A DNA stretch of 64,000 bases from an uncultured delta proteobacterium (GCA_963724765.1 CAVRVY010000004.1:1120001-1184000), one strand, 5' to 3'. Positions 1-64,000 are shown, counted from the first letter of the stretch. Notes: generated from the sequence alone by a model not told the origin. Made by a program: numbers and translations.

Positions 1-693
1 CTGGAAGAATTCAGGCTGCTCTCGAACCTCGACACGGCGGCAGAGCGGCGGTTGCAGCTCATCTTCGTGGGGCAGCCGGAGCTGATAGAGCGTCTGACAA
101 GTTCCCGCATGCTCAGTCTGAACCAGCGAATCGGCGCGCGCGTGTTGCTCAAACCGCTGCAGGCGGCCGAAGTGCGCGAATATATCGATTGCCGGCTGCG
201 CACCAGGGGCGGTGCAGCGAACAAGATATTCGCCTCGGCCGCGCTCGATCATCTGGTGCGGCACAGCCGCGGAATCCCGCGGCGGATAAACATTCTGTGT
301 CACAACTCGATGCTGCTGGGGTTTGCGGCCGGGCGCGCAAAGGTCAGCCTGACGATGGCCAGGACCGCCGTCAACGAATTCGAAAACCTGCTCGGCACCA
401 AATCGGCATCGCACGATCAAGCGGCGCTCGCGCCGCGCGCGATGCGCCACTTCGTCGCAAGGACGGCGCTGGCGGTGGCCGCGCTGGTATTGGTTGCGCT
501 CGGCGTCCTTTACGTCTGGTCATCCCAGGCCTGGTTCGGCATAAGTCCGACGCACGCGAGCCTGAGTGGAAAAGCTCTCCGGCCCGTGACGGCTCCCGCG
601 ACCATGCCGGACCCGGAGGTTTTGTCAGGGTCGCTACTGCCGGCGCTGGTGGCTGCCACCAGCAGCCGCTATTCCGCCGGTGCCCAATCATGA
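1..693 (+). CDS. ExeA/GspA-like AAA ATPase, 5'-truncated by window edge
   Basis: Frame 1 is open from base 1: LEEFRLLSNLDT...LQLIFVGQPEL...LNQRI...SRGIPRRINILC, typical ExeA-family motifs; C-terminal TM helix. Confidence 0.85.
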   Translation: MEEFRLLSNLDTAAERRLQLIFVGQPELIERLTSSRMLSLNQRIGARVLLKPLQAAEVREYIDCRLRTRGGAANKIFASAALDHLVRHSRGIPRRINILCHNSMLLGFAAGRAKVSLTMARTAVNEFENLLGTKSASHDQAALAPRAMRHFVARTALAVAALVLVALGVLYVWSSQAWFGISPTHASLSGKALRPVTAPATMPDPEVLSGSLLPALVAATSSRYSAGAQS

Positions 694-1445
694 GCAAATA
701 CTACGAAGCGATAACTCGCCCGCAACAGCCGCGCCAGGTCGACGACCAGCATCGCGTGGATACTTCCGTATTCGCCGGCAACAACGCGGCGGCGCACTCG
801 CTGGTTCCGCTTCCGATCCTCGAGCACGTTCCGGCCGCGGTGGCGCGCGCGAGCGCGATCCGCAATCTCACCGAGCGTCTGGCGCCCCTGGCGGTGGTCT
901 CAAGGTCCACCCGCCTGGCGGTGACCGGATGTCGTCCGGGCGACGGCGCGTCGACGGTGGCGACGGCGATTGCCATCGACATCAGCCAGCGCCTGGGCCT
1001 GCGCACGATGCTGGTCGACGCCCACCTGCGGCATCCGACGCTTCATCGCCTATTCCAGCATCCCGGCCGGCGAACGCCCGAGCTGGTGCTCGATGGCGCG
1101 TTGCAGATCCGCGCCACCGAATGGCCCCGGCTGGAGCTGGTTACCTGCTGCCTGTCGAGTCCCGATTCGCAACGGCAGTTGTTCGATGAATTCGAAACGC
1201 TGTTCAGCGGGTATTCGGCCGTGATCGTCGATCTCGGCGTGACCCGGCTCGACGCGCGAATGCTGCCGCTGGCCAGGCCCGAAGATCCGATTGTCATGGT
1301 CGTGCGTCAGGGCCATACGGAGCGGCGCGAACTGGCCACGACCGCCAGCGCCTTGCGCGCGGCGAACCGTTCTCTGGCCGGCGTGATTCTTAACGATGCA
1401 GCCGATCCGGTTGCGAAACCACTACGGAGACTGTTGGGAACATGA
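690..1445 (+). CDS. CpsD/CapB-like BY-kinase domain protein with degenerate Walker motifs
   Basis: ATG at 690 overlaps upstream stop (ATGA); MSKYYEA start; VTGCRPGDGAST, LVDAHLRHP, VIVDLG, GVILN. Confidence 0.75.
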   Translation: MSKYYEAITRPQQPRQVDDQHRVDTSVFAGNNAAAHSLVPLPILEHVPAAVARASAIRNLTERLAPLAVVSRSTRLAVTGCRPGDGASTVATAIAIDISQRLGLRTMLVDAHLRHPTLHRLFQHPGRRTPELVLDGALQIRATEWPRLELVTCCLSSPDSQRQLFDEFETLFSGYSAVIVDLGVTRLDARMLPLARPEDPIVMVVRQGHTERRELATTASALRAANRSLAGVILNDAADPVAKPLRRLLGT

Positions 1446-2551
1446 GTCAACTTGCAAGTGCAGCGGAGTTGGGAACGTCTGAGGTGCGCGACCGCAACGG
1501 CGGTGCCGATACACAGGCGGCGCGCCGCCTGCGCGGCGTTGCAGTGGTCGGCCTGGGCTACTGGGGTCCCAACTGGGTACGCAACTTTTATCAACTGCGC
1601 TGCGCCGAACGTGTCATCGCCTGCGACCTCGATCGCGGCCGCTGCGAGCGCATCAGCAACCTCTATCCGGCCGCCGAAACCGACCTGAGCTTCGAGGACG
1701 TACTTGAAGACCCTGACATCGAGGGCGTGATAATCGCGACCCCGGTGAGCCGCCACTACCCGATGGCGCGCCGCGTGCTGGAAGCCGGCAAATCGGTGCT
1801 GGTCGAGAAGCCGCTGGCGATGTCACCGACGGAGGCGACCGAGCTGATGCGACTGGCGCGCGCGCGCGGCGGCGTGCTGATGGCCGGACATACGTTCGAG
1901 TACAGCTCGCCGGTGCTCAAAATCCACGAGGTCATATCGGCGGGCGAGCTGGGCGAGGTTTTCTACGTGAGCTCGATTCGGGCCAACCTCGGACTGTTCC
2001 AGCACGACGTCAACGTGGTCTGGGACCTCGCCACGCACGACATTTCGATCATCCTCATGGTCATGGGCCGGATGCCGGAGTCCGTGAGCTGCCAGGGGCA
2101 GAGCCATTACCGGCGCGGGGTCGAGGACGTGGCGCTGCTGGCCTTGCACTTCGCGGACAATGTGATCGCCTTCGTTCAAGTGAGCTGGCTCGACCCCAAC
2201 AAGATTCGCCGCACCACCATCGTGGGCTCGCGCAAGATGCTGGTCTACGACGACACCGCCTTGCAGGAGAAGATTCGCATCTACGATAAGGGCGTCGACA
2301 TGCAGCGCTACTACGACACCTTCGGCGATTTCCAATTCTCCTACCGCTACGGTGACATCCAGATCCCGCGGATCGAGGAGGCGGAGCCGCTCAAGGCCGA
2401 GTGCGAACACTTCGCCGACTGTATCCTCAACGGGCGCACGCCGCGCACCGACGGGCTCTCAGGTGCGCGCGTGGTAAGCGTGCTCCACGCGGCGAACCTT
2501 TCGCTGAAACACGGCGGACGCAAAATCACGGTCGAAATCCCACGGGTGTGA
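1442..2551 (+). CDS. Gfo/Idh/MocA oxidoreductase (nucleotide-sugar dehydrogenase)
   Basis: VVGLGYWG Rossmann motif, VLVEKP, WDLATHD. Confidence 0.9.
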   Translation: MSQLASAAELGTSEVRDRNGGADTQAARRLRGVAVVGLGYWGPNWVRNFYQLRCAERVIACDLDRGRCERISNLYPAAETDLSFEDVLEDPDIEGVIIATPVSRHYPMARRVLEAGKSVLVEKPLAMSPTEATELMRLARARGGVLMAGHTFEYSSPVLKIHEVISAGELGEVFYVSSIRANLGLFQHDVNVVWDLATHDISIILMVMGRMPESVSCQGQSHYRRGVEDVALLALHFADNVIAFVQVSWLDPNKIRRTTIVGSRKMLVYDDTALQEKIRIYDKGVDMQRYYDTFGDFQFSYRYGDIQIPRIEEAEPLKAECEHFADCILNGRTPRTDGLSGARVVSVLHAANLSLKHGGRKITVEIPRV

Positions 2552-2553
2552 GC

Positions 2554-3093
2554 ATGAGCGACGATATCCAAGCGCCGCGGTTTGCCTGCGTGGCCGACGA
2601 CGTTCGGCTCGGCCCGCGCGTCCGTTTGAGTCCGTTCGTCAACCTGTACGGATGCGAAATTGGCGAGGACACGCGCCTGGGCGCCTTCGTCGAGGTCCAG
2701 CGCGACGCCACCATAGGCCGGCGCTGCAAGATTTCCAGCCACACCTTCATCTGCTCGGGTGTGACGATTGAGGACGAGGTGTTCATCGGTCACGGCGTGG
2801 TTTTCATCAATGACCGCAATCCCCGGGCAACTACCGCGGACGGCGCGCCGCAAACCGAGAGCGATTGGCGAATGGAAAGCACGGTGGTGCGCCGCGGCGC
2901 GTCTATCGGAAGCGGTTCGGTGATCCTGTGTGGCATCGAAATCGGCGAGCGCGCGATGGTTGGCGCCGGCGCGGTGGTTACGCACAACGTGCCGCCGAAC
3001 GAGGTAGTGGCCGGCAATCCGGCTCGCGTGCGCCGCTCGATAACGTCGCACGAACAGACATACCCCGATAAGAGAGGTTCTAATGCAGATTAA
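2554..3093 (+). CDS. Hexapeptide-repeat sugar N-acetyltransferase (WbpD/WlbB-like)
   Basis: NLYGCEIG...KISSHTFIC.GVTIEDEVFIGHGVVFIND...VAGNPAR; ATG 2 nt after upstream stop. Confidence 0.9.
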   Translation: MSDDIQAPRFACVADDVRLGPRVRLSPFVNLYGCEIGEDTRLGAFVEVQRDATIGRRCKISSHTFICSGVTIEDEVFIGHGVVFINDRNPRATTADGAPQTESDWRMESTVVRRGASIGSGSVILCGIEIGERAMVGAGAVVTHNVPPNEVVAGNPARVRRSITSHEQTYPDKRGSNAD

Positions 3094-4291
3094 ATTTGTC
3101 GATCTGGTGTCACAGAACGCGGAAATCCGCGAGCGCGTGGAACGCGAACTGATCAAAATTCATTTCGACGCCGGCTACATCGGCGGTCCGCAGGTCAAAG
3201 CCTTCGAGGAAGAGTTCGCGGCGTTCCTCGGCGCGCGCCACGCAATCTCGCTCGGCAGCGGCACCGATGCGATCCGCTTGGCGCTGCTCGCGGTCGGAGT
3301 AGGTCCCGGCACCGAAGTGATCACGACGCCAATGACCTTCATCGCGACCGCGGCCGCCATCCGTCAAACCGGCGCCCGGCCAACCCTGGTCGACATCGAT
3401 CCGGAGACTTGCAACATCGATCCGCGCGCGCTGCGCAGATACCTGGAAGAGCGGCGCCGCCGCTCGCCGCACGGCCTGCGCGCGATCGTGCCGGTACATC
3501 TATATGGACTGCCGGCGGCAATGCGCGAGATCCAGGAGATCGCGGTGGAATTTGGCCTGCGAATCGTCGAGGACGCGTGCCAGGCCCACGGCGCTTCGTT
3601 GCACGACGGCCAGCGCTGGCGGTTCGCCGGAACGCTCGGCGCGGCCGGATGCTTCAGCTTCTACCCGGGCAAGAACCTTGGCGCATGGGGTGACGGTGGC
3701 GCGGTCGTAACCGACAACGACGAACTGGCGGAACGGGTAAGAATGCTTCGCGACCACGGGCGCATCTCGCACTACGCCCACCAGGACTACGGTTACAATT
3801 CGCGTCTCGACGCGGTCCAGGCGGCGGTGCTGCGCGCCAAGCTCGAGCGGCTGGCCGACTGGAACAGGCGCCGGCGCGAGATCGCGGAAAGCTATCGTCA
3901 ACTGCTTGACGGCGCGGACCTCGAGCTGCCCACCGAGCCCGAGGGATTTGCGTCCGCCTATCACCTGTTCGCCATTCGCAGCCGCCAGCGCGACGCAATC
4001 CGGCAAGCCCTGCTAAGCCAGAACATCGAGTGCGGCATCCATTATCCCGTGCCCCTGCATCTGCAACCGGCCTGCCGTGATCTCGGCTACCGGCCCAAGG
4101 ATTTTCCGGTGAGCGAGCGGATCGCCGACACCGAGCTATCGCTCCCGATGCATCCGCATCTGACCGACGCCGAGGTGCGGCGGGTGGCCGAGGTTGTGAT
4201 CGCAGCCGTGAGCAAGCGTCCAACCATCTTCGCCGGCGAGCATCGCCGAAATTCGGCCGTCTCTGCTCTCCCCCCGGAGCGTGGCGAGTGA
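3083..4291 (+). CDS. DegT/DnrJ/EryC1/StrS PLP sugar aminotransferase
   Basis: VHLYG, EDACQAHG, FSFYPGKNLGAWGDGG, GYNSRLD, IHYP. Confidence 0.95.
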   Translation: MQIKFVDLVSQNAEIRERVERELIKIHFDAGYIGGPQVKAFEEEFAAFLGARHAISLGSGTDAIRLALLAVGVGPGTEVITTPMTFIATAAAIRQTGARPTLVDIDPETCNIDPRALRRYLEERRRRSPHGLRAIVPVHLYGLPAAMREIQEIAVEFGLRIVEDACQAHGASLHDGQRWRFAGTLGAAGCFSFYPGKNLGAWGDGGAVVTDNDELAERVRMLRDHGRISHYAHQDYGYNSRLDAVQAAVLRAKLERLADWNRRRREIAESYRQLLDGADLELPTEPEGFASAYHLFAIRSRQRDAIRQALLSQNIECGIHYPVPLHLQPACRDLGYRPKDFPVSERIADTELSLPMHPHLTDAEVRRVAEVVIAAVSKRPTIFAGEHRRNSAVSALPPERGE

Positions 4292-4294
4292 AGC

Positions 4295-5731
4295 ATGTTC
4301 GCTGGCGAACTACAAAGACAGAAAGCGCTGTTTGCGGCTTGTGACGGCGTAGCGCTGATCGCCGCATTCGCGGCGGCGCTAATGCTGCACGACCCGTCGG
4401 GCGCTATGGAAGAGCGCCTGTTGCAAGACAACCCGGCGCTCCTGTGCCTCAGTGTGTTGGCGGTCGTCGGTCTGTGGGTGCTGGTGTTCCGCGCCTGCGA
4501 CCTCTACCGGATGCGCAACGGCGGCCTGCAGGAATCGGTCAACATCGTACGCGGCTGCTCGTACGCTGCACTGCTGACCGTGCTGGTCGGGTTCCTGGCG
4601 CACGTGGATGTTTCGCGGCTCACCGTGACGTTGGCCTATCTGCTCAGCATCCCGGCCGTCACGGTTGAACGGATGGCGACCCGGCAATGCATCCGCCGCT
4701 TCTACGCCAATCCCAAAAACGCGATTCCGCTGGTGCTGATCGGATGCAACCGGTTTGCGCGCTACCTGTGCGACCAGATCCTCGACCAGATGACGCCGTA
4801 CGAGATGGTGGGTTTTCTCGAAGACGATGGCGACATCCGCCAATACCGCGGCTGTCCGGTTTTCGGCCCTGCCGAGCGCATCGGCGAAATCGCCGCGCTT
4901 TATCCCTGCCTCGAAGCCGCCATCGTGCTGCCCGACGCGCCGCGCGAGCGGCACGAGGCGATCATCGGACTGTGCGAGCAGCAGCGCGTGCGCTGGTGGC
5001 TGATGCCGTGGGTATCGAAGTGGCCCAACGGCGGCTTGCGAGTCGATATGTTCGGCGTGGTGCCGCTCATCAGTCCGCGCGGCTCGAACATCGAGGGCCT
5101 GAACTTCGCGCTGAAGCGGGCGTTCGACGTGGCCGTAGGCGCGTTGCTGCTGATCGTCGCTGCCCCGATGCTCGCGGTGGGCGCGCTCGCCATCCGGCTC
5201 TTCGACGGCGGCCCGATCCTGTTCCGCCAGACGCGTATCGGGATGCGCGGCCGGCCCTTTAGCATGCTCAAACTGCGCACGATGCGATCGGCCAACGACG
5301 ATTCGTCGCATCGCGATTACGTCCGGCAATGGATTCGTCAGGGCGAGTCCGCGGCGCAGGACGGCTCCGGCGGCGAGCGCGTGTTCAAGCTCGCCCACGA
5401 TCAGCGCGTGACTCCCGTCGGCCGCTGGCTGCGCCGCTTCAGCGTCGATGAACTGCCGCAGCTCATCAACGTGATCCGTGGCGAGATGAGCCTCATCGGC
5501 CCCCGCCCTGCCCTGCCCTACGAGCTCGAGCTGTACGAGCCGTGGCATCTGCGCCGCCTGCAGGCAGCGCCCGGCATAACCGGTCTATGGCAGGTCAGCG
5601 GCCGCAACCATCTCTCGTTTGACGAGATGGTCCGTCTCGACGTGCAATATCTCCAGAGCTGGTCGTTCTCCGGCGATCTGCGAATCCTGGTCAGAACCGT
5701 TCCCGCACTGCTTCGCGGAGGGGGAGTGTGA
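4295..5731 (+). CDS. Priming polyprenyl-phosphate sugar transferase (WcaJ/WbaP-like)
   Basis: N-terminal TMs; KRAFD, KLRTM, DELPQLINVIRGEMSLIGPRP, PGITGLWQVSGR. Confidence 0.93.
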   Translation: MFAGELQRQKALFAACDGVALIAAFAAALMLHDPSGAMEERLLQDNPALLCLSVLAVVGLWVLVFRACDLYRMRNGGLQESVNIVRGCSYAALLTVLVGFLAHVDVSRLTVTLAYLLSIPAVTVERMATRQCIRRFYANPKNAIPLVLIGCNRFARYLCDQILDQMTPYEMVGFLEDDGDIRQYRGCPVFGPAERIGEIAALYPCLEAAIVLPDAPRERHEAIIGLCEQQRVRWWLMPWVSKWPNGGLRVDMFGVVPLISPRGSNIEGLNFALKRAFDVAVGALLLIVAAPMLAVGALAIRLFDGGPILFRQTRIGMRGRPFSMLKLRTMRSANDDSSHRDYVRQWIRQGESAAQDGSGGERVFKLAHDQRVTPVGRWLRRFSVDELPQLINVIRGEMSLIGPRPALPYELELYEPWHLRRLQAAPGITGLWQVSGRNHLSFDEMVRLDVQYLQSWSFSGDLRILVRTVPALLRGGGV

Positions 5732-7242
5732 GCGGGGTGCCAGTAGAGCCGCCTATCGAATCGTACTCCGCGGAGCCTCTCCACTCGCTGTGGCAGGCGG
5801 TCGCGCGCAGCGTGCGCGACAACGTAATCGCCGAATTCGTCGTTCAGGCGGTGCGCCTGGGCGGCTTCGTGTTGCTGGCGCGCGCGCTTAGCCCGGACCA
5901 ATTCGGCGTTTTCAGGGTACTCCTGGTGGTCGCAGTCCTCGCGACCCTGAGCAATGATGCGGGCCTCCCGGACGCGTTGGTCCAGCGCAAGGAAATCACC
6001 GCGGCCCATCAGGCCACGGCCTGGTGGCTGAGCATGCTGACGGCGCTAGGCGCGGCCGTCATCTTATATTTCGCGGCCCCCTGGATCGCGATAGCAATGG
6101 ACATGCCGGGACTGACCGGCGGTGCACGGCTCTTGTGCATTCCGATCCTGCTCGACGCAACGACCGTGGTCCCGTGCGCCCGGTTGCGCCGGAAGCTTAA
6201 CTTCGGCGCGCTGGCGGCTGCGGATGTCGTGGCGGAGGTGGCCTTCATTTTAGTCGCGCTGCTGGTGTTGTGGCGCGGGCTGCCGGCGTGGAGCCTGCCG
6301 GGAGGCCTCGCGGCGCGCTTCGCCGTGCATGCCGTCGCGATCTGGATTGCGGATCCGCATGTGCCGCGCGGGTGGCCGACGAGACAAGCCGCGCGCGACT
6401 TTGCCCGCTTTTCGATCACCGCCTGGGGCAGCCGAATCATCTACGTGTTCTCTTCCAACGCGGACTACCTGCTGGTCGGACGCCTGCTCGGCAGCTCAGC
6501 GCTGGGTTTCTATGGGATGGCGTGGGACCTGCTGCGATTCGTGCCCGATCGCCTGTATCGGGTTGCCGGGCGGGTAACGTTTCCGGCGTTCTGCCAACTA
6601 CAGGAAGACCGCGAAGCGCTCGCCCAAGCTTACCTCGACTTCTTCGACTACATGGCTCGTGTGATCCTGCCGATTGCGGCATGCGCGGCAATCGCGGCCC
6701 CGGAAATCCTGCGCACGGTTTACGGCCCTCAGTGGTTGCCCTCGGCGCTGCCGATGAGGCTGCTCGCGCCGGGCCTGGCGCTGTGCGGACTGCGGCTGGG
6801 AATCGGCTCGGTATATTACAGTAAGAACCGCCCCGAGCTCGACATATATCTGCACGGCGTACGGCTAACGTTGCTCGTAATAACGGTGCTGGGGCTCTCG
6901 CGCTACGGACTGTTCGGCGTCAGCGTGGGCATGAGCGTGGTCGAGGGCGTTGTAAGCGTGGCCGGGCAGGCGATCGCGTGCGCGTTGATCGATCTCAGGC
7001 TGCGCGACCTGGCCCGGGCCGCAATTCCTTCGCTGCGCCTGACCGCGCTTTGCGCGCTTGCGACCGTAGGCGGAAAGACCGCCGCGACGTACGCCGAGGC
7101 TCACGGCGCTATAGTCCTGGTTGCCGCCGCAGTGCCGCCGGCGCTGGTCTATCTATGGCTTGAGCGCTCGAACGCGATGGACCTGCTCGGCAGGGCATTT
7201 GTGCCTGCCGCGGACGCGCAGGTCAAACCGTCGCAGGCATAA
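5728..7242 (+). CDS. wzx: Wzx-type oligosaccharide flippase
   Basis: LARALSPDQFG, ALVQRKE, DYLLVGRLLG..ALGFY; many TMs; EPS context. Confidence 0.88.
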   Translation: MSGVPVEPPIESYSAEPLHSLWQAVARSVRDNVIAEFVVQAVRLGGFVLLARALSPDQFGVFRVLLVVAVLATLSNDAGLPDALVQRKEITAAHQATAWWLSMLTALGAAVILYFAAPWIAIAMDMPGLTGGARLLCIPILLDATTVVPCARLRRKLNFGALAAADVVAEVAFILVALLVLWRGLPAWSLPGGLAARFAVHAVAIWIADPHVPRGWPTRQAARDFARFSITAWGSRIIYVFSSNADYLLVGRLLGSSALGFYGMAWDLLRFVPDRLYRVAGRVTFPAFCQLQEDREALAQAYLDFFDYMARVILPIAACAAIAAPEILRTVYGPQWLPSALPMRLLAPGLALCGLRLGIGSVYYSKNRPELDIYLHGVRLTLLVITVLGLSRYGLFGVSVGMSVVEGVVSVAGQAIACALIDLRLRDLARAAIPSLRLTALCALATVGGKTAATYAEAHGAIVLVAAAVPPALVYLWLERSNAMDLLGRAFVPAADAQVKPSQA

Positions 7243-7299
7243 GCGTGAACACCGCGACATGGAAAAAGAGACCGCTACGATGACGCCGAGTTACCGAGC

Positions 7300-8021
7300 A
7301 TGAAGAACTATATCGCCATCACCACTATCATCCCTGGATCCAGCCGCAGCATCTGCCGCGCAACGGCACGCGCGCGCCGGGCGGCGAGTCGGTGATCATG
7401 CGTTTTCTGCCGCGCGACGCGTGGGATGGCTACGACGCCATCCTGCGGCTCGACGCCGACCTGACCTTCAAGCCGCAGTTCGCCGAGTTGTTGCTGGCCG
7501 AATTGGAAAAAGACCCGCGTCTCGGGATTGCCGGGCCCACGCTGTATGAAACGCGTGGCGCGCACTGGCGTGAGGTGCCGGCACCCTCGTTCCACACCCG
7601 CGGCGCCGCCAAGTTTTACAGCAGCGCCTGCTTCGCCGCGATTGGCGGGCTCGAGGCGGGGCTCGGCTGGGACACGATCGACGAAGTGCGGGCGATGATG
7701 CTTGGTTTCGGCACCCGAAACTTCCGGCACATCCGTGCCTATCATCATCGCCCGCAGGGCGCCGCCGGCGGCTTGTGGCAAGGCCGTAAGGCGGCCGGGC
7801 GGGCCGCCTACAACGTCGGCTACTCGCCCCTGTTTGTGGCGGCGCGTGCGCTGCGCCTGGGGCTCAAGTGGCCGCCGCTGATCGGCGGCATGGGACTGAT
7901 GGCCGGCTATCTCGAAAGCGCGGTACAGCGATCGCCGCGGCCAGTCTCGCCAGCGCTGATCAGATTCGTGCGTCGTCAACAGATACGCAGGCTTCTCATG
8001 ATGGAGTCGGTATGGCGCTGA
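7300..8021 (+). pseudogene. GT2 glycosyltransferase with internal N-terminal deletion and frameshift
   Basis: ATG 7300 gives MKNYIAIT, then at about 7324 the GT2-like text continues in another frame (YHPWIQPQHLPRNG...LDADL...GWDTIDE); the usual 'P.RNE...IIDDGS' segment is absent. Confidence 0.7.
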
Positions 8022-9232
8022 GCCTCAAGATGCCGATTGATCAAGCCGCGATTCCGGAAAGCGGCCAGCGGGTCGAATCCCCTGCGCGCAACGATGCGTT
8101 CAGCTTCTGGAAGCTGCCCGAGCAGTGGCGCGAGGCCCTGGAGCCGGTCATCGGGCCGTCCGAGGCTACCGCAGAACGCTTCTTGTTCGAGCAGTACCTG
8201 CCAGAGGTCGATCGTCATCCGCCTTCCGCGATGCGCGCATACTACTGCGTCAAACGCCTCATTCCACAAGGCCTGCGCCATCGCCTCAACTCGGCGGCTG
8301 TCCGTGTGCGTACGCGACTGGAGTTTCCGCGCTGGCCGTGCGAGAGCGCGTTGGTTGAATTCTGGCGCGACTGGCTGAGGCAGGGCCTGGAAATCCACGG
8401 CGCAACGGACGGATGGCACATCGGCTTTTGGCCGGACAACGCAAAGTGCTGCATCGTGCTCACGCATGACGTGGAGACTCGGAAGGGCTTCGATCGGATG
8501 GAGATGATCGCGGAACTCGAAGAACGACACGGCTTTCGTTCGGCCTGGAACCTGCCGCTTGCGCAATACCCGATCGATTGGCAACGCGTGGAGCGGCTGC
8601 GCTCGCGCGGCTTCGAATTCGGCGCGCACGGCCTGTGCCATGACGGCCGTCTGTTCCGCAGCCATCGCGATTTTGCCGAGCTCGCGCCGATCCTCGAGCG
8701 GCTCGCCGCCGAACACGATCTCCGCGGCTTCCGTTCCCCCTCGACGCTGCGCGATCCGAGAGCGATCGCCACCATGGCCTTCGACTTTGATTCCAGTTTC
8801 GCCGACACCGATCCCTACGAACCGCAACCCGGCGGAACCTGCAGCCTGTTCCCGTTTCATCTCTCGCGCCTGGTCGAATTGCCCTACACGCTGCCGCAGG
8901 ACCATACCATGATTCATCTGCTCCGCCGAAGCCCGCTGCCGGTGTGGACGATGAAGGCAAAATGGATTGCCTCGCTGGGCGGGATGATTCTTACCCTCAC
9001 GCATCCCGACTATTGCGGCGATGGCGTTTATCTCGCGGCCTACGAGGAACTGCTCAAGCGGCTTGGCGAGATCGATACGGCGTGGCGCGCGTTGCCCGCC
9101 GAGGTCGCCGGATGGTGGAGGCAGCGCGCACAGCTACGGCTCCAGGTCGACAACGGCCGGCCGAGCATAACCGGTCTGGGAGCAGCGCGTGCGACCGCGC
9201 GGCGGCTCAGCGAAGAACCCCTGGCGAATTAG
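8012..9232 (+). CDS. Polysaccharide deacetylase (CE4-like)
   Basis: VLTHDVET, EFGAHGLCHDG, GFRSP, ELPYTLPQD, LTHPDY. Confidence 0.82.
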   Translation: MALSLKMPIDQAAIPESGQRVESPARNDAFSFWKLPEQWREALEPVIGPSEATAERFLFEQYLPEVDRHPPSAMRAYYCVKRLIPQGLRHRLNSAAVRVRTRLEFPRWPCESALVEFWRDWLRQGLEIHGATDGWHIGFWPDNAKCCIVLTHDVETRKGFDRMEMIAELEERHGFRSAWNLPLAQYPIDWQRVERLRSRGFEFGAHGLCHDGRLFRSHRDFAELAPILERLAAEHDLRGFRSPSTLRDPRAIATMAFDFDSSFADTDPYEPQPGGTCSLFPFHLSRLVELPYTLPQDHTMIHLLRRSPLPVWTMKAKWIASLGGMILTLTHPDYCGDGVYLAAYEELLKRLGEIDTAWRALPAEVAGWWRQRAQLRLQVDNGRPSITGLGAARATARRLSEEPLAN

Positions 9233-9241
9233 GAGCGCGCT

Positions 9242-10444
9242 GTGGCCCGTGTCCTGCTCATAGCCTATACCACTTACGTCCACGACGGACGCGTCAAGCG
9301 CCACGCCGAGGCGCTGGCCGAACGCGGCGATCATGTCGACGTAATCTGTCTCGATAGTGGCCACAACGGTGTGCTCGACGGCGTCAACGTAATCGGTCTC
9401 CAGATGCCGCGTTACCGGGGCGCCAGCCGCTCCAGCTACGTGCGCAGCTACCTGCGGTTTTTCGGAAAAGCGTCGTGGGCCGCGCTGCGGCTGAGCCTCG
9501 TCGCGCGCTACGACATCGTAATCGTTTGCACGATGCCCGACGCGGCGGTGCTATGCGCGCTTCCGGCCAAGCTGCTCGGCAGCAGGGTCGTGCTCGACAT
9601 CCATGACACGATGCCGGAGCTGTATCTGGACAAGTTTGGCGGCCGGCGCGGCGCCATCGGCGCCCGCCTGCTGATGCTGGAGGAGCGCACGAGCGCAGGC
9701 TGCGCCGACCGGGTGCTGGCGGTGCACGCGCTTCATCGCGACCGGTTGATAGAGGCGGGAGTTCCGGCGCACAAGATCAGAACGGTGATGAACGCTCCCG
9801 ACCCGGCGCTCTTCAGCCCGAGGCCGGATCGGCAAGAGCGCGCCGATGGCATCTTCATCGTGGCTTGTCACGGCACGCTGACGCGCCGACTAGGGCTGGA
9901 TATCGCGATCGAAGCGATCGCCCTGCTCCATCCGCGAATACCCGGTCTGCGCATGATGGTGATCGGGACGGGCGACTATCTCGAGACGGCCAGGCAACTC
10001 GTTACCCTCAAGCAGCTTGACGGATGCATAAGCTTTATCGATCAAGTTCCCGTCCAGGAGTTGCCACGGCTGCTTGCTGAGGCCGACGTCGGGCTGGTGC
10101 CAAACCGCGCGAGCAACGCGACCCATCTTATGCTTCCGGTCAAGCTGCTCGATTATGCGGCGCTGGGCATCCCGACGATCGCGGCCCGCCTGCGCACGAT
10201 CGAGCACTACTTCGGCGAGCGTGCCGTGAGGTTTGTCGAACCAGGTGATGTCGTCGGGTTGGCGGCGGCAATCGAGGAGCTCTACCGCGACCGGGCGCGC
10301 CGCGCCGAACTGGCGTCCAATGCCCGCCGGGCGGTGGAACGTATCGGTTGGCCGGCCCAACGGGCGGAATACTACCGCGCCATAGACTCGCTGTTCGAAA
10401 AGCCGCCGTCGGCGGCGCACTACGGTCCGGAACGGGCAGCGTGA
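9242..10444 (+). CDS. GT4 glycosyltransferase
   Basis: AGGAG RBS; DGRVKRHAEAL, LDIHDTMPE, HGTL, PVKLLDYAALGIP. Confidence 0.92.
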   Translation: MARVLLIAYTTYVHDGRVKRHAEALAERGDHVDVICLDSGHNGVLDGVNVIGLQMPRYRGASRSSYVRSYLRFFGKASWAALRLSLVARYDIVIVCTMPDAAVLCALPAKLLGSRVVLDIHDTMPELYLDKFGGRRGAIGARLLMLEERTSAGCADRVLAVHALHRDRLIEAGVPAHKIRTVMNAPDPALFSPRPDRQERADGIFIVACHGTLTRRLGLDIAIEAIALLHPRIPGLRMMVIGTGDYLETARQLVTLKQLDGCISFIDQVPVQELPRLLAEADVGLVPNRASNATHLMLPVKLLDYAALGIPTIAARLRTIEHYFGERAVRFVEPGDVVGLAAAIEELYRDRARRAELASNARRAVERIGWPAQRAEYYRAIDSLFEKPPSAAHYGPERAA

Positions 10445-10448
10445 GACA

Positions 10449-11279
10449 ATGCGAAAACGATTGAGGAGGAAACCAGTGGAGCAAGGGGAGACACTGATTG
10501 TTGGCTTGGGCGAAGTCGGCGCGGCGCTGGCGGAAGTCATCGAGCGCCGAGGGCCGGTGCTGCGTCACGACATCGAGCCGCGCGAATTCGACGCGCCGAT
10601 CGGCGTGATGCATGTCTGCATTCCATTTCAATCGAGCGCGCAGTTCGAGGACGCAGTGTGCCAGTACGTCGAGCGCTTCGATCCCGCGCTGACGATCGTC
10701 AACAGCACGGTAATTCCAGGAACCACGAGCGCGCTCGCGCGGCGCACCGGTAAACCCGTCGCGTACAGTCCCGTGCGCGGCAAACACGTGCGGATGGCGC
10801 AGGACATGTTGCGCTACGTCAAGTACGTGGCGGCGGCTGAAGAAGAAGTCGCCGTGCGAGCCCAACGTCATTTCGAGAACGCCGGAATCAAGACCCGGCG
10901 AATGAAACGGCCGGAAACGCTGGAACTGGCCAAGCTTGCGGAGACGACCTATTTCGGCGTGCAGATTGCGTTCGCCCAGGATCTCGATCGTTACGCCCGC
11001 CGCGTTGGTGCCGACTACGAGGAGGCCATCAACTTTTTCGAGGAGGTCGACTTCCTGCCTCGGACCCGCTACTTCCCCGGGGTAATCGGCGGCCATTGCG
11101 TTATCCCCAACATCCAACTGCTGCGCAAGGTTGCCGACTCGCCCCTGCTCAACGCAGTGCTGGAGTCGAATTCGCTGCGCACCAGCGAGCTGGAACCGTC
11201 CAAAAACGAAGTGCGCCGGCGCAAATCAGCGAGACGCGAGTCTCACAAACGCGATGGCGACGTGCTTTCTCATCGATAG
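10449..11279 (+). CDS. Short nucleotide-sugar 6-dehydrogenase-like protein (UDP-Glc/GDP-Man dehydrogenase family)
   Basis: IVGLGEVG, STVIPGTT, YSPVRG, ELAKLAETTY, IGGHCVIPN; true start may be a slightly later GTG. Confidence 0.75.
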   Translation: MRKRLRRKPVEQGETLIVGLGEVGAALAEVIERRGPVLRHDIEPREFDAPIGVMHVCIPFQSSAQFEDAVCQYVERFDPALTIVNSTVIPGTTSALARRTGKPVAYSPVRGKHVRMAQDMLRYVKYVAAAEEEVAVRAQRHFENAGIKTRRMKRPETLELAKLAETTYFGVQIAFAQDLDRYARRVGADYEEAINFFEEVDFLPRTRYFPGVIGGHCVIPNIQLLRKVADSPLLNAVLESNSLRTSELEPSKNEVRRRKSARRESHKRDGDVLSHR

Positions 11280-11458
11280 CGTAGCGGCGAGCGCCGGCTG
11301 CACGGCGGCCCGTTTGCGCGGCTGCGCGGCGCCCGAATCGTGCACTACCAGTTTCGCAGACTAGCGCTCGCGCATCCCGATGGAGGAGATTTCAGCCGCG
11401 ATTCGCGGGGTGCGCGGACGACCGACGCGCTGGACGCTCGTCCAACGTCGCCCATGCT

Positions 11459-12316
11459 TCAGGACACGGAGGATTGCGAAGCAACAGCCTCGCCATTTTC
11501 GAGCTTCCGCCGGTCGGAGGCAAAAAGCGAACGCCATCGGCGGCCGCGCTTCGAGAGGCTCTCGAAAAGCGCCTGCGCTGTTCGTCCGACCCACGGTATG
11601 CCAGCACAGAGGTAAGTATGCTCTTTAATGAGCTGTCCTCCGAATGACATTTTGAACTGGGTTATCCCGTTGGTCTTGTCCTCCTGGATCCCACCAAGAT
11701 CGTAGTTGTTAAACCCTTGTTCTCGATAGGCACATATCTCATGCCAATGGAGGAATCGATTTATGTTACCGCATAGGCGCGAGGTCTCGCGATCATCGAA
11801 ACGCCGGCTGGCAGAATACAGAAGCCGCGCGCGGCCAATCTCGCCGTCGCGCAGCAGGACGTGTCCACACACGGGCTTTTCATCCAGGTATGCCATGAAC
11901 GTGTCGGCGTATCCCTCGTATCGGCTGAGCGCGCTTTCATCGATCGCCAAAAGCTCCGGCTTCGAGCGGGCGAGATCGTAATAAAGTGCTAGAAATTCCG
12001 CGGCCATCTCGGTACCGTCGCGGCGGATCCTGACCCGATTGCCCAGTTTTTCGGCCTGTCGAACCTCATAGCGAGTGTTCTTGGCGACCCCTTTCGAGAT
12101 TGTATCCAGTGAAGCAGTCAGATCTATGCATATCGTCGCGCTTCTATAGTGCCCGACCACACGATTTGCGATCGGAAGCTCGGTCGCGGTCCAGAATAAC
12201 CTGGCTATTTGAGTCGGCTTTGAGTGCTCGGTCAGCTCGGTAAGCGCCCCCTCGGTGGGAAAAAACACCGCCTTGTATGGCAAGAGGCCTACCAGCTTGC
12301 GATCTATCGTGATCAT
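11459..12316 (-). CDS. FemAB/GNAT-like acyltransferase
   Basis: IDLTASLD..KNTRYEVRQAEK, LHWHEI, YDLGG, ITQFKMSFGG. Confidence 0.75.
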   Translation of the reverse strand: MITIDRKLVGLLPYKAVFFPTEGALTELTEHSKPTQIARLFWTATELPIANRVVGHYRSATICIDLTASLDTISKGVAKNTRYEVRQAEKLGNRVRIRRDGTEMAAEFLALYYDLARSKPELLAIDESALSRYEGYADTFMAYLDEKPVCGHVLLRDGEIGRARLLYSASRRFDDRETSRLCGNINRFLHWHEICAYREQGFNNYDLGGIQEDKTNGITQFKMSFGGQLIKEHTYLCAGIPWVGRTAQALFESLSKRGRRWRSLFASDRRKLENGEAVASQSSVS

Positions 12317-12531
12317 TTAGTTCTGTCCTCGATCGTGCTCAATGCGCTTGCGCCACGTCAACGCGGCAGCATTAACGGCGATATAAATCGCTTCTCATAA
12401 GGTCCTGGGGTGAATGTCGCGGGGTGGGCGGGGAAGGGGACCCGGGTCGAGCATTTCTTTAGCCAAGGCAGCTCCTTGACGCAGCTCGCCAAGCACACTT
12501 TGCCAAGAGCCGATCATTGCCCATAAAGTTG

Positions 12532-12548
12532 AGCAATCCTGGTGCCAG
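12532..12548 (-). promoter_or_regulatory. Sigma-54 (-24/-12) promoter candidate upstream of the FemAB/GNAT gene
   Basis: Minus strand CTGGCACCAGGATTGCT = TGGCAC-N5-TTGCT with exact GG-N10-GC spacing. Confidence 0.65.
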
Positions 12549-12842
12549 CGGACGTTGCGGCAAAAACCTAAGCACTCAAGCGGAGTTTGGGCCGCTTTGC
12601 TGATTTCGCAGTAGTAAGCGTTCGGTAAAATGGTCCCTGGCACCGAAACAGTTGCTATGACCGCCTGGCAATTGTCGCCTGGTCTAATTTAACCTCAGGC
12701 CTGAAAAGGCGGCGCTCCAGGGCTGGGTAACAGGGGTGATTCCTGTAACCGCTACATTCGAGAGTCGCCGCCCTTGATAGTTTCGGCGCAACGCACGCTC
12801 GAACCGCACCGCACGGAATCATCCGGTGCGAATGGGGGGCCT

Positions 12843-13565
12843 CTACGAGGCGGCCGAACCAGGAGTCTGTTCGAGCCGATGCAGCGGTTTGCTACCGGAG
12901 AGCACTGCGAATATCAAGTTGCGGTAAGAGCAAGCGACCTCGACGAATCCGGCTTCGCGCATCCACGCGAGCTGCTGGCCGACGCTCGCAGGCAAGTCCT
13001 GTTTCATTCGCTCGAGCGCGGAGGTCAGGTCGCGCTCGCCGGCCTTCAACTCACGGGCGCGCTTGATCCACATGTCGCGCGCGCGGCGGTCGATAGCCGC
13101 GGTCTCGCCCGCGACCTGGTCCGCATTGATGAAGACGCCGCCGGGCGTCAGGTACTTGAAGATATCGGCGAAAAGATGGCGCTTGCCGATGTCGGGTAGA
13201 TGATTGACCGCCAGGGCTGACACGACCGCGTCGTAGGACTTAGACGGGGCGGCCGCGGCGAAATCGGCGGTCACGAATCGCACGCGCTTGCCGAGCCGCT
13301 TCAAACGCTGGCGCGCAACCATCAGCATCTCAGGCGTGAGGTCGAACAACGTGAGCCGCGCCTTCGGGAACGCTTCCGCGATCATCGCGGATAAGAGGCC
13401 GGTACCGGCGCCCAAGTCGAGCACCTCGAAGCGAGCGTCGGGCGCGAATGGCAACAACTCGAGCGCCGCGCGATAGAAATCATCGAAGCATGGAACCAGC
13501 TTACGACGCGCACGATCATACGTGTCGGCGCTGGCCGCGAACGCCTTGCGAACCGCCTGGGCCAT
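12843..13565 (-). CDS. Class I SAM-dependent methyltransferase (CmoA-like)
   Basis: YDRARRKLVPCFDDFY, VLDLGAGTG, VVSALA, LTPGGVFINADQV. Confidence 0.88.
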   Translation of the reverse strand: MAQAVRKAFAASADTYDRARRKLVPCFDDFYRAALELLPFAPDARFEVLDLGAGTGLLSAMIAEAFPKARLTLFDLTPEMLMVARQRLKRLGKRVRFVTADFAAAAPSKSYDAVVSALAVNHLPDIGKRHLFADIFKYLTPGGVFINADQVAGETAAIDRRARDMWIKRARELKAGERDLTSALERMKQDLPASVGQQLAWMREAGFVEVACSYRNLIFAVLSGSKPLHRLEQTPGSAAS

Positions 13566-13759
13566 CCTGAGAAGCCTACCGATTGATCTTGCCTTGAGCG
13601 AGCCCTGGCTATCGGCATCTTGGCTACCCCGCGAAACTGATTGGAGCAAACAACTCTGGAAGGCGCATGCCCGCCATCCACCAATCGTGTCCTGCTCTAA
13701 GGTCCATTACTCAGCTCGTTGATCTGGCGGTTCAGATAGCCTCCGATGCCGGGCCTGAC

Positions 13760-14056
13760 TTACTCCAAGGATGCACAACTTGGTCGGCAGTCGAGCGTCT
13801 GGGTCATGTGGCAGGTATTCTGGCATTGTACCGTACATGCCGCGACGCCTTCGTCGTACTCATCGCCACTCAGGTTAAGACCGGTAATAGTACTCTGACA
13901 GGATGGTTCGCACTTGCAACTGCTACTGGTGAAGGTTTTGTTTAAGCAACTTCTTACACATACCGCAAATGGATGCATTGTCGGATTTGAAAATGTAAAT
14001 CCCGGAAGAACCGCCATCAGGTAGATTCCTGCTACCAAACTCAATAGCCGCTTCAT
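13760..14056 (-). CDS. Small secreted cysteine-rich protein (10 Cys)
   Basis: Strong GGAGGAG RBS; MKRLL signal-like N-terminus; CxxxC-rich mature part. Confidence 0.65.
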   Translation of the reverse strand: MKRLLSLVAGIYLMAVLPGFTFSNPTMHPFAVCVRSCLNKTFTSSSCKCEPSCQSTITGLNLSGDEYDEGVAACTVQCQNTCHMTQTLDCRPSCASLE

Positions 14057-14118
14057 ATACTCTCCTCCCGCTCGCGATCTATGTCTCTAATAACCGCGCC
14101 GCCAGTTGATTGTCGATA

Positions 14119-16575
14119 TTAGTTACTCACGTTTACTGGCACCGATACAGTCGCGAGAACCGCGTTGCTGGTGGAAAATGCTTCGATCACCAACGTATGC
14201 GAGCCATTGGATACGGTGGTGGTATCAAAGCTGATATTGCAACTGCCGCCTGACGGCGAGCATACATTACCGTCGCCGGTCCCATCTGGGTAATTCTTGG
14301 CCCACGACACGCTCGACGACACCTGGGTTTGAATCGTGATCGTGCCGCTGATCGTCGCACCGCTGAGCGGCGACAAGACCGTAAGCGCCGTGGTCCCGAC
14401 CGGAGTTGGAGTGGCGGTTGGCGTCGGCGCCGGGGTTGGCGTCTTGGCCGGCGTTGGCGTAACAACCGGAGTCGCAGTAACGGTTGGCGTCGGCGCCGGG
14501 GTTGGCGTCTTGGCCGGCGTTGGCGTAACAACCGGAGTCGCAGTAACGGTTGGCGTCGGCGCCGGGGTTGGCGTCTTGGCCGGCGTTGGCGTAACAACCG
14601 GAGTCGCAGTAACGGTTGGCGTCGGCGTAGAGCCATTGCTCACGGTCACTGCCACGGACACAGTAGCGAGAACCGCGTTGCTGGTGGAAAAGGCTTTGAT
14701 CACCAACGTATGCGAGCCATTGGACACGGTGGTGGTATCAAAGCTGATATTGCAGCTGCCGCCTGACGGCCCGCATATATTCCCGTTGCCGGTGCCATCT
14801 GGATAATTTTTGGCCCACGACACGCTCGACGAGACCTTGGTTTGAATCGTGATCGTGCCACTGATGGTCGCGCCGTTGAGCGGCGACAAGACCGTAAGCG
14901 CCGTGGTCCCGACCGGAGTTGGAGTGGCGGTTGGCGTCGGCGCAGGGGTTGGCGTCTTGACCGGCGTTGGAGTAACGACCGGAGTCGGAGTAACGGTTGG
15001 CGCCCCAACCGGGGTTGGCGTGGGAGTCGCGCTCCTCGTGGACGTTGGGGACGCACTTGGTGTGGGGGTGGCTGTAGTGGTCGGAGTAGGAGTGGCCGAT
15101 CCGGAGACAAATTCATTCAGCACGTTAGCGGTGATTTGCTCAGCAGCAGAGTTGACCAACGATGGAGAAGGGCTATAGGGGCTTACAGCGGACAGGCCAT
15201 AGGTCCAATCCATGCTTCCGGTGGAAAATACCCATGCTCCACTGCTGGCCTGATACAGGCTCATGTTTGCAATCTGAGTTCCCTCATCTTGAAAAGGAGA
15301 GCTCGTCAGTGTAACTGTTCCCGTGGGCGAGCCCGCGTCTACGGCATCTACTTCGTAACCCAAGAGACCCGGCAAGCTATCACCACTTTGCAATCCGGAA
15401 TTATTGAACACCCAGCTCGAGGTATCGCCGATTGCTATCGATGCACTAACTGGTTCGTAATCAATATACATCTGTCCGATCATGGCGTCTTCCGGCGTAG
15501 CAGGATAAGACCCGTGTGGCAGGCGCCACTCGGTCGTAATCAGGTAATTGGTCGACGAATTGGCAGCGTCAGGATCCTGCGATGCGGCTTCTTTATAAGC
15601 TACTATTGTGCGATTTGCGGCACCCGTCAGCGTGCTGGATTGGTAGCGAATCTGCCAAAAACATTCGTTCGCAGAAAAAAAGCCCAGGTTCACTCCAGCA
15701 TCGCGCGCAGCGGTGACGTTGTTGCGCATTTCCCAAGACCAATATTCGTCATGACCTACGATTAGAAACCCTTTATGCTGGAGAATCAGCGCGGGGCTGG
15801 TGTGGGTATCCACATCCGTGGTGTAGGTCACGTTGTAACCCTGCTGTTCCAGAAAGGCCAGCATATTGAATTCCCAACTAAAAAAATCTCCCGTGCCACG
15901 ATTAATCGCAGCATATGGCCTGTTGTAGGAAACCATGACAGCGGGATAAGCACTTGACGACGCGCCCTCAGTATTAAGAGTGGGAGCTGACGAACTGTTG
16001 AAAGCGTAAAGGGATTTACCACCCCAATCGTTGTAAGCCTGATAAGTGTTTGTACTTTGTTGAAACAGCAGATCGGAGGTGCTGGAATCATTTCTGACTA
16101 CGAATATGATATATGACTGCAAACCCGAGGTGGTTCCCGTCAGCTTAGCCAGGTAGATTCCGCTCGTCCAGTTACTTCCTGTGGTGAGAACGTAGGGGTT
16201 GATCCAATTGCACTCTAAGAACCCAGTGGTGGGATCAGGAGTCGGAATCGTTTGATTCGTGCCGGCGACGGTAACGGGCCCGAACATCAGCCGGGCACCG
16301 AGCCCTTGGTAGTAACCCATCCGGTAAACCGAGATTTGATATTGTGGGTCGGTGGTCGTAACAAAAAGCGAAATCTGCCCGCCTTGATTCACGCTTGTAA
16401 GATTGGCGTAACCAGCGATTGTATTGTCGGATGCAGGATTGGTAAGCAACCAGTTGGGTGTGCCTGGATTCGCGTTTTCTATCTGAATCGGGTTCTGCGA
16501 CGAGGCGATGATCAGGCGCAACAACATCAGTGCAAATATTGCAGTCGCCACAGAGACAATTAGAAATTTTTTCAT
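14119..16575 (-). CDS. Secreted N,N-dimethylformamidase beta-subunit-like protein with PT linkers and two Ig-like domains
   Basis: Signal MKKFLIV; ENANPG, YRMGYY, NTYQAYN.WGGKSLY, VSYNRPY, GHDEYWS, LGYEVD; Thr/Pro linkers; duplicated DTTTVSNGSHTL domain. Confidence 0.85.
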   Translation of the reverse strand: MKKFLIVSVATAIFALMLLRLIIASSQNPIQIENANPGTPNWLLTNPASDNTIAGYANLTSVNQGGQISLFVTTTDPQYQISVYRMGYYQGLGARLMFGPVTVAGTNQTIPTPDPTTGFLECNWINPYVLTTGSNWTSGIYLAKLTGTTSGLQSYIIFVVRNDSSTSDLLFQQSTNTYQAYNDWGGKSLYAFNSSSAPTLNTEGASSSAYPAVMVSYNRPYAAINRGTGDFFSWEFNMLAFLEQQGYNVTYTTDVDTHTSPALILQHKGFLIVGHDEYWSWEMRNNVTAARDAGVNLGFFSANECFWQIRYQSSTLTGAANRTIVAYKEAASQDPDAANSSTNYLITTEWRLPHGSYPATPEDAMIGQMYIDYEPVSASIAIGDTSSWVFNNSGLQSGDSLPGLLGYEVDAVDAGSPTGTVTLTSSPFQDEGTQIANMSLYQASSGAWVFSTGSMDWTYGLSAVSPYSPSPSLVNSAAEQITANVLNEFVSGSATPTPTTTATPTPSASPTSTRSATPTPTPVGAPTVTPTPVVTPTPVKTPTPAPTPTATPTPVGTTALTVLSPLNGATISGTITIQTKVSSSVSWAKNYPDGTGNGNICGPSGGSCNISFDTTTVSNGSHTLVIKAFSTSNAVLATVSVAVTVSNGSTPTPTVTATPVVTPTPAKTPTPAPTPTVTATPVVTPTPAKTPTPAPTPTVTATPVVTPTPAKTPTPAPTPTATPTPVGTTALTVLSPLSGATISGTITIQTQVSSSVSWAKNYPDGTGDGNVCSPSGGSCNISFDTTTVSNGSHTLVIEAFSTSNAVLATVSVPVNVSN
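14153..14943. repeat. Intragenic duplication of Ig-like domain (offset 513 bp)
   Basis: About 14153-14430 closely matches about 14666-14943 at DNA level. Confidence 0.9.
14415..14627. repeat. Coding tandem repeat, 66 bp x about 3.2
   Basis: Identical units start at 14415, 14481, 14547, partial at 14613; encodes TPTVTATPVVTPTPAKTPTPAP. Confidence 0.95.
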
Positions 16576-16738
16576 CAAAAATCCCCCGCGTCGGACGGCT
16601 GCCGACTCAACAGATTGGGGTCGGTCAGGACGTTCGGTGTTAAAAATCGACCTCGGCTCGACGAGTCCAGAGTAAAACTTGCAAGTCCGGGTATAGCGAA
16701 ACTTGGAAGGTTGCAACTCTTGGTAAGTTACTTGCCCG

Positions 16739-16754
16739 AGCAATAACCGTTCCT
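16739..16754 (-). promoter_or_regulatory. Possible sigma-54 promoter upstream of the DMFase-like gene
   Basis: Minus strand AGGAACGGTTATTGCT, GG-N10-GC, about 165 nt before the ATG; imperfect -24 box. Confidence 0.4.
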
Positions 16755-17099
16755 TGTTGCGTAGGGAAGAAGTAAGCGGCAGTGTGGCACTTTCAAGAAG
16801 AATCAGATGCTGTTCGGTTAGTTAAAGTTACTATGGTGGAACGAATTGCATGTAGAATTTCCCTTCTGTAAGAGCCTCGGGCGTTTTGGAGAATTTACCT
16901 GTCTTGGGCATGTGAACGCGGCAGATGCGGTGTCTCGGACGCGAAACAGCAGCAAGCCGAGCATCGAGCGCGTAACGCCCGGTCCATCCTGAGGAACCTC
17001 GCGCATTGACCGTTTCTTGAGCGCGTCGTGGGCCCGTGATTTGACACTGGCGAAGATGAAGTGAAAGTCTGTTGGCAACCCAGCCAACGCGGAGGCAGC

Positions 17100-17492
17100 A
17101 TGGCAACCGTGAAGCTTATTGAGTACGGCGACGGAAGCCCGGAGGTCCGGGCCGTCTATGACGACATCATGGCTACCCGGAAAACTGATTGGATCAACAA
17201 TTTCTGGAAGGCGCTCGCCCACCATCCACAGACCCTCAGGCGAACCTGGGAAAGCGTCAAGGAGGTGATGGCGCCGGGCGCCCTCGATCCGCTGGTCAAG
17301 GAGATGATCTATATCGCGGTCAGCGCGACCAATGGCTGCGAATATTGCATCCGGTCGCATACCGCGGGCGCGCGCAAGGCAGGCATGACCGAGACCATGC
17401 TCGGCGAACTGATGGCGGTCGTTGGAATGGCGAACGAGACGAATCGCCTGGCCAACGGCTATCAGGTCGACATCGACGAACCCTTCAAATAG
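17100..17492 (+). CDS. Carboxymuconolactone decarboxylase/AhpD family protein
   Basis: GGAGG RBS; KEMIYIAVSATNGCEYCIRSH. Confidence 0.9.
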   Translation: MATVKLIEYGDGSPEVRAVYDDIMATRKTDWINNFWKALAHHPQTLRRTWESVKEVMAPGALDPLVKEMIYIAVSATNGCEYCIRSHTAGARKAGMTETMLGELMAVVGMANETNRLANGYQVDIDEPFK

Positions 17493-17541
17493 TAATGTTG
17501 TCCGTCTCTTGCGTTACTCTATTTAGAGGACTGAGACAGAG

Positions 17542-17961
17542 ATGATAACGGGCGGATGCTTGTGCGGAGCTGTACGATACGAGGCTCAGGGGAATCCCCT
17601 GTTTGCGGTTCACTGCCACTGCCGCGACTGCCAGCGGGCATCTGGAACCGGGCATGTGCCGGTTATGGGTATGCCAAAGCCGCTGTTTAGGGTCACGGGC
17701 AAGACCAGGAGCTACGCGGCGGCGGGAATGAGCGGACTAAAGTCCATCCGGCACTTCTGTTTGACTTGCGGCAGCCTCCTCTTCGGAATGCCTGAGGTTG
17801 CCCCGGACGCCGTCAGCGTCTATGTCGGTAGCCTGGACGACCCGTCGGTGTTTCGGCCAGAGGCTATTCTATTCGCGCGCGATCGTCCGAGTTGGGATGG
17901 GATCGTGGGAGGCCTGCCGGAATTCGATACGATGCCTGTGCCACCGACGAATGCCCAGTGA
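17542..17961 (+). CDS. GFA (glutathione-dependent formaldehyde-activating/CENP-V) family protein
   Basis: GGCLCGAVRY, CHCRDCQRASG, RHFCLTCGS. Confidence 0.92.
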   Translation: MITGGCLCGAVRYEAQGNPLFAVHCHCRDCQRASGTGHVPVMGMPKPLFRVTGKTRSYAAAGMSGLKSIRHFCLTCGSLLFGMPEVAPDAVSVYVGSLDDPSVFRPEAILFARDRPSWDGIVGGLPEFDTMPVPPTNAQ

Positions 17962-18111
17962 GCGAGTGAAACTCGGGCGCGCGATTCAACGTCTCTGACG
18001 GGCCGCCCTATGCGCCTCGGATTTCGCAAACCGCAACCCCTGGTCGCTTGATTTCAGCATCAGCCCAGAATCCAACTTGCCCGCTGGCCAGAACTGCGTT
18101 TGTATAACCGG

Positions 18112-18800
18112 GTGTATAATGCACCGGTTGCTGATACCTCGCTCGTCGGCTGTCCCCACTGCGATCTGGTGCAGCGACTGCCTGATCTCGCGCCGGGCGC
18201 CTCGGCGCGATGCCCGCGCTGTAACGAGGAACTGTGGCGGCGGCACGAGGACCATCTGAACCGGACGCTCCGCTGACGATCGCAGCCGCGGTGCTGTACG
18301 TCATAGCGAATACCGTTCCCATGCTCGGCCTTACGATCGTTGGGCGCGAAGCCTCGACCACCGTGATCGGAGGCGCCGAGCACCTGTGGCAGGACGGGCA
18401 GAAGATCGTCGGCGCCCTCGTACTGTTCACCGCCGTCATCGCACCCGCGCTGCAGATCGGTTTCATGCTGGCGATCACGCTCGGAGCCCATCGCGAACGC
18501 CCACGAAAATGGGTGGGAACGCTGCTCCGCCATCACCCGACCACGCGGCTGTGGAGCATGATCGAGGTCATGCTGCTCGGCGTGCTGGTGGCGCTCATCA
18601 AGATTGCTGATTAAGCGACGGTAATTCCGGGGATGGCGCTGTTCGTGCTGGGGGCGCTCGTTTTCCTGCTCGCCGCGATCCAGGCGAACTTCGACGCGCG
18701 CGAGGTGTGGGACAGGATCGAGTGGGCGGACGCAAGCTCGCGTCCCGAGCATGCTGACGACCGGCACGCTGACAATCGAATGGCCGAGGCAAGGTGGTGA
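18112..18800 (+). pseudogene. pqiA: PqiA first half, disrupted by frameshift and nonsense codon
   Basis: GTG 18112: CPHCDL...CPRC...LNRTL, frameshift near 18271, then LTIAAAVLYVIAN...WSMIEV...KIAD, TAA 18612-18614, and the frame continues ATVIPG...FDAREVWDRI to TGA 18800. Confidence 0.85.
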
Positions 18801-19438
18801 GCGCCGCTGCGCCAACCGCGATGCAGCAGGGGCTGCAGAGCTGCGATACGTGCGGTCTGCTTTCCCGCCCCGTGCCGGGCGCGAGCGATGGCCGCTGTCC
18901 GCGCTGCGATGAGGAGCTGGCATTTCGCAAACCCGACAGCCTCCAGCGTACCTGGGCTTTCCTGATCGCCGCGGCGGTCTGTTACATCCCGGCCAACGTC
19001 CTTCCCGTCTTGACCACGACCACCGCCGCCGGCGCCGAGTCTGACACCATCCTGCAGGGCGTCGTGCTGCTGTGGTCGCCAAGCGGATGGCCGCTGTCGA
19101 TCATCGTACTCGTCGCGAGCATCATGATTCCGAGCGCCAAGATCCTCGCGCTGGCCTACCTGCTCATCAGCGTGCAGCGCGGTTCGATCAAGAATAACCA
19201 GCAGCGTATCCGGCTGTATCGGACCGTCGAATTCATCGGACGCTGGTCGATGGTCGACGTGTTTGTCGACACCTTTACCGCCGCGCTCATCCAACTTCAG
19301 CCGCTGATGTCGGTCGAGCCGGGGCCGGGCCTGTTCTTCTTCGCCGCGGTCGTGGTGCTGACGATGCTTGCGGCTGAATCCTTTGACCCTCGATTGATCT
19401 GGGATGCCACAAATATGAAAGAGGTTCGACATGGCTGA
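18794..19438 (+). CDS. pqiA: PqiA second half (paraquat-inducible protein A domain)
   Basis: CDTC..CPRC, SLQRTWA, YIPANVLP, IGRWSMVDVFV, FDPRLIWD. Confidence 0.92.
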   Translation: MVSAAAPTAMQQGLQSCDTCGLLSRPVPGASDGRCPRCDEELAFRKPDSLQRTWAFLIAAAVCYIPANVLPVLTTTTAAGAESDTILQGVVLLWSPSGWPLSIIVLVASIMIPSAKILALAYLLISVQRGSIKNNQQRIRLYRTVEFIGRWSMVDVFVDTFTAALIQLQPLMSVEPGPGLFFFAAVVVLTMLAAESFDPRLIWDATNMKEVRHG

Positions 19439-21023
19439 CCCGCAAACACCGCCCGCTCCAGTCCCCGAATCGAGGGCGGTCGCCAGGAGGCAAACCAGGC
19501 TCTCGGTGGTCTGGATTATTCCAATCGTGGCGGCGCTGGTCGGCGTCTGGGTCGCCGTGGCGAGGATTCGGAGCGAGGGGCCGAAGATCACGATCATGTT
19601 CCAGTCGGCCGAAGGGCTCGAAGCCGGCAAGACCAAGATCAACTACAGAGGTGTCGATGTCGGCACGATTACGGCGATCCGGCTGTCGCAAGATCACCAG
19701 CGCGTGATAGCCACGGCGCAAATGGCGCCCCGGACCGAGGACTTCCTGGTCGAAGACACGCGGCTATGGGTGGTGCGGCCGCGGATTTCGGGCGCCAACG
19801 TGACCGGTTTGGGCACCCTCATCTCCGGGGCCTATATCGGAATGGAAATCGGCACTTCTACAGAGTCCAAGCGCGACTTTGTGGCGCTCGAGACACCGCC
19901 GGTCATAACCGGCAATGCGCCCGGGCGTTTCTTCGTACTGAAGACCCCCCACCTGGGCTCGCTGGACACCGGCACGCCGATGTTCTTCCGACGACTGCAG
20001 GTGGGCCAGGTTTCCTCGTACGAACTCGACAAGGACGGCCTGTCCTTTACGCTCAAGGTATTCGTGAGGGCGCCGTACGATCAGTACGTCACGCCGAACA
20101 CGCGTTTTTGGCAAGCGAGCGGAATCGATATGCAGCTCTCGGCCAACGGACTGAGCCTGCAGACCCAGTCGTTGCTGTCGATCCTGATCGGCGGCATCGC
20201 GTTCGAAACGCCGGCAGACGATCAGGCCCTACCCGCCGCCGAGGCGAACACCGTCTTTACGCTGTTCGAGGACCGCGCCAGGGCCTTCGAGCCCCCCGCC
20301 CGCAGTCCGCAGACCTTTGAGCTCATTTTCAATGAATCGGTCCGCGGGCTAACGCCCGGCGCGCCGGTAGAACTGCGCGGCATCAAGATTGGCGAGGTCG
20401 CGGATATTCGTGCGCAATTCGATCTCAAGACCTTCCAGTACCTGGTGCCGGTGACCATCCACCTGGACGCGCAGCGGCTGGGGGTCAAGCTCATCGATCT
20501 GAAGCCCGGCGCGGATATCGCGGCGATGCGCAGGCAGTTGATCGATTCAATGGTGGCTCACGGAGTCCGCGCGCAACTACGGACCGGAAACCTGCTGACC
20601 GGAGCCGCGTTCGTGGCGTTCGACTTTTTCCCCGGCGTCCCCCCCCCCGCGAAGGTGGACTGGTCGCAAAAGCCGGTGCAACTGCCGACCACTCCGGGGC
20701 AGCTCGAAGCGACCGAAGCAAAGGTGACGAATATTATCAACAAGCTCGACAAGATGCCCCTTCAGCAGATCGGCGACGGACTGCGCAAAGCGATCGACGA
20801 CCTCGACGTGACGCTGATGTCCGCGAATCACACCCTGGTGAGCGCGCGCGGCACGATCGACAACGCCAACAATTTCGTCGAGCCGAATTCCGTGCAGGCC
20901 CAGGAGATGAACAGCACGCTGCAGGAGGTGAGCCGCGCGGCCCGCTCGTTACGCGTGCTTGCGGACTATCTCGATCGCCATCCCGAGGCGCTGCTGCGCG
21001 GCAAGCGCGGGGAGGCAAAGTGA
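19431..21023 (+). CDS. pqiB: PqiB multi-MCE-domain protein
   Basis: VWIIPIVA, AEGLEAGKT, LGTLISGAYI, FWQASG, SVRGL..GAPV, RAQLRTGNLLTG, HPEALLRGK. Confidence 0.95.
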   Translation: MADPQTPPAPVPESRAVARRQTRLSVVWIIPIVAALVGVWVAVARIRSEGPKITIMFQSAEGLEAGKTKINYRGVDVGTITAIRLSQDHQRVIATAQMAPRTEDFLVEDTRLWVVRPRISGANVTGLGTLISGAYIGMEIGTSTESKRDFVALETPPVITGNAPGRFFVLKTPHLGSLDTGTPMFFRRLQVGQVSSYELDKDGLSFTLKVFVRAPYDQYVTPNTRFWQASGIDMQLSANGLSLQTQSLLSILIGGIAFETPADDQALPAAEANTVFTLFEDRARAFEPPARSPQTFELIFNESVRGLTPGAPVELRGIKIGEVADIRAQFDLKTFQYLVPVTIHLDAQRLGVKLIDLKPGADIAAMRRQLIDSMVAHGVRAQLRTGNLLTGAAFVAFDFFPGVPPPAKVDWSQKPVQLPTTPGQLEATEAKVTNIINKLDKMPLQQIGDGLRKAIDDLDVTLMSANHTLVSARGTIDNANNFVEPNSVQAQEMNSTLQEVSRAARSLRVLADYLDRHPEALLRGKRGEAK

Positions 21024-21619
21024 TGGCACGCCGCATTGCGCATCTGGTGATCTCTATCGCGTTCGTCGCGGCTGCCTTATCCGGCTGCGGCACCTCGGCG
21101 CCGTCGCGGTTCTACACGCTTGACTCTACCGCGGCGCCCGACGGCGCGGCGCCCGTCGGCGACGCGATCATGGTCGGTCCGGTTTCCGTACCCGCCTCGG
21201 TCGATCGGCCGGAGTTCGTGCTCCAGGCCGCGCCCAACCGTGTCGACGTGGACGAGTTCAATCGATGGGCCGCGCCGCTCAACGATAGTATAGCGCAGGC
21301 CGTCGCCGGCAACCTGGTCAAACTGCTCGGCACGCCAAACGTGGCCGCGGCGCCACTGGCAAACTTCGATCCGTCCTATCGAGTTACGATCGACGTCCAG
21401 CGCTTCGAGTCGGTGCCGGGCCAGGCGGCGCTGGTCGAGGCAATGTGGACGGTGCGCAGGACGGCAGGCGGAGAAACGCGCTCGGGCCGCACGGTCGCGC
21501 GCGAGCCAGTGCAGGGCGACGGGTTCGACGCGCTCGCGGCAGCGCGCAGCCGCGCGATCGCGAAGTTGAGCGGCGATATCGCCAGCGCGATCCGGGCGGA
21601 GGCCGCAACGAAGTCGTAG
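21020..21619 (+). CDS. pqiC: PqiC-family lipoprotein
   Basis: Lipobox LSGC, FYTL, VGPVSVP..VDRP, RWAAPL, IDVQRF. Confidence 0.9.
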   Translation: MMARRIAHLVISIAFVAAALSGCGTSAPSRFYTLDSTAAPDGAAPVGDAIMVGPVSVPASVDRPEFVLQAAPNRVDVDEFNRWAAPLNDSIAQAVAGNLVKLLGTPNVAAAPLANFDPSYRVTIDVQRFESVPGQAALVEAMWTVRRTAGGETRSGRTVAREPVQGDGFDALAAARSRAIAKLSGDIASAIRAEAATKS

Positions 21620-21751
21620 CGGCTGGCTCCGCGAGAGTGATCGGATCGATCGATTTTGCCGCTAGGTCCGGCTGGAAATTTGATATAAGCGGTTATCGCT
21701 GAGTGATACGCCCGTAACGGATGAGCGCCGCAAGAACCATAGGAGGAGGCG

Positions 21752-22760
21752 ATGAGCGATTACGAAGTCCTCGAAGTGCCTAATGTCCTTCTGCAGAACG
21801 GAGGGCTGTTCCGGATTGCTCAGCTGGCTTACAAGACCCTCGGGACGCTGAATAGCGCCCGCGACAATGCCGTGCTGGTGCCGACGTGGTACACGGGAAC
21901 GCATAACGACATCGAAACTTTCATGGTTGGCGAGGGCCGCGCCCTTGACCCGCGCAAATATTTCATCGTGATGACGAACCTGCTGGGCAATGGGATATCC
22001 TCGTCGCCCAGCAACACCCCATCGCCGAGCGAACGCGGCCGCTTTCCCAAAGTCACGATCCATGACAACGTCCGCCTTCAACAACTTTTGCTTACTCAGA
22101 AACTGGGCATCGCACGTATTCGTCTTGTGACCGGATGGTCGATGGGCGCGTGCCAGACCTTCGAGTGGGCGGCGCAGTTTCCGGAGATGGTGCGCGCGGC
22201 GTGCCCGATCGCCGGCTCAGCGCGGACGGCTTCGTACAATAAAGTCTTTCTGCTCGCTTTGCAGCGCGCGCTGGAACTGGACCCGGTCTTCGCCGACGGC
22301 TTCTACGATCGCCCTCCCGTCAATGGGCTGAAGGCTTTCGCCGCGATCTATGCGGGATGGGGAACGTCGGAGCCCTTCTACCGGACAGAGGTCTAACCGA
22401 GCCTTCGGCGCGGGCGACTACCAGGAGCACGTCGCTTCTTTCTGGGAGCCGTTCTTCATGCGCTGCGACGCGAACAACCTGCTCTCGCAGCTATGGACCT
22501 GGCTGCACGGCGATATCAGCCACAATCCAGTCTATAACGGCAACTTCGAGGCCGCGCTTGGCGCAATCAAGGCGCGCACCATCGTCGCACCGGTGGACAA
22601 CGACCGCTACTTTCCGCCCGCGGACAGCGAATATGAGGCGCAACACATACGAGGCGCCAAGTGCCACGTCATATCTTCGGTCTGGGGACATATGGCACCG
22701 ATGAACCCGCGCGACAATCCAGCGATAGACAGCCTTCTCCACGAGCTACTGGCGGACTGA
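21752..22760 (+). pseudogene. MetX-like alpha/beta hydrolase split by +1 frameshift
   Basis: AGGAGG RBS; LAYKTLGTLN, GNGISSSPS, GWSMG; GTC-TAA-CCG at 22391-22399 restores EVYRAFG if one A is removed; second half carries D(NDRYF) and GH. Confidence 0.85.
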
Positions 22761-22930
22761 GTTTGCACGCGGGGAAAAAAGTCCCCATCGTCACGGCGAT
22801 TACCCGGCGAGCGAGCCCTCAACCCGCTCCAGCCCGGTGCCTGCCGATCGAAACCTCGGAATCTCTTCTCGCCTATTCTGCGCGGACTACTACAGCCTCG
22901 CAGGAAGGGAAACAACCATAGTACGCATGG

Positions 22931-23698
22931 TCATCTAAGCATGGATGACAGCAGTCTCTGGATCGGTTCCTGACTTACGGTAATCAAGCCGCGCTCGGGC
23001 TGATTGAGATCCAGGATGACGTAGACGACGAAACTTGCGAGCATGATGAAGCAGATTGTGCCCGCAAGGTCGGCTTTTTCTGAAGCTCCCTGCTCGCGCC
23101 CGACCAGCATCGAGGCGACGACAGCGGCCACCAGCAGCAGTAACACGACGCTCGCCGGCAGCCGGTCCCGTATCGCAGCGAGGCGAGCGGCGTGATTACT
23201 GGTTACGCCATTTAGCGTATTGGTCAGCGAGACTGCGATCGGCGTACCGGCTACCAGGGCTTGATCGACGAGAACGGTCATCTGGTCCTGCATCTGTTGC
23301 ATCCGCCCAAGCGCGTTTTCGAGCGTGGCCTCGTCAATCCTTCGCCCGGACAACTCGACGCGCAGCCTGGTGTAGTCACGGATGACGGACTGCAATTTGG
23401 TTCGCACGGGCTCCTTTATGAGACTCGCGCAGGTATAGAAGTCGCCGATGGCACTGCTGTCGGCGACGAGCGTCAGCCGGCGCTGATCGTACCTGACGAT
23501 CGCCATCGAGAAGGTGAAGCCCAGCAGCAAGCCCAGGAGCGCAAGACTCGCGTCCTCGAATTTGGACACCGGCACCTCGCCGGACTCGATCCGCAGCCGT
23601 CGTCCGTGCCAACGTCCGAACTGCCAAGCGGCGAACATCGCCAACCCGAGCGCCAAAGCGGTTAACCACGCTTCAATGTCTGCAAAGATGCTGCCCAT
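22931..23698 (-). CDS. DUF4239/bestrophin-like membrane protein
   Basis: LALLGLLLGFTFSMA..RYDQRR, ILDLNQPERGLI.VSQ. Confidence 0.8.
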   Translation of the reverse strand: MGSIFADIEAWLTALALGLAMFAAWQFGRWHGRRLRIESGEVPVSKFEDASLALLGLLLGFTFSMAIVRYDQRRLTLVADSSAIGDFYTCASLIKEPVRTKLQSVIRDYTRLRVELSGRRIDEATLENALGRMQQMQDQMTVLVDQALVAGTPIAVSLTNTLNGVTSNHAARLAAIRDRLPASVVLLLLVAAVVASMLVGREQGASEKADLAGTICFIMLASFVVYVILDLNQPERGLITVSQEPIQRLLSSMLR

Positions 23699-23846
23699 GT
23701 CTTAGGTCCATCATGTTTTTCGCATCGGCATCTTTAACAGAAACCTCAATTCATTGCGCGCACAGAATCGGCGCGAGCAAGCGTCCTGTCTCGGGTCGGG
23801 GCACGCCTGGTGCGGCTCAGTCTTCCACCAGCCGCGAAGCGCCAAT

Positions 23847-23864
23847 ATCGGACCAAGGTCCGAT
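23847..23864. promoter_or_regulatory. 18-bp palindromic operator candidate (perfect copy)
   Basis: ATCGGACC-AA-GGTCCGAT in divergent intergenic region. Confidence 0.75.
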
Positions 23865-23997
23865 GGTTCCTGCTCGTAGGGAAGGCGAAACTGACGCCGG
23901 CGTTCCATCACATGCGGTAGATTATGCGAAAACCCGCAAGGCTTACCTCGGGCAGCGGCTCGGACATGCGCGCCATCCCGAGATGGAGTCGCTCTGA

Positions 23998-25074
23998 ATG
24001 AACAGCGAGAACGGATCCGAGCGAAGCATCGAACTGTGGATAGGTGTGGCGGCTGTGACGTTGCTCGTGGCCGGTTGCCTGCTGATCCTGAGCCCATTCA
24101 TATCTGCGGCGCTGTGGGCGGCGATTCTGTGCTTCACCACGTGGCCGATGTTCCTGCGACTCGATGCTGCGCTGGGCGCAAGGCGCTCGCTCGCGGCGTT
24201 GATAGCGACCCTGGCTATTGCGGCGATCATCGCCGTGCCAGTTGTGATCCTTGGAGCGACGCTGGCGAGCAACATCTCGGCCCTGATCAGCGCGGCTCAG
24301 CGGCTAGCCGATCAAGGGCCGCCAAAACTACCCGAATGGATAGCCGAAATTCCGCTGGTCGGTAGCCAGTTCGCCAATCACTGGAATCAACTGAGCGAAA
24401 GCAGTTCCGCGCGCATCGCGGCACTGATGAAATGGCTACCCGCGGCCAAGGAGTTCGTGCTGGGCAGCGGTCGCGCAGTGGGTAAAGGAATATTTCAAGT
24501 CATCCTGAGCCTGCTCATCGTGTTTTTTCTTTACCGCGACGGAGAAACCGCCGCCAAACGGCTGCACGCCACTATCGACCGGATCACAAAAGGAAACGGA
24601 GAACATCTTCTGGAGGTGGTGGGCTCGACGGTGCGATCGGTGCTGTATGGAGTTCTCGGGACCGCGCTGTTGCAGGGCGTGATGGCCGCGTTAGGGTTCG
24701 CGGTCGCGGGAGTTCCGGGAGCTCCGTTTCTTGGATTCGTTACCTTCCTCGTGTCGGCGATTCCCGCTGGCCCCCTGCTGGTCGCCGCATCGGCTGCCTT
24801 CTGGTTGTATCGGCAAGGAGCGACGGGATGGGCCGTCTTCATGATAATTTGGGGCTTGCTGGTGGGCACCCTGGACAACGTCGTGAAACCTATGTTGATT
24901 AGCCGCGGCGGCGGCACGACTCCGGTGGTCGTCGTGATGCTCGGGGTGTTGGGCGGTGCGATGGCGTTCGGACTGATCGGGCTCTTCCTGGGCCCGGCGC
25001 TTCTGGCGGTCGGCTACAGCCTTTTCGCCGCGTGGTCGTCCTCTGTGGCGGGGCAAGATCTCCGCGAAATCTGA
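23998..25074 (+). CDS. AI-2E family transporter (YdiK-like)
   Basis: PFISAALWA, FFLYRDG, DNVVKPMLI, GVLGG..AFGLIGLFLGP. Confidence 0.92.
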   Translation: MNSENGSERSIELWIGVAAVTLLVAGCLLILSPFISAALWAAILCFTTWPMFLRLDAALGARRSLAALIATLAIAAIIAVPVVILGATLASNISALISAAQRLADQGPPKLPEWIAEIPLVGSQFANHWNQLSESSSARIAALMKWLPAAKEFVLGSGRAVGKGIFQVILSLLIVFFLYRDGETAAKRLHATIDRITKGNGEHLLEVVGSTVRSVLYGVLGTALLQGVMAALGFAVAGVPGAPFLGFVTFLVSAIPAGPLLVAASAAFWLYRQGATGWAVFMIIWGLLVGTLDNVVKPMLISRGGGTTPVVVVMLGVLGGAMAFGLIGLFLGPALLAVGYSLFAAWSSSVAGQDLREI

Positions 25075-25088
25075 CCCATGTCGCGACC

Positions 25089-27539
25089 CTACGGCTGCAC
25101 CTCGCTATTCAATTGCATGAGTTGCTGGCGCACCTGCGCGTCGTTCGGCTCGAGTTCCGCCAGACGCTTCGCATAACCGGCCGCCTTTCCTGGATTTCCA
25201 GCGCTCCGGTAAAAGTTCACCAGCGCAGCAAGCGCCTCACGATCGTAAGGATGCCTGGCGACATCGTCCTCCAGCACATCGATCGCCTTCTCATTGCGCC
25301 CCGCGCTGTTGAGCGCCACCGCGTACACGTACGCGAAGCGTGCGTTCGCGGGTTCCAGCCGCGCGGCCGCCGCCAGATGGTCGAGCGCCTCCTGCTCATG
25401 TCCCTGACGCACCAGCAGCAGGCCGAGCGCATGCTGGAGCGCACCATCGCTCGGTGAACGGACGATGGCCTCGCGGAGCACGCGTTCGCCGTCAGCTTCG
25501 CGCCCGAGCACGCGATCGAGATCGGCGAGATTCACCGCCGCAGGCGTAAAGGATGAATCAAGCGAGAGCGCCGTGACGAGTTCGCGCTCCGCTTCAGCAA
25601 ATCGTTTTTCCGTGGCGAATAGCGAGGCGAGATTGCTATGAGCCTCCGGACGGTCCGCGTTCAATTCCTGCGCGGCGACATACTCGGCGATAGCCTTTTC
25701 GAGCGCCGCGTCCGCGGTTCTCGGCAAGGCATCCGCAGGCGCCCCCGCTAGCGCCTGTGCCGCCTCGATTCGCACGGCGCGCACGGGGTCATTGAGAAGA
25801 AGCGTTGAGACGCCGCGAATCGCATGGGGATCCGCATCAGGCAACGCGCGGGCGGCGGCGCGTCTGACCAGCGGCGAAACCACGCGCGCGCCCTCGCCCA
25901 CCGGCGCCGCACTGGCAGCTTCGGGATCGTTGGCCATGAGCGCGAGCGCGCTCGCGCGAGCTATCGCCGGCTGTTCGCGGTCCGCGAACAGCCGCGCGAG
26001 CGACCTTTGAGCCTCCGGAGCGCCAATCGCTCCCGCATGCATCGCCTCGGCGAACCGCTGAAATCCCGTGGGTTCGTGACCGTACCACTTTGTCACCAGA
26101 TTGGCCGCCCAGCCGGCGGACTTGTCGCGATGACATCTGTTACAGGCGTTAGGCACACCGATCTTTACCGAGAGATCGGGGCGTGGAATGCGGATACTGT
26201 GATCGCGCCGCGCATCCACGACCATATAGATTCGCGCCGGCATATGACATTCCACGCAGCGCGAGCCGGGAGAGCCGGCCTTGTGGAAATGGTGCTGCGC
26301 GGAATCGTACTTCTGCGCCGCATGGCATTGAAGGCAGACGCCGCTGCCCGGCACGCGAAGCCTCAAACTGTGCGGCTCGTGACAGTCGCTGCAAGTCACT
26401 CCCGCGTGGAACATCCTGCTCTGGATGAACGAGCCATACTCGTAAACTTCGTCCTTGATCTGGCCGTCCGGATAGTAGAGGTTGTCATCGAGCAATGAGA
26501 CCCGATAGTCATCGCCCACGGGCTGGCCGTGTACATAATCTTCATGGATTTGGCTTCGCCGTGAATGACATCGTGCGCACGTTTGGATTTCACGTTCCGA
26601 TTGGCGCGGAGCACTGCGGACCGCGTTCCCGCTCGCACGATCGATCTTCCAGCTCACTCCTTTGCGCTCGTCAAGCGCGATCGGCAGGCCATGATTCGCC
26701 TCGTAATGATGCCGGCCGCCGCTTCTCGCCGCCCACGCCACGTGATTGGAACCCGGGCCATGGCATGCTTCGCAAGCGACATCGATTTCGGCATACGCGG
26801 TGGCATACGTGCGCGTGGTGAGATGATAGTTTTTGCGCAAATTGGTCGAATGGCAGTCGGCGCACATGAAGTTCCAGTTTTGATCGACTCCGGTCCAATG
26901 CAGCGGATCGCCGGCGCTTAGCTTTCGATCGGGATACAGATGGAACCAGCGCTGGCCGCCACTTTCGCGGGCGCGGCTATCCCACGCAATCCGGAGCGCC
27001 TGAAGCCGGCCACCCGGCATCCCGACCAGGTATTGCTGCAACGGCGCAACACCGAAGGTGAATTTGATTTCGTAGTCGTGAAGCGCACCGTCCGGTCCGT
27101 CGGTCCGTACCATGAACTTGGCGCCGCGCCGGAACAGGCGTGACGTCACCACGCCATCAGACAAGCTTGCGTCGTTGAAGTCGCCAAGCACCGTAGAGTC
27201 GGTTGCCGGCTGCATGGCGAGCTCGTGATGCGATCCTTTCCACAGCCTCAACTCGCGCTCGTGACATCCGCCACAGACTGCGGCGCCGACGAAGGCGGCT
27301 GTGGGCGCGGACGATACTTTGTCCGCAGTCGCGTCATCGCGGGACGCCCGATGGCTCACCGTGCGCGCCATCAAAACGATCGCTGCGAAAACGATCGCGG
27401 CGATCGGCAGGAACGATGCCGGTATCCTAAGGCCGCGTGATGCAGTCTTCAGTGGCGAGGCCTGCGAAACTTGCTGTGCGACGCCGTCCGCCTTGCCAGA
27501 TTGGGGTTCCGTCTTTGCGCGTTTTCGCTTCCTGGCCAA
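25089..27539 (-). CDS. Octaheme c-type cytochrome with HEAT/TPR repeats
   Basis: Eight CxxCH motifs (CGGCH, CADCH, CEACH, CARCH, CSDCH, CLQCH, CVECH, CNRCH), N-terminal TM, TPR C-terminus. Confidence 0.9.
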   Translation of the reverse strand: MARKRKRAKTEPQSGKADGVAQQVSQASPLKTASRGLRIPASFLPIAAIVFAAIVLMARTVSHRASRDDATADKVSSAPTAAFVGAAVCGGCHERELRLWKGSHHELAMQPATDSTVLGDFNDASLSDGVVTSRLFRRGAKFMVRTDGPDGALHDYEIKFTFGVAPLQQYLVGMPGGRLQALRIAWDSRARESGGQRWFHLYPDRKLSAGDPLHWTGVDQNWNFMCADCHSTNLRKNYHLTTRTYATAYAEIDVACEACHGPGSNHVAWAARSGGRHHYEANHGLPIALDERKGVSWKIDRASGNAVRSAPRQSEREIQTCARCHSRRSQIHEDYVHGQPVGDDYRVSLLDDNLYYPDGQIKDEVYEYGSFIQSRMFHAGVTCSDCHEPHSLRLRVPGSGVCLQCHAAQKYDSAQHHFHKAGSPGSRCVECHMPARIYMVVDARRDHSIRIPRPDLSVKIGVPNACNRCHRDKSAGWAANLVTKWYGHEPTGFQRFAEAMHAGAIGAPEAQRSLARLFADREQPAIARASALALMANDPEAASAAPVGEGARVVSPLVRRAAARALPDADPHAIRGVSTLLLNDPVRAVRIEAAQALAGAPADALPRTADAALEKAIAEYVAAQELNADRPEAHSNLASLFATEKRFAEAERELVTALSLDSSFTPAAVNLADLDRVLGREADGERVLREAIVRSPSDGALQHALGLLLVRQGHEQEALDHLAAAARLEPANARFAYVYAVALNSAGRNEKAIDVLEDDVARHPYDREALAALVNFYRSAGNPGKAAGYAKRLAELEPNDAQVRQQLMQLNSEVQP

Positions 27540-27623
27540 GGCGATTAGTGACGCTCGAATCGAGTGCGCGAGACGCCAGACATGACAGGCGTCCTGGCGA
27601 TTATGATTTCGGCTCCGGCGCGC

Positions 27624-28352
27624 CTACTGCATCCGCCATCCGGCCCGCGCAGTGTAGTCGGTCACTGTCTTGACGATCTGGTCGGATGTCTTCTTGGCCA
27701 GACTGCTGGTGGCTGAGCTGTAAGTCTTGGCTCCGCCGACGGCCGCATTCACGCCCACAACTGCCGCCGCGCCGCCACCCGCCGCCACGCCGACCGGAGC
27801 CATTACCGCCGCTCCAGGCATTTTGCCACTGTCGGCGTGCGTGCTGAATGCGAGCACCTGATTTAAATTGCCGCCGATGCGCTGGTACATCGACACATTA
27901 CTGTCCAGGGTCGAAGCTCCTGTGCCGAAGCCGATAACCAGCCGACGCAACCGGTTACCCTCGCTGATATTACTCAGAGCGCCGTCAACTATAAGGATGT
28001 TGCCTCCGGCTACGTAGGTTCCACGCTGAACGCAAACCGCATTGTAGCCCTCCCCTGTCAGGTCGGAGACGACCTGCTGACAAATCGCCTGTGTGGTGTC
28101 ACGCGCTATCTGTAGCTGAGCCGCATTTTCGTTATCGCCGGTCGCGCCGCGGTAGGCTCTCTGAATGATGCTCTGGTTAAGCGTAACGTCCGCCGCATCC
28201 GCCGCAAATGGATAGACCACGATCTGGGTGGGACGATCATAGTCGGCAGGCCCGCGCTGGGCCTGTTGCGTCACCGCCGCACCCGCGCATCCGGAAACCA
28301 CAAGCGCACAAAAGACATAAGGTCGGAAGAACTGACTCCATCTCACGCTCAT
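27624..28352 (-). CDS. DUF4410-like lipoprotein
   Basis: Lipobox VSGC; ISEGNRLRRLVIGFGTGAS; ADSGKMPG. Confidence 0.78.
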   Translation of the reverse strand: MSVRWSQFFRPYVFCALVVSGCAGAAVTQQAQRGPADYDRPTQIVVYPFAADAADVTLNQSIIQRAYRGATGDNENAAQLQIARDTTQAICQQVVSDLTGEGYNAVCVQRGTYVAGGNILIVDGALSNISEGNRLRRLVIGFGTGASTLDSNVSMYQRIGGNLNQVLAFSTHADSGKMPGAAVMAPVGVAAGGGAAAVVGVNAAVGGAKTYSSATSSLAKKTSDQIVKTVTDYTARAGWRMQ

Positions 28353-28544
28353 CTCTGTTTCGATCCTCTTGGTTGTTGCTCATCTCTTCCCCGGCGTATG
28401 GCTTGGACGGGGGCTTCCGGCCTTCGCCTGATGGCTGCTTTTTTCGAATCGTCGGTGCCGACGTCGGCGGCGGCACATGGACCAGCGCCTTGTGAACTAT
28501 ATACTTGCCGCGCGCCGGGCAAGTCTCATCGCCAGCCGCAGTCT

Positions 28545-29252
28545 TCAGCTTATCCAGCCCCGGTCCTGAAATCTGATTCTGAGTTGCTCCGCAATTTCGT
28601 CGGCGGTCGCCTTGGCTCTGCCCTCGAGCGTGTTCCTGCCGCTCGTCTCACCATAGATTTTCATTCCGCCGACGACGATCAGGCCTACCGGATTGCCGGT
28701 GGCAATGGCGATAGCGGCCGGCGCGGCAATTCCCGGGGTCTTGTTTCCGGAGGAGCTGAGCGTCCCCGACCCCAGTTTGCGCAAGCCTTGCGAGGTCATC
28801 AAGTAGCCTTCCACCACGGTATCCATCTCGGAGGTCCCCGAACCGAATCCAATAGCGAAACGCTTGACGGCACTGCCACCTTCGGCGGAGACGAGATAAC
28901 CACGGATTACGCCGTCGCCGACTTGAGGCGACGAGCCAGGTCCGGCCTGCACAGCCGAAAGTCCCATGCCCTGGATATCCGCAACCAACTGCTTGGCGAT
29001 CAGAGCGCCGAACTGACGGCCGGTTTGGATCTGCTCGGCCGTTGGTGGCGTGCTGGGCGCACTAATCTCGCTGCCGATAGAGGAATCCGAGGGAACGTCG
29101 GAGGGCGCGGCGACGAAGTCGTATACCCAGATCTGATTGGGGCGGGCGATCGCCTCGTTGACCATCGGCGTCTGCTGGGTGACGTTCGTCGAGGCGCAGC
29201 CGGCAATCGCCAGGGCGAAAAGGTACGGAACTGTACGGCTACGAAGCCTCAT
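28545..29252 (-). CDS. DUF4410-like lipoprotein
   Basis: Lipobox IAGC; RPNQIWVYDF; EGGSAVKRFAIGFGSG; SGNKTPG. Confidence 0.78.
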   Translation of the reverse strand: MRLRSRTVPYLFALAIAGCASTNVTQQTPMVNEAIARPNQIWVYDFVAAPSDVPSDSSIGSEISAPSTPPTAEQIQTGRQFGALIAKQLVADIQGMGLSAVQAGPGSSPQVGDGVIRGYLVSAEGGSAVKRFAIGFGSGTSEMDTVVEGYLMTSQGLRKLGSGTLSSSGNKTPGIAAPAAIAIATGNPVGLIVVGGMKIYGETSGRNTLEGRAKATADEIAEQLRIRFQDRGWIS

Positions 29253-29337
29253 CGCAAATCTCCCGATATGGTTCGCCGAGGCGTTGGCTAAACGCTGCGG
29301 CGCGCCCGTCTACGCGCGTTTTGTCTCAAACGATGCC

Positions 29338-31784
29338 TCAGTCCTCTGCAGCCTTATCCAGTTCAAGAAGCTCCTGGTCCTTTTCCTCGACTGCTTTGTC
29401 GACCGGCTTCATATCCTGCACCGCGATGGTCACCTGGTGGATTTTGCCGGTGAATTTATTCTCGCCTTGCTTGTAGTCTTCGGTCACCGGGGTCTCCATA
29501 TCCTCGCCGACGTCGGCGCCCTCGTCGGCTGAAAAAACCATCGCGTTCGTGTGGTCGACGCGTCCCTCTGCGACCTTCTTGTCATTGACGAAAATCGTTC
29601 CGGTGCCGCCCGCTCCCATCCCGCCGTCGTATAGGCGAACTCGTAGCGGATAGTTGCGTTGCCAGGCGGAATTGGTTGCTTGGCCGCGACTGTGTACCGT
29701 TTCAGACCTACCCAGTTGTAGGTGTAAATTGGCCGGCCGTTCTTGAGATATAGCGTCCATCCGCCAAAGCGCCCGCCCTGGCATAAGATTACGCCGTTCG
29801 CGTTTTTATCCGGGACGTCGACCTCGGCTGTGATTGAGTGGGAGCGGTTCTTCACATTAATGAAGACGTTCTCCATCATTCCGGTCATACCCTCATAGAC
29901 CGTGAGCGATTTACGGCCCGCCATCAGGTCAGGCCGCCCTGCCAAGGCTGCGTTTGCGCGCTCGATTGTTCGATCGTCAATGGGCAGTACATGGTATTTG
30001 ACCGCTTCGATCATGAATGAGTTCTGCATCTGCTTGAGCTTGTCGCGGTTGCTCGCGGCGAGATCGTTGGCAAGGCTGAAATCATTTTCGGTGCTGTACA
30101 ATTCCCACTTGTCATCCGCGAGAGAGGCTCGTGGCTTCATCTCCCACGGCGCCTTGTGAACGGTGCCCGCCAGCCAACCGTCCTGGTAAAGGCCCCGGTT
30201 GCCAAATATCTCGAAGTACTGCACCGTATGGCGGCTCTTGGCGTTGGCTTGGTCGAATGTGTACATCATGCTCACGCCCTGGATTGGGATCTGCGCGGCG
30301 CCGTTTACCATTTTGGGCTCTGGCAATTCCGCGGCCTCCAAAATGGTGGGAGCCACGTCTATAACGTGATGGAATTGCGAACGGACTTCGTTCTTCGCCT
30401 TGATTCGCTTTGACCAATAGATGACCAGTGGATTGCGCGTGCCGCCGAAGCTCGAGGCGACCTGCTTGGTCCAGGTAAACGGCGTATCGCCGGCAACGGC
30501 CCATCCGGCGGCGTAGTGACTATAGGACAGCGGACCGCCCAGGTCGTTCATGCGGCTCAACTGTTCTTGAATGCTCTCCGGCACGCCGTTGAAGTAGGTC
30601 ATCTCGTTGAAGAGACCCTGCATGCCCCCTTCGGCGCTCGCTCCATTGTCGCCGACGATGTAGAACACGAGCGTGTTGTCCAACTGGCCCGTGTCCTGGA
30701 TGGCCTGAATCAGACGGCCAATCTCATGGTCGGTCATTTCTCCAAACCCCGCGAAAACCTCCATCTGATGCGCGAATAGCTTCTTCTCATCCGAGGTCAG
30801 CGCATCCCAGTCCTTGATGGCCTTCGGTTTCGGCGCGAGCTTCGTACCGGGCGGCACCACGCCCAGCTTTATCTGCCGCGCCAGCGTCTGCTCTCGCACT
30901 TTGTCCCAGCCCTGATCGAACTGGCCCTTATATTTCGCGATCCACTCCTTCGGCACCTGATGCGGCGCGTGAACAGCCCCCGGCGCATAGTAGATGAAAA
31001 ACGGCTTGTTTGGAGTCAGCGCCTTCTGCGTGCGCATCCAGTTGATCGCCTGATCGGTCATGTCGGTAGTGAAATGATAGTTGCGGTCGTGCGGAGGTTC
31101 GATCTTTACCATTCCGTCAAAGAGCATCGGCGACCATTGATTAGTCTCGCCGCCGATGAATCCATAGAACTTGTCGAAGCCTGAACGGATCGGCCACCGG
31201 TCGGTCGGGCCGGACACGCTGAGCTCCCAGGCTGCCGTCTCGTGCCACTTGCCGAACGCGGCGGTGCTGTAGCCATTGAGCCGGAGCGTCTCGGCGAGCG
31301 GTGCGACGCTGGCGGGGCGCACGCCGGTTTGTCCCGGAAAAGCGGTTGCCACTTCCATGATCGCGCCGGTGTTTACCACATGATGATTGCGGCCGGTCAG
31401 AAGCGCGGCACGCGTCGGCGAGCAGAGCGCCGTGGTATGGAACTCGTTGTAGCGAAGTCCGTCAGCAGCGAGCTTTTCGAGCGTCGGCATACGGACTGGC
31501 CCACCGAAGGCGCTGGCCTGGCCGAATCCCATGTCGTCGATCAGCACGATCAATACGTTGGGAGCGCCCGCCGGCGCCTTGACCTCGAATCGGGGTGGAG
31601 GCGTAGCCCTGCGTGCGTCAAGTTCCGTGATTGCCGGATACCTGGGCTCCGGGATCGGCAGCACGGTGCGATCCAGCGGAGCATCTTGAGCCGACGCTGC
31701 GCGCGCCACGCAGGCCGCCGCGGTCACGACAAGAACCACCATCCAGATTCTCGCTATCGATCTGTTCGCGACCTCAGGTTTCAT
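29338..31784 (-). pseudogene. Cys-type arylsulfatase with a frameshift near the C-terminus
   Basis: GGAG RBS, signal peptide, PNVLIVLIDD, CSPTRAALLTGR, FGKWH, GDNG; YEFAY switches frame at about 29630 to DGGMGAGG...FTGKIHQVTI. Confidence 0.88.
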
Positions 31785-31879
31785 GGCGTACTCCGCCGGC
31801 GATGCTCGGACCTTAATTGGTCGCGTTACGAAATCGCGCTCGGTGACTTGCATACTCATCGCGGCACACCGGCTGGTAA

Positions 31880-31955
31880 ATCAGACCTTGGTCCGATGCG
31901 TCCCGAGCATCCGAACCGAACCTTGACGCCAAAGCGAATCCGACCAAGGTCTGAT
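31880..31955. promoter_or_regulatory. Pair of 18-bp palindromic operator candidates
   Basis: ATCAGACC-TT-GGTCCGAT (31880-31897) and ATCCGACC-AA-GGTCTGAT (31938-31955) between divergent sulfatase and regulator genes. Confidence 0.75.
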
Positions 31956-32041
31956 TTCGTAGTTGTGCATAATCTGAGCATGCTGGACGTGAGCATCGGT
32001 GCGATCGTGATGGCCGTCCGCCCCGGAGACAATTTGCTCTT

Positions 32042-32428
32042 TTGACAACCGGAACGAAACCCGCCCTGATCCTGGTGGAGGACGATTCATCGGTTCTCCG
32101 CGCACTGCGCAGATTAATGCTCGCCGCAGGCTTTCGAGTGATGGCCTTCGATCGGCCGGACGCAGTTCTCGATAGCGAACTTCCGAAAGCCAACGCCTGC
32201 CTGGTGGTCGACGTGCATCTTCCCGAGATGAACGGGGTGCAACTCTGCGAGACCCTGGCCGCTTCTGGATGCCGGTTGCCGGTGATAATGATCACCGGCC
32301 ATGTCGACCAGGCTACGCGCGAATTAGTGCAGCGCGCGAAGGCCGTCGCCGTTCTGTTCAAGCCGTTTACCCGAGACTCGTTGCTGGAGGCGATTTCCGA
32401 GGCTCTGGCGGCCGGCAAATGCGTTTAG
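32042..32428 (+). CDS. Stand-alone response regulator receiver
   Basis: LVEDD, CLVVDVHLPEMNG, MITG, FKPF. Confidence 0.9.
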   Translation: MTTGTKPALILVEDDSSVLRALRRLMLAAGFRVMAFDRPDAVLDSELPKANACLVVDVHLPEMNGVQLCETLAASGCRLPVIMITGHVDQATRELVQRAKAVAVLFKPFTRDSLLEAISEALAAGKCV

Positions 32429-32495
32429 CCTTAGCTTTGCCCGCGATGGGCATCCTTGTAGAAAGGAGCAGCGATTAGGGCTAGAATTTGCTCGC

Positions 32496-33806
32496 GTGTC
32501 GCGAATTACGACTTCCAGACAAGCCGCCCCGCTGCGAGGCTCCAAGCATCCCGGCGCTTCATCTGATGAGACGCGCCAATTCGAGGAGTTGATCATCGAG
32601 TTGGCCAGTGCGTTCGTGCGGGTCACAGGCGACAAGATCGACCGGGAAATCAATCGCTGGCTGGAGCGAATTGTTCTGGCCCTGGGCCTGGATCGCAGCA
32701 CGATCGCCGAGATCAATCCTGCGGACGGTTGGGCCACCTTTAGCCACGGCTGGGCGCGCGAGCCGGAGCACATTATCGGCAGCTCGCTGGACGTCAACAC
32801 TCTGATGCCTTGGACCAAGCGAAAGATGCTGGCGGGAGCGACAGTCGTGATGCCGAACGTGGACGCGCTGCCCGACGAGGCCGCCGTCGACCGTGAAAGT
32901 ATGCGGCTCCACGGGCCCAAATCCAGCGTGATGGTACCGATAAGGGTTGGCGGAGTAGTCGTCGCGGCGGTCGGATTCGGAGCCCTGTACCGCGAGCGCT
33001 CCTGGCCGCCGCGGATTGTCCGGCGGCTGCAGACGGTGGCGCAGATCTTCGGCTTCGCGCTGGAGCGCAAGCGCGCGATAATCCAGGTGCTCCAACTGCG
33101 CAACGAACTGACCTATATCTCGCGCGTCAGCACCATGGGCGAGCTGGCGGCTTCGCTGGCGCATGAAATCAACCAGCCGCTGGCGGCGATTCGGAGCAAC
33201 GCCGAGGCAATCCAGAGCATGCTCGAATCGAAGACGCCGGACCTCGACGAAATCAAGGCGGCAGTCGCGGATATAGTCACTGACGACGCGCGCGCGGGCG
33301 AGACGATTCGCCGGCTGCGTGCGTTATTCCGGCGCGAGGACCTTGCGCGCTCAGAAATCGAGCTTGGAGAACTATTGCGAGAGGTCAGCCGCATAATCAG
33401 GAGCGACGCTATAATTCGCAAGATCTCGCTTACGCTTGACCTGCGCCAACCGCTGCGCCCGGTCTTTGCCGATCGAGTTCAGATACAGCAGGCGATAATC
33501 AATCTTCTCCTGAACGCGTTCGATGCGGTTTCCGGGACGGAAGAGAACTCACGCCAGGTCGCACTATCCGCGGTGGCGGAAGACTCCGGCTGCGTCAGGG
33601 TGCTCGTATACGATTCGGGCAAAGGAATCGACCCGGACGTTATGCCTCGAATCTTCGATGCCTTCTTCACGACCAAGCCCAATGGCATGGGAATGGGGCT
33701 GGCTATTTCACGATCGATCGTCGAAGCGCACGGCGGACGGCTTTCCGTTTCGTCAAACCCGGGCCACGGCACGACCTTTGAGATCACGCTTCCCTGTCCG
33801 GTCTGA
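32496..33806 (+). CDS. Cytoplasmic GAF-domain sensor histidine kinase (FixL/NodV-like core)
   Basis: MGELAASLAHEINQPL, NLLLNA, DSGKG, FFTTKPNGMGMGL; no evident TM. Confidence 0.92.
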   Translation: MSRITTSRQAAPLRGSKHPGASSDETRQFEELIIELASAFVRVTGDKIDREINRWLERIVLALGLDRSTIAEINPADGWATFSHGWAREPEHIIGSSLDVNTLMPWTKRKMLAGATVVMPNVDALPDEAAVDRESMRLHGPKSSVMVPIRVGGVVVAAVGFGALYRERSWPPRIVRRLQTVAQIFGFALERKRAIIQVLQLRNELTYISRVSTMGELAASLAHEINQPLAAIRSNAEAIQSMLESKTPDLDEIKAAVADIVTDDARAGETIRRLRALFRREDLARSEIELGELLREVSRIIRSDAIIRKISLTLDLRQPLRPVFADRVQIQQAIINLLLNAFDAVSGTEENSRQVALSAVAEDSGCVRVLVYDSGKGIDPDVMPRIFDAFFTTKPNGMGMGLAISRSIVEAHGGRLSVSSNPGHGTTFEITLPCPV

Positions 33807-33849
33807 AGCATCCCTTTGAGGGCGAACCGAAATCGCCTATCCGCGAACC

Positions 33850-34509
33850 ATGACGCAAAGAACGGTAGTAGCTATTATCGACGACGAGGAATCGGTTCGG
33901 AAGTCGCTGGTACGGATGCTTCAGGCAAAGGGGGGGCTCCAGGCGCTGGCATTCCCGTCAGCGCAACAGTTTCTGGACAGTCCCCAAAGCAAAATCGTCT
34001 CTTGCGTCGTGTCGGACCTGCGGATGCCCGAGATGGACGGGCTGGGCTTTCAACGGATGCTGCACGCGAAGCTGCCGCATCTTTCGATGGTCTTCATCAC
34101 CGGCCACGGCGACATTCCCGCCAGCGTCACGGCGATGAAGGCCGGTGCGGTCGACTTTCTCGAGAAGCCGGTGAAGGGCGCCACCTTGATCGATGCCATA
34201 CACCGGGCCAGCGAGCGCAGCTTCAAGTTGCAGGCCGTCAATGCCGAGATCGACGCATTAAAGGCTCGCTACGAGACATTGACCCCGCGCGAGCGCGAGG
34301 TCTTCTCGCTGGTCGCAGCCGGTCTCCTGAACAAGCAGGTCGCGGCCCAGCTCGGCGTCGCCGAGAAAACCATCAAGCAGCATCGTGGCCACGTGGTCGA
34401 CAAGATGGCGGTGCAATCGCTGGCCGACCTGGTCCTGATGGCCGAGCGTCTCGGCGTCAGGCCAAACGGAGCCGATTTCGCTAGAGCCATGGGTAAGCTG
34501 ACCTTATAG
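33850..34509 (+). CDS. FixJ/NodW-like REC-LuxR response regulator
   Basis: IIDDE, SDLRMPEMDG, FITGHGD, AMKAGAVDFLEKP, LTPRERE, LNKQVA. Confidence 0.95.
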   Translation: MTQRTVVAIIDDEESVRKSLVRMLQAKGGLQALAFPSAQQFLDSPQSKIVSCVVSDLRMPEMDGLGFQRMLHAKLPHLSMVFITGHGDIPASVTAMKAGAVDFLEKPVKGATLIDAIHRASERSFKLQAVNAEIDALKARYETLTPREREVFSLVAAGLLNKQVAAQLGVAEKTIKQHRGHVVDKMAVQSLADLVLMAERLGVRPNGADFARAMGKLTL

Positions 34510-34529
34510 AGCGCGCGGCGCCAATCCCA

Positions 34530-34547
34530 CTGAGACTAAAGTCCGAT
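34530..34547. promoter_or_regulatory. 18-bp palindromic operator candidate upstream of mlaE-like operon
   Basis: CTGAGACT-AA-AGTCCGAT. Confidence 0.6.
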
Positions 34548-34614
34548 TTGCCGCGGCTTCGCGCGCTGACATCATGGCCCAACACTGAGTCAGCATGGAA
34601 GAAGGCGTGATCCG

Positions 34615-35766
34615 ATGAGTGCTGTCGCACAGAGGCTGGATCAGGGACGGATATCCTTCGAGCGGACTGACGAGTCGACGCTCGTGGCGCACCTTTCCGG
34701 CCCCTGGCATTTGCAGCGCGATCTGCCGCCAATTTCCGTGCTGCTCGCCGAACTCGGTGCGCGGCCCGGCGCCAAGCGGCTATCGTATGAGACTGCCGAG
34801 CTTACGCACTGGGACAGCGGGCTGATCTCATTTCTGACCAATACGGCCGAGATCTGTCGCGCACGCGGGATCGTCGAGGATCGCGGCGGGCTTCCGGCCG
34901 GCCTAAGACGCCTGCTCGAACTGGCCGAGGCGGTTCCTGAAAAAAAGGGCGCGCGCAGCGAGGCGGTGCGCATCTCGTTCTTCGAGCGCGTGGGCAACGT
35001 GACGATCGGCTATGGCCTCTCAGTGGGCGAGTTTCTGGGTTTCCTCGGCGATGTGACGCTGGCCTTCGTAAAATTTTTCCGCGGCAAAGCGCGCTATCGA
35101 AAGATCGACCTGCTCGAGGTCATCCAGGAATGCGGCCCCAGCGCGGTCGGAATCGTCACCCTGATCTCGTTTCTGGTCGGTGTGATCCTCGCCTTCATGG
35201 GCGCGGTGCAGTTGTCGCAGTTCGGTGCGTCGATTTACGTCGCCGATCTAGTCGGCATCGGCATGGTCCGCGACATGGCCGCGATGATGACGGCGATTAT
35301 CATGTCGGGCCGCACCGGGGCCGCGTTCGCCGCAAAGCTCGGCACGATGAAGGTGACCCAGGAGATCGACGCGCTGACTACGATGGGCGTGTCGCCGCTG
35401 GAGTTTCTGGTCCTGCCGCGGGTGCTCGCGCTGGTGCTGATGATGCCGCTGCTCTGCCTGTTCGCAGACCTGGTCGGAATACTCGGCGGCCTGTTCGTCG
35501 GGGTCGCGATGCTCGATCTGTCCGCCGGCAGTTATCTGCGCGAGACCATCTCGACTCTGACCCTGGTCAACCTGTTCGGCGGGATAATCAAGGGAACTTT
35601 CTACGGCGTGCTGATAGCAATTGCCGGATGCCTGCGCGGCTTTCAGTGCGGCAACAGCTCCTCGGCGGTCGGCGATGCGGCGACGCAGGCGGTGGTGATG
35701 GCGATCGTCATGATCGTGGTCGCTTGCGGCCTGTTTGCCGTGGTTTTCAATTTCCTGGGGATTTGA
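34615..35766 (+). CDS. mlaE: MlaE-family ABC permease with N-terminal STAS-like region
   Basis: SGRTGAAFAAKLGTMKVTQEIDALTTMG, PRVLA, VGDAATQAVV. Confidence 0.92.
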   Translation: MSAVAQRLDQGRISFERTDESTLVAHLSGPWHLQRDLPPISVLLAELGARPGAKRLSYETAELTHWDSGLISFLTNTAEICRARGIVEDRGGLPAGLRRLLELAEAVPEKKGARSEAVRISFFERVGNVTIGYGLSVGEFLGFLGDVTLAFVKFFRGKARYRKIDLLEVIQECGPSAVGIVTLISFLVGVILAFMGAVQLSQFGASIYVADLVGIGMVRDMAAMMTAIIMSGRTGAAFAAKLGTMKVTQEIDALTTMGVSPLEFLVLPRVLALVLMMPLLCLFADLVGILGGLFVGVAMLDLSAGSYLRETISTLTLVNLFGGIIKGTFYGVLIAIAGCLRGFQCGNSSSAVGDAATQAVVMAIVMIVVACGLFAVVFNFLGI

Positions 35767-35780
35767 GCGCGCACCTCACG

Positions 35781-36587
35781 ATGGCTGCAGGAAACAGCGA
35801 AAATCGCTCCAACGAGGAGCCGCACATCATCGTCCGCGACCTGACGATGGCCTACGGCAGTTTCGTCCTGATGCGCGATCTCAACTTCATGGTGAAACGC
35901 GGCGACATGTTCATCATCATGGGCGGCAGCGGATGCGGCAAGAGCACGCTGCTGCGCCATCTGATCGGGCTCAAGGAACCTGCGACGGGGGAGATCCTCT
36001 ATGGAGACGTGAATTTCACCCGCGCCGGGCAGGAACAGCGCGAACGGCTGCTGCGACGCTTCGGTATTCTGTACCAGAGCGGCGCACTGTGGAGTTCAAT
36101 GACGCTAGCGGAGAACATCGGCCTGCCGCTCGGCGAGTTCACCGATTTGACGCCGTCGCAGATCCGCGAAATCGCCGCGCTCAAGCTGGCGCTGGTCGGG
36201 CTCAAAGGTTTCGAAGACTTCTACCCCAACCAGATCAGCGGCGGCATGCAGAAGCGCGCGGGGCTGGCGCGCGCGATGGCGCTCGATCCGGACATCCTGT
36301 TCTTCGACGAGCCGTCGGCCGGACTCGATCCGATTAGCTCGCGCCTGCTCGACGATTTGATCCTCGAGCTGCGCGCGAATCTTGGCGCAACGATAGTCGT
36401 GGTCACCCACGAGCTGGCCAGCATCTTTACCATCGCCAACAACAGCGTCTTCCTGGACGCGGAGTCGCGCGTCCAGATCGCGACCGGCGATCCGCATGAC
36501 ATGCTTGCGCATTCGAAAGACCCGCGGGTACGAAGGTTTCTCACTCGCGGACAAGAGGGAGGCGACTCAGTAGGCAGTCATGAGTAA
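35781..36587 (+). CDS. mlaF: MlaF-family ABC ATPase
   Basis: GGSGCGKS, ISGGMQKRAGLARA, FFDEPSAGLDP. Confidence 0.93.
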   Translation: MAAGNSENRSNEEPHIIVRDLTMAYGSFVLMRDLNFMVKRGDMFIIMGGSGCGKSTLLRHLIGLKEPATGEILYGDVNFTRAGQEQRERLLRRFGILYQSGALWSSMTLAENIGLPLGEFTDLTPSQIREIAALKLALVGLKGFEDFYPNQISGGMQKRAGLARAMALDPDILFFDEPSAGLDPISSRLLDDLILELRANLGATIVVVTHELASIFTIANNSVFLDAESRVQIATGDPHDMLAHSKDPRVRRFLTRGQEGGDSVGSHE

Positions 36588-37557
36588 ACGGGTCAGTCCA
36601 GCGGTAATCGGCGCGTTCGTCGTCGCCAGCTTTGCGATCCTGGTGGTAGCCTTGATCGTAGTCGGCTCGGGCCGGATGTTCACCAGGCCGATTCGCTTCA
36701 TCTGCATGTTCCAGGGCAACCTCAACGGATTGAAGATTGGCGCGCCGGTCAAGGTCAGGGGAGTGCAGATCGGCACGGTCGCGGCGATCGAGCTCAGGCT
36801 CTTGCCCTCCCAGGGAACGATACGACCGGGTATCAGGGGTCTTCGATTGCCGGTCATCATCGATGTCGACCGATCGCAACTGCTGGCGAGGGGAGGAACC
36901 GGCGCGGCGCTCGACAAGACCGGCTTCGATGACATGATCAAAATGGGAATGCGGGCGCAACTCAATACAGAAAGTCTTCTGACCGGACTTCTGTATATCG
37001 ATCTCGATCTCCACCCCAACACGCCAATCAAATATGTGCTGGAGCCGGGCGGACCTTACCGGGAAATCCCGACCGTGCAGACCGACCTGGCGCAGCTCCA
37101 GGAACGGCTGACGCAGGCACTGGATAAATTCGAGAAGATCGACTTCCAGGCCCTGGTCACCTCAATTACCGACGCCGCCAACTCGATCAAGACTCTCACC
37201 GGTTCGCCGGAACTCAAGGCCACGTTGGAGTCGCTCAAGGGAACAGTTGCGAATCTGAACCAGGCGGTCACCTCAGCCCGCAATCTGCTCAATAGCGCCA
37301 ACTCAAAGGTCGGTCCGCTGGTTACGGATATTCGAGAGAGCTCGGACGAAGCCAACAAGACGATGAAGGAAACCCGTGCCGCGTTGGTCAGCCTCCAGCA
37401 AACGCTCGATCCCGGCTCGCCACTGGCGGTGCATCTCAACCAGACCCTCGACTCACTTACCGAGACCTCGCGATCGCTCGGAGAGTTCACCGACTATCTG
37501 CAGCGCAATCCAGGCGCTTTGATCCGCGGACGGTACGTGCCGGACAAGGATAAGTGA
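36580..37557 (+). CDS. mlaD: MlaD/MCE protein with helical extension
   Basis: IGAFVV TM, GLKIGAPVKVRGVQIG, RAQLNTESLLTG, NPGALIRG. Confidence 0.88.
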   Translation: MSKRVSPAVIGAFVVASFAILVVALIVVGSGRMFTRPIRFICMFQGNLNGLKIGAPVKVRGVQIGTVAAIELRLLPSQGTIRPGIRGLRLPVIIDVDRSQLLARGGTGAALDKTGFDDMIKMGMRAQLNTESLLTGLLYIDLDLHPNTPIKYVLEPGGPYREIPTVQTDLAQLQERLTQALDKFEKIDFQALVTSITDAANSIKTLTGSPELKATLESLKGTVANLNQAVTSARNLLNSANSKVGPLVTDIRESSDEANKTMKETRAALVSLQQTLDPGSPLAVHLNQTLDSLTETSRSLGEFTDYLQRNPGALIRGRYVPDKDK

Positions 37558-38225
37558 CCGTGATGAATCTCAAGACGAAGGTGATCGCGTTCGGCGCGTG
37601 CGCGATGGCGGCGGGATGTTCGGTACTCTCGCCCCAGCCCGACCGCTCCAAGTTCTTCATCCTGACCCCTGTTTCCGACAGCGCCAGGATGTCCGCCAAT
37701 CCGGCCTCGACCAACCCGAGTTCGCAGCTCACCATCGGGGTGGGTCCGGTCGATTTCCCCGAGTATCTTCGCCGTCTGCCGGTGGTGACGCGCGTCGCGC
37801 CCAACCGAATCGATCTCTCCGATGAAAAGCGCTGGGCCGAGCCGCTCGACAAGAATTTCGTACGCGTGCTGTCGGAAAACCTTGCGACGCTGCTGAACAC
37901 CCAGCGGATCGAGAAATATCCGTGGGCGCTGAGGGCCAAGGTCGACTACCAGATCGAAATTGACGTCCAACGGTTCGAGACCACCAGCGACGGCCAATCG
38001 CAGCTACTCGCGAGCTGGATCATCAGAGATGGCCAGAGCAGCAAAATCCTATACGCGTCACGGACCACCGCCGGAGCGCCTGCGGGGGCCGACGAGCTCA
38101 GCGCGTCATCAGCCCTGAGCAGCGATCTGGCGACGCTCAGCAAGGAGATTGCCTTGCGGGTCACGGAACTTAGCCATCATCGCACCCCCATCAACGCGGA
38201 TTCGAGTGCCGCTTCAGCCTCCTGA
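37554..38225 (+). CDS. PqiC-family lipoprotein
   Basis: Lipobox AAGC, VGPVDFPEYL, RWAEPL, IDVQRF. Confidence 0.88.
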   Translation: MTVMNLKTKVIAFGACAMAAGCSVLSPQPDRSKFFILTPVSDSARMSANPASTNPSSQLTIGVGPVDFPEYLRRLPVVTRVAPNRIDLSDEKRWAEPLDKNFVRVLSENLATLLNTQRIEKYPWALRAKVDYQIEIDVQRFETTSDGQSQLLASWIIRDGQSSKILYASRTTAGAPAGADELSASSALSSDLATLSKEIALRVTELSHHRTPINADSSAASAS

Positions 38226-38303
38226 CTACCATCGCACGACGGCGGCGTGTCTCACCGGAAGCGGCTATACCGTAAACCAGGACTGGTGACGGACAATACT
38301 CAT

Positions 38304-39263
38304 TCAGAGTTCAAGCTTCGGAAATAATAGACCGACCTGAAAATTCATAGTGAATTGCTCAGTCTCATTGACAAACTGCCGATAGGCGGTCCACTCACCC
38401 GAAGCGGAAGTATCGATCGCGTAGCCATTGGAAAACTGCCAGACCCTGCCGAATCCCGCACTCAGTGGGATTGTGGTCGAGGTCTTGTGGCGCAGGTTGA
38501 AAGTCCACGTCGCGTCACTCGAGCTCAGGTACCATCCGTGCCCGAGCTCATAGCTCAGAATCGGCTGAAACGTCAGCGCGGAAACCGGAGTCGCCTTCGA
38601 CGAAGTATACGCGAATGAGGTCGCTTGCTGCAGAAGTCCGGCGATATCAAGTCCGGGAATTCCGCGATAGGAAAAAGCCCCGGCCGGTCCCATCTGCCAC
38701 GATTTGTTTCCAGTGCGGTCACTCGACGCAGTCGGAAACACCAGATATGGTCCGATTCCCAAACGCAGGCCAATCTCCTTTGAGTTCGGCCATGGTATCG
38801 CAAACAGGTCAAGCAATTGCATGTCGTCGTACGCCGTTGTCGTCGATGCGCCCTTTCCATTGGGAACGGTCACTATCTTGATTGTCGGACGGATAAGCTG
38901 TTCCACAGGGATGAATGAGAAAGGACGAATCGCGAAGATCGACCTGAGCTGTACCGTATTCGGCTGCGCATTGGTGCCGTATTCGGCCGGAGTATATAAG
39001 TCTTTGACTTGTATCTGAGTCAGGTACGAGAGCGGATCCGTTACCTGTTCGGCCAGTGGTTCATTGTCGGACTGGCTGGCAGGTACAGACACTGATTGCC
39101 CGTAACTGAGCGAAGGGCGCGCAATCAGAAGCATCGCCAAGATCAGGACCTGGCCGGGCGCGGCTTTGACATACTTGCGTGCCGGTCCATCGTTGCAAGA
39201 GCGCTGGTCCGCGCGGCTCGCCGGCCGCAACACCCGCGAGTCCGTTTCTAATGAAATTTCCAT
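38304..39263 (-). CDS. Putative outer-membrane beta-barrel protein
   Basis: Alternating beta strands, GIGPYLVFPTA, WQMGPA, FQPILSY..G.GWY; start uncertain. Confidence 0.65.
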   Translation of the reverse strand: MEISLETDSRVLRPASRADQRSCNDGPARKYVKAAPGQVLILAMLLIARPSLSYGQSVSVPASQSDNEPLAEQVTDPLSYLTQIQVKDLYTPAEYGTNAQPNTVQLRSIFAIRPFSFIPVEQLIRPTIKIVTVPNGKGASTTTAYDDMQLLDLFAIPWPNSKEIGLRLGIGPYLVFPTASSDRTGNKSWQMGPAGAFSYRGIPGLDIAGLLQQATSFAYTSSKATPVSALTFQPILSYELGHGWYLSSSDATWTFNLRHKTSTTIPLSAGFGRVWQFSNGYAIDTSASGEWTAYRQFVNETEQFTMNFQVGLLFPKLEL

Positions 39264-39379
39264 TTTCTCTCACGATTCAAACTGACCGGCCGTCAAGGGA
39301 CAGCCGGCTTTTCGCTTTCCTCCATCACCCGGGACCACTTCGCAGTCCCCATGGTGCGTGACATTCAGAGGCCGCGCAA

Positions 39380-39460
39380 ACCGGACTTAGGTCCAATAGC
39401 CCAGGCGCTCGCCGAATGGGAGACCGGCGCGGCATCCTGCGCCTAGGACCAAGGTCCAAT
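39380..39460. promoter_or_regulatory. Pair of 18-bp palindromic operator candidates
   Basis: ACCGGACT-TA-GGTCCAAT (39380-39397) and CTAGGACC-AA-GGTCCAAT (39443-39460) in divergent intergenic region. Confidence 0.72.
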
Positions 39461-39562
39461 TGGCAAAGCTTTAGTCCGCAAGACAACATGACGCCGTCAG
39501 ACGCCTCGCGGAGGACCTGGCAGTCGAAAAACAATAAACGGGATATACGGAGAGCTAAAACG

Positions 39563-40345
39563 ATGAAAACGAAACGATCTTCACGAGCAAACGGATTGGC
39601 TATGTCGCTGGGACTGCTGGCAGGGGCCGTCCTTCTGACCAGCGCACTGTTCGCCTGCTCAGCCACCAGTCAGGGTCAGGTTGCGCTGCAACAGCCGACA
39701 CCGACCGGAGGCAGCGCTCCGACCGGTGCGGCCCAATTCCTGGGGAGTGACGCTGCGCTGCTTCAGCCCGGGGCCGAGGGCCAGGCCGCCTTTGTGTACA
39801 TCAACCCCAACGTGCAGTGGAGCAACTACAAAAAGGTCCTGCTGAAGCCCGTGGAGTTCTGGGACACTCCCAACTCGAGCGTCTCTCCTGACGACCAGAA
39901 GATGCTGACCTCGTACTTTTACAATTCGCTGCAAAAGAACCTGCAGCAGAATTTCACCCTGGTCGATCAGCCGGGGCCCGGAGTGATCACCGTCGCGGTC
40001 GCGATTATAAATGCCGAAGGGGCCACCCCCGGTTTGCGATCGGTCTCCCTGGTCATTCCGCAGGCTCGCATATTGAATTACGCGCAATCGCTTGCGACCG
40101 GCCACGCCGCCTTCGCCGGGTCCGCCGAAGCGGCTTTCAAGGCCACGGATTCGAGCACCGGCATATTGTTGGCGGAGTCGGTGGACAAGCGCGTCGGTGG
40201 CATGGCAGTGGCCAACGCGGCGCAGGTGCAATGGGGCGACGCCGAGGCCGCCATGGACTATTGGTCGCAAAAGATCACGCAGCGCGCGGTCGCGCTCGGA
40301 GCGGGCACTCCGGCTGCCGCCGCACCGGCCCCAGCGAGCAACTAA
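39563..40345 (+). CDS. DUF3313-like lipoprotein
   Basis: Lipobox LFAC; YINP..WSNYKKVLLKPV, LVDQPGPG, DSSTG.LLA..VDKR, WGDAEAAMDYW. Confidence 0.8.
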   Translation: MKTKRSSRANGLAMSLGLLAGAVLLTSALFACSATSQGQVALQQPTPTGGSAPTGAAQFLGSDAALLQPGAEGQAAFVYINPNVQWSNYKKVLLKPVEFWDTPNSSVSPDDQKMLTSYFYNSLQKNLQQNFTLVDQPGPGVITVAVAIINAEGATPGLRSVSLVIPQARILNYAQSLATGHAAFAGSAEAAFKATDSSTGILLAESVDKRVGGMAVANAAQVQWGDAEAAMDYWSQKITQRAVALGAGTPAAAAPAPASN

Positions 40346-40523
40346 TCAGGACATGGGAGAATCGAAATCCGACCGACGCCGGGAAGGATCGAATGCAGGT
40401 TTTCGCTCGCTCTACGACATCTAGTGTTTTACTGTTTGGATCCGAATAGATTCTTACTTAACTACTCATACCCAGATGCCTGCTCTTCCGACTCGGAACA
40501 TCGGGGCAAATGAAAGGAGACCG

Positions 40524-41165
40524 ATGATGAACGTAAAAACATCTTGTTCTCATGCGCTGCTGATATTTGCGGGCGCGACGTTCGGAGGATTTCTGTGTGG
40601 CCATGTATGGCCCAGCGATTCTTCGGCGATGGCGGCTACGCGACATCCCAAGACCATCACAGCCGAAAAGTTCATCATGGTCGACAGCAACGGCAAGCGG
40701 CGCGGCGCGATGCAGGTGTCGGAGGACGGGATGGCGACGGTCTCGCTCAATGACGCCGACGGCAGAGACCGAGCCGAATTGCGAGTCGGCCCAGAAGGCA
40801 GCGCCGGCCTGGGCTTCTTCGATCAGAAAGGGCACGAACTCGCGGTCTTCGGCGAGGGCACCGATGGAAATTCCGGTGTCAAGCTCTTCGGCCCCCAGGG
40901 CAAGGAGGTCGCGGCCTTTGGATCGCTGCCGACGGGCGAGAGCGCTCTTACCCTGTACGATGCGAACACCGGCCGGGCGCGCGCCGGATTGGGAGTCGCG
41001 GCAAAGGGCGAGCCAGCGCTGGTACTACTTGACCAAAGCGGCGCGGACCGGGCGGAACTCAGCTTGCGAACCGACGGCAGATCCGGTTTGGCTCTGCTCG
41101 ATGGGCAGGGCAAGGTCATCGCCGGACTGCCGGAAATTCAATCCAACGCCGGATCGAACCAGTGA
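40524..41165 (+). CDS. Exported hypothetical protein with about 23-aa beta repeats
   Basis: AAAGGAGA RBS; signal/TM; six repeats like LxLxDxxGxxRAxL....DG. Confidence 0.7.
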   Translation: MMNVKTSCSHALLIFAGATFGGFLCGHVWPSDSSAMAATRHPKTITAEKFIMVDSNGKRRGAMQVSEDGMATVSLNDADGRDRAELRVGPEGSAGLGFFDQKGHELAVFGEGTDGNSGVKLFGPQGKEVAAFGSLPTGESALTLYDANTGRARAGLGVAAKGEPALVLLDQSGADRAELSLRTDGRSGLALLDGQGKVIAGLPEIQSNAGSNQ

Positions 41166-41175
41166 GGGCCCAAGC

Positions 41176-41556
41176 GTGACACCTGATAGCAAGATCGGAC
41201 AGAACGCCGGGCGGCGTATGCGAATCGCGGGTGCCGCAATGCTGGTCGCTTGCGCATTCCTGTTGAACGCCTGCTCCGGACAGCCGCTCTCCACACGCGA
41301 GAAGGGTGCCGCCTACGGCGCGGTCGGCGGCGCGGCGACCGGCGCGATAATCGGCGCATTCACCGGCAATCCCGGCGCCGGTGCGGCAATCGGGGGTGGT
41401 CTGGGTCTGCTCGGCGGCGCGTTGATCGGCAACTCGATGCAGAATCGGGAGCACGAACAGGCTCAGACTCAATCGCAGATTCAACAGCAGCAGCGTGAGA
41501 TTCAACGCCAGCAGTACGAGATTCAGCAGCTGAAGAATCAGCAAGCGAGCCAGTAG
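41176..41556 (+). CDS. Glycine-zipper lipoprotein with Gln-rich coiled coil
   Basis: LNAC lipobox; LSTREKGAAYGAVGGAATGAIIG; start may be ATG 41218. Confidence 0.8.
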   Translation: MTPDSKIGQNAGRRMRIAGAAMLVACAFLLNACSGQPLSTREKGAAYGAVGGAATGAIIGAFTGNPGAGAAIGGGLGLLGGALIGNSMQNREHEQAQTQSQIQQQQREIQRQQYEIQQLKNQQASQ

Positions 41557-41826
41557 ACTGTATGCCTGGCGCCGAATGAGTTTCGCGCCGCTGAATAAGA
41601 GATCGAGCTCGAAGATGACCCGGGCCTATCGCGCCGTCACGCTCTGAATTCCCCTCCCGTCAGTGATTCCAAAACTAATCAAGGGAAACGTGATCGAGTA
41701 GTAGCGAGGAACTCGACCTGCACGCGGACATTGAATCACCGCGGGACTGCTGGCCTCTAATGGGCCTACGTTTTGGTGGTTCTCCGAGCGCCTGGCGGCA
41801 TTCGCCGGGTAGCGGCTAAAACGAAA

Positions 41827-41861
41827 CAGGCTGCATCGCGCCAATGCGACGATGCAGCCTG
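41827..41861 (-). terminator. Intrinsic terminator candidate
   Basis: 12-bp stem CAGGCTGCATCG/CGATGCAGCCTG followed on the minus strand by TTTCGTTTT, 30 nt after the 41891 stop. Confidence 0.65.
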
Positions 41862-41890
41862 GCAATTTTCGCGAGCGCGTTGATTTCTAT

Positions 41891-42250
41891 CTAGTAGCCG
41901 TACCGGCCATAGTTGCCGTACCCGCCATATCCGCCATACCCGTACTCCTGATTCTGCATGTGATTGCCGATCAGGTAGCCAACACCGGCACCGCCGAGGC
42001 CGCCAATCGCGGCGCCAGCAAGAGGAGCACCAACTGACGATCCAACCAGCGCACCACCTCCGGCGCCCACCGCCCCGCCGATCAACGTGCCTTCCGCGCG
42101 TGTGCTAAGCGGCGGACCGTAGCATCCGGCCAGCGAAAGCGTCGCGACCAGCGCAAGAGTTCCAGCGCAGTATCGCCAGATCTTCCGCCCCTTCAATTGG
42201 CTCGAGCTCTGTTTCCCGGACGCACTTGCCATAAACTTTCCTGCATCCAT
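41891..42250 (-). CDS. Glycine-zipper lipoprotein with GY-rich tail
   Basis: GGAGGAG RBS; LAGC lipobox; LSTRAEGTLIGGAVGAGGG; YGYGGYGGYGNYGRYGY tail. Confidence 0.78.
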   Translation of the reverse strand: MDAGKFMASASGKQSSSQLKGRKIWRYCAGTLALVATLSLAGCYGPPLSTRAEGTLIGGAVGAGGGALVGSSVGAPLAGAAIGGLGGAGVGYLIGNHMQNQEYGYGGYGGYGNYGRYGY

Positions 42251-42294
42251 ACTCAGCTCCTCCGATTATCAGGTACGAAAAGTCTGCGGTCCGG

Positions 42295-42775
42295 TTACAA
42301 AGAGAGAATCCAGCCTATGCGGTGACAGCGATATTTGCCCACGATTCGTGAGACTTTCCGGCCCAAAATCGCGTCCAGACAATCGGGGCGAGGGTGATTG
42401 TGAAAAGTTCTTTTGCGCGCCGGCGTCAAGCGCCGCGCGCCGGTGCGAGGCCCCGCCTTCCACGCGGTCAGGCCGCCGTCGGACGGGCAATGTCCGTACT
42501 CATCAGGTTCGTCCGAGAACGCCTCCACCAACTCCTCCCTACCGTCGCCGTCGAGGTCGGCCAGTTCTACATGGGCGCCACGGCAGGCTCCAGGGTACGC
42601 AGGCGGAGGCGTCTTCTCGCGCGTGAAAGATCCCTTGCCATTGCCGAGAAAGACCAAGGTTTCGCCGGTCGTGGTGAGCGCGACCAAATCCTTGTGTCCG
42701 TTGCCCTCGAGCCGCTCCCAGAGCAGCCGGCCGCGGCTCTCCCCGGCCTCGAGCACGTCCGCAGCCTCGTACGGA
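42295..42775 (-). pseudogene. C-terminal fragment of an FG-GAP/VCBS-repeat protein
   Basis: GNGHKDLV, VFLGNGKGSF, LADLDGDGREELV; 5' part replaced by lower-GC repeat region. Confidence 0.6.
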
Positions 42776-42799
42776 CAGGGCACTGATACATCCTGAGGA

Positions 42800-43058
42800 G
42801 CACTATTCATAAATGCCGTTTGAGGTAGTGACATTTCCAAATCAGCGGGCGCCACGCAACACGCCTCGGCCTCGAGAAGCGTACCGCTCTCATAAGCAAG
42901 ACTAGGCTGTTCGGAAAGAAGTTTTGAGGGCGATAGAATAGCCACGAGTGATCGGCATTACGTAAAAGCCCGATCAACTCCTCCCAGCTATTCTCTGACG
43001 CGAGACCGCGGGAGCATGACTACCTAATGGGCACTACTCATAAATGCCAGTTGAGGTA
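42800..43058. repeat. Direct repeat A (28 bp, 2 copies)
   Basis: GCACTATTCATAAATGCCGTTTGAGGTA (42800-42827) vs GCACTACTCATAAATGCCAGTTGAGGTA (43031-43058), 25/28. Confidence 0.85.
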
Positions 43059-43921
43059 AGTCCGTCGCGGCTAGGCTGGACGGCGTTTCGTTTGCTCGAA
43101 TTCCCTGGCCGCCAGCGTGAGACGTTGATAGAAGGTCGCGCCGAACCCGGCCTCGATAGCCATTCGGCATTCGATGAACATCCGGTCGCCCTGCTCGGCT
43201 CGCAGGCAGGGGAGCTCCGAATCTTTCTCACGTCCGAACAGGGATGAGGTCTCGCGCGATGTGGCGGTCAGCAGAATCTCGCCATTCTCGAACCGGTAAA
43301 TGACGATCGGAAAAAGCACGCAGGCGAGCGGCTTGATCGAGGGCACAGGAACACCCTTTTCCAGTGCCAGCGAATGAATTCCGCAGCGCAACTGGCCACC
43401 GCCGTCGCGGTAGGAAAACGCACAGCGCCCCTTCTCCTTGACCAACGAGATCGTATGCGAGTCTTGGAAGAATTCGGCGATACTGCGTCCGGGCGTGACT
43501 CGCTCGCCGTCGTGGCGGCGGAGCAATTCGATCACGGCGTCGGCGTTCTCGACGATTCGCGCGTGCTCCTCGGGCGTAATCTCGACGTCGTAGTCGGTAC
43601 AACAGGATTCGATACCGGGGCCTCGATCGATTCCCGCGCAGGTTCGGGTATCGCAGCGAAAATGAGTCTTGAACAGCGTTCCGGCGTCGACCCTGATGCC
43701 GTCGACATCGGCCAGCAGTCCGCGCTCCTCGAGCGAGCGCAGGTACCTGCGCCAGGGGGCCTCGTTGAAGTCACGCAGCCATCGCTCGGCCAGCGGAGTC
43801 AGATCGGCAGCTTTGTTCGCGTCCATTTACCCCTCTCGCGGGCCTCAAGTTCCGTCGAGGCAGGTTCGATCATCACGGTGACATTTCCAAATCAACGGGC
43901 CGTGCGCAATACGAGTCGGCC
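42828..43921. repeat. Direct repeat B (23-bp core, about 44 bp extended, 2 copies)
   Basis: GTGACATTTCCAAATCAGCGGGC (42828-42850) vs GTGACATTTCCAAATCAACGGGC (43878-43900), 22/23; similarity runs on to TCGGCC. Confidence 0.85.
43071..43826 (-). CDS. DUF3109-like Cys-rich putative metal/Fe-S protein
   Basis: FRCD..TC, SCC, CAF, CGIHSLA, KPLACVLFP. Confidence 0.72.
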   Translation of the reverse strand: MDANKAADLTPLAERWLRDFNEAPWRRYLRSLEERGLLADVDGIRVDAGTLFKTHFRCDTRTCAGIDRGPGIESCCTDYDVEITPEEHARIVENADAVIELLRRHDGERVTPGRSIAEFFQDSHTISLVKEKGRCAFSYRDGGGQLRCGIHSLALEKGVPVPSIKPLACVLFPIVIYRFENGEILLTATSRETSSLFGREKDSELPCLRAEQGDRMFIECRMAIEAGFGATFYQRLTLAAREFEQTKRRPA

Positions 43922-44002
43922 GCAAGTGCGCACAGGCGAAGCGCGGCGCATCTTTTGCGCCGGTTGCCTGGGCTCACGATCTTCTGCCAGATAGAGGGAT
44001 TG

Positions 44003-45199
44003 GTGAGCACAGCGCCCAAAATACCGGCCGACGCGCAGAAGACGGAGGGGGCCGACTACAAATCGATAGCTCTGCTTTCCGCCTGCCACTTCTCCGACGA
44101 CCTCAACCAGGGCGTCGTGCCGGCGATGCTGCCGTTTTTCATCGCGTCATATCATCTGAGCTACGCCGCCGCGGCCGGCCTGGTCCTCGCGCAGACCCTT
44201 TTTTCGTCGGTGGCCCAGCCCTTGTTTGGTCTGCTGGCGGATCGGCGGCCGTCGCCCTGGCTCATTCCGATCGGGCTGAGTTTCGCCGGCATTGGAGTCG
44301 CGCTCACGGGCCTGACGCACGCCTATGAACTGATTTTCGCCGCAATCGCCGCGAGCGGCCTGGGCGTCTCCGCCTTTCATCCGGAGGCCGCGCGCCGAGT
44401 CAGGTACCTCGGCGGCGCACGCGCGGCCACCTCGATGAGTCTTTTCACGGTGGGCGGGATGGCGGGTTTCGCGGCCGGCCCTGTTCTGATCACGCCGACG
44501 CTGATCGCCTTCGGCACTCGCGGCGCGGTGCTGCTCGCGTTGCCGGTCGTGATCATGTCGCTCGCGGTGACCTGGCAGTTGCCGCGCATCGCGGCCGAAA
44601 GCATTCCACGACATCATGGCGCCCAGCGGACCGCTTCGGCCGACGGCCGCGAGCAGTGGAGCGCCTTCGCGCGCCTCACGATCGTCGTGATGCTGCGTTC
44701 GATCGTGTTTTTCGGACTCAACACGTTCATCCCGCTCTATTGGTCCCACGTACTGCATGGGTCGGAAGCCGGCGGCGGCTACGCTCTGACCACGATGTTG
44801 AGTGCGGTGGTGGCCGGCACGCTCATCGGCGGGCGAATGGCCGATCGCTATGGCCGCAAAATCGTGGTCGTGGTGGCGCTGGCCGCGCTCGCGCCGTTGC
44901 TGTTCGTGTTCCTGGGCACGCACGGCCTGACCGCGGCGGGCTTGCTCCTCATTCCGGTCGGGATCGGGCTCGGGGCCCCTACCAGCGTGGTCGTCGTCAT
45001 GGCTCAGGAGTATCTGCCGGATCGGATAGGGTTGGCTGCGGGCGCGACGCTGGGGCTCTCGATGACGGTGGGCGGTGTGTTGATGCCGGCGTTCGGTGCG
45101 ATAGCCGATCATCACGGATTGCGCATGGCGATGACCCTGCTTGCGCTGGTACCCGCGCTGGGCTTCGCGATGAGCGTGACTTTGCACGAGCCCTCATAA
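44003..45199 (+). CDS. MFS transporter (Fsr-like)
   Basis: H..DDLNQG, QPLFGLLADR, AFHPEA, GGRMADRYGRK, AQEYLP. Confidence 0.9.
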   Translation: MSTAPKIPADAQKTEGADYKSIALLSACHFSDDLNQGVVPAMLPFFIASYHLSYAAAAGLVLAQTLFSSVAQPLFGLLADRRPSPWLIPIGLSFAGIGVALTGLTHAYELIFAAIAASGLGVSAFHPEAARRVRYLGGARAATSMSLFTVGGMAGFAAGPVLITPTLIAFGTRGAVLLALPVVIMSLAVTWQLPRIAAESIPRHHGAQRTASADGREQWSAFARLTIVVMLRSIVFFGLNTFIPLYWSHVLHGSEAGGGYALTTMLSAVVAGTLIGGRMADRYGRKIVVVVALAALAPLLFVFLGTHGLTAAGLLLIPVGIGLGAPTSVVVVMAQEYLPDRIGLAAGATLGLSMTVGGVLMPAFGAIADHHGLRMAMTLLALVPALGFAMSVTLHEPS

Positions 45200-45223
45200 C
45201 CCGCACCTGAACACGAGGCTCAC

Positions 45224-45688
45224 GTGACTCCTTTGCGCAATGGCGTCGATATTCTCGTACCTTTGGCTGTCGGCGCAGCAACGACCCTCGCCACGATCTT
45301 CATCCACGCGCTGGCCCTGATAACGATTGTCCACTTCGTCCGTCGCGAGCGAAGGCTTGGCTATGCCGGCGTCATCTTCTGGAAGGACGCGACCATCGTG
45401 GCCGCGGCAACGTCGGTGGCACTCGCCGCCCACTTGGTTGAGATAGCGGGATGGGCGCTGGTGTTCTTGCGATGCGGCGAATTCCGCGAATTCGCTGCGG
45501 CCTTTTATAGCTCCGCGGAAAACTACACGACGTTGGGCTACGGCGATGTGATCATGTCAGCTTCGTGGAGACTGTTGGGACCGCTCGAAGCTGCCGACGG
45601 GATGCTGATGTTCGGGGTGACAACCGCGATGATCTTCACCGTCATCCAGCGGTTGGTTCAAACCAGGCTCGGCGATTCACGCGCCTGA
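45224..45688 (+). CDS. Small potassium-channel-family protein
   Basis: Selectivity-filter motif TTLGYGD; WRLLGPLEA. Confidence 0.85.
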   Translation: MTPLRNGVDILVPLAVGAATTLATIFIHALALITIVHFVRRERRLGYAGVIFWKDATIVAAATSVALAAHLVEIAGWALVFLRCGEFREFAAAFYSSAENYTTLGYGDVIMSASWRLLGPLEAADGMLMFGVTTAMIFTVIQRLVQTRLGDSRA

Positions 45689-45798
45689 TGCGGAACCGGC
45701 GGGCCGTGTCGCGATGCGATCGTGACGCGACGCCCGGCGGCGTCCCCAGGGCGAGAACACCCTCACCCCAAGGACCCAAGGACGCCGCGGGAACGCTA

Positions 45799-47002
45799 TC
45801 AGCGAATCTTGTCGGTGAAGCGCGGCAGCACCTTGGTGGTCAACAGTTCCAGGGTGCGCATCGCCGCCTTTTGCGGTACCAACTCATTATATATGTAGGC
45901 CCAGAAATACTCGGCGGGCAGATCCTTGAACAGTTTCTCCAGCTTGCGCGACACCGTATCCGGGCTGCCGCAGATGGTCAGTCCGCGGTCGACCATCGAC
46001 TCAAACGTGTTCGGCACGTCCTTGTAGTTTTCTCCCGGGCCGGGCGATCGCGGCATTGAAGCCAAACGGCTCGAAGAACTTGGTCCAGATAAAGCAGCCG
46101 GCCTCGCGCGCGATCGCAATCGCTTCCTCGTCGGTATCGGCGACCACCATTTCGCGGGTGATGCCGATTCCCTGGCCGAAGCTGTACTTCTTGCCCACCT
46201 GCGCGGCGCCGTCCTGGCAGGCCTTGAACTGCCCGGTACATATCTCCTTGTCGCACACGATCGTGATGGGTACGACGTTGTGTTGCGCCGCCCATCGCAC
46301 CGACGACTCCGAGAAACTGAACGGCTGGAACAACGGCGGATGCGGCTTCTGGTAGGTTTCCGGCACCGTCCCGATCTCCTGCAGAATGCCCTTGTCGTCG
46401 ACGCCGCGGCCATACTTGCGAGTGACATTGTGCGCGGCCCAGAAAATGTTGGGCGGCGGTATCTGCCAGTGCTTGCCGTGATGGCTGAAGGTCGGGTTGG
46501 TCCACGCCTTCATGATGATCTCGAAGTGCTCTTCGTAGAGTTCCTTCTTGAGTTTTTCGTAGGCTTCGGGATCGGTCTGATTGTCCGCGAGTCCCTTGTA
46601 GTGCTGGCCGAGCGTATTGACCCATCGCGGCTGGTAGCCGCGCGCGAATCCGGCAAACGCCCTGCCCTTGGTTACCTGGTCGAGAATCGCGACATCCTCG
46701 GCGATGCGAATGGGATTGTGGCAAGGCAGGACCAGCCCCAGTTGTCCGACCCGCAGCCGTTTGGTCTGCATCCCGAGGTACATGTCGAGCAGGATCGGGT
46801 TGGTGGAAACCTCTTCGCCCTCGATATGAAAATGATGTTCGGTGAAGGCGACACCGTAGTAGCCATGCTCGTCGAGGTGACGGGCCTGCTCGCTCAGGTT
46901 GGTCAGCATCCGCTGGTAAAGGTCGGTGCGCCTGCCCGCCATCCCAGCGCTTATCTCAGCCTTGGTGCCGATGCTCGGCAGGTAAAATACGCCAACTTCC
47001 AT
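45799..47002 (-). pseudogene. Luciferase-like (LLM) flavin monooxygenase with +1 frameshift
   Basis: FTEHHFH, NPIRIAED, GFARGYQ, QKPHPP; extra base at CCCGGGA (about 46035) separates the ...GENYKD...ICGSPDTV C-terminus. Confidence 0.85.
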
Positions 47003-47253
47003 TTTGTCACCTCGCAAGGATCCGTTTCGCCGTTCTGGTCATCAGACTGTAGCCGAAATCGCGCCCGGACGGTATCGATACGCTGTCGCTTTTGGCCCGC
47101 GCGAACTGGCCGCCACCTGCCGCCGGCGCTCGATGATTGCGCGTTTCCACGCCCCGGCGCGCGACGCTGGCTTGACGGCCGCGACTGATCGTATCCTCAC
47201 GGCCGATGCTCGTGCGGTAGCCGGATTCACGGCGCGCCGTCAGGGAGGCTCAC

Positions 47254-48027
47254 ATGTCGATACGGCTTCGCCAGATCTGCCTGGTGGCGGCAAAGCTCGC
47301 TCCGGTGGTTGACGACTTCAAGGCCATCTTCGCGCTCGACGTCTGTTTCCAGGACCCCGCGGTCGCGGCCTTCGGCCTCGAGAACTCGCTGCTGCCGATT
47401 GCCGGCAACTTCCTCGAAGTGGTCGCACCGGTCAAAGAGAACACGGCTGCCGGACGCTACCTCAAGCGCCGCAACGGCGACGGCGGCTACATGATCATCT
47501 GCCAGTGCGATACGCACGAGACCCAGCTCGCGCGCAAAGCCCGCGCCGCCGCGCTCAACGTGCGCATCGCGTGGGAGCACGAGGGCAAGTCGTTTCACGG
47601 CCTGCAACTGCATCCGGCCGACACCGGGGGCGCCTTTTTCGAGATCGACTGGGACGCGATGGGAGAGCCCGAGGGCCATTGGATGCCCGCCGGCGGCAGC
47701 GAATGGGTCAGCCAGATGCACACCGACGTCGTCAAGTATTACAGCGCGGTTGAGCTGCAATCGGCCGACCCGCGCGGGCTCGCCGAGCGCTGGAGCAGCA
47801 TCGCCGAGATTGCGCTGCGCAAGGATTCCCAGGGGCGTTTCGAAATGCCGCTGGAAAACGCGAGCGTGCGTTTTGTCGAGGCGGCCGACGGCCGCGGCGA
47901 CGGCCTCGGAGGTATCGACGTCGCCGTCTCCGATCGCGCCCGCGTACTGGCGGCGGCCGCCGCGCGCGGACGCAGGACCGGCGACGACCAGGTGATGATC
48001 TGCGGGGTACGCTTCAACCTGCGTTAG
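47254..48027 (+). CDS. VOC/glyoxalase-like protein
   Basis: RLRQICLVA, FGLEN, FLEVVAP, GRYL.RR.GDGGYM, QLHP.D.GG. Confidence 0.85.
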   Translation: MSIRLRQICLVAAKLAPVVDDFKAIFALDVCFQDPAVAAFGLENSLLPIAGNFLEVVAPVKENTAAGRYLKRRNGDGGYMIICQCDTHETQLARKARAAALNVRIAWEHEGKSFHGLQLHPADTGGAFFEIDWDAMGEPEGHWMPAGGSEWVSQMHTDVVKYYSAVELQSADPRGLAERWSSIAEIALRKDSQGRFEMPLENASVRFVEAADGRGDGLGGIDVAVSDRARVLAAAAARGRRTGDDQVMICGVRFNLR

Positions 48028-48081
48028 CCTCCGCTCGATTCGCCGCTGCACGAGCGCGTCACGAGCGGACTCGGAGTAGTC

Positions 48082-48942
48082 ATGGCCAGCTTGCGTCAAA
48101 TGATTAGCGGCCCTTCGTTGATTGAAGCGCCGGTGGTGTTCAATCCGCTGAGCGCGAAACTCGCGCAAGCCGCAGGGTTTGCAGCGCTCTACCTCGGCGG
48201 CGGCGGCCTCGGCTACATCCAATGCGTCACCGAGGCCAACCTGACGCTTACAGAGATGGTGCGCATCGGGATCGACATCCGCACCGTGTGCCCGCTCCCG
48301 CTGATCCTCGACGGCGCGTGCGGCTGGGGCGATCCGATGCACCTGCATCGAACCATCAATATGGTCGAGGCGGCCGGCTTTGCGGGAATCGAGATCGAGG
48401 ACCAGCTCTTGCCCAAGCGCGCCCATCATCATATCGGGATCGAGCACATGATTGACGCCGGCCTGATGAGCGCGAAGATCCGCGAGGCCACCAAGGCCCG
48501 CCGCGACCCGGACTTCCTGATCATCGGGCGCACCAACGCGCTGCGCTCGAGCACGATGGACGACGCGCTCAGTCGGGCCGAGGCGTACCGCGCCGCCGGC
48601 GCCGACGTGCTACTGGTGATGGCGCATAAGGCCGAGCAATTCCGCCAGCTAGGCGAACGCCTGGGGCCGCCGCTGATGACGCTTACCAGCGATGGACAGT
48701 TGCGGAAAATGGGCCTGACGAAGGCCGACCTTGCGGCGCTCGGCTTCAGGCTACTGGTCGACGCGATGAGCCCGGTATTGCTGTTTCACAAGACGATGAA
48801 GCGATGCTACCAGGCGATCGCTAACGGGGAGTCGGCGAGCCTGTTTGCGCCGGAAGGGCTGGGACACGAGCAGAACGAACTCCATCAGACCATCGGCCTC
48901 GACGAGTTGCTCGCGATCGAACGCGAGACGGTAGAGAAATAG
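48082..48942 (+). CDS. Isocitrate lyase/PEP mutase family enzyme
   Basis: SAKLAQAAGF.ALY, ILDGACGWG, IEDQLLPKR, IIGRTN, AYRAAGAD. Confidence 0.88.
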   Translation: MASLRQMISGPSLIEAPVVFNPLSAKLAQAAGFAALYLGGGGLGYIQCVTEANLTLTEMVRIGIDIRTVCPLPLILDGACGWGDPMHLHRTINMVEAAGFAGIEIEDQLLPKRAHHHIGIEHMIDAGLMSAKIREATKARRDPDFLIIGRTNALRSSTMDDALSRAEAYRAAGADVLLVMAHKAEQFRQLGERLGPPLMTLTSDGQLRKMGLTKADLAALGFRLLVDAMSPVLLFHKTMKRCYQAIANGESASLFAPEGLGHEQNELHQTIGLDELLAIERETVEK

Positions 48943-48985
48943 CGCGTCGGGTTGTTTGACGCGGCCCGCGCCCTTCGCCACTGGC

Positions 48986-49075
48986 GAGAGACGCTTCTTC
49001 GCTCAGGATGATCCGCAGAGGCCGTTGGTCAGGATGACCTCATGTACGCAGCTTATTAATGAGACATTACACTAA
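48986..49075. repeat. Degenerate REP-like and IS-end-like remnants
   Basis: TCAGGATGA twice, plus AT-rich TTAATGAGACATTACACTAA, between convergent genes. Confidence 0.35.
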
Positions 49076-49082
49076 GCGCGGC

Positions 49083-49439
49083 CTATCGGCTGAGCCACTT
49101 CGGATTGTTTATCGCCAGCGCGTCGGCCAGCGATTGACGCAGATGCGCACGCAGGTTCGTGTCGTTCAAATCAATAGCGCCGCGGCGGATCAATTCGGAT
49201 AGTTCGCCGCTTAAGGTTTCGGTGTCGCCGTCGTGTCCGACCAGCGCGCGAAGGCGCTCGCGCTCCGCCGCCGATTGCGTCTCGCGCAACTCGAGCTCCC
49301 GCCGCACGATATTCAGCACATTGGCGGTGACCCTGGTCTGAAAGCGATGATATCCGGTCAGCGTGGGAAGCAGCTCTTCTTCGAGATACTTCACCGCCGC
49401 GGTGAGAAGAACAGGCGCGCTCGGCATACTCTGTGGCAT
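49083..49439 (-). CDS. DUF6285-like protein
   Basis: LLTAAV.YL, FQTRVTANVL.IV.REL, LAINNPKW; usual partner of APH/ACAD. Confidence 0.8.
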   Translation of the reverse strand: MPQSMPSAPVLLTAAVKYLEEELLPTLTGYHRFQTRVTANVLNIVRRELELRETQSAAERERLRALVGHDGDTETLSGELSELIRRGAIDLNDTNLRAHLRQSLADALAINNPKWLSR

Positions 49440-49469
49440 TGTCAGTTCCTCTCCGGCTGTTTTCTCCGG

Positions 49470-50471
49470 CTATTTCCGGCTCTCGATCAGATTGAGAAAA
49501 TCCCATAGCGGTTCTTCGATACGCCTTCCGATCGCGGATCGCTCGATGCCGACCTCGCCGACGCCGCGGGTCCCCAAAAGCAGGCAATCGACCGCCCATT
49601 TGACGTTGCCGAACGCCTCCCAGAATTTGACGTGCCCGGGATCGACCGGGTAACCGCTCGCCCTCTCATACGCAGCGAAAAGATCTTCGCGCGAGCCAAA
49701 GCCACCGACCGGCCCGGCGCCGCCGAAACGCCACGTCCTGATGCACAGCCATCCGAGATCCTGCATCGGGTCGCCGGTCTGCGCGAGTTCCCAATCGAGG
49801 ACGCATCGGATGCCCTCCTCGCCCACGATCATATTCCCTGTGCGGAAATCGCCGTGCAGAACGGTGAGGCGTTGATTGCGCGGCACGTTCTCGGCGGCCC
49901 AGCGCAAGGCGAGTTCGAGCGCGGGCAGCCTGAAGTTGTAGGTATCGACGATCCTGCGATGCGCCGCGACGTGTTCGGCGGCGTCCTGTCGCATCAGGAA
50001 TGGCGCCTCGACCGAATCGATCCGATGAATCGCAGCGAGAATCTCTCCGCATTGCCGCGCCATCACGCTCCGCGCCGCCGCGAACCGCTCATCGCGCACG
50101 ATCCGCGAGCCGAGCGTCTCTCCCGCAACGCGTTCCGTGACGTACCCTTCGCCGAGGCCGTCTGCGGGCTCCAGAATCGCGACCACGCGCGGCGCCGGAG
50201 CGCCCACGCGCGCGGCCGCGATCATAAGGCGCGCCTGCTCTGCGGGAGTTATTTGCGGCACGATTCCGGCCACCGAATCGAAAGTCTCGGTGCCGAGCTG
50301 AATGATAAATTGCCGGCGCTGGCCGCCGGCGTCGGCATCGTCCGCGTCAAACGACATCGTCGTCCGATTCGCGCCGCCGGTCAGGCGCTGCAGGTCATGC
50401 ACTTTCGCGGGCTTGCCAGTATGCCGCGCGAGCGCCATCTCGAGCCGAACCAAAAACGCGTCATCGCTCAT
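49470..50471 (-). CDS. APH-like phosphotransferase (ACAD10/11-associated type)
   Basis: LTGGA, HGDFRTGN, LDWELA..GDPM.DLGW. Confidence 0.9.
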   Translation of the reverse strand: MSDDAFLVRLEMALARHTGKPAKVHDLQRLTGGANRTTMSFDADDADAGGQRRQFIIQLGTETFDSVAGIVPQITPAEQARLMIAAARVGAPAPRVVAILEPADGLGEGYVTERVAGETLGSRIVRDERFAAARSVMARQCGEILAAIHRIDSVEAPFLMRQDAAEHVAAHRRIVDTYNFRLPALELALRWAAENVPRNQRLTVLHGDFRTGNMIVGEEGIRCVLDWELAQTGDPMQDLGWLCIRTWRFGGAGPVGGFGSREDLFAAYERASGYPVDPGHVKFWEAFGNVKWAVDCLLLGTRGVGEVGIERSAIGRRIEEPLWDFLNLIESRK

Positions 50472-50498
50472 GCACTACGTCCCCGGGCGTGACGCCGC

Positions 50499-51770
50499 CT
50501 ATTCGTTCGCCCTTCCCCGGCTACCGAAACCGAACATTACCTGCGCCACGCGCCGCATCTGAATCTCCTCCGCGCCTTCGGTAATTCGATAGCGCCGATG
50601 ATGCCGGTAGATGTGCTCGAACGGTTTGTGGCGCGAATAGCCGAGGCCTCCGTGAATCTGCATCGCACGATCGGCGGCCTCGCATACCAGACGGTTCGCG
50701 CGATAGTTGCACATCGCAACCTTGTCCGAGAGTTTCTCCGCCACCTCGGGCTTGGACATCTGGTCCATCTCCCACGCCGTCTTGTGAATCAACGCGCGGA
50801 GCATCGCGGCCTCGGTCTGATGCTCGACCAGCGGCCATTGGATGGCCTGGTTGGTGGCGAGCGGCTTGCCGAAAGGCTTGCGCTCCTTCGCATACTGGAT
50901 GCTTTCGTTGATGCAATATTGCGCGGCGCCGAGCGAGGAGGCCGCCTGCCGGATGCGGTTCTCGTGCACGAAGTGCTGCGCGACTTCCAGACCGTTTTCC
51001 GGATCGCCAAGCGTCGCGTCGCCCGGAACGTACACGTCGGTGAGCGAGATTCGCGGATGGTCTGTCGGCATGTTGAAGGTCCAGAGGTATTCCTCGATTT
51101 TGAAACCTTCGCTGTTGACCGGAACGATGAAGCAGGTGATGCCCTTGGCGCCGCCGTCACGTCCACTGGTCCGGGCAAACACGAAATCGTGCGTCGCGAC
51201 GTGCAGGCCCGTGTTCCAGATTTTTGCTCCGTTGATGCACCAGCCGTCGCCTTCGCGGACGGCGCGCGTCTCCATCCAGGTGGCGTCGGAGCCGTGATTC
51301 GGCTCGGTCAGGCCGAACGCTACGCTAATCGAGCCGTCAAGGATTCGCGGGATGAACGCGTCCTTCTGCTCCCTGGTGCCAAAATCGCGGAACATCAGGA
51401 CCGTCGGCAGGTTGCCCACGATCGAGCTCTCGTTCTGAAGATCGTTGTGCAGGCCCAACCCCTTGGCCGCGAGGTGCTCCCGTATGATCGCCATCGCTAG
51501 GTTGGAGCCGTCCTTGCCGCCGTACTCCCTGGGAAGCGCGAAGCGATAATGCCCCGCCCGGTCGGCGCGCCGGCGCATCTCGGTTAGCAAGTCTTCCCAT
51601 TCATGGCGCGGCAGTCCACCGCGTTCGAAGTCGGTGCGCGCCCATTCGCGGCGATGGTCGAAGAAGCGGATATTGTCGTTTTCGCGTTCGAGCGGCTTGA
51701 TTTCGCGCTCGATGAACTGATCCAGTTCCGCAAGGTAAGCGGCAATTTCTGCTGGAATTTTGAAATCCAC
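50499..51770 (-). CDS. Acyl-CoA dehydrogenase
   Basis: AGGAG RBS with GTG; FGLTEP.HGSD, NGAK.W, R..FGKPL..NQ, QIHGG.G, RITEGAEEIQ. Confidence 0.93.
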   Translation of the reverse strand: MDFKIPAEIAAYLAELDQFIEREIKPLERENDNIRFFDHRREWARTDFERGGLPRHEWEDLLTEMRRRADRAGHYRFALPREYGGKDGSNLAMAIIREHLAAKGLGLHNDLQNESSIVGNLPTVLMFRDFGTREQKDAFIPRILDGSISVAFGLTEPNHGSDATWMETRAVREGDGWCINGAKIWNTGLHVATHDFVFARTSGRDGGAKGITCFIVPVNSEGFKIEEYLWTFNMPTDHPRISLTDVYVPGDATLGDPENGLEVAQHFVHENRIRQAASSLGAAQYCINESIQYAKERKPFGKPLATNQAIQWPLVEHQTEAAMLRALIHKTAWEMDQMSKPEVAEKLSDKVAMCNYRANRLVCEAADRAMQIHGGLGYSRHKPFEHIYRHHRRYRITEGAEEIQMRRVAQVMFGFGSRGRANE

Positions 51771-52029
51771 GGCTGCGCTCCTGTAGCAATGTTTCTCGGA
51801 CTGTCCTGATCTCATCCAGTCGCATCCCGGCCACTGGCCAGACGCCCGAGCCTCGCCCAGAGTACGCAAACCGAAAGCCGTCGAACAAACGCTGTGCGCA
51901 AACCCCGGCAGCCTTCGCCGTGCCGCTTCAGGCAACCGATCCGACGCTTTTCTTCCGGTAGCAATTCGGAATGAACTGGACGTATGATGCGCCAAACTGT
52001 TTGCGGCGCCTGCTGGAGGTTAGAACGCG

Positions 52030-53256
52030 ATGAAATTCATGTACTTTTTTCTTCCCACTATTCCCGCCACGCTCGAAGAGCGGCGCGCGCTTCGTCCAAT
52101 CGCGAACCATACTGACCGCTGGCAACGCTTGATCGCAGAAGTGGTGGAGATCGCTCAGCAGGCGGAGGAACTGGGCTTCGATGCGGTGGGCTTCCCGGAG
52201 CATCATCTACATAGCGAAGGAATCGAGGTCGGCAGCCTGCCGCTCCTCACGCAGCACGTGATTCAAAACACCAAGCGTATCAAGGTCGGGCCCATCGGCT
52301 ACGTTCTGCCGGGATGGAACCCGCTTAGGCTGGCGCTCGAAATTGCGTGGCTCGATCAGTTGACCAAGGGCAGAACCTTCGTGGGCCTCGCGCGCGGTTA
52401 CCAGGCCCGCTGGCTCAACCAGATGGCGCAGAAGATCCACGTTGGCGCAACCAGCAGCGACAAGAGCGAAACCGACCGCATCAATCGCGAGGCTTTCGAA
52501 GAGGTTTTCCGCTTTCTCAAGCTGGCATGGGCCGACGAACCCTTTCGCTTCAAAGGCAAGCATTACGAGTATCCCTTTCCGCAGGAGGGAACGCCGTGGC
52601 CGCCGCATGAATTTACGCGCAAGTACGGCTTCCCCGGCGAAGTCGACGAAGAGGGACGCATCCAGAAGATCAGCGTGGTCCCAAAGCCATATCAGAAACC
52701 GCATCCTCCGTTGTTCCAGGCCTTTTCGATGAGCGAGGAGACGGTGCGCTGGTGCGCTCGCGAGGCGATTACACCGACCATCCTGATCTCGCAGCCAGAG
52801 CGACTGCGCAAGCTGGCCGAGGCCTATCAGGAAGAGGCAAAAAAGGCCGGCCGTCAGTTAAAGCTGGGCGATAACATCGGCGTGCTGCGCACGGTGTACA
52901 TGGCGGAAAATCACGCGAAGGCGGAGAAGCTGGCCGAAGCCGGACAATGCGGATTTGCCTTCCGCGAGTTCTTTTACCATTTCGGTTTCTTCGAGGCCTG
53001 GCGCGAGGCCGCTGACGACGTCAAGTACGGCAAAAAGATGCTGCCCGTCGAGGAAGCCACCACCGCGCGCATGGAGCGGGCGGACTTCGCCTACATCGGC
53101 AGTGTCGACGACGTCCGGCGCAAGATCGATGCGCTGGTGGAAAACGCCCATCCGGAATGGTTTGTCTGGCAGGGCGACCAGGGACTGATACCGCTCGCTG
53201 AGGCCAAGCGACAGGTCGAGCTCTTCGGCAAGGAACTGCTGCCGCGCTACAAGTAG
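52030..53256 (+). CDS. LLM flavin-dependent oxidoreductase
   Basis: GGAGG RBS; FPEHHLH, WNPLRLA, GLARGYQ, PYQKPHPP. Confidence 0.92.
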   Translation: MKFMYFFLPTIPATLEERRALRPIANHTDRWQRLIAEVVEIAQQAEELGFDAVGFPEHHLHSEGIEVGSLPLLTQHVIQNTKRIKVGPIGYVLPGWNPLRLALEIAWLDQLTKGRTFVGLARGYQARWLNQMAQKIHVGATSSDKSETDRINREAFEEVFRFLKLAWADEPFRFKGKHYEYPFPQEGTPWPPHEFTRKYGFPGEVDEEGRIQKISVVPKPYQKPHPPLFQAFSMSEETVRWCAREAITPTILISQPERLRKLAEAYQEEAKKAGRQLKLGDNIGVLRTVYMAENHAKAEKLAEAGQCGFAFREFFYHFGFFEAWREAADDVKYGKKMLPVEEATTARMERADFAYIGSVDDVRRKIDALVENAHPEWFVWQGDQGLIPLAEAKRQVELFGKELLPRYK

Positions 53257-53261
53257 GCTGC

Positions 53262-53299
53262 TTTTTACCTCCTCCCCAAGACAATCGGAGGAGGAAAAA
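53262..53299. repeat. Hairpin between convergent genes
   Basis: TTTTT-A-CCTCCTCC...GGAGGAGG-AAAAA. Confidence 0.45.
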
Positions 53300-53315
53300 T
53301 AAAGACCCGGCGCGG

Positions 53316-54344
53316 TCACCGCAGATGCGGCAGCACCTCTTCGCCGAAGAGTTGGAGGCATTGCATCGTTTCGGCGCGGCGCGGGCCAAGCGGCACGCGG
53401 CTCCGAATGATTAGGTAGTCGGCGCCTAAAGCGCCGCACCAATATTTGGCGCGTTCGACGCAAGTCTGCGGATCGCCAAGCACCAGGAACTTGCGCATCT
53501 TCGCCACGGTAAAATCCGACTCGCTCTGGAACTCCGGATTCGGCGTGAGCAGGCCGTAGCGGAAGTAGTAGAGCATGTCCTGAACCCACAGTTCGCCGAA
53601 GGTGCGCTCCGCTTCCTCCTGCGTCCGCGCGACCCATCCGTCGCGCATCAGCACGACCATCGGGCGCCGCGCATGCTTCGCCGCCTCGTTGCGATAAATA
53701 TCAGCCTGTGATCGCAGCGTCTCGAACGAATCCCAAAACGGTAGAATCGCCCACGCGTCACCCAGGCGGCCGGCACGCTTGATGGCTTCTGGATAAGCCG
53801 CGCCGATCCAGAGCGGCGGCCCTCCCGCCTGATACGGCTTCGGCGAGAGCAGCACGCTGTCGAAATGATAGCGCTTGCCGTGGAACGAGTACTTGGCGGT
53901 GCTCGACCATGCGCCGCGAAGAATTTCGATCGACTCCTCGAAGCGCGAGAAGCGCTGCTTGTGCGGTTCGCCGAAGAGGTTGAAGTAGTCAGGATGATAG
54001 CCCATCCCCACTCCGAGCCTGACCCGCCCGCGGGAGAGGTTATCGATCATCGCTACGTCTTCTGCCAGATGCATCGGATTGTACAACGGGGGCTGCAAGA
54101 CCATCGTGCCGAGGTCGACCCGCCTGGTCCGCACAGCCAGCGCCGCCATGATGATGAGCGGTGGCGGAAACACGCATTCGCTGCGGGCGTGACGTTCCGG
54201 GAAGAAAACCCCGTCGAAGCCGCTGCGCTCGGCCTGCTCGCCCTCTTCGAGCAGTTGCTCGGCGAAGTCGGCGACCGTCTCGCGTGAGGGAATCGGCTGG
54301 CCGTACGCACCGCTATGCGTGTCGGGCATGTATCCGATCTTCAT
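53316..54344 (-). CDS. LLM flavin-dependent oxidoreductase
   Basis: AGGAGG RBS; AERSGFDG, PERH, YNPMHLAED, SRGR..LGVG.GY, PKPYQ..GPPLWIG. Confidence 0.92.
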   Translation of the reverse strand: MKIGYMPDTHSGAYGQPIPSRETVADFAEQLLEEGEQAERSGFDGVFFPERHARSECVFPPPLIIMAALAVRTRRVDLGTMVLQPPLYNPMHLAEDVAMIDNLSRGRVRLGVGMGYHPDYFNLFGEPHKQRFSRFEESIEILRGAWSSTAKYSFHGKRYHFDSVLLSPKPYQAGGPPLWIGAAYPEAIKRAGRLGDAWAILPFWDSFETLRSQADIYRNEAAKHARRPMVVLMRDGWVARTQEEAERTFGELWVQDMLYYFRYGLLTPNPEFQSESDFTVAKMRKFLVLGDPQTCVERAKYWCGALGADYLIIRSRVPLGPRRAETMQCLQLFGEEVLPHLR

Positions 54345-54370
54345 GACCGCCTCCTGCGGGGAGTCTGTTC

Positions 54371-55054
54371 CTACCAGATTCCGGGCAGTAACCGGTAGCG
54401 CACCGCGTCCGCGTAGGTCAAATAGCCCTTGAGGTTGCTTTTCAGAAACCGATCTTCGGCGACGGTGCGGCCGAGGAGCAGTGGCACGCACGCCACGGCG
54501 GGCAGCAACGCGAGCCACGATCCCAGTGCGACGCCGCTCGACAGACAGAACATCAATCCGGCGATGTAGCCGGGATGCCTGACCCAACGATAAGGGCCGC
54601 CGGTTATCAGCACGTGCCCGCGATCCTCCTGCAAGCGGATTATCGAGGAGAAAACCCGATTGGTCCGCATCGCCCAGACGATCAACGCGAGCGCCAGGGC
54701 GAAGATCGCCAGTCCTACAATCTGAAAGTCTTGCGCAACGGAATCGGACCAGTGAAATCGTCCGACATCAAGCCCGGCGATACACCAATGCACCACGGGC
54801 GGAAGGAGCAACGCATAGTATCGATACTTCAGCGGTTGGCCGCCGGGCCGTACCCGTTCGTAGAGCAGTTCCGAATCGATGACACATGCCGCGACGGTGA
54901 ACGACGCGACGCAATCGAGCAGGTACGCCCAAAAGAAAGGGATGTTTAACCGGCCCGCGCATCCAAAAAGCAGCAGTCCGATTAGCGCGCAAAACCCGAG
55001 CGACTGCGAAATCCAGAAAAGCCTGGACGAAGAGAACGAACTCCCCCCGGGCAT
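54371..55054 (-). CDS. Isoprenylcysteine carboxylmethyltransferase/PEMT-family membrane protein
   Basis: N..FSSIIRLQ.DRGH.LITGGPY..VRHPGY, EDRFL...L.GY..Y...V.YRL.PGIW. Confidence 0.88.
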   Translation of the reverse strand: MPGGSSFSSSRLFWISQSLGFCALIGLLLFGCAGRLNIPFFWAYLLDCVASFTVAACVIDSELLYERVRPGGQPLKYRYYALLLPPVVHWCIAGLDVGRFHWSDSVAQDFQIVGLAIFALALALIVWAMRTNRVFSSIIRLQEDRGHVLITGGPYRWVRHPGYIAGLMFCLSSGVALGSWLALLPAVACVPLLLGRTVAEDRFLKSNLKGYLTYADAVRYRLLPGIW

Positions 55055-55094
55055 GCCGCGCGATCGTCCCGCACGAATCGACGGTGCGCCGTCG

Positions 55095-56912
55095 TTAGCG
55101 GCCGCCGCCGGCCGCGGCCACCGCCTCGGCCTTGGGACGATCCGCCCGCGTGCGCTTCGTCGCCTCGCCGTCGACCGTCCGCGATTTGGAATCGATGACT
55201 ACTCCGTAGTTGTCACGCGCCTGGGCCGGCGTCACGTAGCCGTCGAGAAAGTCTTCCAGCACCCGTGCCGGCTCGCGCATCATCGGATCGCCCCAGCCGC
55301 CGCCGCCGGTGGTCAGGACTTCGAACCGATCGCCCGCTTCAAGGCGCTTGCCGCGCAGCGGATTGTGCCATACGCCGTCGGGGGAAATGCCGCCGAAGAC
55401 GTCGAGCTTGCCGTCCGCGGTAAGGCGCGAGACCCGCTGCGCCACGCTATCGCCGCCGCCCGCGACTCCCGGAGTGCCCGTCCGTGTGCGCGAGGTCTCG
55501 ATCGATACTTCCGAGGAGCCAAGCATGGTGATCACCATGCGCGAGCCCAGTCCGCCGCGGTTGCGGCCGGCGCCGGCGGAATCGGCGCGCAGGTCAAAGG
55601 CCTCGTAGCGGATCGGGAAGAGCAACTCCGCGACCTCAGCCGACAGATTGGCGCAGTTGCCCAACGGATCCTGGGTCACGTTCATCCCGTCGTGGAGCGG
55701 CGTGCCGCCCCATCCCCCGGCCGGCAGATCCGAGAAGACGAAATTTTCACCGCTTATCGGATCTTTCACAGAGCACACGAACCAGTTGCATTCCGCGAAG
55801 GTCGGCGCGACCGCGCGATCGGGAATCGCATCGGAAAGCGCCTTCCAGATGGCCGCCGTAATCTTGGACGAGGTGAGCGTTGTACAACCGATCGTCGGCG
55901 AGGGCCACTTGGCGTTGAGCCAGCTATGCTCTGGCAGCCGAATCTCGATCGGACGGAAGCTGCCCGCGTTGGCCGGCGCATCCGAGGAGAGAAAAAACTT
56001 CAGTGAGTAATAGACCGCCGAATAGGTATTGGCCATCGGCGAGTTGATTCCGCCGGCGACTGGTTTATCGCTGCCCTCGAAATCCACGATGATGCGATCG
56101 TCCTCGACCTTGAGCGTGACTTCCACGCGCACCGGCTCGTCGGAGATGCCGTCGGTGTCGGCATAGTCGACCGCGTGGTAAGTGCCGTTGGGGATCTCGC
56201 GAATAGCGTTACGCGTGAGGCGCTCGGTATAGTCCAGGACCTCGCGCATGCCCTGGCGCACGGTTTCCATCCCATAGCGGCCGGCGATGCGCTGCAGTTC
56301 CGCCTCGGCCACGCGCAGCGCCGCGAGATGAGCCTGCAAATCGCCCTTGATGTACTGCGGGGTGCGCGTGTTGGCGACGATGATCCGCAGCAGGTCATCG
56401 TTGACGCGATAATTCTCATACATCCGAAGCGGCGGCAGCCGCAGTCCCTCGCCGGCGATGTGCGTTCCGAAGGCCTGACCACCGGCCGCGCCGCCGCCGA
56501 CGTCGGTCCAATGGCCGCGCGAAACCGCAAAGCCCAGGATGTCGCCCTCGAAAAAGACCGGCATCGTGAAGGTCATGTCGTTCAGATGCGTGCCGCCGTC
56601 GTAGGGATCGTTGAGCACGAAGATGTCGCCGGGGCGCAGGCTTTCAAAGCCGAAATGCTTGACCGAGGCCTGTGCCGAAAAATGCATCGCCGCAATATGG
56701 ACCGGGCAATTGGCGGTCTGGCCGAGCAGCTCCAGCTTCTCGTTGTAGATCGCGTTGGAAAAATCGACCATGTCGTAGATGATCGGCGAGAAGGCGGCCT
56801 TCTGCAGCACCGTGCTCATCCTGCCGCAGACGTATTCGAAGGAGCTGCGCAGGACTTCGAAGGTTACCGGGTCAAGCCGCTTGCCATTTTCGTTGGAGGT
56901 GTTCATCGGCAC
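55095..56912 (-). CDS. Hydantoinase B/oxoprolinase subunit
   Basis: DPVTFEV, NDPY.GGTHLND, HWTDVGG, EGLRLPP, DSAGAG..RGG, GGGGWGDP. Confidence 0.93.
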   Translation of the reverse strand: MPMNTSNENGKRLDPVTFEVLRSSFEYVCGRMSTVLQKAAFSPIIYDMVDFSNAIYNEKLELLGQTANCPVHIAAMHFSAQASVKHFGFESLRPGDIFVLNDPYDGGTHLNDMTFTMPVFFEGDILGFAVSRGHWTDVGGGAAGGQAFGTHIAGEGLRLPPLRMYENYRVNDDLLRIIVANTRTPQYIKGDLQAHLAALRVAEAELQRIAGRYGMETVRQGMREVLDYTERLTRNAIREIPNGTYHAVDYADTDGISDEPVRVEVTLKVEDDRIIVDFEGSDKPVAGGINSPMANTYSAVYYSLKFFLSSDAPANAGSFRPIEIRLPEHSWLNAKWPSPTIGCTTLTSSKITAAIWKALSDAIPDRAVAPTFAECNWFVCSVKDPISGENFVFSDLPAGGWGGTPLHDGMNVTQDPLGNCANLSAEVAELLFPIRYEAFDLRADSAGAGRNRGGLGSRMVITMLGSSEVSIETSRTRTGTPGVAGGGDSVAQRVSRLTADGKLDVFGGISPDGVWHNPLRGKRLEAGDRFEVLTTGGGGWGDPMMREPARVLEDFLDGYVTPAQARDNYGVVIDSKSRTVDGEATKRTRADRPKAEAVAAAGGGR

Positions 56913-56915
56913 TCC

Positions 56916-58955
56916 TTACACGGTTATGGACAGATTGCCCTCAGCGTCGACCATCGCCGAACTTGCGGGCGCGAGCGCGGTACATGAATGTTCGTGCTCG
57001 ATTATCGCGGGTCCTTCAATCTTGTGTCCGGGGCGCAAGGCGGCGGCATCGTAGAGCGCGGTCCGGATCTTCTTGCCGTCGAAAATCACGTCTCGCTCGC
57101 CCTTGACCACGTTTCCAGTATCGCTTTTCCGGGCGCCCGCGGGAACAGCCTGCGAATTGCCCGATCCGTGCCCGGCCACCACGCCCAGCGCGGTCACGCC
57201 CAGGCTGACGAAGGCCGGCGCGAACTCCTCCGAGGCGACGCCGTACTCGCGCAAATGCGACTTGTGAAAATTTCCCCTGACCTCGTCGAGCGCCGATCCG
57301 ATATGGTCCGGGATTGGCGTCAGGACCTCGTAGCTCTGACCGACGTAACGCATCTGCGCGGTGCGCTTGAGCCTCACCGCGGCAAGCGCGATTCCTTCGC
57401 GCGACAAAAGCGCGCGGCCTTCATCCTCGAGCGTGCGATAAAGCTGCTCGAGTTGCTCCGGGTTGGTATCCGCGACCGGTGAATAAAAAAACCGCTCCAG
57501 GTCGTGGCGCAAATCCATCCGGGTCGCGCCGTAGGCCGACGCGACACCGGCGTACGCAGGCACGATGACCGTGGGAATTCCGAGCGAGCGAGCGATCCAG
57601 CACGCGTGCATCGCACCCGCGCCGCCCGAACTGGCAAGCGCGAAATCGCGCGGGTCGCGTCCGCGCTCGGCCAGGGCGAGACGAATCGCCTGGGCCATGT
57701 TTTCCGTGCAGATCGACACGATACCTTCGGCCGCCGCGATCGGCTCGAGTCCCACACGCTTGCCGATCTCGGCGACCGCGCGATGGGCGGCGTCACGGTC
57801 GAGAACCATCTTACCGCCGAGCGTCGGCTCCAGCCGGCCGAGCAGCAGATTGGCGTCGGTGACGGTTGCGTGCCTGGCACCTTTGCCATAGCAGGCCGGG
57901 CCAGGGTCGGATCCGGCGCTGCGCGGTCCCACCCGCAACGATCCGCCCTCGTCAATCCAGGCTATCGAGCCGCCGCCCGCGCCGATGCTCCTGATGTCGA
58001 GCATCGGAGTGATGATCGGCATCTCCCAGCGCAGTTCGTAGGAGTTGGTGATAAGCCCCTCGCCGTCTTCGACCACCGCAACGTCGAACGAGGTGCCACC
58101 CATGTCGGTGTGGATGACCTTCGCGGCCTCACGCATCGAGCGCGAGAGCGCGCTGGCGTAGGCCACACCGCCGGCCGGCCCTGATTCGATCAGCTCCTCG
58201 GGCCGTTCGATCGCGGAAGCGACGCCCATCACGCCGCCGTTGGACTTGATGATGAGCAGCGAGCCCTTGAAACCCCATTGGGCGAGTTCGTGTTCGAGGT
58301 CCTGGAGATAACCGGCCATTACCGGCAGCAGAACGGCGCGTACTACCGTGGTCATGAAACGGCCCAGCTCGCGGAACTGCGGGCGGGTCTCGCTGGAAAT
58401 TGCGACCCGCACTTTCGGCGCGGCTTCGCGTATCAGTTCGCGCACCCGCCGTTCATGGCGGCCGTCGACGTAGGCGTTAATGAAGCAGACCGCGATTGTT
58501 TCGGCGCCCTGTGCGAGCGCGTCCGCGATCACCTCGCGCGCCGCCTTTTCGTCCAGCGGCCGGACCGTCTCGCCCTGGGCCGACATCCGCTCGGTGAGCG
58601 CGAACCGCATGCGCCGCGGGATGAGCGGCCGCTCCTTGACCTGGTATGGATCGTAAAGGCGTTCGCGGCGCTGGCGGCCAATCTCGATCGTGTCGCGAAA
58701 CCCTTCCGTGGTGATCATCGCCGCGGTGGGAAAGGTGCGCTCGATCAAAGCGTTGGTCGCGGTCGTGCTGCCGTGCACTATTTCCGCGACCTTGGCCGGG
58801 TTGATGCCCGTTTGCGCGAGCGCGCCGAGCACGCTTTCGACCAGCCGATGCTTGGTTCCGAGAACTTTGGCCGTGCGGGTTTCGCCGTTCTCTTCATTGA
58901 CCGCGAAGAGATCGGTGAAGGTTCCGCCAACATCTATTCCTATTCGCCAGGACAT
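56916..58955 (-). CDS. Hydantoinase A/oxoprolinase ATP-binding subunit
   Basis: IDVGGTFTD, HGSTTATNA, SGPAGG, DMGGTSFD, GAGGGS, GP.SAGSDPGPACY. Confidence 0.95.
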   Translation of the reverse strand: MSWRIGIDVGGTFTDLFAVNEENGETRTAKVLGTKHRLVESVLGALAQTGINPAKVAEIVHGSTTATNALIERTFPTAAMITTEGFRDTIEIGRQRRERLYDPYQVKERPLIPRRMRFALTERMSAQGETVRPLDEKAAREVIADALAQGAETIAVCFINAYVDGRHERRVRELIREAAPKVRVAISSETRPQFRELGRFMTTVVRAVLLPVMAGYLQDLEHELAQWGFKGSLLIIKSNGGVMGVASAIERPEELIESGPAGGVAYASALSRSMREAAKVIHTDMGGTSFDVAVVEDGEGLITNSYELRWEMPIITPMLDIRSIGAGGGSIAWIDEGGSLRVGPRSAGSDPGPACYGKGARHATVTDANLLLGRLEPTLGGKMVLDRDAAHRAVAEIGKRVGLEPIAAAEGIVSICTENMAQAIRLALAERGRDPRDFALASSGGAGAMHACWIARSLGIPTVIVPAYAGVASAYGATRMDLRHDLERFFYSPVADTNPEQLEQLYRTLEDEGRALLSREGIALAAVRLKRTAQMRYVGQSYEVLTPIPDHIGSALDEVRGNFHKSHLREYGVASEEFAPAFVSLGVTALGVVAGHGSGNSQAVPAGARKSDTGNVVKGERDVIFDGKKIRTALYDAAALRPGHKIEGPAIIEHEHSCTALAPASSAMVDAEGNLSITV

Positions 58956-59004
58956 CGCCGCCGATGCTAGCCGTCCACACGATCCAGGTCAAAGGAAACG
59001 GGGC

Positions 59005-61041
59005 TCAGGCCGAGGCCACCGGGTCCACGGTAACCTCCACGGCGTGCACGCTGGTGCTTTCCCCCATGTCCGACTTGCGCCCGGGATTCAGCACGTTCAC
59101 GTTTCTTTGCCCGGTTTCCTGCTTGGGCCAGCGGCCCTTGTACGACAGCGCGACGCCGCGAGGCAGCGTCTCGGTCAAGGTGACGCGCATCACCAGGCGG
59201 CCGGTTTCATTCGCCACCAACGCCTGGTCGCCCTCGGCGAGACCCCGACCGGCGGCGTCGGCCGGATGCATCGCGATCGCGGCCGGGCCCACGTGGGCCA
59301 CTATCTTGGCCACGTTGGAGAAGCTGTCGTTCAGACTCCATTGCGACGATGGCGACAACAATCGCAGCCGCCCCGACGCCGGTCGGGGATCGGCGAGCGG
59401 CTGCGGAACTCGCGGATGGCCGTCGGCCGCGGCGCTCTCCGAGGCGATTTCGATACGTCCGCTGGGAGTAGGAAAGTTGAGGTCGCGAAATTGGATCGCC
59501 GGCTCGGCGGGAAGGTGCACGGGCGTTCGTGCGGCGAACGCGCGGAAATCCCCGTCGAGCTTTGCACGCTTTAGCAGCGTGACGATCATTTCGGCATCGC
59601 TCTCATGCAGTTCGGGCTCGGTAAAGCCCATCGCGCGGGCCAGACGGCGGAATATTTCCGAATTGGGCAGCGCCTCGCCGATCGGCTCTGCCGCCTTGAC
59701 CTGCGCCGCTAGCGTCAAATGAAAGTAGCTCGCCACGAGATCGTCGAATTCCAGGAAGCTCGCCGCCGGCAGTACAAAGTCGGCAAAGTCGGTGGTGTCG
59801 GTCGGGAACAGATCGAGCACGACGGTCAGCAGGTCTTCCCGCACAAGCGCCTTGCGCAGGCGCTGCTGCTGCGGGTTGGACGCCGCGATATTGATGTTCC
59901 AGCAGATCAAGGCCTGCGCGCGCGCCGGGTCTTCAAGACAGGCCGCGAGGTCCATGTGGCTGATTGACGGAGCGCCGCCCTTGCTCAGATGCGGCGCGGT
60001 CAGATATTCGGCGTCGATCCCGCGTTGCGCCATGTCGAAGTTCAAGTACACGAAACCGGTGCCGGGCTTGCCGATATTTCCGGTGACCGCGGGAAGAATC
60101 GAGCACGCGCGCATCACGTTGCCGCCGGTCGGCTGACGCTGGAGCGCCTGGCCCATCCACAGCAGCGACGGCCCCCGGCCATACAGTTGCGCAACCTCCT
60201 CGATCAGGTGGGCCGGCACGCCGGTCTGAGCTGCGCCCCAAGCGGGAGTACATGGCGCCAGCATCGGTTCGAGTTCGTTCCATCCCACGGTGTGTTGTGC
60301 GACGAAGTCGCGATCGACCAGCCCTTCCCGCTGGATGACGTGCAGCATCGAAAACGCCAGCGCCGCGTCGCTCCCCGGGAACGGTTGAAGATGGATATCC
60401 GCGGCCTTAGCGGTCGGCGTGCGCACTGGGTCGATTACGACCACCTTGCCCGGCAGCTTCTCGATCCAATGCTCCTGCACGTGCGGACCCGAAGCTGAAG
60501 GATTGGCGCCCCATACGATGATACAGGCGGCGGCGTCGCCGATGCGCGGATCGAAGCCGCTCACCGAAGTTCCATAAACGTAGTGCAGGGCCACGTGGCC
60601 GGCCATGTTGCAAATCGTGTCGGGACTGACCTCGGTCGCGCCGAGCCGGTTGAAGAAACGCGTCGGAAAGAGGTATGCGATGAGCGAGATGGTGCCGCTG
60701 TAGTGCGTGTTGAGGATGGCCTGCGGCCCGGCGCTCGCGACGATCCGCTTGAGCCGGTCGGCGATCGCGGACAGCGCAACGTCCCATGACACCGGCTCGA
60801 AGCGGCCCTCGCCCTTGCCTCCGACGCGGCGGAGCGGCCGAGTCAGACGCGCACGCGGGTCCAGCCACTCGTTGTTGTAGCCAATCGAGCATTTGGGGCA
60901 CAACTGGCCCTGGCTTACGAAATGCGCGGGATCGCCGCGTACCGACTCGATCGCGCCGTTGCGCTTATGAACCGCAACACCGCAGGTATCGTAGCAATCG
61001 CGCGGGCAGGTGGTGCGAACGATTTCCTCGAGCTCGCTCAT
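59005..61041 (-). CDS. Cytoplasmic bis-MGD molybdopterin oxidoreductase
   Basis: AGGAG RBS; CPRDCYDTC..C Fe-S motif, TICNMAG, WGANP, DFVLPAA, FPTPSGRIE; no TAT signal. Confidence 0.92.
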   Translation of the reverse strand: MSELEEIVRTTCPRDCYDTCGVAVHKRNGAIESVRGDPAHFVSQGQLCPKCSIGYNNEWLDPRARLTRPLRRVGGKGEGRFEPVSWDVALSAIADRLKRIVASAGPQAILNTHYSGTISLIAYLFPTRFFNRLGATEVSPDTICNMAGHVALHYVYGTSVSGFDPRIGDAAACIIVWGANPSASGPHVQEHWIEKLPGKVVVIDPVRTPTAKAADIHLQPFPGSDAALAFSMLHVIQREGLVDRDFVAQHTVGWNELEPMLAPCTPAWGAAQTGVPAHLIEEVAQLYGRGPSLLWMGQALQRQPTGGNVMRACSILPAVTGNIGKPGTGFVYLNFDMAQRGIDAEYLTAPHLSKGGAPSISHMDLAACLEDPARAQALICWNINIAASNPQQQRLRKALVREDLLTVVLDLFPTDTTDFADFVLPAASFLEFDDLVASYFHLTLAAQVKAAEPIGEALPNSEIFRRLARAMGFTEPELHESDAEMIVTLLKRAKLDGDFRAFAARTPVHLPAEPAIQFRDLNFPTPSGRIEIASESAAADGHPRVPQPLADPRPASGRLRLLSPSSQWSLNDSFSNVAKIVAHVGPAAIAMHPADAAGRGLAEGDQALVANETGRLVMRVTLTETLPRGVALSYKGRWPKQETGQRNVNVLNPGRKSDMGESTSVHAVEVTVDPVASA

Positions 61042-61055
61042 CGTGAACGCTCCTG

Positions 61056-62483
61056 TTAATTCGGCGCATCGCCCGTGGCTTGCGCGACTTCCGATGCGGG
61101 CTGATTCGCGCCGGCGAATCCGGCAATCCGTTTGCCCCGGGCGCGGATCCAGAACAACCCTATTATCATGTACGCAAGGAATATGTATGGGAAAACGCCA
61201 TACGGCCAAGCAGGGATTGGATATACGCTCCCGACCGCAGGAAACAGCAGCAACAGCGCCGCCGCGCCGGCGAGCGCATAATCGCGGCCGCGAACGATGC
61301 CTTCGTGCTTCAGATATGCGGGCGCCGCGATTGAAACCAGGAAGTATGAGCCGATGAATCCGAACGCGGTCAGAGTTCCGGCGTAACCGACGATGTCGAA
61401 CGGCTGCGTCCCCGGCACCAGCAGCATCGCAGCCGGCACCACGAAGAGCAGCGCGCCCATTATGGTTACCGCGACGTGCGGCGTTTCGTGGGTGTCGTGC
61501 GCGGCGCCGACGGATGAAGGGAGAAGCCCGTGATGGCTCAGCGAGTAGAGAATCCGCGCGCCCGAATTGAGACACGCCAGCCCGCCCGAGAAGCAGCTTA
61601 CGATGACTGCCAGGGACAACGGCACCACCAGCGCGGGCATCCTCACCACCTGGGCCAGGATGTTGAGCGGCGTATCGACCTTATCCAGCGGCGTCTTGTA
61701 ACCGATGAAGCCGAGTATCTCGGTGTAGGAAACCAGCACGAAAAAGAGACCCGTCAGCACCAGGTTTACGATCAGCACGCGCGGAATCGTAACCAGCGGC
61801 TCCTTCGCCTCATCGCCGAAGGCGGTGGCGTTCTCGAAGCCTACCAGACTGAAGACCGCGATATTCACGCCCATCGCGATTCCGGACAGCGAGGATCCTT
61901 TCAGGGTGAGCTGCGCGGTATCCAGCGCGAATTTGTGTTTGGACAGCACCACGGCACAGAGGATCAGAATCATCGTTATCGAGACGGCTTCGAACACCAG
62001 CATCACGATGCTCGAAATCTGTACGTCCTCGTAAGCGAGGAACCAGATTATGAAGCACAGGATCGCAAACATCAGCATGTTCGGTATCTGGAACCCGAGC
62101 ATCCCGAGCAGCGCGTTGCCAAAGATCGCGAAGCCCGCCACCCCGGCGATACCGTCGAAGAGGTAAGCCCAGACCAGGCACCATCCCGAGACCCCGCCGG
62201 TCGTCGCACCGAGTCCCATCACCGTGTAGGTGTGCATGGAACCGGTCGCGGCCGAACGGCGCGCGAACTGGTTCAGATTGAAGGTCACGAACAGCAGCAT
62301 GATCGTTCCGAAGAGGTAAGCGAGCCAGCTTGCATTGCCGGCGTTGGCGTATATCAGCGGAACGATCAGCGCCGCGACGATGGTCGGCCCGATATTCGCC
62401 ACCGAGATCGCCGAGAGCTCGGTGAAGTTGAGGCATCCGGCGCGTAATGCTCCCGCCGCGGCCTTTTTCGAGGAGGTTTCCAT
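61056..62483 (-). CDS. APC-family amino acid/amine permease
   Basis: SVANIGP, FSLVGFE.A..FGDEAK.P, AR.LYS, TPHVA. Confidence 0.9.
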   Translation of the reverse strand: METSSKKAAAGALRAGCLNFTELSAISVANIGPTIVAALIVPLIYANAGNASWLAYLFGTIMLLFVTFNLNQFARRSAATGSMHTYTVMGLGATTGGVSGWCLVWAYLFDGIAGVAGFAIFGNALLGMLGFQIPNMLMFAILCFIIWFLAYEDVQISSIVMLVFEAVSITMILILCAVVLSKHKFALDTAQLTLKGSSLSGIAMGVNIAVFSLVGFENATAFGDEAKEPLVTIPRVLIVNLVLTGLFFVLVSYTEILGFIGYKTPLDKVDTPLNILAQVVRMPALVVPLSLAVIVSCFSGGLACLNSGARILYSLSHHGLLPSSVGAAHDTHETPHVAVTIMGALLFVVPAAMLLVPGTQPFDIVGYAGTLTAFGFIGSYFLVSIAAPAYLKHEGIVRGRDYALAGAAALLLLFPAVGSVYPIPAWPYGVFPYIFLAYMIIGLFWIRARGKRIAGFAGANQPASEVAQATGDAPN

Positions 62484-62510
62484 AGGACCGTACAATCTAG
62501 TTTCGCGCGA

Positions 62511-62554
62511 TGGCCCGTGCAAAGAGCCACTTTGCTGCGATCTTATAGAGCCAC
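62511..62554. promoter_or_regulatory. Candidate MocR operator
   Basis: AGAGCCAC direct repeat at 62523 and 62547 (24-bp spacing) plus an inverted TGGC at 62511. Confidence 0.55.
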
Positions 62555-62662
62555 CTAGCGCATGCGGCCGACCAGGTTGTAATCGGCCTCATCGTGTAAT
62601 TGACTGGCAGCGGCGGGGTTTTGCGCTCGAATTTGCATTCGGGGGCGCCGCCGATATCGGCA

Positions 62663-64000
62663 ATGTTTCTCAAGCTCGATCAGCAAGGGTTGCTCTACAG
62701 CCAGGTTTACCGGGCGCTCCGCCGGCAGATCCTCAGCGGGAGGATGCGTCCGGGCTCGCGCCTGCCGTCGACCAGATGGCTCGCCTCGGAACTTGGGATT
62801 TCGCGCAACACCGCGCTGCTCGCGTACGAGCAGCTAATCGCCGAAGGATACCTGACCGCGGGCTCGCACGCCGGCACGAAGGTGGCCTCGGAACTTCCCG
62901 AGAATCTCACTTTCGTCGCGCCCGACCGGGTCTCTGGCAAACACGCAATCCCGTCCGCGGTCCGGCTATCCAGCTTCGCCTCCGTGATTGCCGACGATCC
63001 GGTCAGTGCGTCATTGATTCGGGAGATACTGCTGCGCCCCGCGTTGCCCTACGATTTTCGCTACGGCCGTCCTTCGTTTGCCGATTTCCCGCATGCGACT
63101 TGGGATCGCACGTTGGCGCGCCGCGCAAGGCGCCGTTCGATTGGCGACCTCGACTACGGAGCACCGGAAGGAATGGCGCCGCTGCGCAAGGAGTTGGCGG
63201 AATATCTGCGCCGCGCACGCGCGGTCAACTGCTCGCCCGAGCAAGTTATTGTTGTGAGCGGCTCACAACAGGCCATCGACCTCGCCGTGTGTGTCCTGAT
63301 CGATCGCGGCGACCGCGTGGTGCTCGAGAATCCGCACTACTTTCCCGCGCGCAACGTATCGCGCGCGGCCGGCGCATCGATCGAATTCGTCGACGTCGAT
63401 GACCAGGGGATGAAGATCGGCGACCTGGCGGCGAAAAGAGGACGGGTCAAGTTGGTCTTCGTCACCCCATCGCATCAGTTTCCCACCGGCGCGCTGATGC
63501 CGCTTGGGCGCAGGCTGGAGCTGCTGGCCTGGGCAAATCGTACCGGCGCGGTCGTTTTCGAGGACGACTACGACAGCGAGTATCGCTATTCCGGCCGGCC
63601 GGTCGAAGCGCTCCAGGCGCTCGACGAGAGCGGCCGGGTGCTGTATTCGGGCACCTTTTCAAAGACGATGTTTCCCGGTTTGCGGCTCGGCTACCTGGTA
63701 GTCCCCAATCAGCTCGTCGATATCTTCCGCTCGGTCAAGTCTTTGCTCGACGCCGCGTGCCCCACGAACACGCAGCTTGCGCTCGCGGAATTCATGCGCG
63801 ACGGCCACTTCGAGCGGCATCTGCGCCGATCGAATGCGCGCAACGCCGAGCGGCGTGCCGTGTTGCTGGAGTCGATCGGCCGCCACCTCGGCGGACGGGT
63901 CGAGGTGTCGGGCGCCGAAGGTGGGCTGCACATTCTGCTCTGGCTGAGCGACATTTCGATGCGCCGCAGCGCCGACGTTGTCGCGCGCGCCGAGCAAGCG
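62663..64000 (+). CDS. MocR/GabR-family GntR-PLP regulator, 3'-truncated by window edge
   Basis: Translated by hand: LYSQVYRALR..LPSTRWLA.ELGISRNT..AYEQL.AEGY; TPSHQFPTG, EDDYDSE, GTFSKTMFPGLRLGY. Confidence 0.92.
   Translation, partial: MFLKLDQQGLLYSQVYRALRRQILSGRMRPGSRLPSTRWLASELGISRNTALLAYEQLIAEGYLTAGSHAGTKVASELPENLTFVAPDRVSGKHAIPSAVRLSSFASVIADDPVSASLIREILLRPALPYDFRYGRPSFADFPHATWDRTLARRARRRSIGDLDYGAPEGMAPLRKELAEYLRRARAVNCSPEQVIVVSGSQQAIDLAVCVLIDRGDRVVLENPHYFPARNVSRAAGASIEFVDVDDQGMKIGDLAAKRGRVKLVFVTPSHQFPTGALMPLGRRLELLAWANRTGAVVFEDDYDSEYRYSGRPVEALQALDESGRVLYSGTFSKTMFPGLRLGYLVVPNQLVDIFRSVKSLLDAACPTNTQLALAEFMRDGHFERHLRRSNARNAERRAVLLESIGRHLGGRVEVSGAEGGLHILLWLSDISMRRSADVVARAEQA

Follow-up and report, generated by a model that had tools for sequence, protein, structure and literature searches.

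Introduction

EL222, the light-activated LOV-HTH transcription factor of Erythrobacter litoralis, has a 12-bp consensus given as RGNCYWWRGNCY in the excerpted text of PMC10521638. According to excerpts of PMC5001607, it binds an inverted repeat as a dimer, an 18-bp site overlapping the -35 element of the luxI promoter activates in E. coli, and a site inside the core promoter represses. At the E. coli yeaR and ogt promoters, NarL is described in extracts of PMC10853779 and PMC7419079 as a dimer on an inverted repeat with a 2-bp centre at -43.5 or -44.5, which suffices for activation. The box of DosR/DevR, a regulator of Mycobacterium tuberculosis, reads TTSGGGACTWWAGTCCCSAA in extracts of PMC2275270 and PMC2703886.

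Here, we analysed a 64,000-nt stretch of DNA (the window) from an uncultured delta proteobacterium (GCA_963724765.1, CAVRVY010000004.1:1120001-1184000), in which an original prediction had proposed seven copies of an 18-bp palindrome as the operator of an embedded response regulator, P0001 (33850..34509, + strand), coordinating its own operon with genes for MCE transport, a sulfatase and lipoproteins. The gene names used in that prediction (GFA, PqiA, MlaD/PqiB, bestrophin-like or DUF4239, AI-2E, sulfatase, REC, GAF kinase, REC-GerE, MlaE and DUF3313) were all confirmed by Pfam.

Results

The regulator and its operon

P0001 combines a receiver domain (Pfam Response_reg, 2.5e-24, residues 7-117), in whose translated sequence the acidic pair, the Asp, the Thr and the Lys can be seen, with a GerE domain (4.9e-19, residues 143-198), and by these predicted domains it is a NarL/FixJ-type protein (REC plus GerE/LuxR-type HTH). 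Over its full length, the best solved matches are StyR (1yio, 1.2e-42) and FixJ (5xso, 1.8e-37); FixJ proper was rejected as its identity (186.9 bits in NCBIfam against an equivalog cut-off of 255), and NarL, although of the same family (REC plus GerE HTH; E 4e-17), has an NCBIfam model that P0001 matches at 69.9 against a cut-off of 250. The solved DNA-binding domain closest to its own, and the best PDB match of its C-terminal HTH, is that of EL222 (E 4.3e-15), the recognition helix reading EKTVKMHRG in EL222 and EKTIKQHRG in P0001. P0001 is the sole product with a K-T-[VIL]-K-x-[HY] recognition helix in the six-frame translation of the genome, and a Pfam scan of 30 island ORFs yielded no other DNA-binding domain.

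The operon begins with a single-domain receiver protein, P0002 (32042..32428, + strand; Response_reg, 1e-19), followed by a soluble sensor kinase with GAF, HisKA and HATPase domains in Pfam, P0003 (32496..33806, + strand), and by P0001. The kinase core of P0003 is closest to that of FixL (8a7f, 3.3e-48), but its sensor is a GAF domain, whereas that of FixL is a haem-PAS, and FixL was rejected as its identity (NCBIfam 197.5 against a cut-off of 850).

A rare palindrome clustered upstream of genes

A search with ATCGGACYWWRGTCCRAT at up to 3 mismatches recovered every predicted copy, at 17731, 23847, 31880, 31938, 34530, 39380 and 39443, with 13 strand matches against 0.58 expected, a number that 0 of 100 shuffles attained. 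The copy at 23847 is perfect, as claimed (0 mismatches), and the two pairs do have the reported spacings of 58 bp (31880 to 31938) and 63 bp (39380 to 39443); such pairs would be back-to-back operators serving divergent promoters. The consensus, approximately AT-CGGACY-WW-RGTCCG-AT, spans 18 bp and comprises two 8-bp half-sites around a 2-bp centre, a form compatible with the binding of a dimer to an inverted repeat.

Genome-wide (5.4 Mb), 30 sites have up to 3 mismatches, seven of them within the window, and 11 have up to 2, five within the window. A weight matrix, trained on eight of the nine sites that it ranks top, finds nine sites scoring at least 19 in 5.4 Mb, of which six (23847 to 39460; scores 19.9-29.0) lie inside 15.6 kb. 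Symmetrically column-permuted matrices gave a mean of 1.25 sites and a maximum of 4, compared with 9 for the real matrix, and a reversed-pattern control gave 0 in this genome. The motif is not evenly spread, and all sites scoring at least 19 are intergenic and located 5′ of genes, unlike REP elements placed 3′ of them. Within the window no further site reaches 12, the next best scoring 11.8 at 15192, which bears out the claim, originally made by eye, that the EPS and catabolic blocks are free of the motif.

The seventh copy (17731..17748), inside the GFA gene, had been taken to tie pqiA to the regulon. Its score is 9.8, a level reached at 96 places genome-wide (about one per 56 kb); it has no -10-like hexamer at the proper distance, and in two same-genus genomes (G016 and G014) no site scoring at least 5 was found in the 1 kb upstream of pqiA. 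This copy most likely arose by chance and would lie outside the regulon; the link to pqiA/pqiAB is dropped, and with it goes the proposed 22-kb extent of the island. The regulated stretch would instead comprise 23847-39460, plus two or three sites elsewhere in the genome. The 'weak' copy noted at 23698-23709 is a single half-site rather than a full palindrome and overlaps the start codon of the bestrophin-like gene.

The original prediction did not recognise the motif as a described one, which holds for the 18-mer, absent from the literature searched, but not for its 12-bp core, which conforms to the EL222 consensus and is similar to the DosR box. Seven of the eight strong sites fit RGNCYWWRGNCY, as excerpted from PMC10521638, at 12 of 12 positions, and the site at 31938 fits at 11 of 12. 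The natural motif extends to 18 bp, with its outer AT...AT conserved, compared with 12 bp for the EL222 consensus; moreover, EL222 receives its input through a LOV domain and P0001 through a phospho-receiver, and their target genes are unrelated. NarL differs in its half-site sequence, its kinase and its signal.

With the DosR box, as it appears in the extracts cited above, the motif has a GGACT-WW-AGTCC core in common, and a GAF-domain kinase is the partner in both systems. The DosR box, however, measures 20 bp with GGG/CCC, whereas the present motif measures 18 bp with GG. DosR and P0001 resemble each other weakly in sequence (E 7e-6 for the HTH and 6.4e-16 over the full length), and the regulon described here has envelope and sulfatase genes as its targets and no dormancy genes, unlike that of DosR. 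P0001 was accordingly rejected as a DosR/DevR dormancy regulator. The recognition helix of DosR also starts E-K-T-V-K, and its kinases DevS and DosT use HisKA_3, whereas P0003 has HisKA (PF00512). The six literal 12-mers of the motif core occurred in the literature only in unrelated primers or eukaryotic sequences, and putative operator strings of StyR/TodT and LiaR were not found there.

Proposed operators and the genes they face

The perfect site, ATCGGACCAAGGTCCGAT (23847..23864; score 29.0), lies halfway between the divergent genes for a bestrophin-like protein (22931-23698, - strand) and an AI-2E-family transporter (23998-25074, + strand), both assigned by Pfam, with the hexamers GAAACT and AAGACT beginning 22 nt from either end. 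In G016, too, a site immediately precedes the bestrophin-like orthologue.

The site at 31880..31897 (- strand; 27.8), with GAGTAT beginning 22 nt downstream on the - strand, faces a sulfatase gene; this gene and those for two DUF4410 lipoproteins and a multihaem-cytochrome/TPR protein (25089..31784, - strand; all assigned by Pfam) possibly form one transcription unit. The true start of the sulfatase is probably at 31784; its signal peptide follows an internal Met. This site has a counterpart in G016 and a weak one in G013, and in L006 and G003 the DUF4410 gene has a site of its own.

The regulator operon is preceded by the site at 31938..31955 (+ strand; 24.5). CATGCT lies downstream at 31979-31984, and in this genome CATAAT is only 13 nt past the motif; the CATGCT block is kept in eight relatives, whereas CATAAT is not conserved there. 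Between the stop codon of P0001 and mlaE lies the site at 34530..34547 (+ strand; 19.9), part of a block conserved in the alignment that consists of the motif, TTGCCG, 16 nt and CATCAT (34570-34575). It is followed by an mlaE-mlaF-mlaD-auxiliary lipoprotein operon for an MCE-type ABC transporter (34615..38225, + strand; Pfam MlaE, ABC_tran, MlaD and ABC_trans_aux).

The last pair comprises a site facing the gene for a 319-aa secreted protein, P0007 (39380..39397, - strand; 24.2; CACCAT beginning 23 nt downstream on the - strand), and one facing a DUF3313 lipoprotein gene (39443..39460, + strand; 23.3; CAACAT beginning 23 nt downstream). The former has counterparts in G005, G013 and L105; sites also precede DUF3313 genes in G005, G013 and G014, as well as the paralogue on contig C1. 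P0007 (38304..39263, - strand) has no Pfam or NCBIfam match, nor any Pfam match at E<=1. Its AlphaFold model is all-beta, with about 12-14 strands and a low-confidence pLDDT of 52.5, and the protein is probably an outer-membrane beta-barrel. One atlas cluster for P0007 carries Phenol_MetA_deg in 11% of its members. The DUF3313 lipoprotein (39563..40345, + strand; 3.6e-44) has its probable true start at 39563, with the lipobox LFAC. Regulation of DUF3313 and DUF4410 genes is not addressed in the titles and abstract openings of the literature found.

Predicted promoter geometry

As judged by eye, an nAnnnT hexamer begins 21-23 nt past the motif in all nine gene-facing directions of this genome and in neither of the two non-gene-facing ones. 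In the 27 gene-facing directions taken from loci of other genera and phyla, the offset is 22 nt in ten and 23 nt in eight, with 0-3 cases at each other offset from 10 to 39. A -10-like hexamer at 21-23 nt would place the centre of the site near -43.5/-44.5 relative to the predicted transcript start; according to the extracts cited above, this is where NarL is positioned at yeaR and ogt, although here the position derives from -10-like hexamers and not from mapped starts. With -35-like hexamers of poor and variable quality, sequence alone leaves room for repression or a different sigma factor, and a scan with a sigma-70-type consensus returned no promoter at any motif site.

Conservation among same-genus genomes

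Relatives of the same genus were taken from genome searches. An orthologue of P0001 (76-91% identity) is present in 9/16 of these genomes, each with 4-11 forward-strand motif matches, compared with 0-2 matches in five genomes without a regulator match at E<=1e-30 and 0-1 in genomes outside the family. In G013, the P0001 orthologue is the only regulator match, and yet there are seven motif matches; G015, 74% complete, has two good sites and no regulator match.

The expectation that sites would be kept upstream of orthologues is borne out in eight of eight same-genus islands, each of which has a site 85-100 bp upstream of the REC-only gene and another between the regulator stop codon and mlaE, both scoring at least 17.9. 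The mlaEFD operon is syntenic downstream of the regulator in all eight, the gene order being otherwise rearranged. In alignments, the motif and the downstream hexamer form the conserved blocks, whereas the flanks diverge.

The motif beside related regulators in other phyla

We further compared 80 loci, outside the genus of the window, that encode regulator homologues at 41-52% identity. They hold 27 sites scoring at least 19, found in 15 loci; they face REC-only genes (seven, in loci of other phyla), the regulator gene (three), sulfatases (two), DUF4410 and others. In at least five phyla, no more than a few hundred bp separate sites from regulator genes. In one Desulfobacterales locus, a universal stress protein gene follows a site.

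Of 83 regulators drawn from many phyla, 13/23 homologues of the K/R class (Lys or Arg before the T of the recognition helix, E-K/R-T-V/I-K) and 1/60 others have the motif within 4 kb, with a Fisher p of 2.6e-8 that overstates the support because the compared genomes and loci are mutually related. The ten remaining K/R-class homologues have no site scoring at least 19 within 4 kb, but six of them have look-alikes scoring 14-18. In a quickly built tree, the regulators with a nearby site all fall on one side of 29 rows (SH-aLRT 95), while the other side, which holds the Bradyrhizobium, Rhizobium, Pseudomonas and Stenotrophomonas homologues with an E-I/V-T helix, has the motif within 4 kb in 0/56. 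The assumption that a REC-only and kinase neighbourhood is specific to the motif-linked clade was rejected, as crude tblastn counts do not discriminate (REC-like neighbours, 17/27 versus 31/56 in others; kinase-core neighbours, 20/27 versus 48/56). A correspondence of K or R in the helix with GGAC or GTAC half-sites is suggestive for P0004, a paralogue of P0001 (see below), and G023, and mixed in G022 and G011.

Discussion

The palindrome is probably the operator of P0001, a REC-GerE regulator of the FixJ/NarL family that would activate its own operon together with envelope genes. The comparative tests support this core of the original prediction: the motif count follows the regulator across relatives, sites are kept in all eight same-genus islands, and the motif goes with one clade of homologues and with a recognition-helix residue, its core fitting the EL222 consensus. 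The soluble kinase P0003 would respond through its GAF domain to a cytoplasmic signal and phosphorylate P0001, which would then dimerise, each HTH reading one GGAC/GTCC half-site. A -35 element would start directly at the end of the site, whose centre would then fall about 43.5-44.5 bp upstream of the transcript start, and the dimer is expected to activate weak promoters, as NarL does at yeaR and ogt. The predicted targets are the REC-only/kinase/regulator operon itself (positive autoregulation, with P0002 as a likely phosphate sink or modulator), mlaEFD along with its auxiliary lipoprotein gene, the sulfatase gene (to which the DUF4410 and cytochrome/TPR genes downstream may be added), the genes for the 319-aa beta-rich secreted protein and the DUF3313 lipoprotein, and the divergent bestrophin-like and AI-2E genes.

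A somewhat doubtful reading, which overlaps with this one and does not exclude it, is that the paralogue P0004 (C1:300124-300720) also uses the operator, or is even its main user, the two paralogous three-component modules cross-regulating or forming a cascade in which one governs the expression of the other. P0004 is 45% identical to P0001, has the helix ERTVKAH and resides in a mini-copy of the island (bestrophin-like gene, site, DUF3313, regulator, GAF kinase, REC-only), where the DUF3313-P0004 gene pair is preceded, at 95 nt, by a strong site (27.5), 1.3 kb from P0004; G022 and G023, whose regulators have an E-R-T helix, also carry the motif upstream of their REC-only, sulfatase and DUF3313 genes. 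Against sharing, G013 keeps its seven sites with the P0001 orthologue as its only regulator match, and the palindrome upstream of the REC-only gene in the P0004 module is a variant that has GTAC for GGAC (C1:302929), hinting at a slightly different preference. It is unlikely that P0001 binds the motif as a repressor, abutting or overlapping the -35 region and blocking RNA polymerase until a signal removes it. The sites do directly adjoin the presumed core promoters, EL222 represses from a site inside a core promoter in the excerpts of PMC5001607, and if the CATAAT in the REC-only promoter is a real -10 element, the motif would cover its -35. Against this, CATAAT is not conserved in the eight relatives, which keep the CATGCT block, the -10-like hexamer follows the motif at a constant 22-23 nt in different phyla, and a site just upstream of a poor -35 hexamer, at promoters where the sigma-70-type scan came up empty, is the arrangement of activator-dependent promoters.

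Binding by a factor encoded elsewhere, with the linkage to the regulator coincidental, is very improbable: the tie between P0001 and the motif does come from sequence comparison, and G015 has two good sites without a detected regulator, but motif and regulator co-occur across 41 relatives, sites lie close to regulator genes in at least five phyla, the motif correlates with a recognition-helix residue, its core agrees with the excerpted consensus of EL222, which has the closest solved HTH, and the 30 island ORFs encode no other DNA-binding domain. That the palindrome is a structural or selfish repeat (a REP-like element, terminator hairpin or recombination site) is hardly credible. It could fold as a hairpin, and the 34530 copy sits 21 bp past a stop codon; yet the 13 terminator-like sites in 23600-39700 all lie clear of the motif, no T-run follows its copies, the sequence is kept at orthologous promoters while flanks diverge, and the reversed-pattern control is about 0. 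A REP/BIME-like or terminator identity was rejected on these grounds, with nine copies scoring at least 19 in 5.4 Mb, six of them clustered, and the strong ones all 5′ of genes.

Beyond this genome, we tentatively propose, as one joint reading that may well not hold in all its parts, a clade of FixJ-like regulators spanning Binatia-like bacteria, Verrucomicrobiota, Thermodesulfobacteriota, Acidobacteriota, Pseudomonadota and possibly Planctomycetota. Its members would have one helix (E-K/R-T-V/I-K-x-H-R), one 18-bp operator with its centre at about -44, autoregulation through the REC-only gene, and recurrent control of secreted sulfatases and of functionally uncharacterised lipoproteins (DUF3313, DUF4410, DUF1254/DUF1214). 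The clade would have EL222, the optogenetic factor, as an offshoot fused to a LOV domain, and a single helix residue (Lys/Arg versus Ile/Val) would switch the half-site between GGAC and another sequence. We found no description of the operator of this clade in the literature searched.

The operator of P0001 appears to be an ordinary kind of gene switch, of the FixJ/NarL-family activator type, though one not yet described, and it reveals no new regulatory principle. For an uncultured lineage of soil and peat, it does provide a regulon open to testing, with an operator, its regulator, some nine promoters and a predicted geometry of activation. In this regulon, the uncharacterised DUF3313 and DUF4410 domains, the 319-aa beta-rich protein, an Mla-type lipid transporter and secreted sulfatases would all answer to one signal. 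The link to EL222 offers natural promoter designs for a widely used optogenetic factor, and because this operator, with its spacing, is found again next to related regulators of several phyla, a single binding experiment would serve to annotate many genomes.

Motif copies and their rarity

When both strands of the window were searched for the pattern ATCGGACYWWRGTCCRAT, allowing at most three mismatches, all seven copies of the 18-bp palindrome named in the original prediction were recovered, and the spacings of 58 and 63 bp between paired copies proved correct. The search returned 13 strand matches against 0.58 expected, a number reached in none of 100 shuffles. In the window's genome (5.4 Mb, 62% G+C, four contigs, C1 to C4; window at C4:1120001-1184000), 30 sites have at most three mismatches and 11 at most two, seven and five of which, respectively, lie in the window. 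A weight matrix trained on the six best sites, which themselves score 25-30, placed C1:298833 (22.6) and C3:1282078 (20.4) next in the genome, with all others at 17 or below. A second matrix, rebuilt from the six window sites together with these two, found nine genome sites scoring at least 19, the sole newcomer being C1:318031 (19.1); 20 control matrices with symmetrically permuted columns averaged 1.25 such sites, with four at most. Since eight of the nine sites had trained the matrix, the reversed pattern, with no match in the window's genome, is the cleaner control. Besides the strong sites, nothing in the 64-kb window scores 12 or more, in keeping with the claim that the EPS and catabolic blocks lack the motif.

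The doubtful copy at 17731, inside the GFA gene, scores 9.8, a value equalled or exceeded at 96 places in the genome. This copy and the pqi operon had been counted in the regulon; both were dropped as targets, because no motif site precedes pqiA in two relatives, G016 and G014. In the window, pqiA (18234-19438) is divided between two ORFs, one of 126 and one of 214 aa, that are separated by about 180 nt and both encode a PqiA domain. Both relatives share this division, which therefore seems to be a conserved feature and not an artefact of assembly. The gene immediately 5′ of the island (14119-16743, minus strand) encodes an 874-aa protein with a C-terminal PF20254 domain (2.2e-108), which is N,N-dimethylformamidase beta-subunit-like.

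Genes of the island and their paralogous copy

The gene names assigned from the sequence agree with Pfam. The putatively regulated stretch (23847-39460) opens with a bestrophin-like gene (minus strand), a site and an AI-2E transporter gene (plus), followed by a second block encoding a multihaem-cytochrome/TPR protein, two DUF4410 proteins and a 791-aa sulfatase (all minus), then two sites. The third block encodes a REC-only protein, a GAF-HisKA-HATPase kinase and the REC-GerE response regulator P0001 (33850-34509), all on the plus strand, and ends with one site; the fourth comprises mlaE, mlaF, mlaD and an auxiliary lipoprotein gene (plus); and the fifth consists of the gene for a 319-aa protein without family match (minus), two sites and a DUF3313 lipoprotein gene (plus). 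A cluster in the atlas that resembles the 319-aa protein occurs most often in Candidatus Binatota. The first in-frame ATGs of the sulfatase (31784-31859) and DUF3313 (39488-39563) genes sit within the predicted promoters, and the true starts are probably 25 codons further on, at the Met at 31784, followed by a signal peptide, and at the Met at 39563, followed by a lipobox. With these corrected starts, all strong sites are intergenic, 67-148 nt 5′ of a start codon. A terminator or a REP-like repeat, the latter expected to be evenly spread or 3′ of genes, was rejected as an explanation: the copies are few and situated upstream of genes without exception, and a T-run follows none of them.

Elsewhere in the genome, C1:298833 lies 95 nt 5′ of a second DUF3313 gene, after which come the genes for a regulator 45% identical to P0001 (P0004, C1:300124-300720), a GAF kinase and a REC-only protein; the opposite flank holds a second bestrophin-like gene, and the neighbourhood as a whole is a small copy of the island. 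A perfect 18-bp palindrome, ATTGTACCAAAGTACAAT, with GTAC replacing GGAC, is found at C1:302929-302946 (locus L001, 8930-8947), 89 nt 5′ of the REC-only gene of this paralogous module; CAGAAT begins 22 nt past it, and the palindrome may be P0004's own operator variant. C1:318031 lies 60 nt 5′ of a second sulfatase-family gene, and C3:1282078 lies 95 nt 5′ of the gene for a 110-aa secreted protein. An IS1595-family transposase gene (C3:1283753-1284721; locus L002, 6754-7722) stands 1.7 kb from the C3 site, and this target may be in a mobile or recently rearranged region.

Motif and regulator within the genus

P0001 orthologues were sought in the window's genome and 40 relatives; in nine of the 16 genomes of its genus one was found, with 76-91% identity. 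Counted as forward-strand matches with at most two mismatches, the motif occurs 6, 10, 11, 11, 5, 4, 7, 5 and 11 times in these nine, and 1, 0, 0, 0 and 2 times in the five same-genus genomes with no regulator match at E<=1e-30. G004 (53% paralogues only) has four matches and G007 (one 53% paralogue only) has one; genomes outside the family have 0-1, and the reversed-pattern control gives 0-2 across the compared genomes. Because these genomes are mutually related, motif counts that follow the regulator represent a pattern among sequences, not a test.

Islands were compared from eight of the nine orthologue-bearing genomes, the G011 copy, on a short contig, being left out. All eight have a site 85-100 bp 5′ of the REC-only gene and another between the regulator stop codon and mlaE (scores 17.9-27.8), as anticipated for a motif kept upstream of orthologues, and the conserved blocks in alignments of these two promoters are the motif itself and, 22-23 nt further downstream, a hexamer. 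Beyond this core, gene order varies; sites precede DUF3313 genes in G005, G013 and G014, the sulfatase gene in G016 and, weakly, G013, a DUF4410 gene in G003 and the bestrophin-like gene in G016. Same-family loci in G022, G023, G016, G015 and G007 again show the REC-only, sulfatase, DUF3313 and 319-aa protein themes.

Several further features of these relatives were observed. In G001 alone (L088/L089), roughly 1.8 kb of additional sequence separates mlaE from the regulator-proximal site, and island genes of several relatives (G002, G003, G009) appear as broken tblastn segments, which may be frameshifts of draft assemblies. Two genomes of the genus also have a strong site 5′ of a large adenylate/guanylate cyclase-AAA-TPR (STAND-like) gene, a perfect copy in G004:C2 (L111) and one scoring 20.9 in G015:C32 (L110); strong sites precede DUF1254/DUF1214 genes in L110 and L006 as well.

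Conservation beyond the genus

We examined 80 loci from many phyla, the window's own genus left out, that encode homologues 41-52% identical to P0001. Their 1.43 Mb contain 27 sites scoring at least 19, spread over 15 loci, compared with one untrained site of this score in the 5.4-Mb home genome. The sites face REC-only genes (seven loci), the regulator gene itself (three) and sulfatase genes (two), as well as genes for DUF4410, DUF1254/DUF1214, universal stress, DUF2092 and phospholipase D proteins and two sensor kinases; a frequent position is directly 3′ of the regulator gene, as at 34530 in the window.

When 83 regulator copies were sorted by the residue preceding the conserved Thr of the recognition helix, a candidate specificity residue, 13 of the 23 with Lys or Arg proved to have a site scoring at least 19 no more than 4 kb away, versus 1 of the 60 others, mostly Ile or Val (Fisher p = 2.6e-8, inflated by kinship among the sequences). 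Of the ten Lys/Arg copies that lack a strong site, six have weaker motif-like sequences scoring 14-18. On a quick maximum-likelihood tree of 85 rows, all regulators with a nearby site fall on one 29-row side of a split (SH-aLRT 95), and none on the 56-row side, which includes Bradyrhizobium, Rhizobium, Pseudomonas, Stenotrophomonas and others. No product of a six-frame translation of the home genome other than P0001 carries K-T-[VIL]-K-x-[HY]; the P0004 helix reads E-R-T-V-K-A-H. GTAC half-sites similar to those of the P0004 module adjoin an E-R-T-helix regulator in G023 (L107). A further palindrome, ATCATACCTTGGTATGAT, was noted at L034, 7914-7931, in an alphaproteobacterial MAG, some 2 kb from an E-I-T-helix regulator; with ATACC replacing GGACC, it could be the counterpart operator of the motif-less clade.

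Promoter geometry and proposed mechanism

By eye, a hexamer of the form nAnnnT begins 21-23 nt past the motif in all nine gene-facing directions of the home genome (CATCAT, CATGCT, CACCAT, CAACAT, GAGTAT, GAAACT, AAGACT, GATGAT and CATCAT) and in neither of the two directions without a nearby gene. Among 27 gene-facing directions in other genera and phyla, 10 have nAnnnT at offset 22 and 8 at offset 23, whereas the remaining offsets between 10 and 39 have counts of 0-3 each. If the hexamer is the −10 element, the motif would span about −52 to −35, centred at −43.5 or −44.5 from the predicted transcript start. These positions match those from which NarL, of the same family as P0001, activates yeaR and ogt through contact with the alpha C-terminal domain of RNA polymerase, as excerpts of two papers describe (PMC10853779, PMC7419079); an EL222 site overlapping −35 is likewise described as activating in E. 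coli (excerpt of PMC5001607). A consensus scan found no sigma-70-type promoter or terminator at any motif site, and such a lack of promoters is expected, because they would be activator-dependent. The paired sites would act as back-to-back operators of divergent promoters, one pair for the sulfatase gene and the REC operon and the other for the 319-aa protein and DUF3313 genes; suitable hexamers flank the lone perfect palindrome at 23847 on both sides. We infer the direction of regulation and the transcript starts, as well as what the kinase senses and what the REC-only protein does.

Likeness to known regulators

The best solved matches of full-length P0001 are StyR (1.2e-42) and FixJ (1.8e-37). 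P0001 scores under the NCBIfam cut-off for FixJ (186.9 versus 255), and its partner kinase P0003 under that for FixL (197.5 versus 850); moreover, the FixL sensor is a haem-PAS domain, whereas that of P0003 is GAF. By sequence, the pair is related to FixLJ but distinct from it, and membership of P0001 in the FixJ, NarL or DosR equivalog groups was rejected. The DosR consensus, a string that occurs in two published papers, has a GGACT-WW-AGTCC core in common with the motif. For the C-terminal domain alone, the best solved match is the LOV-HTH factor EL222 (4.3e-15), DosR reaching only 7e-6. The EL222 recognition helix is nearly identical to that of P0001, and its 12-bp consensus, given as RGNCYWWRGNCY in an excerpt of PMC10521638, is fully fitted by seven of the eight strong sites and at 11 of 12 positions by the site at 31938.

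Searches of open-access full text turned up the core 12-mers of the motif in no relevant paper, nor any publication dealing with how DUF3313 or DUF4410 genes are regulated. Systems in which a response regulator uses a palindromic operator near −44 are well known; less expected are the conservation of operator, helix and spacing across phyla and the recurrence of sulfatase and lipoprotein targets.
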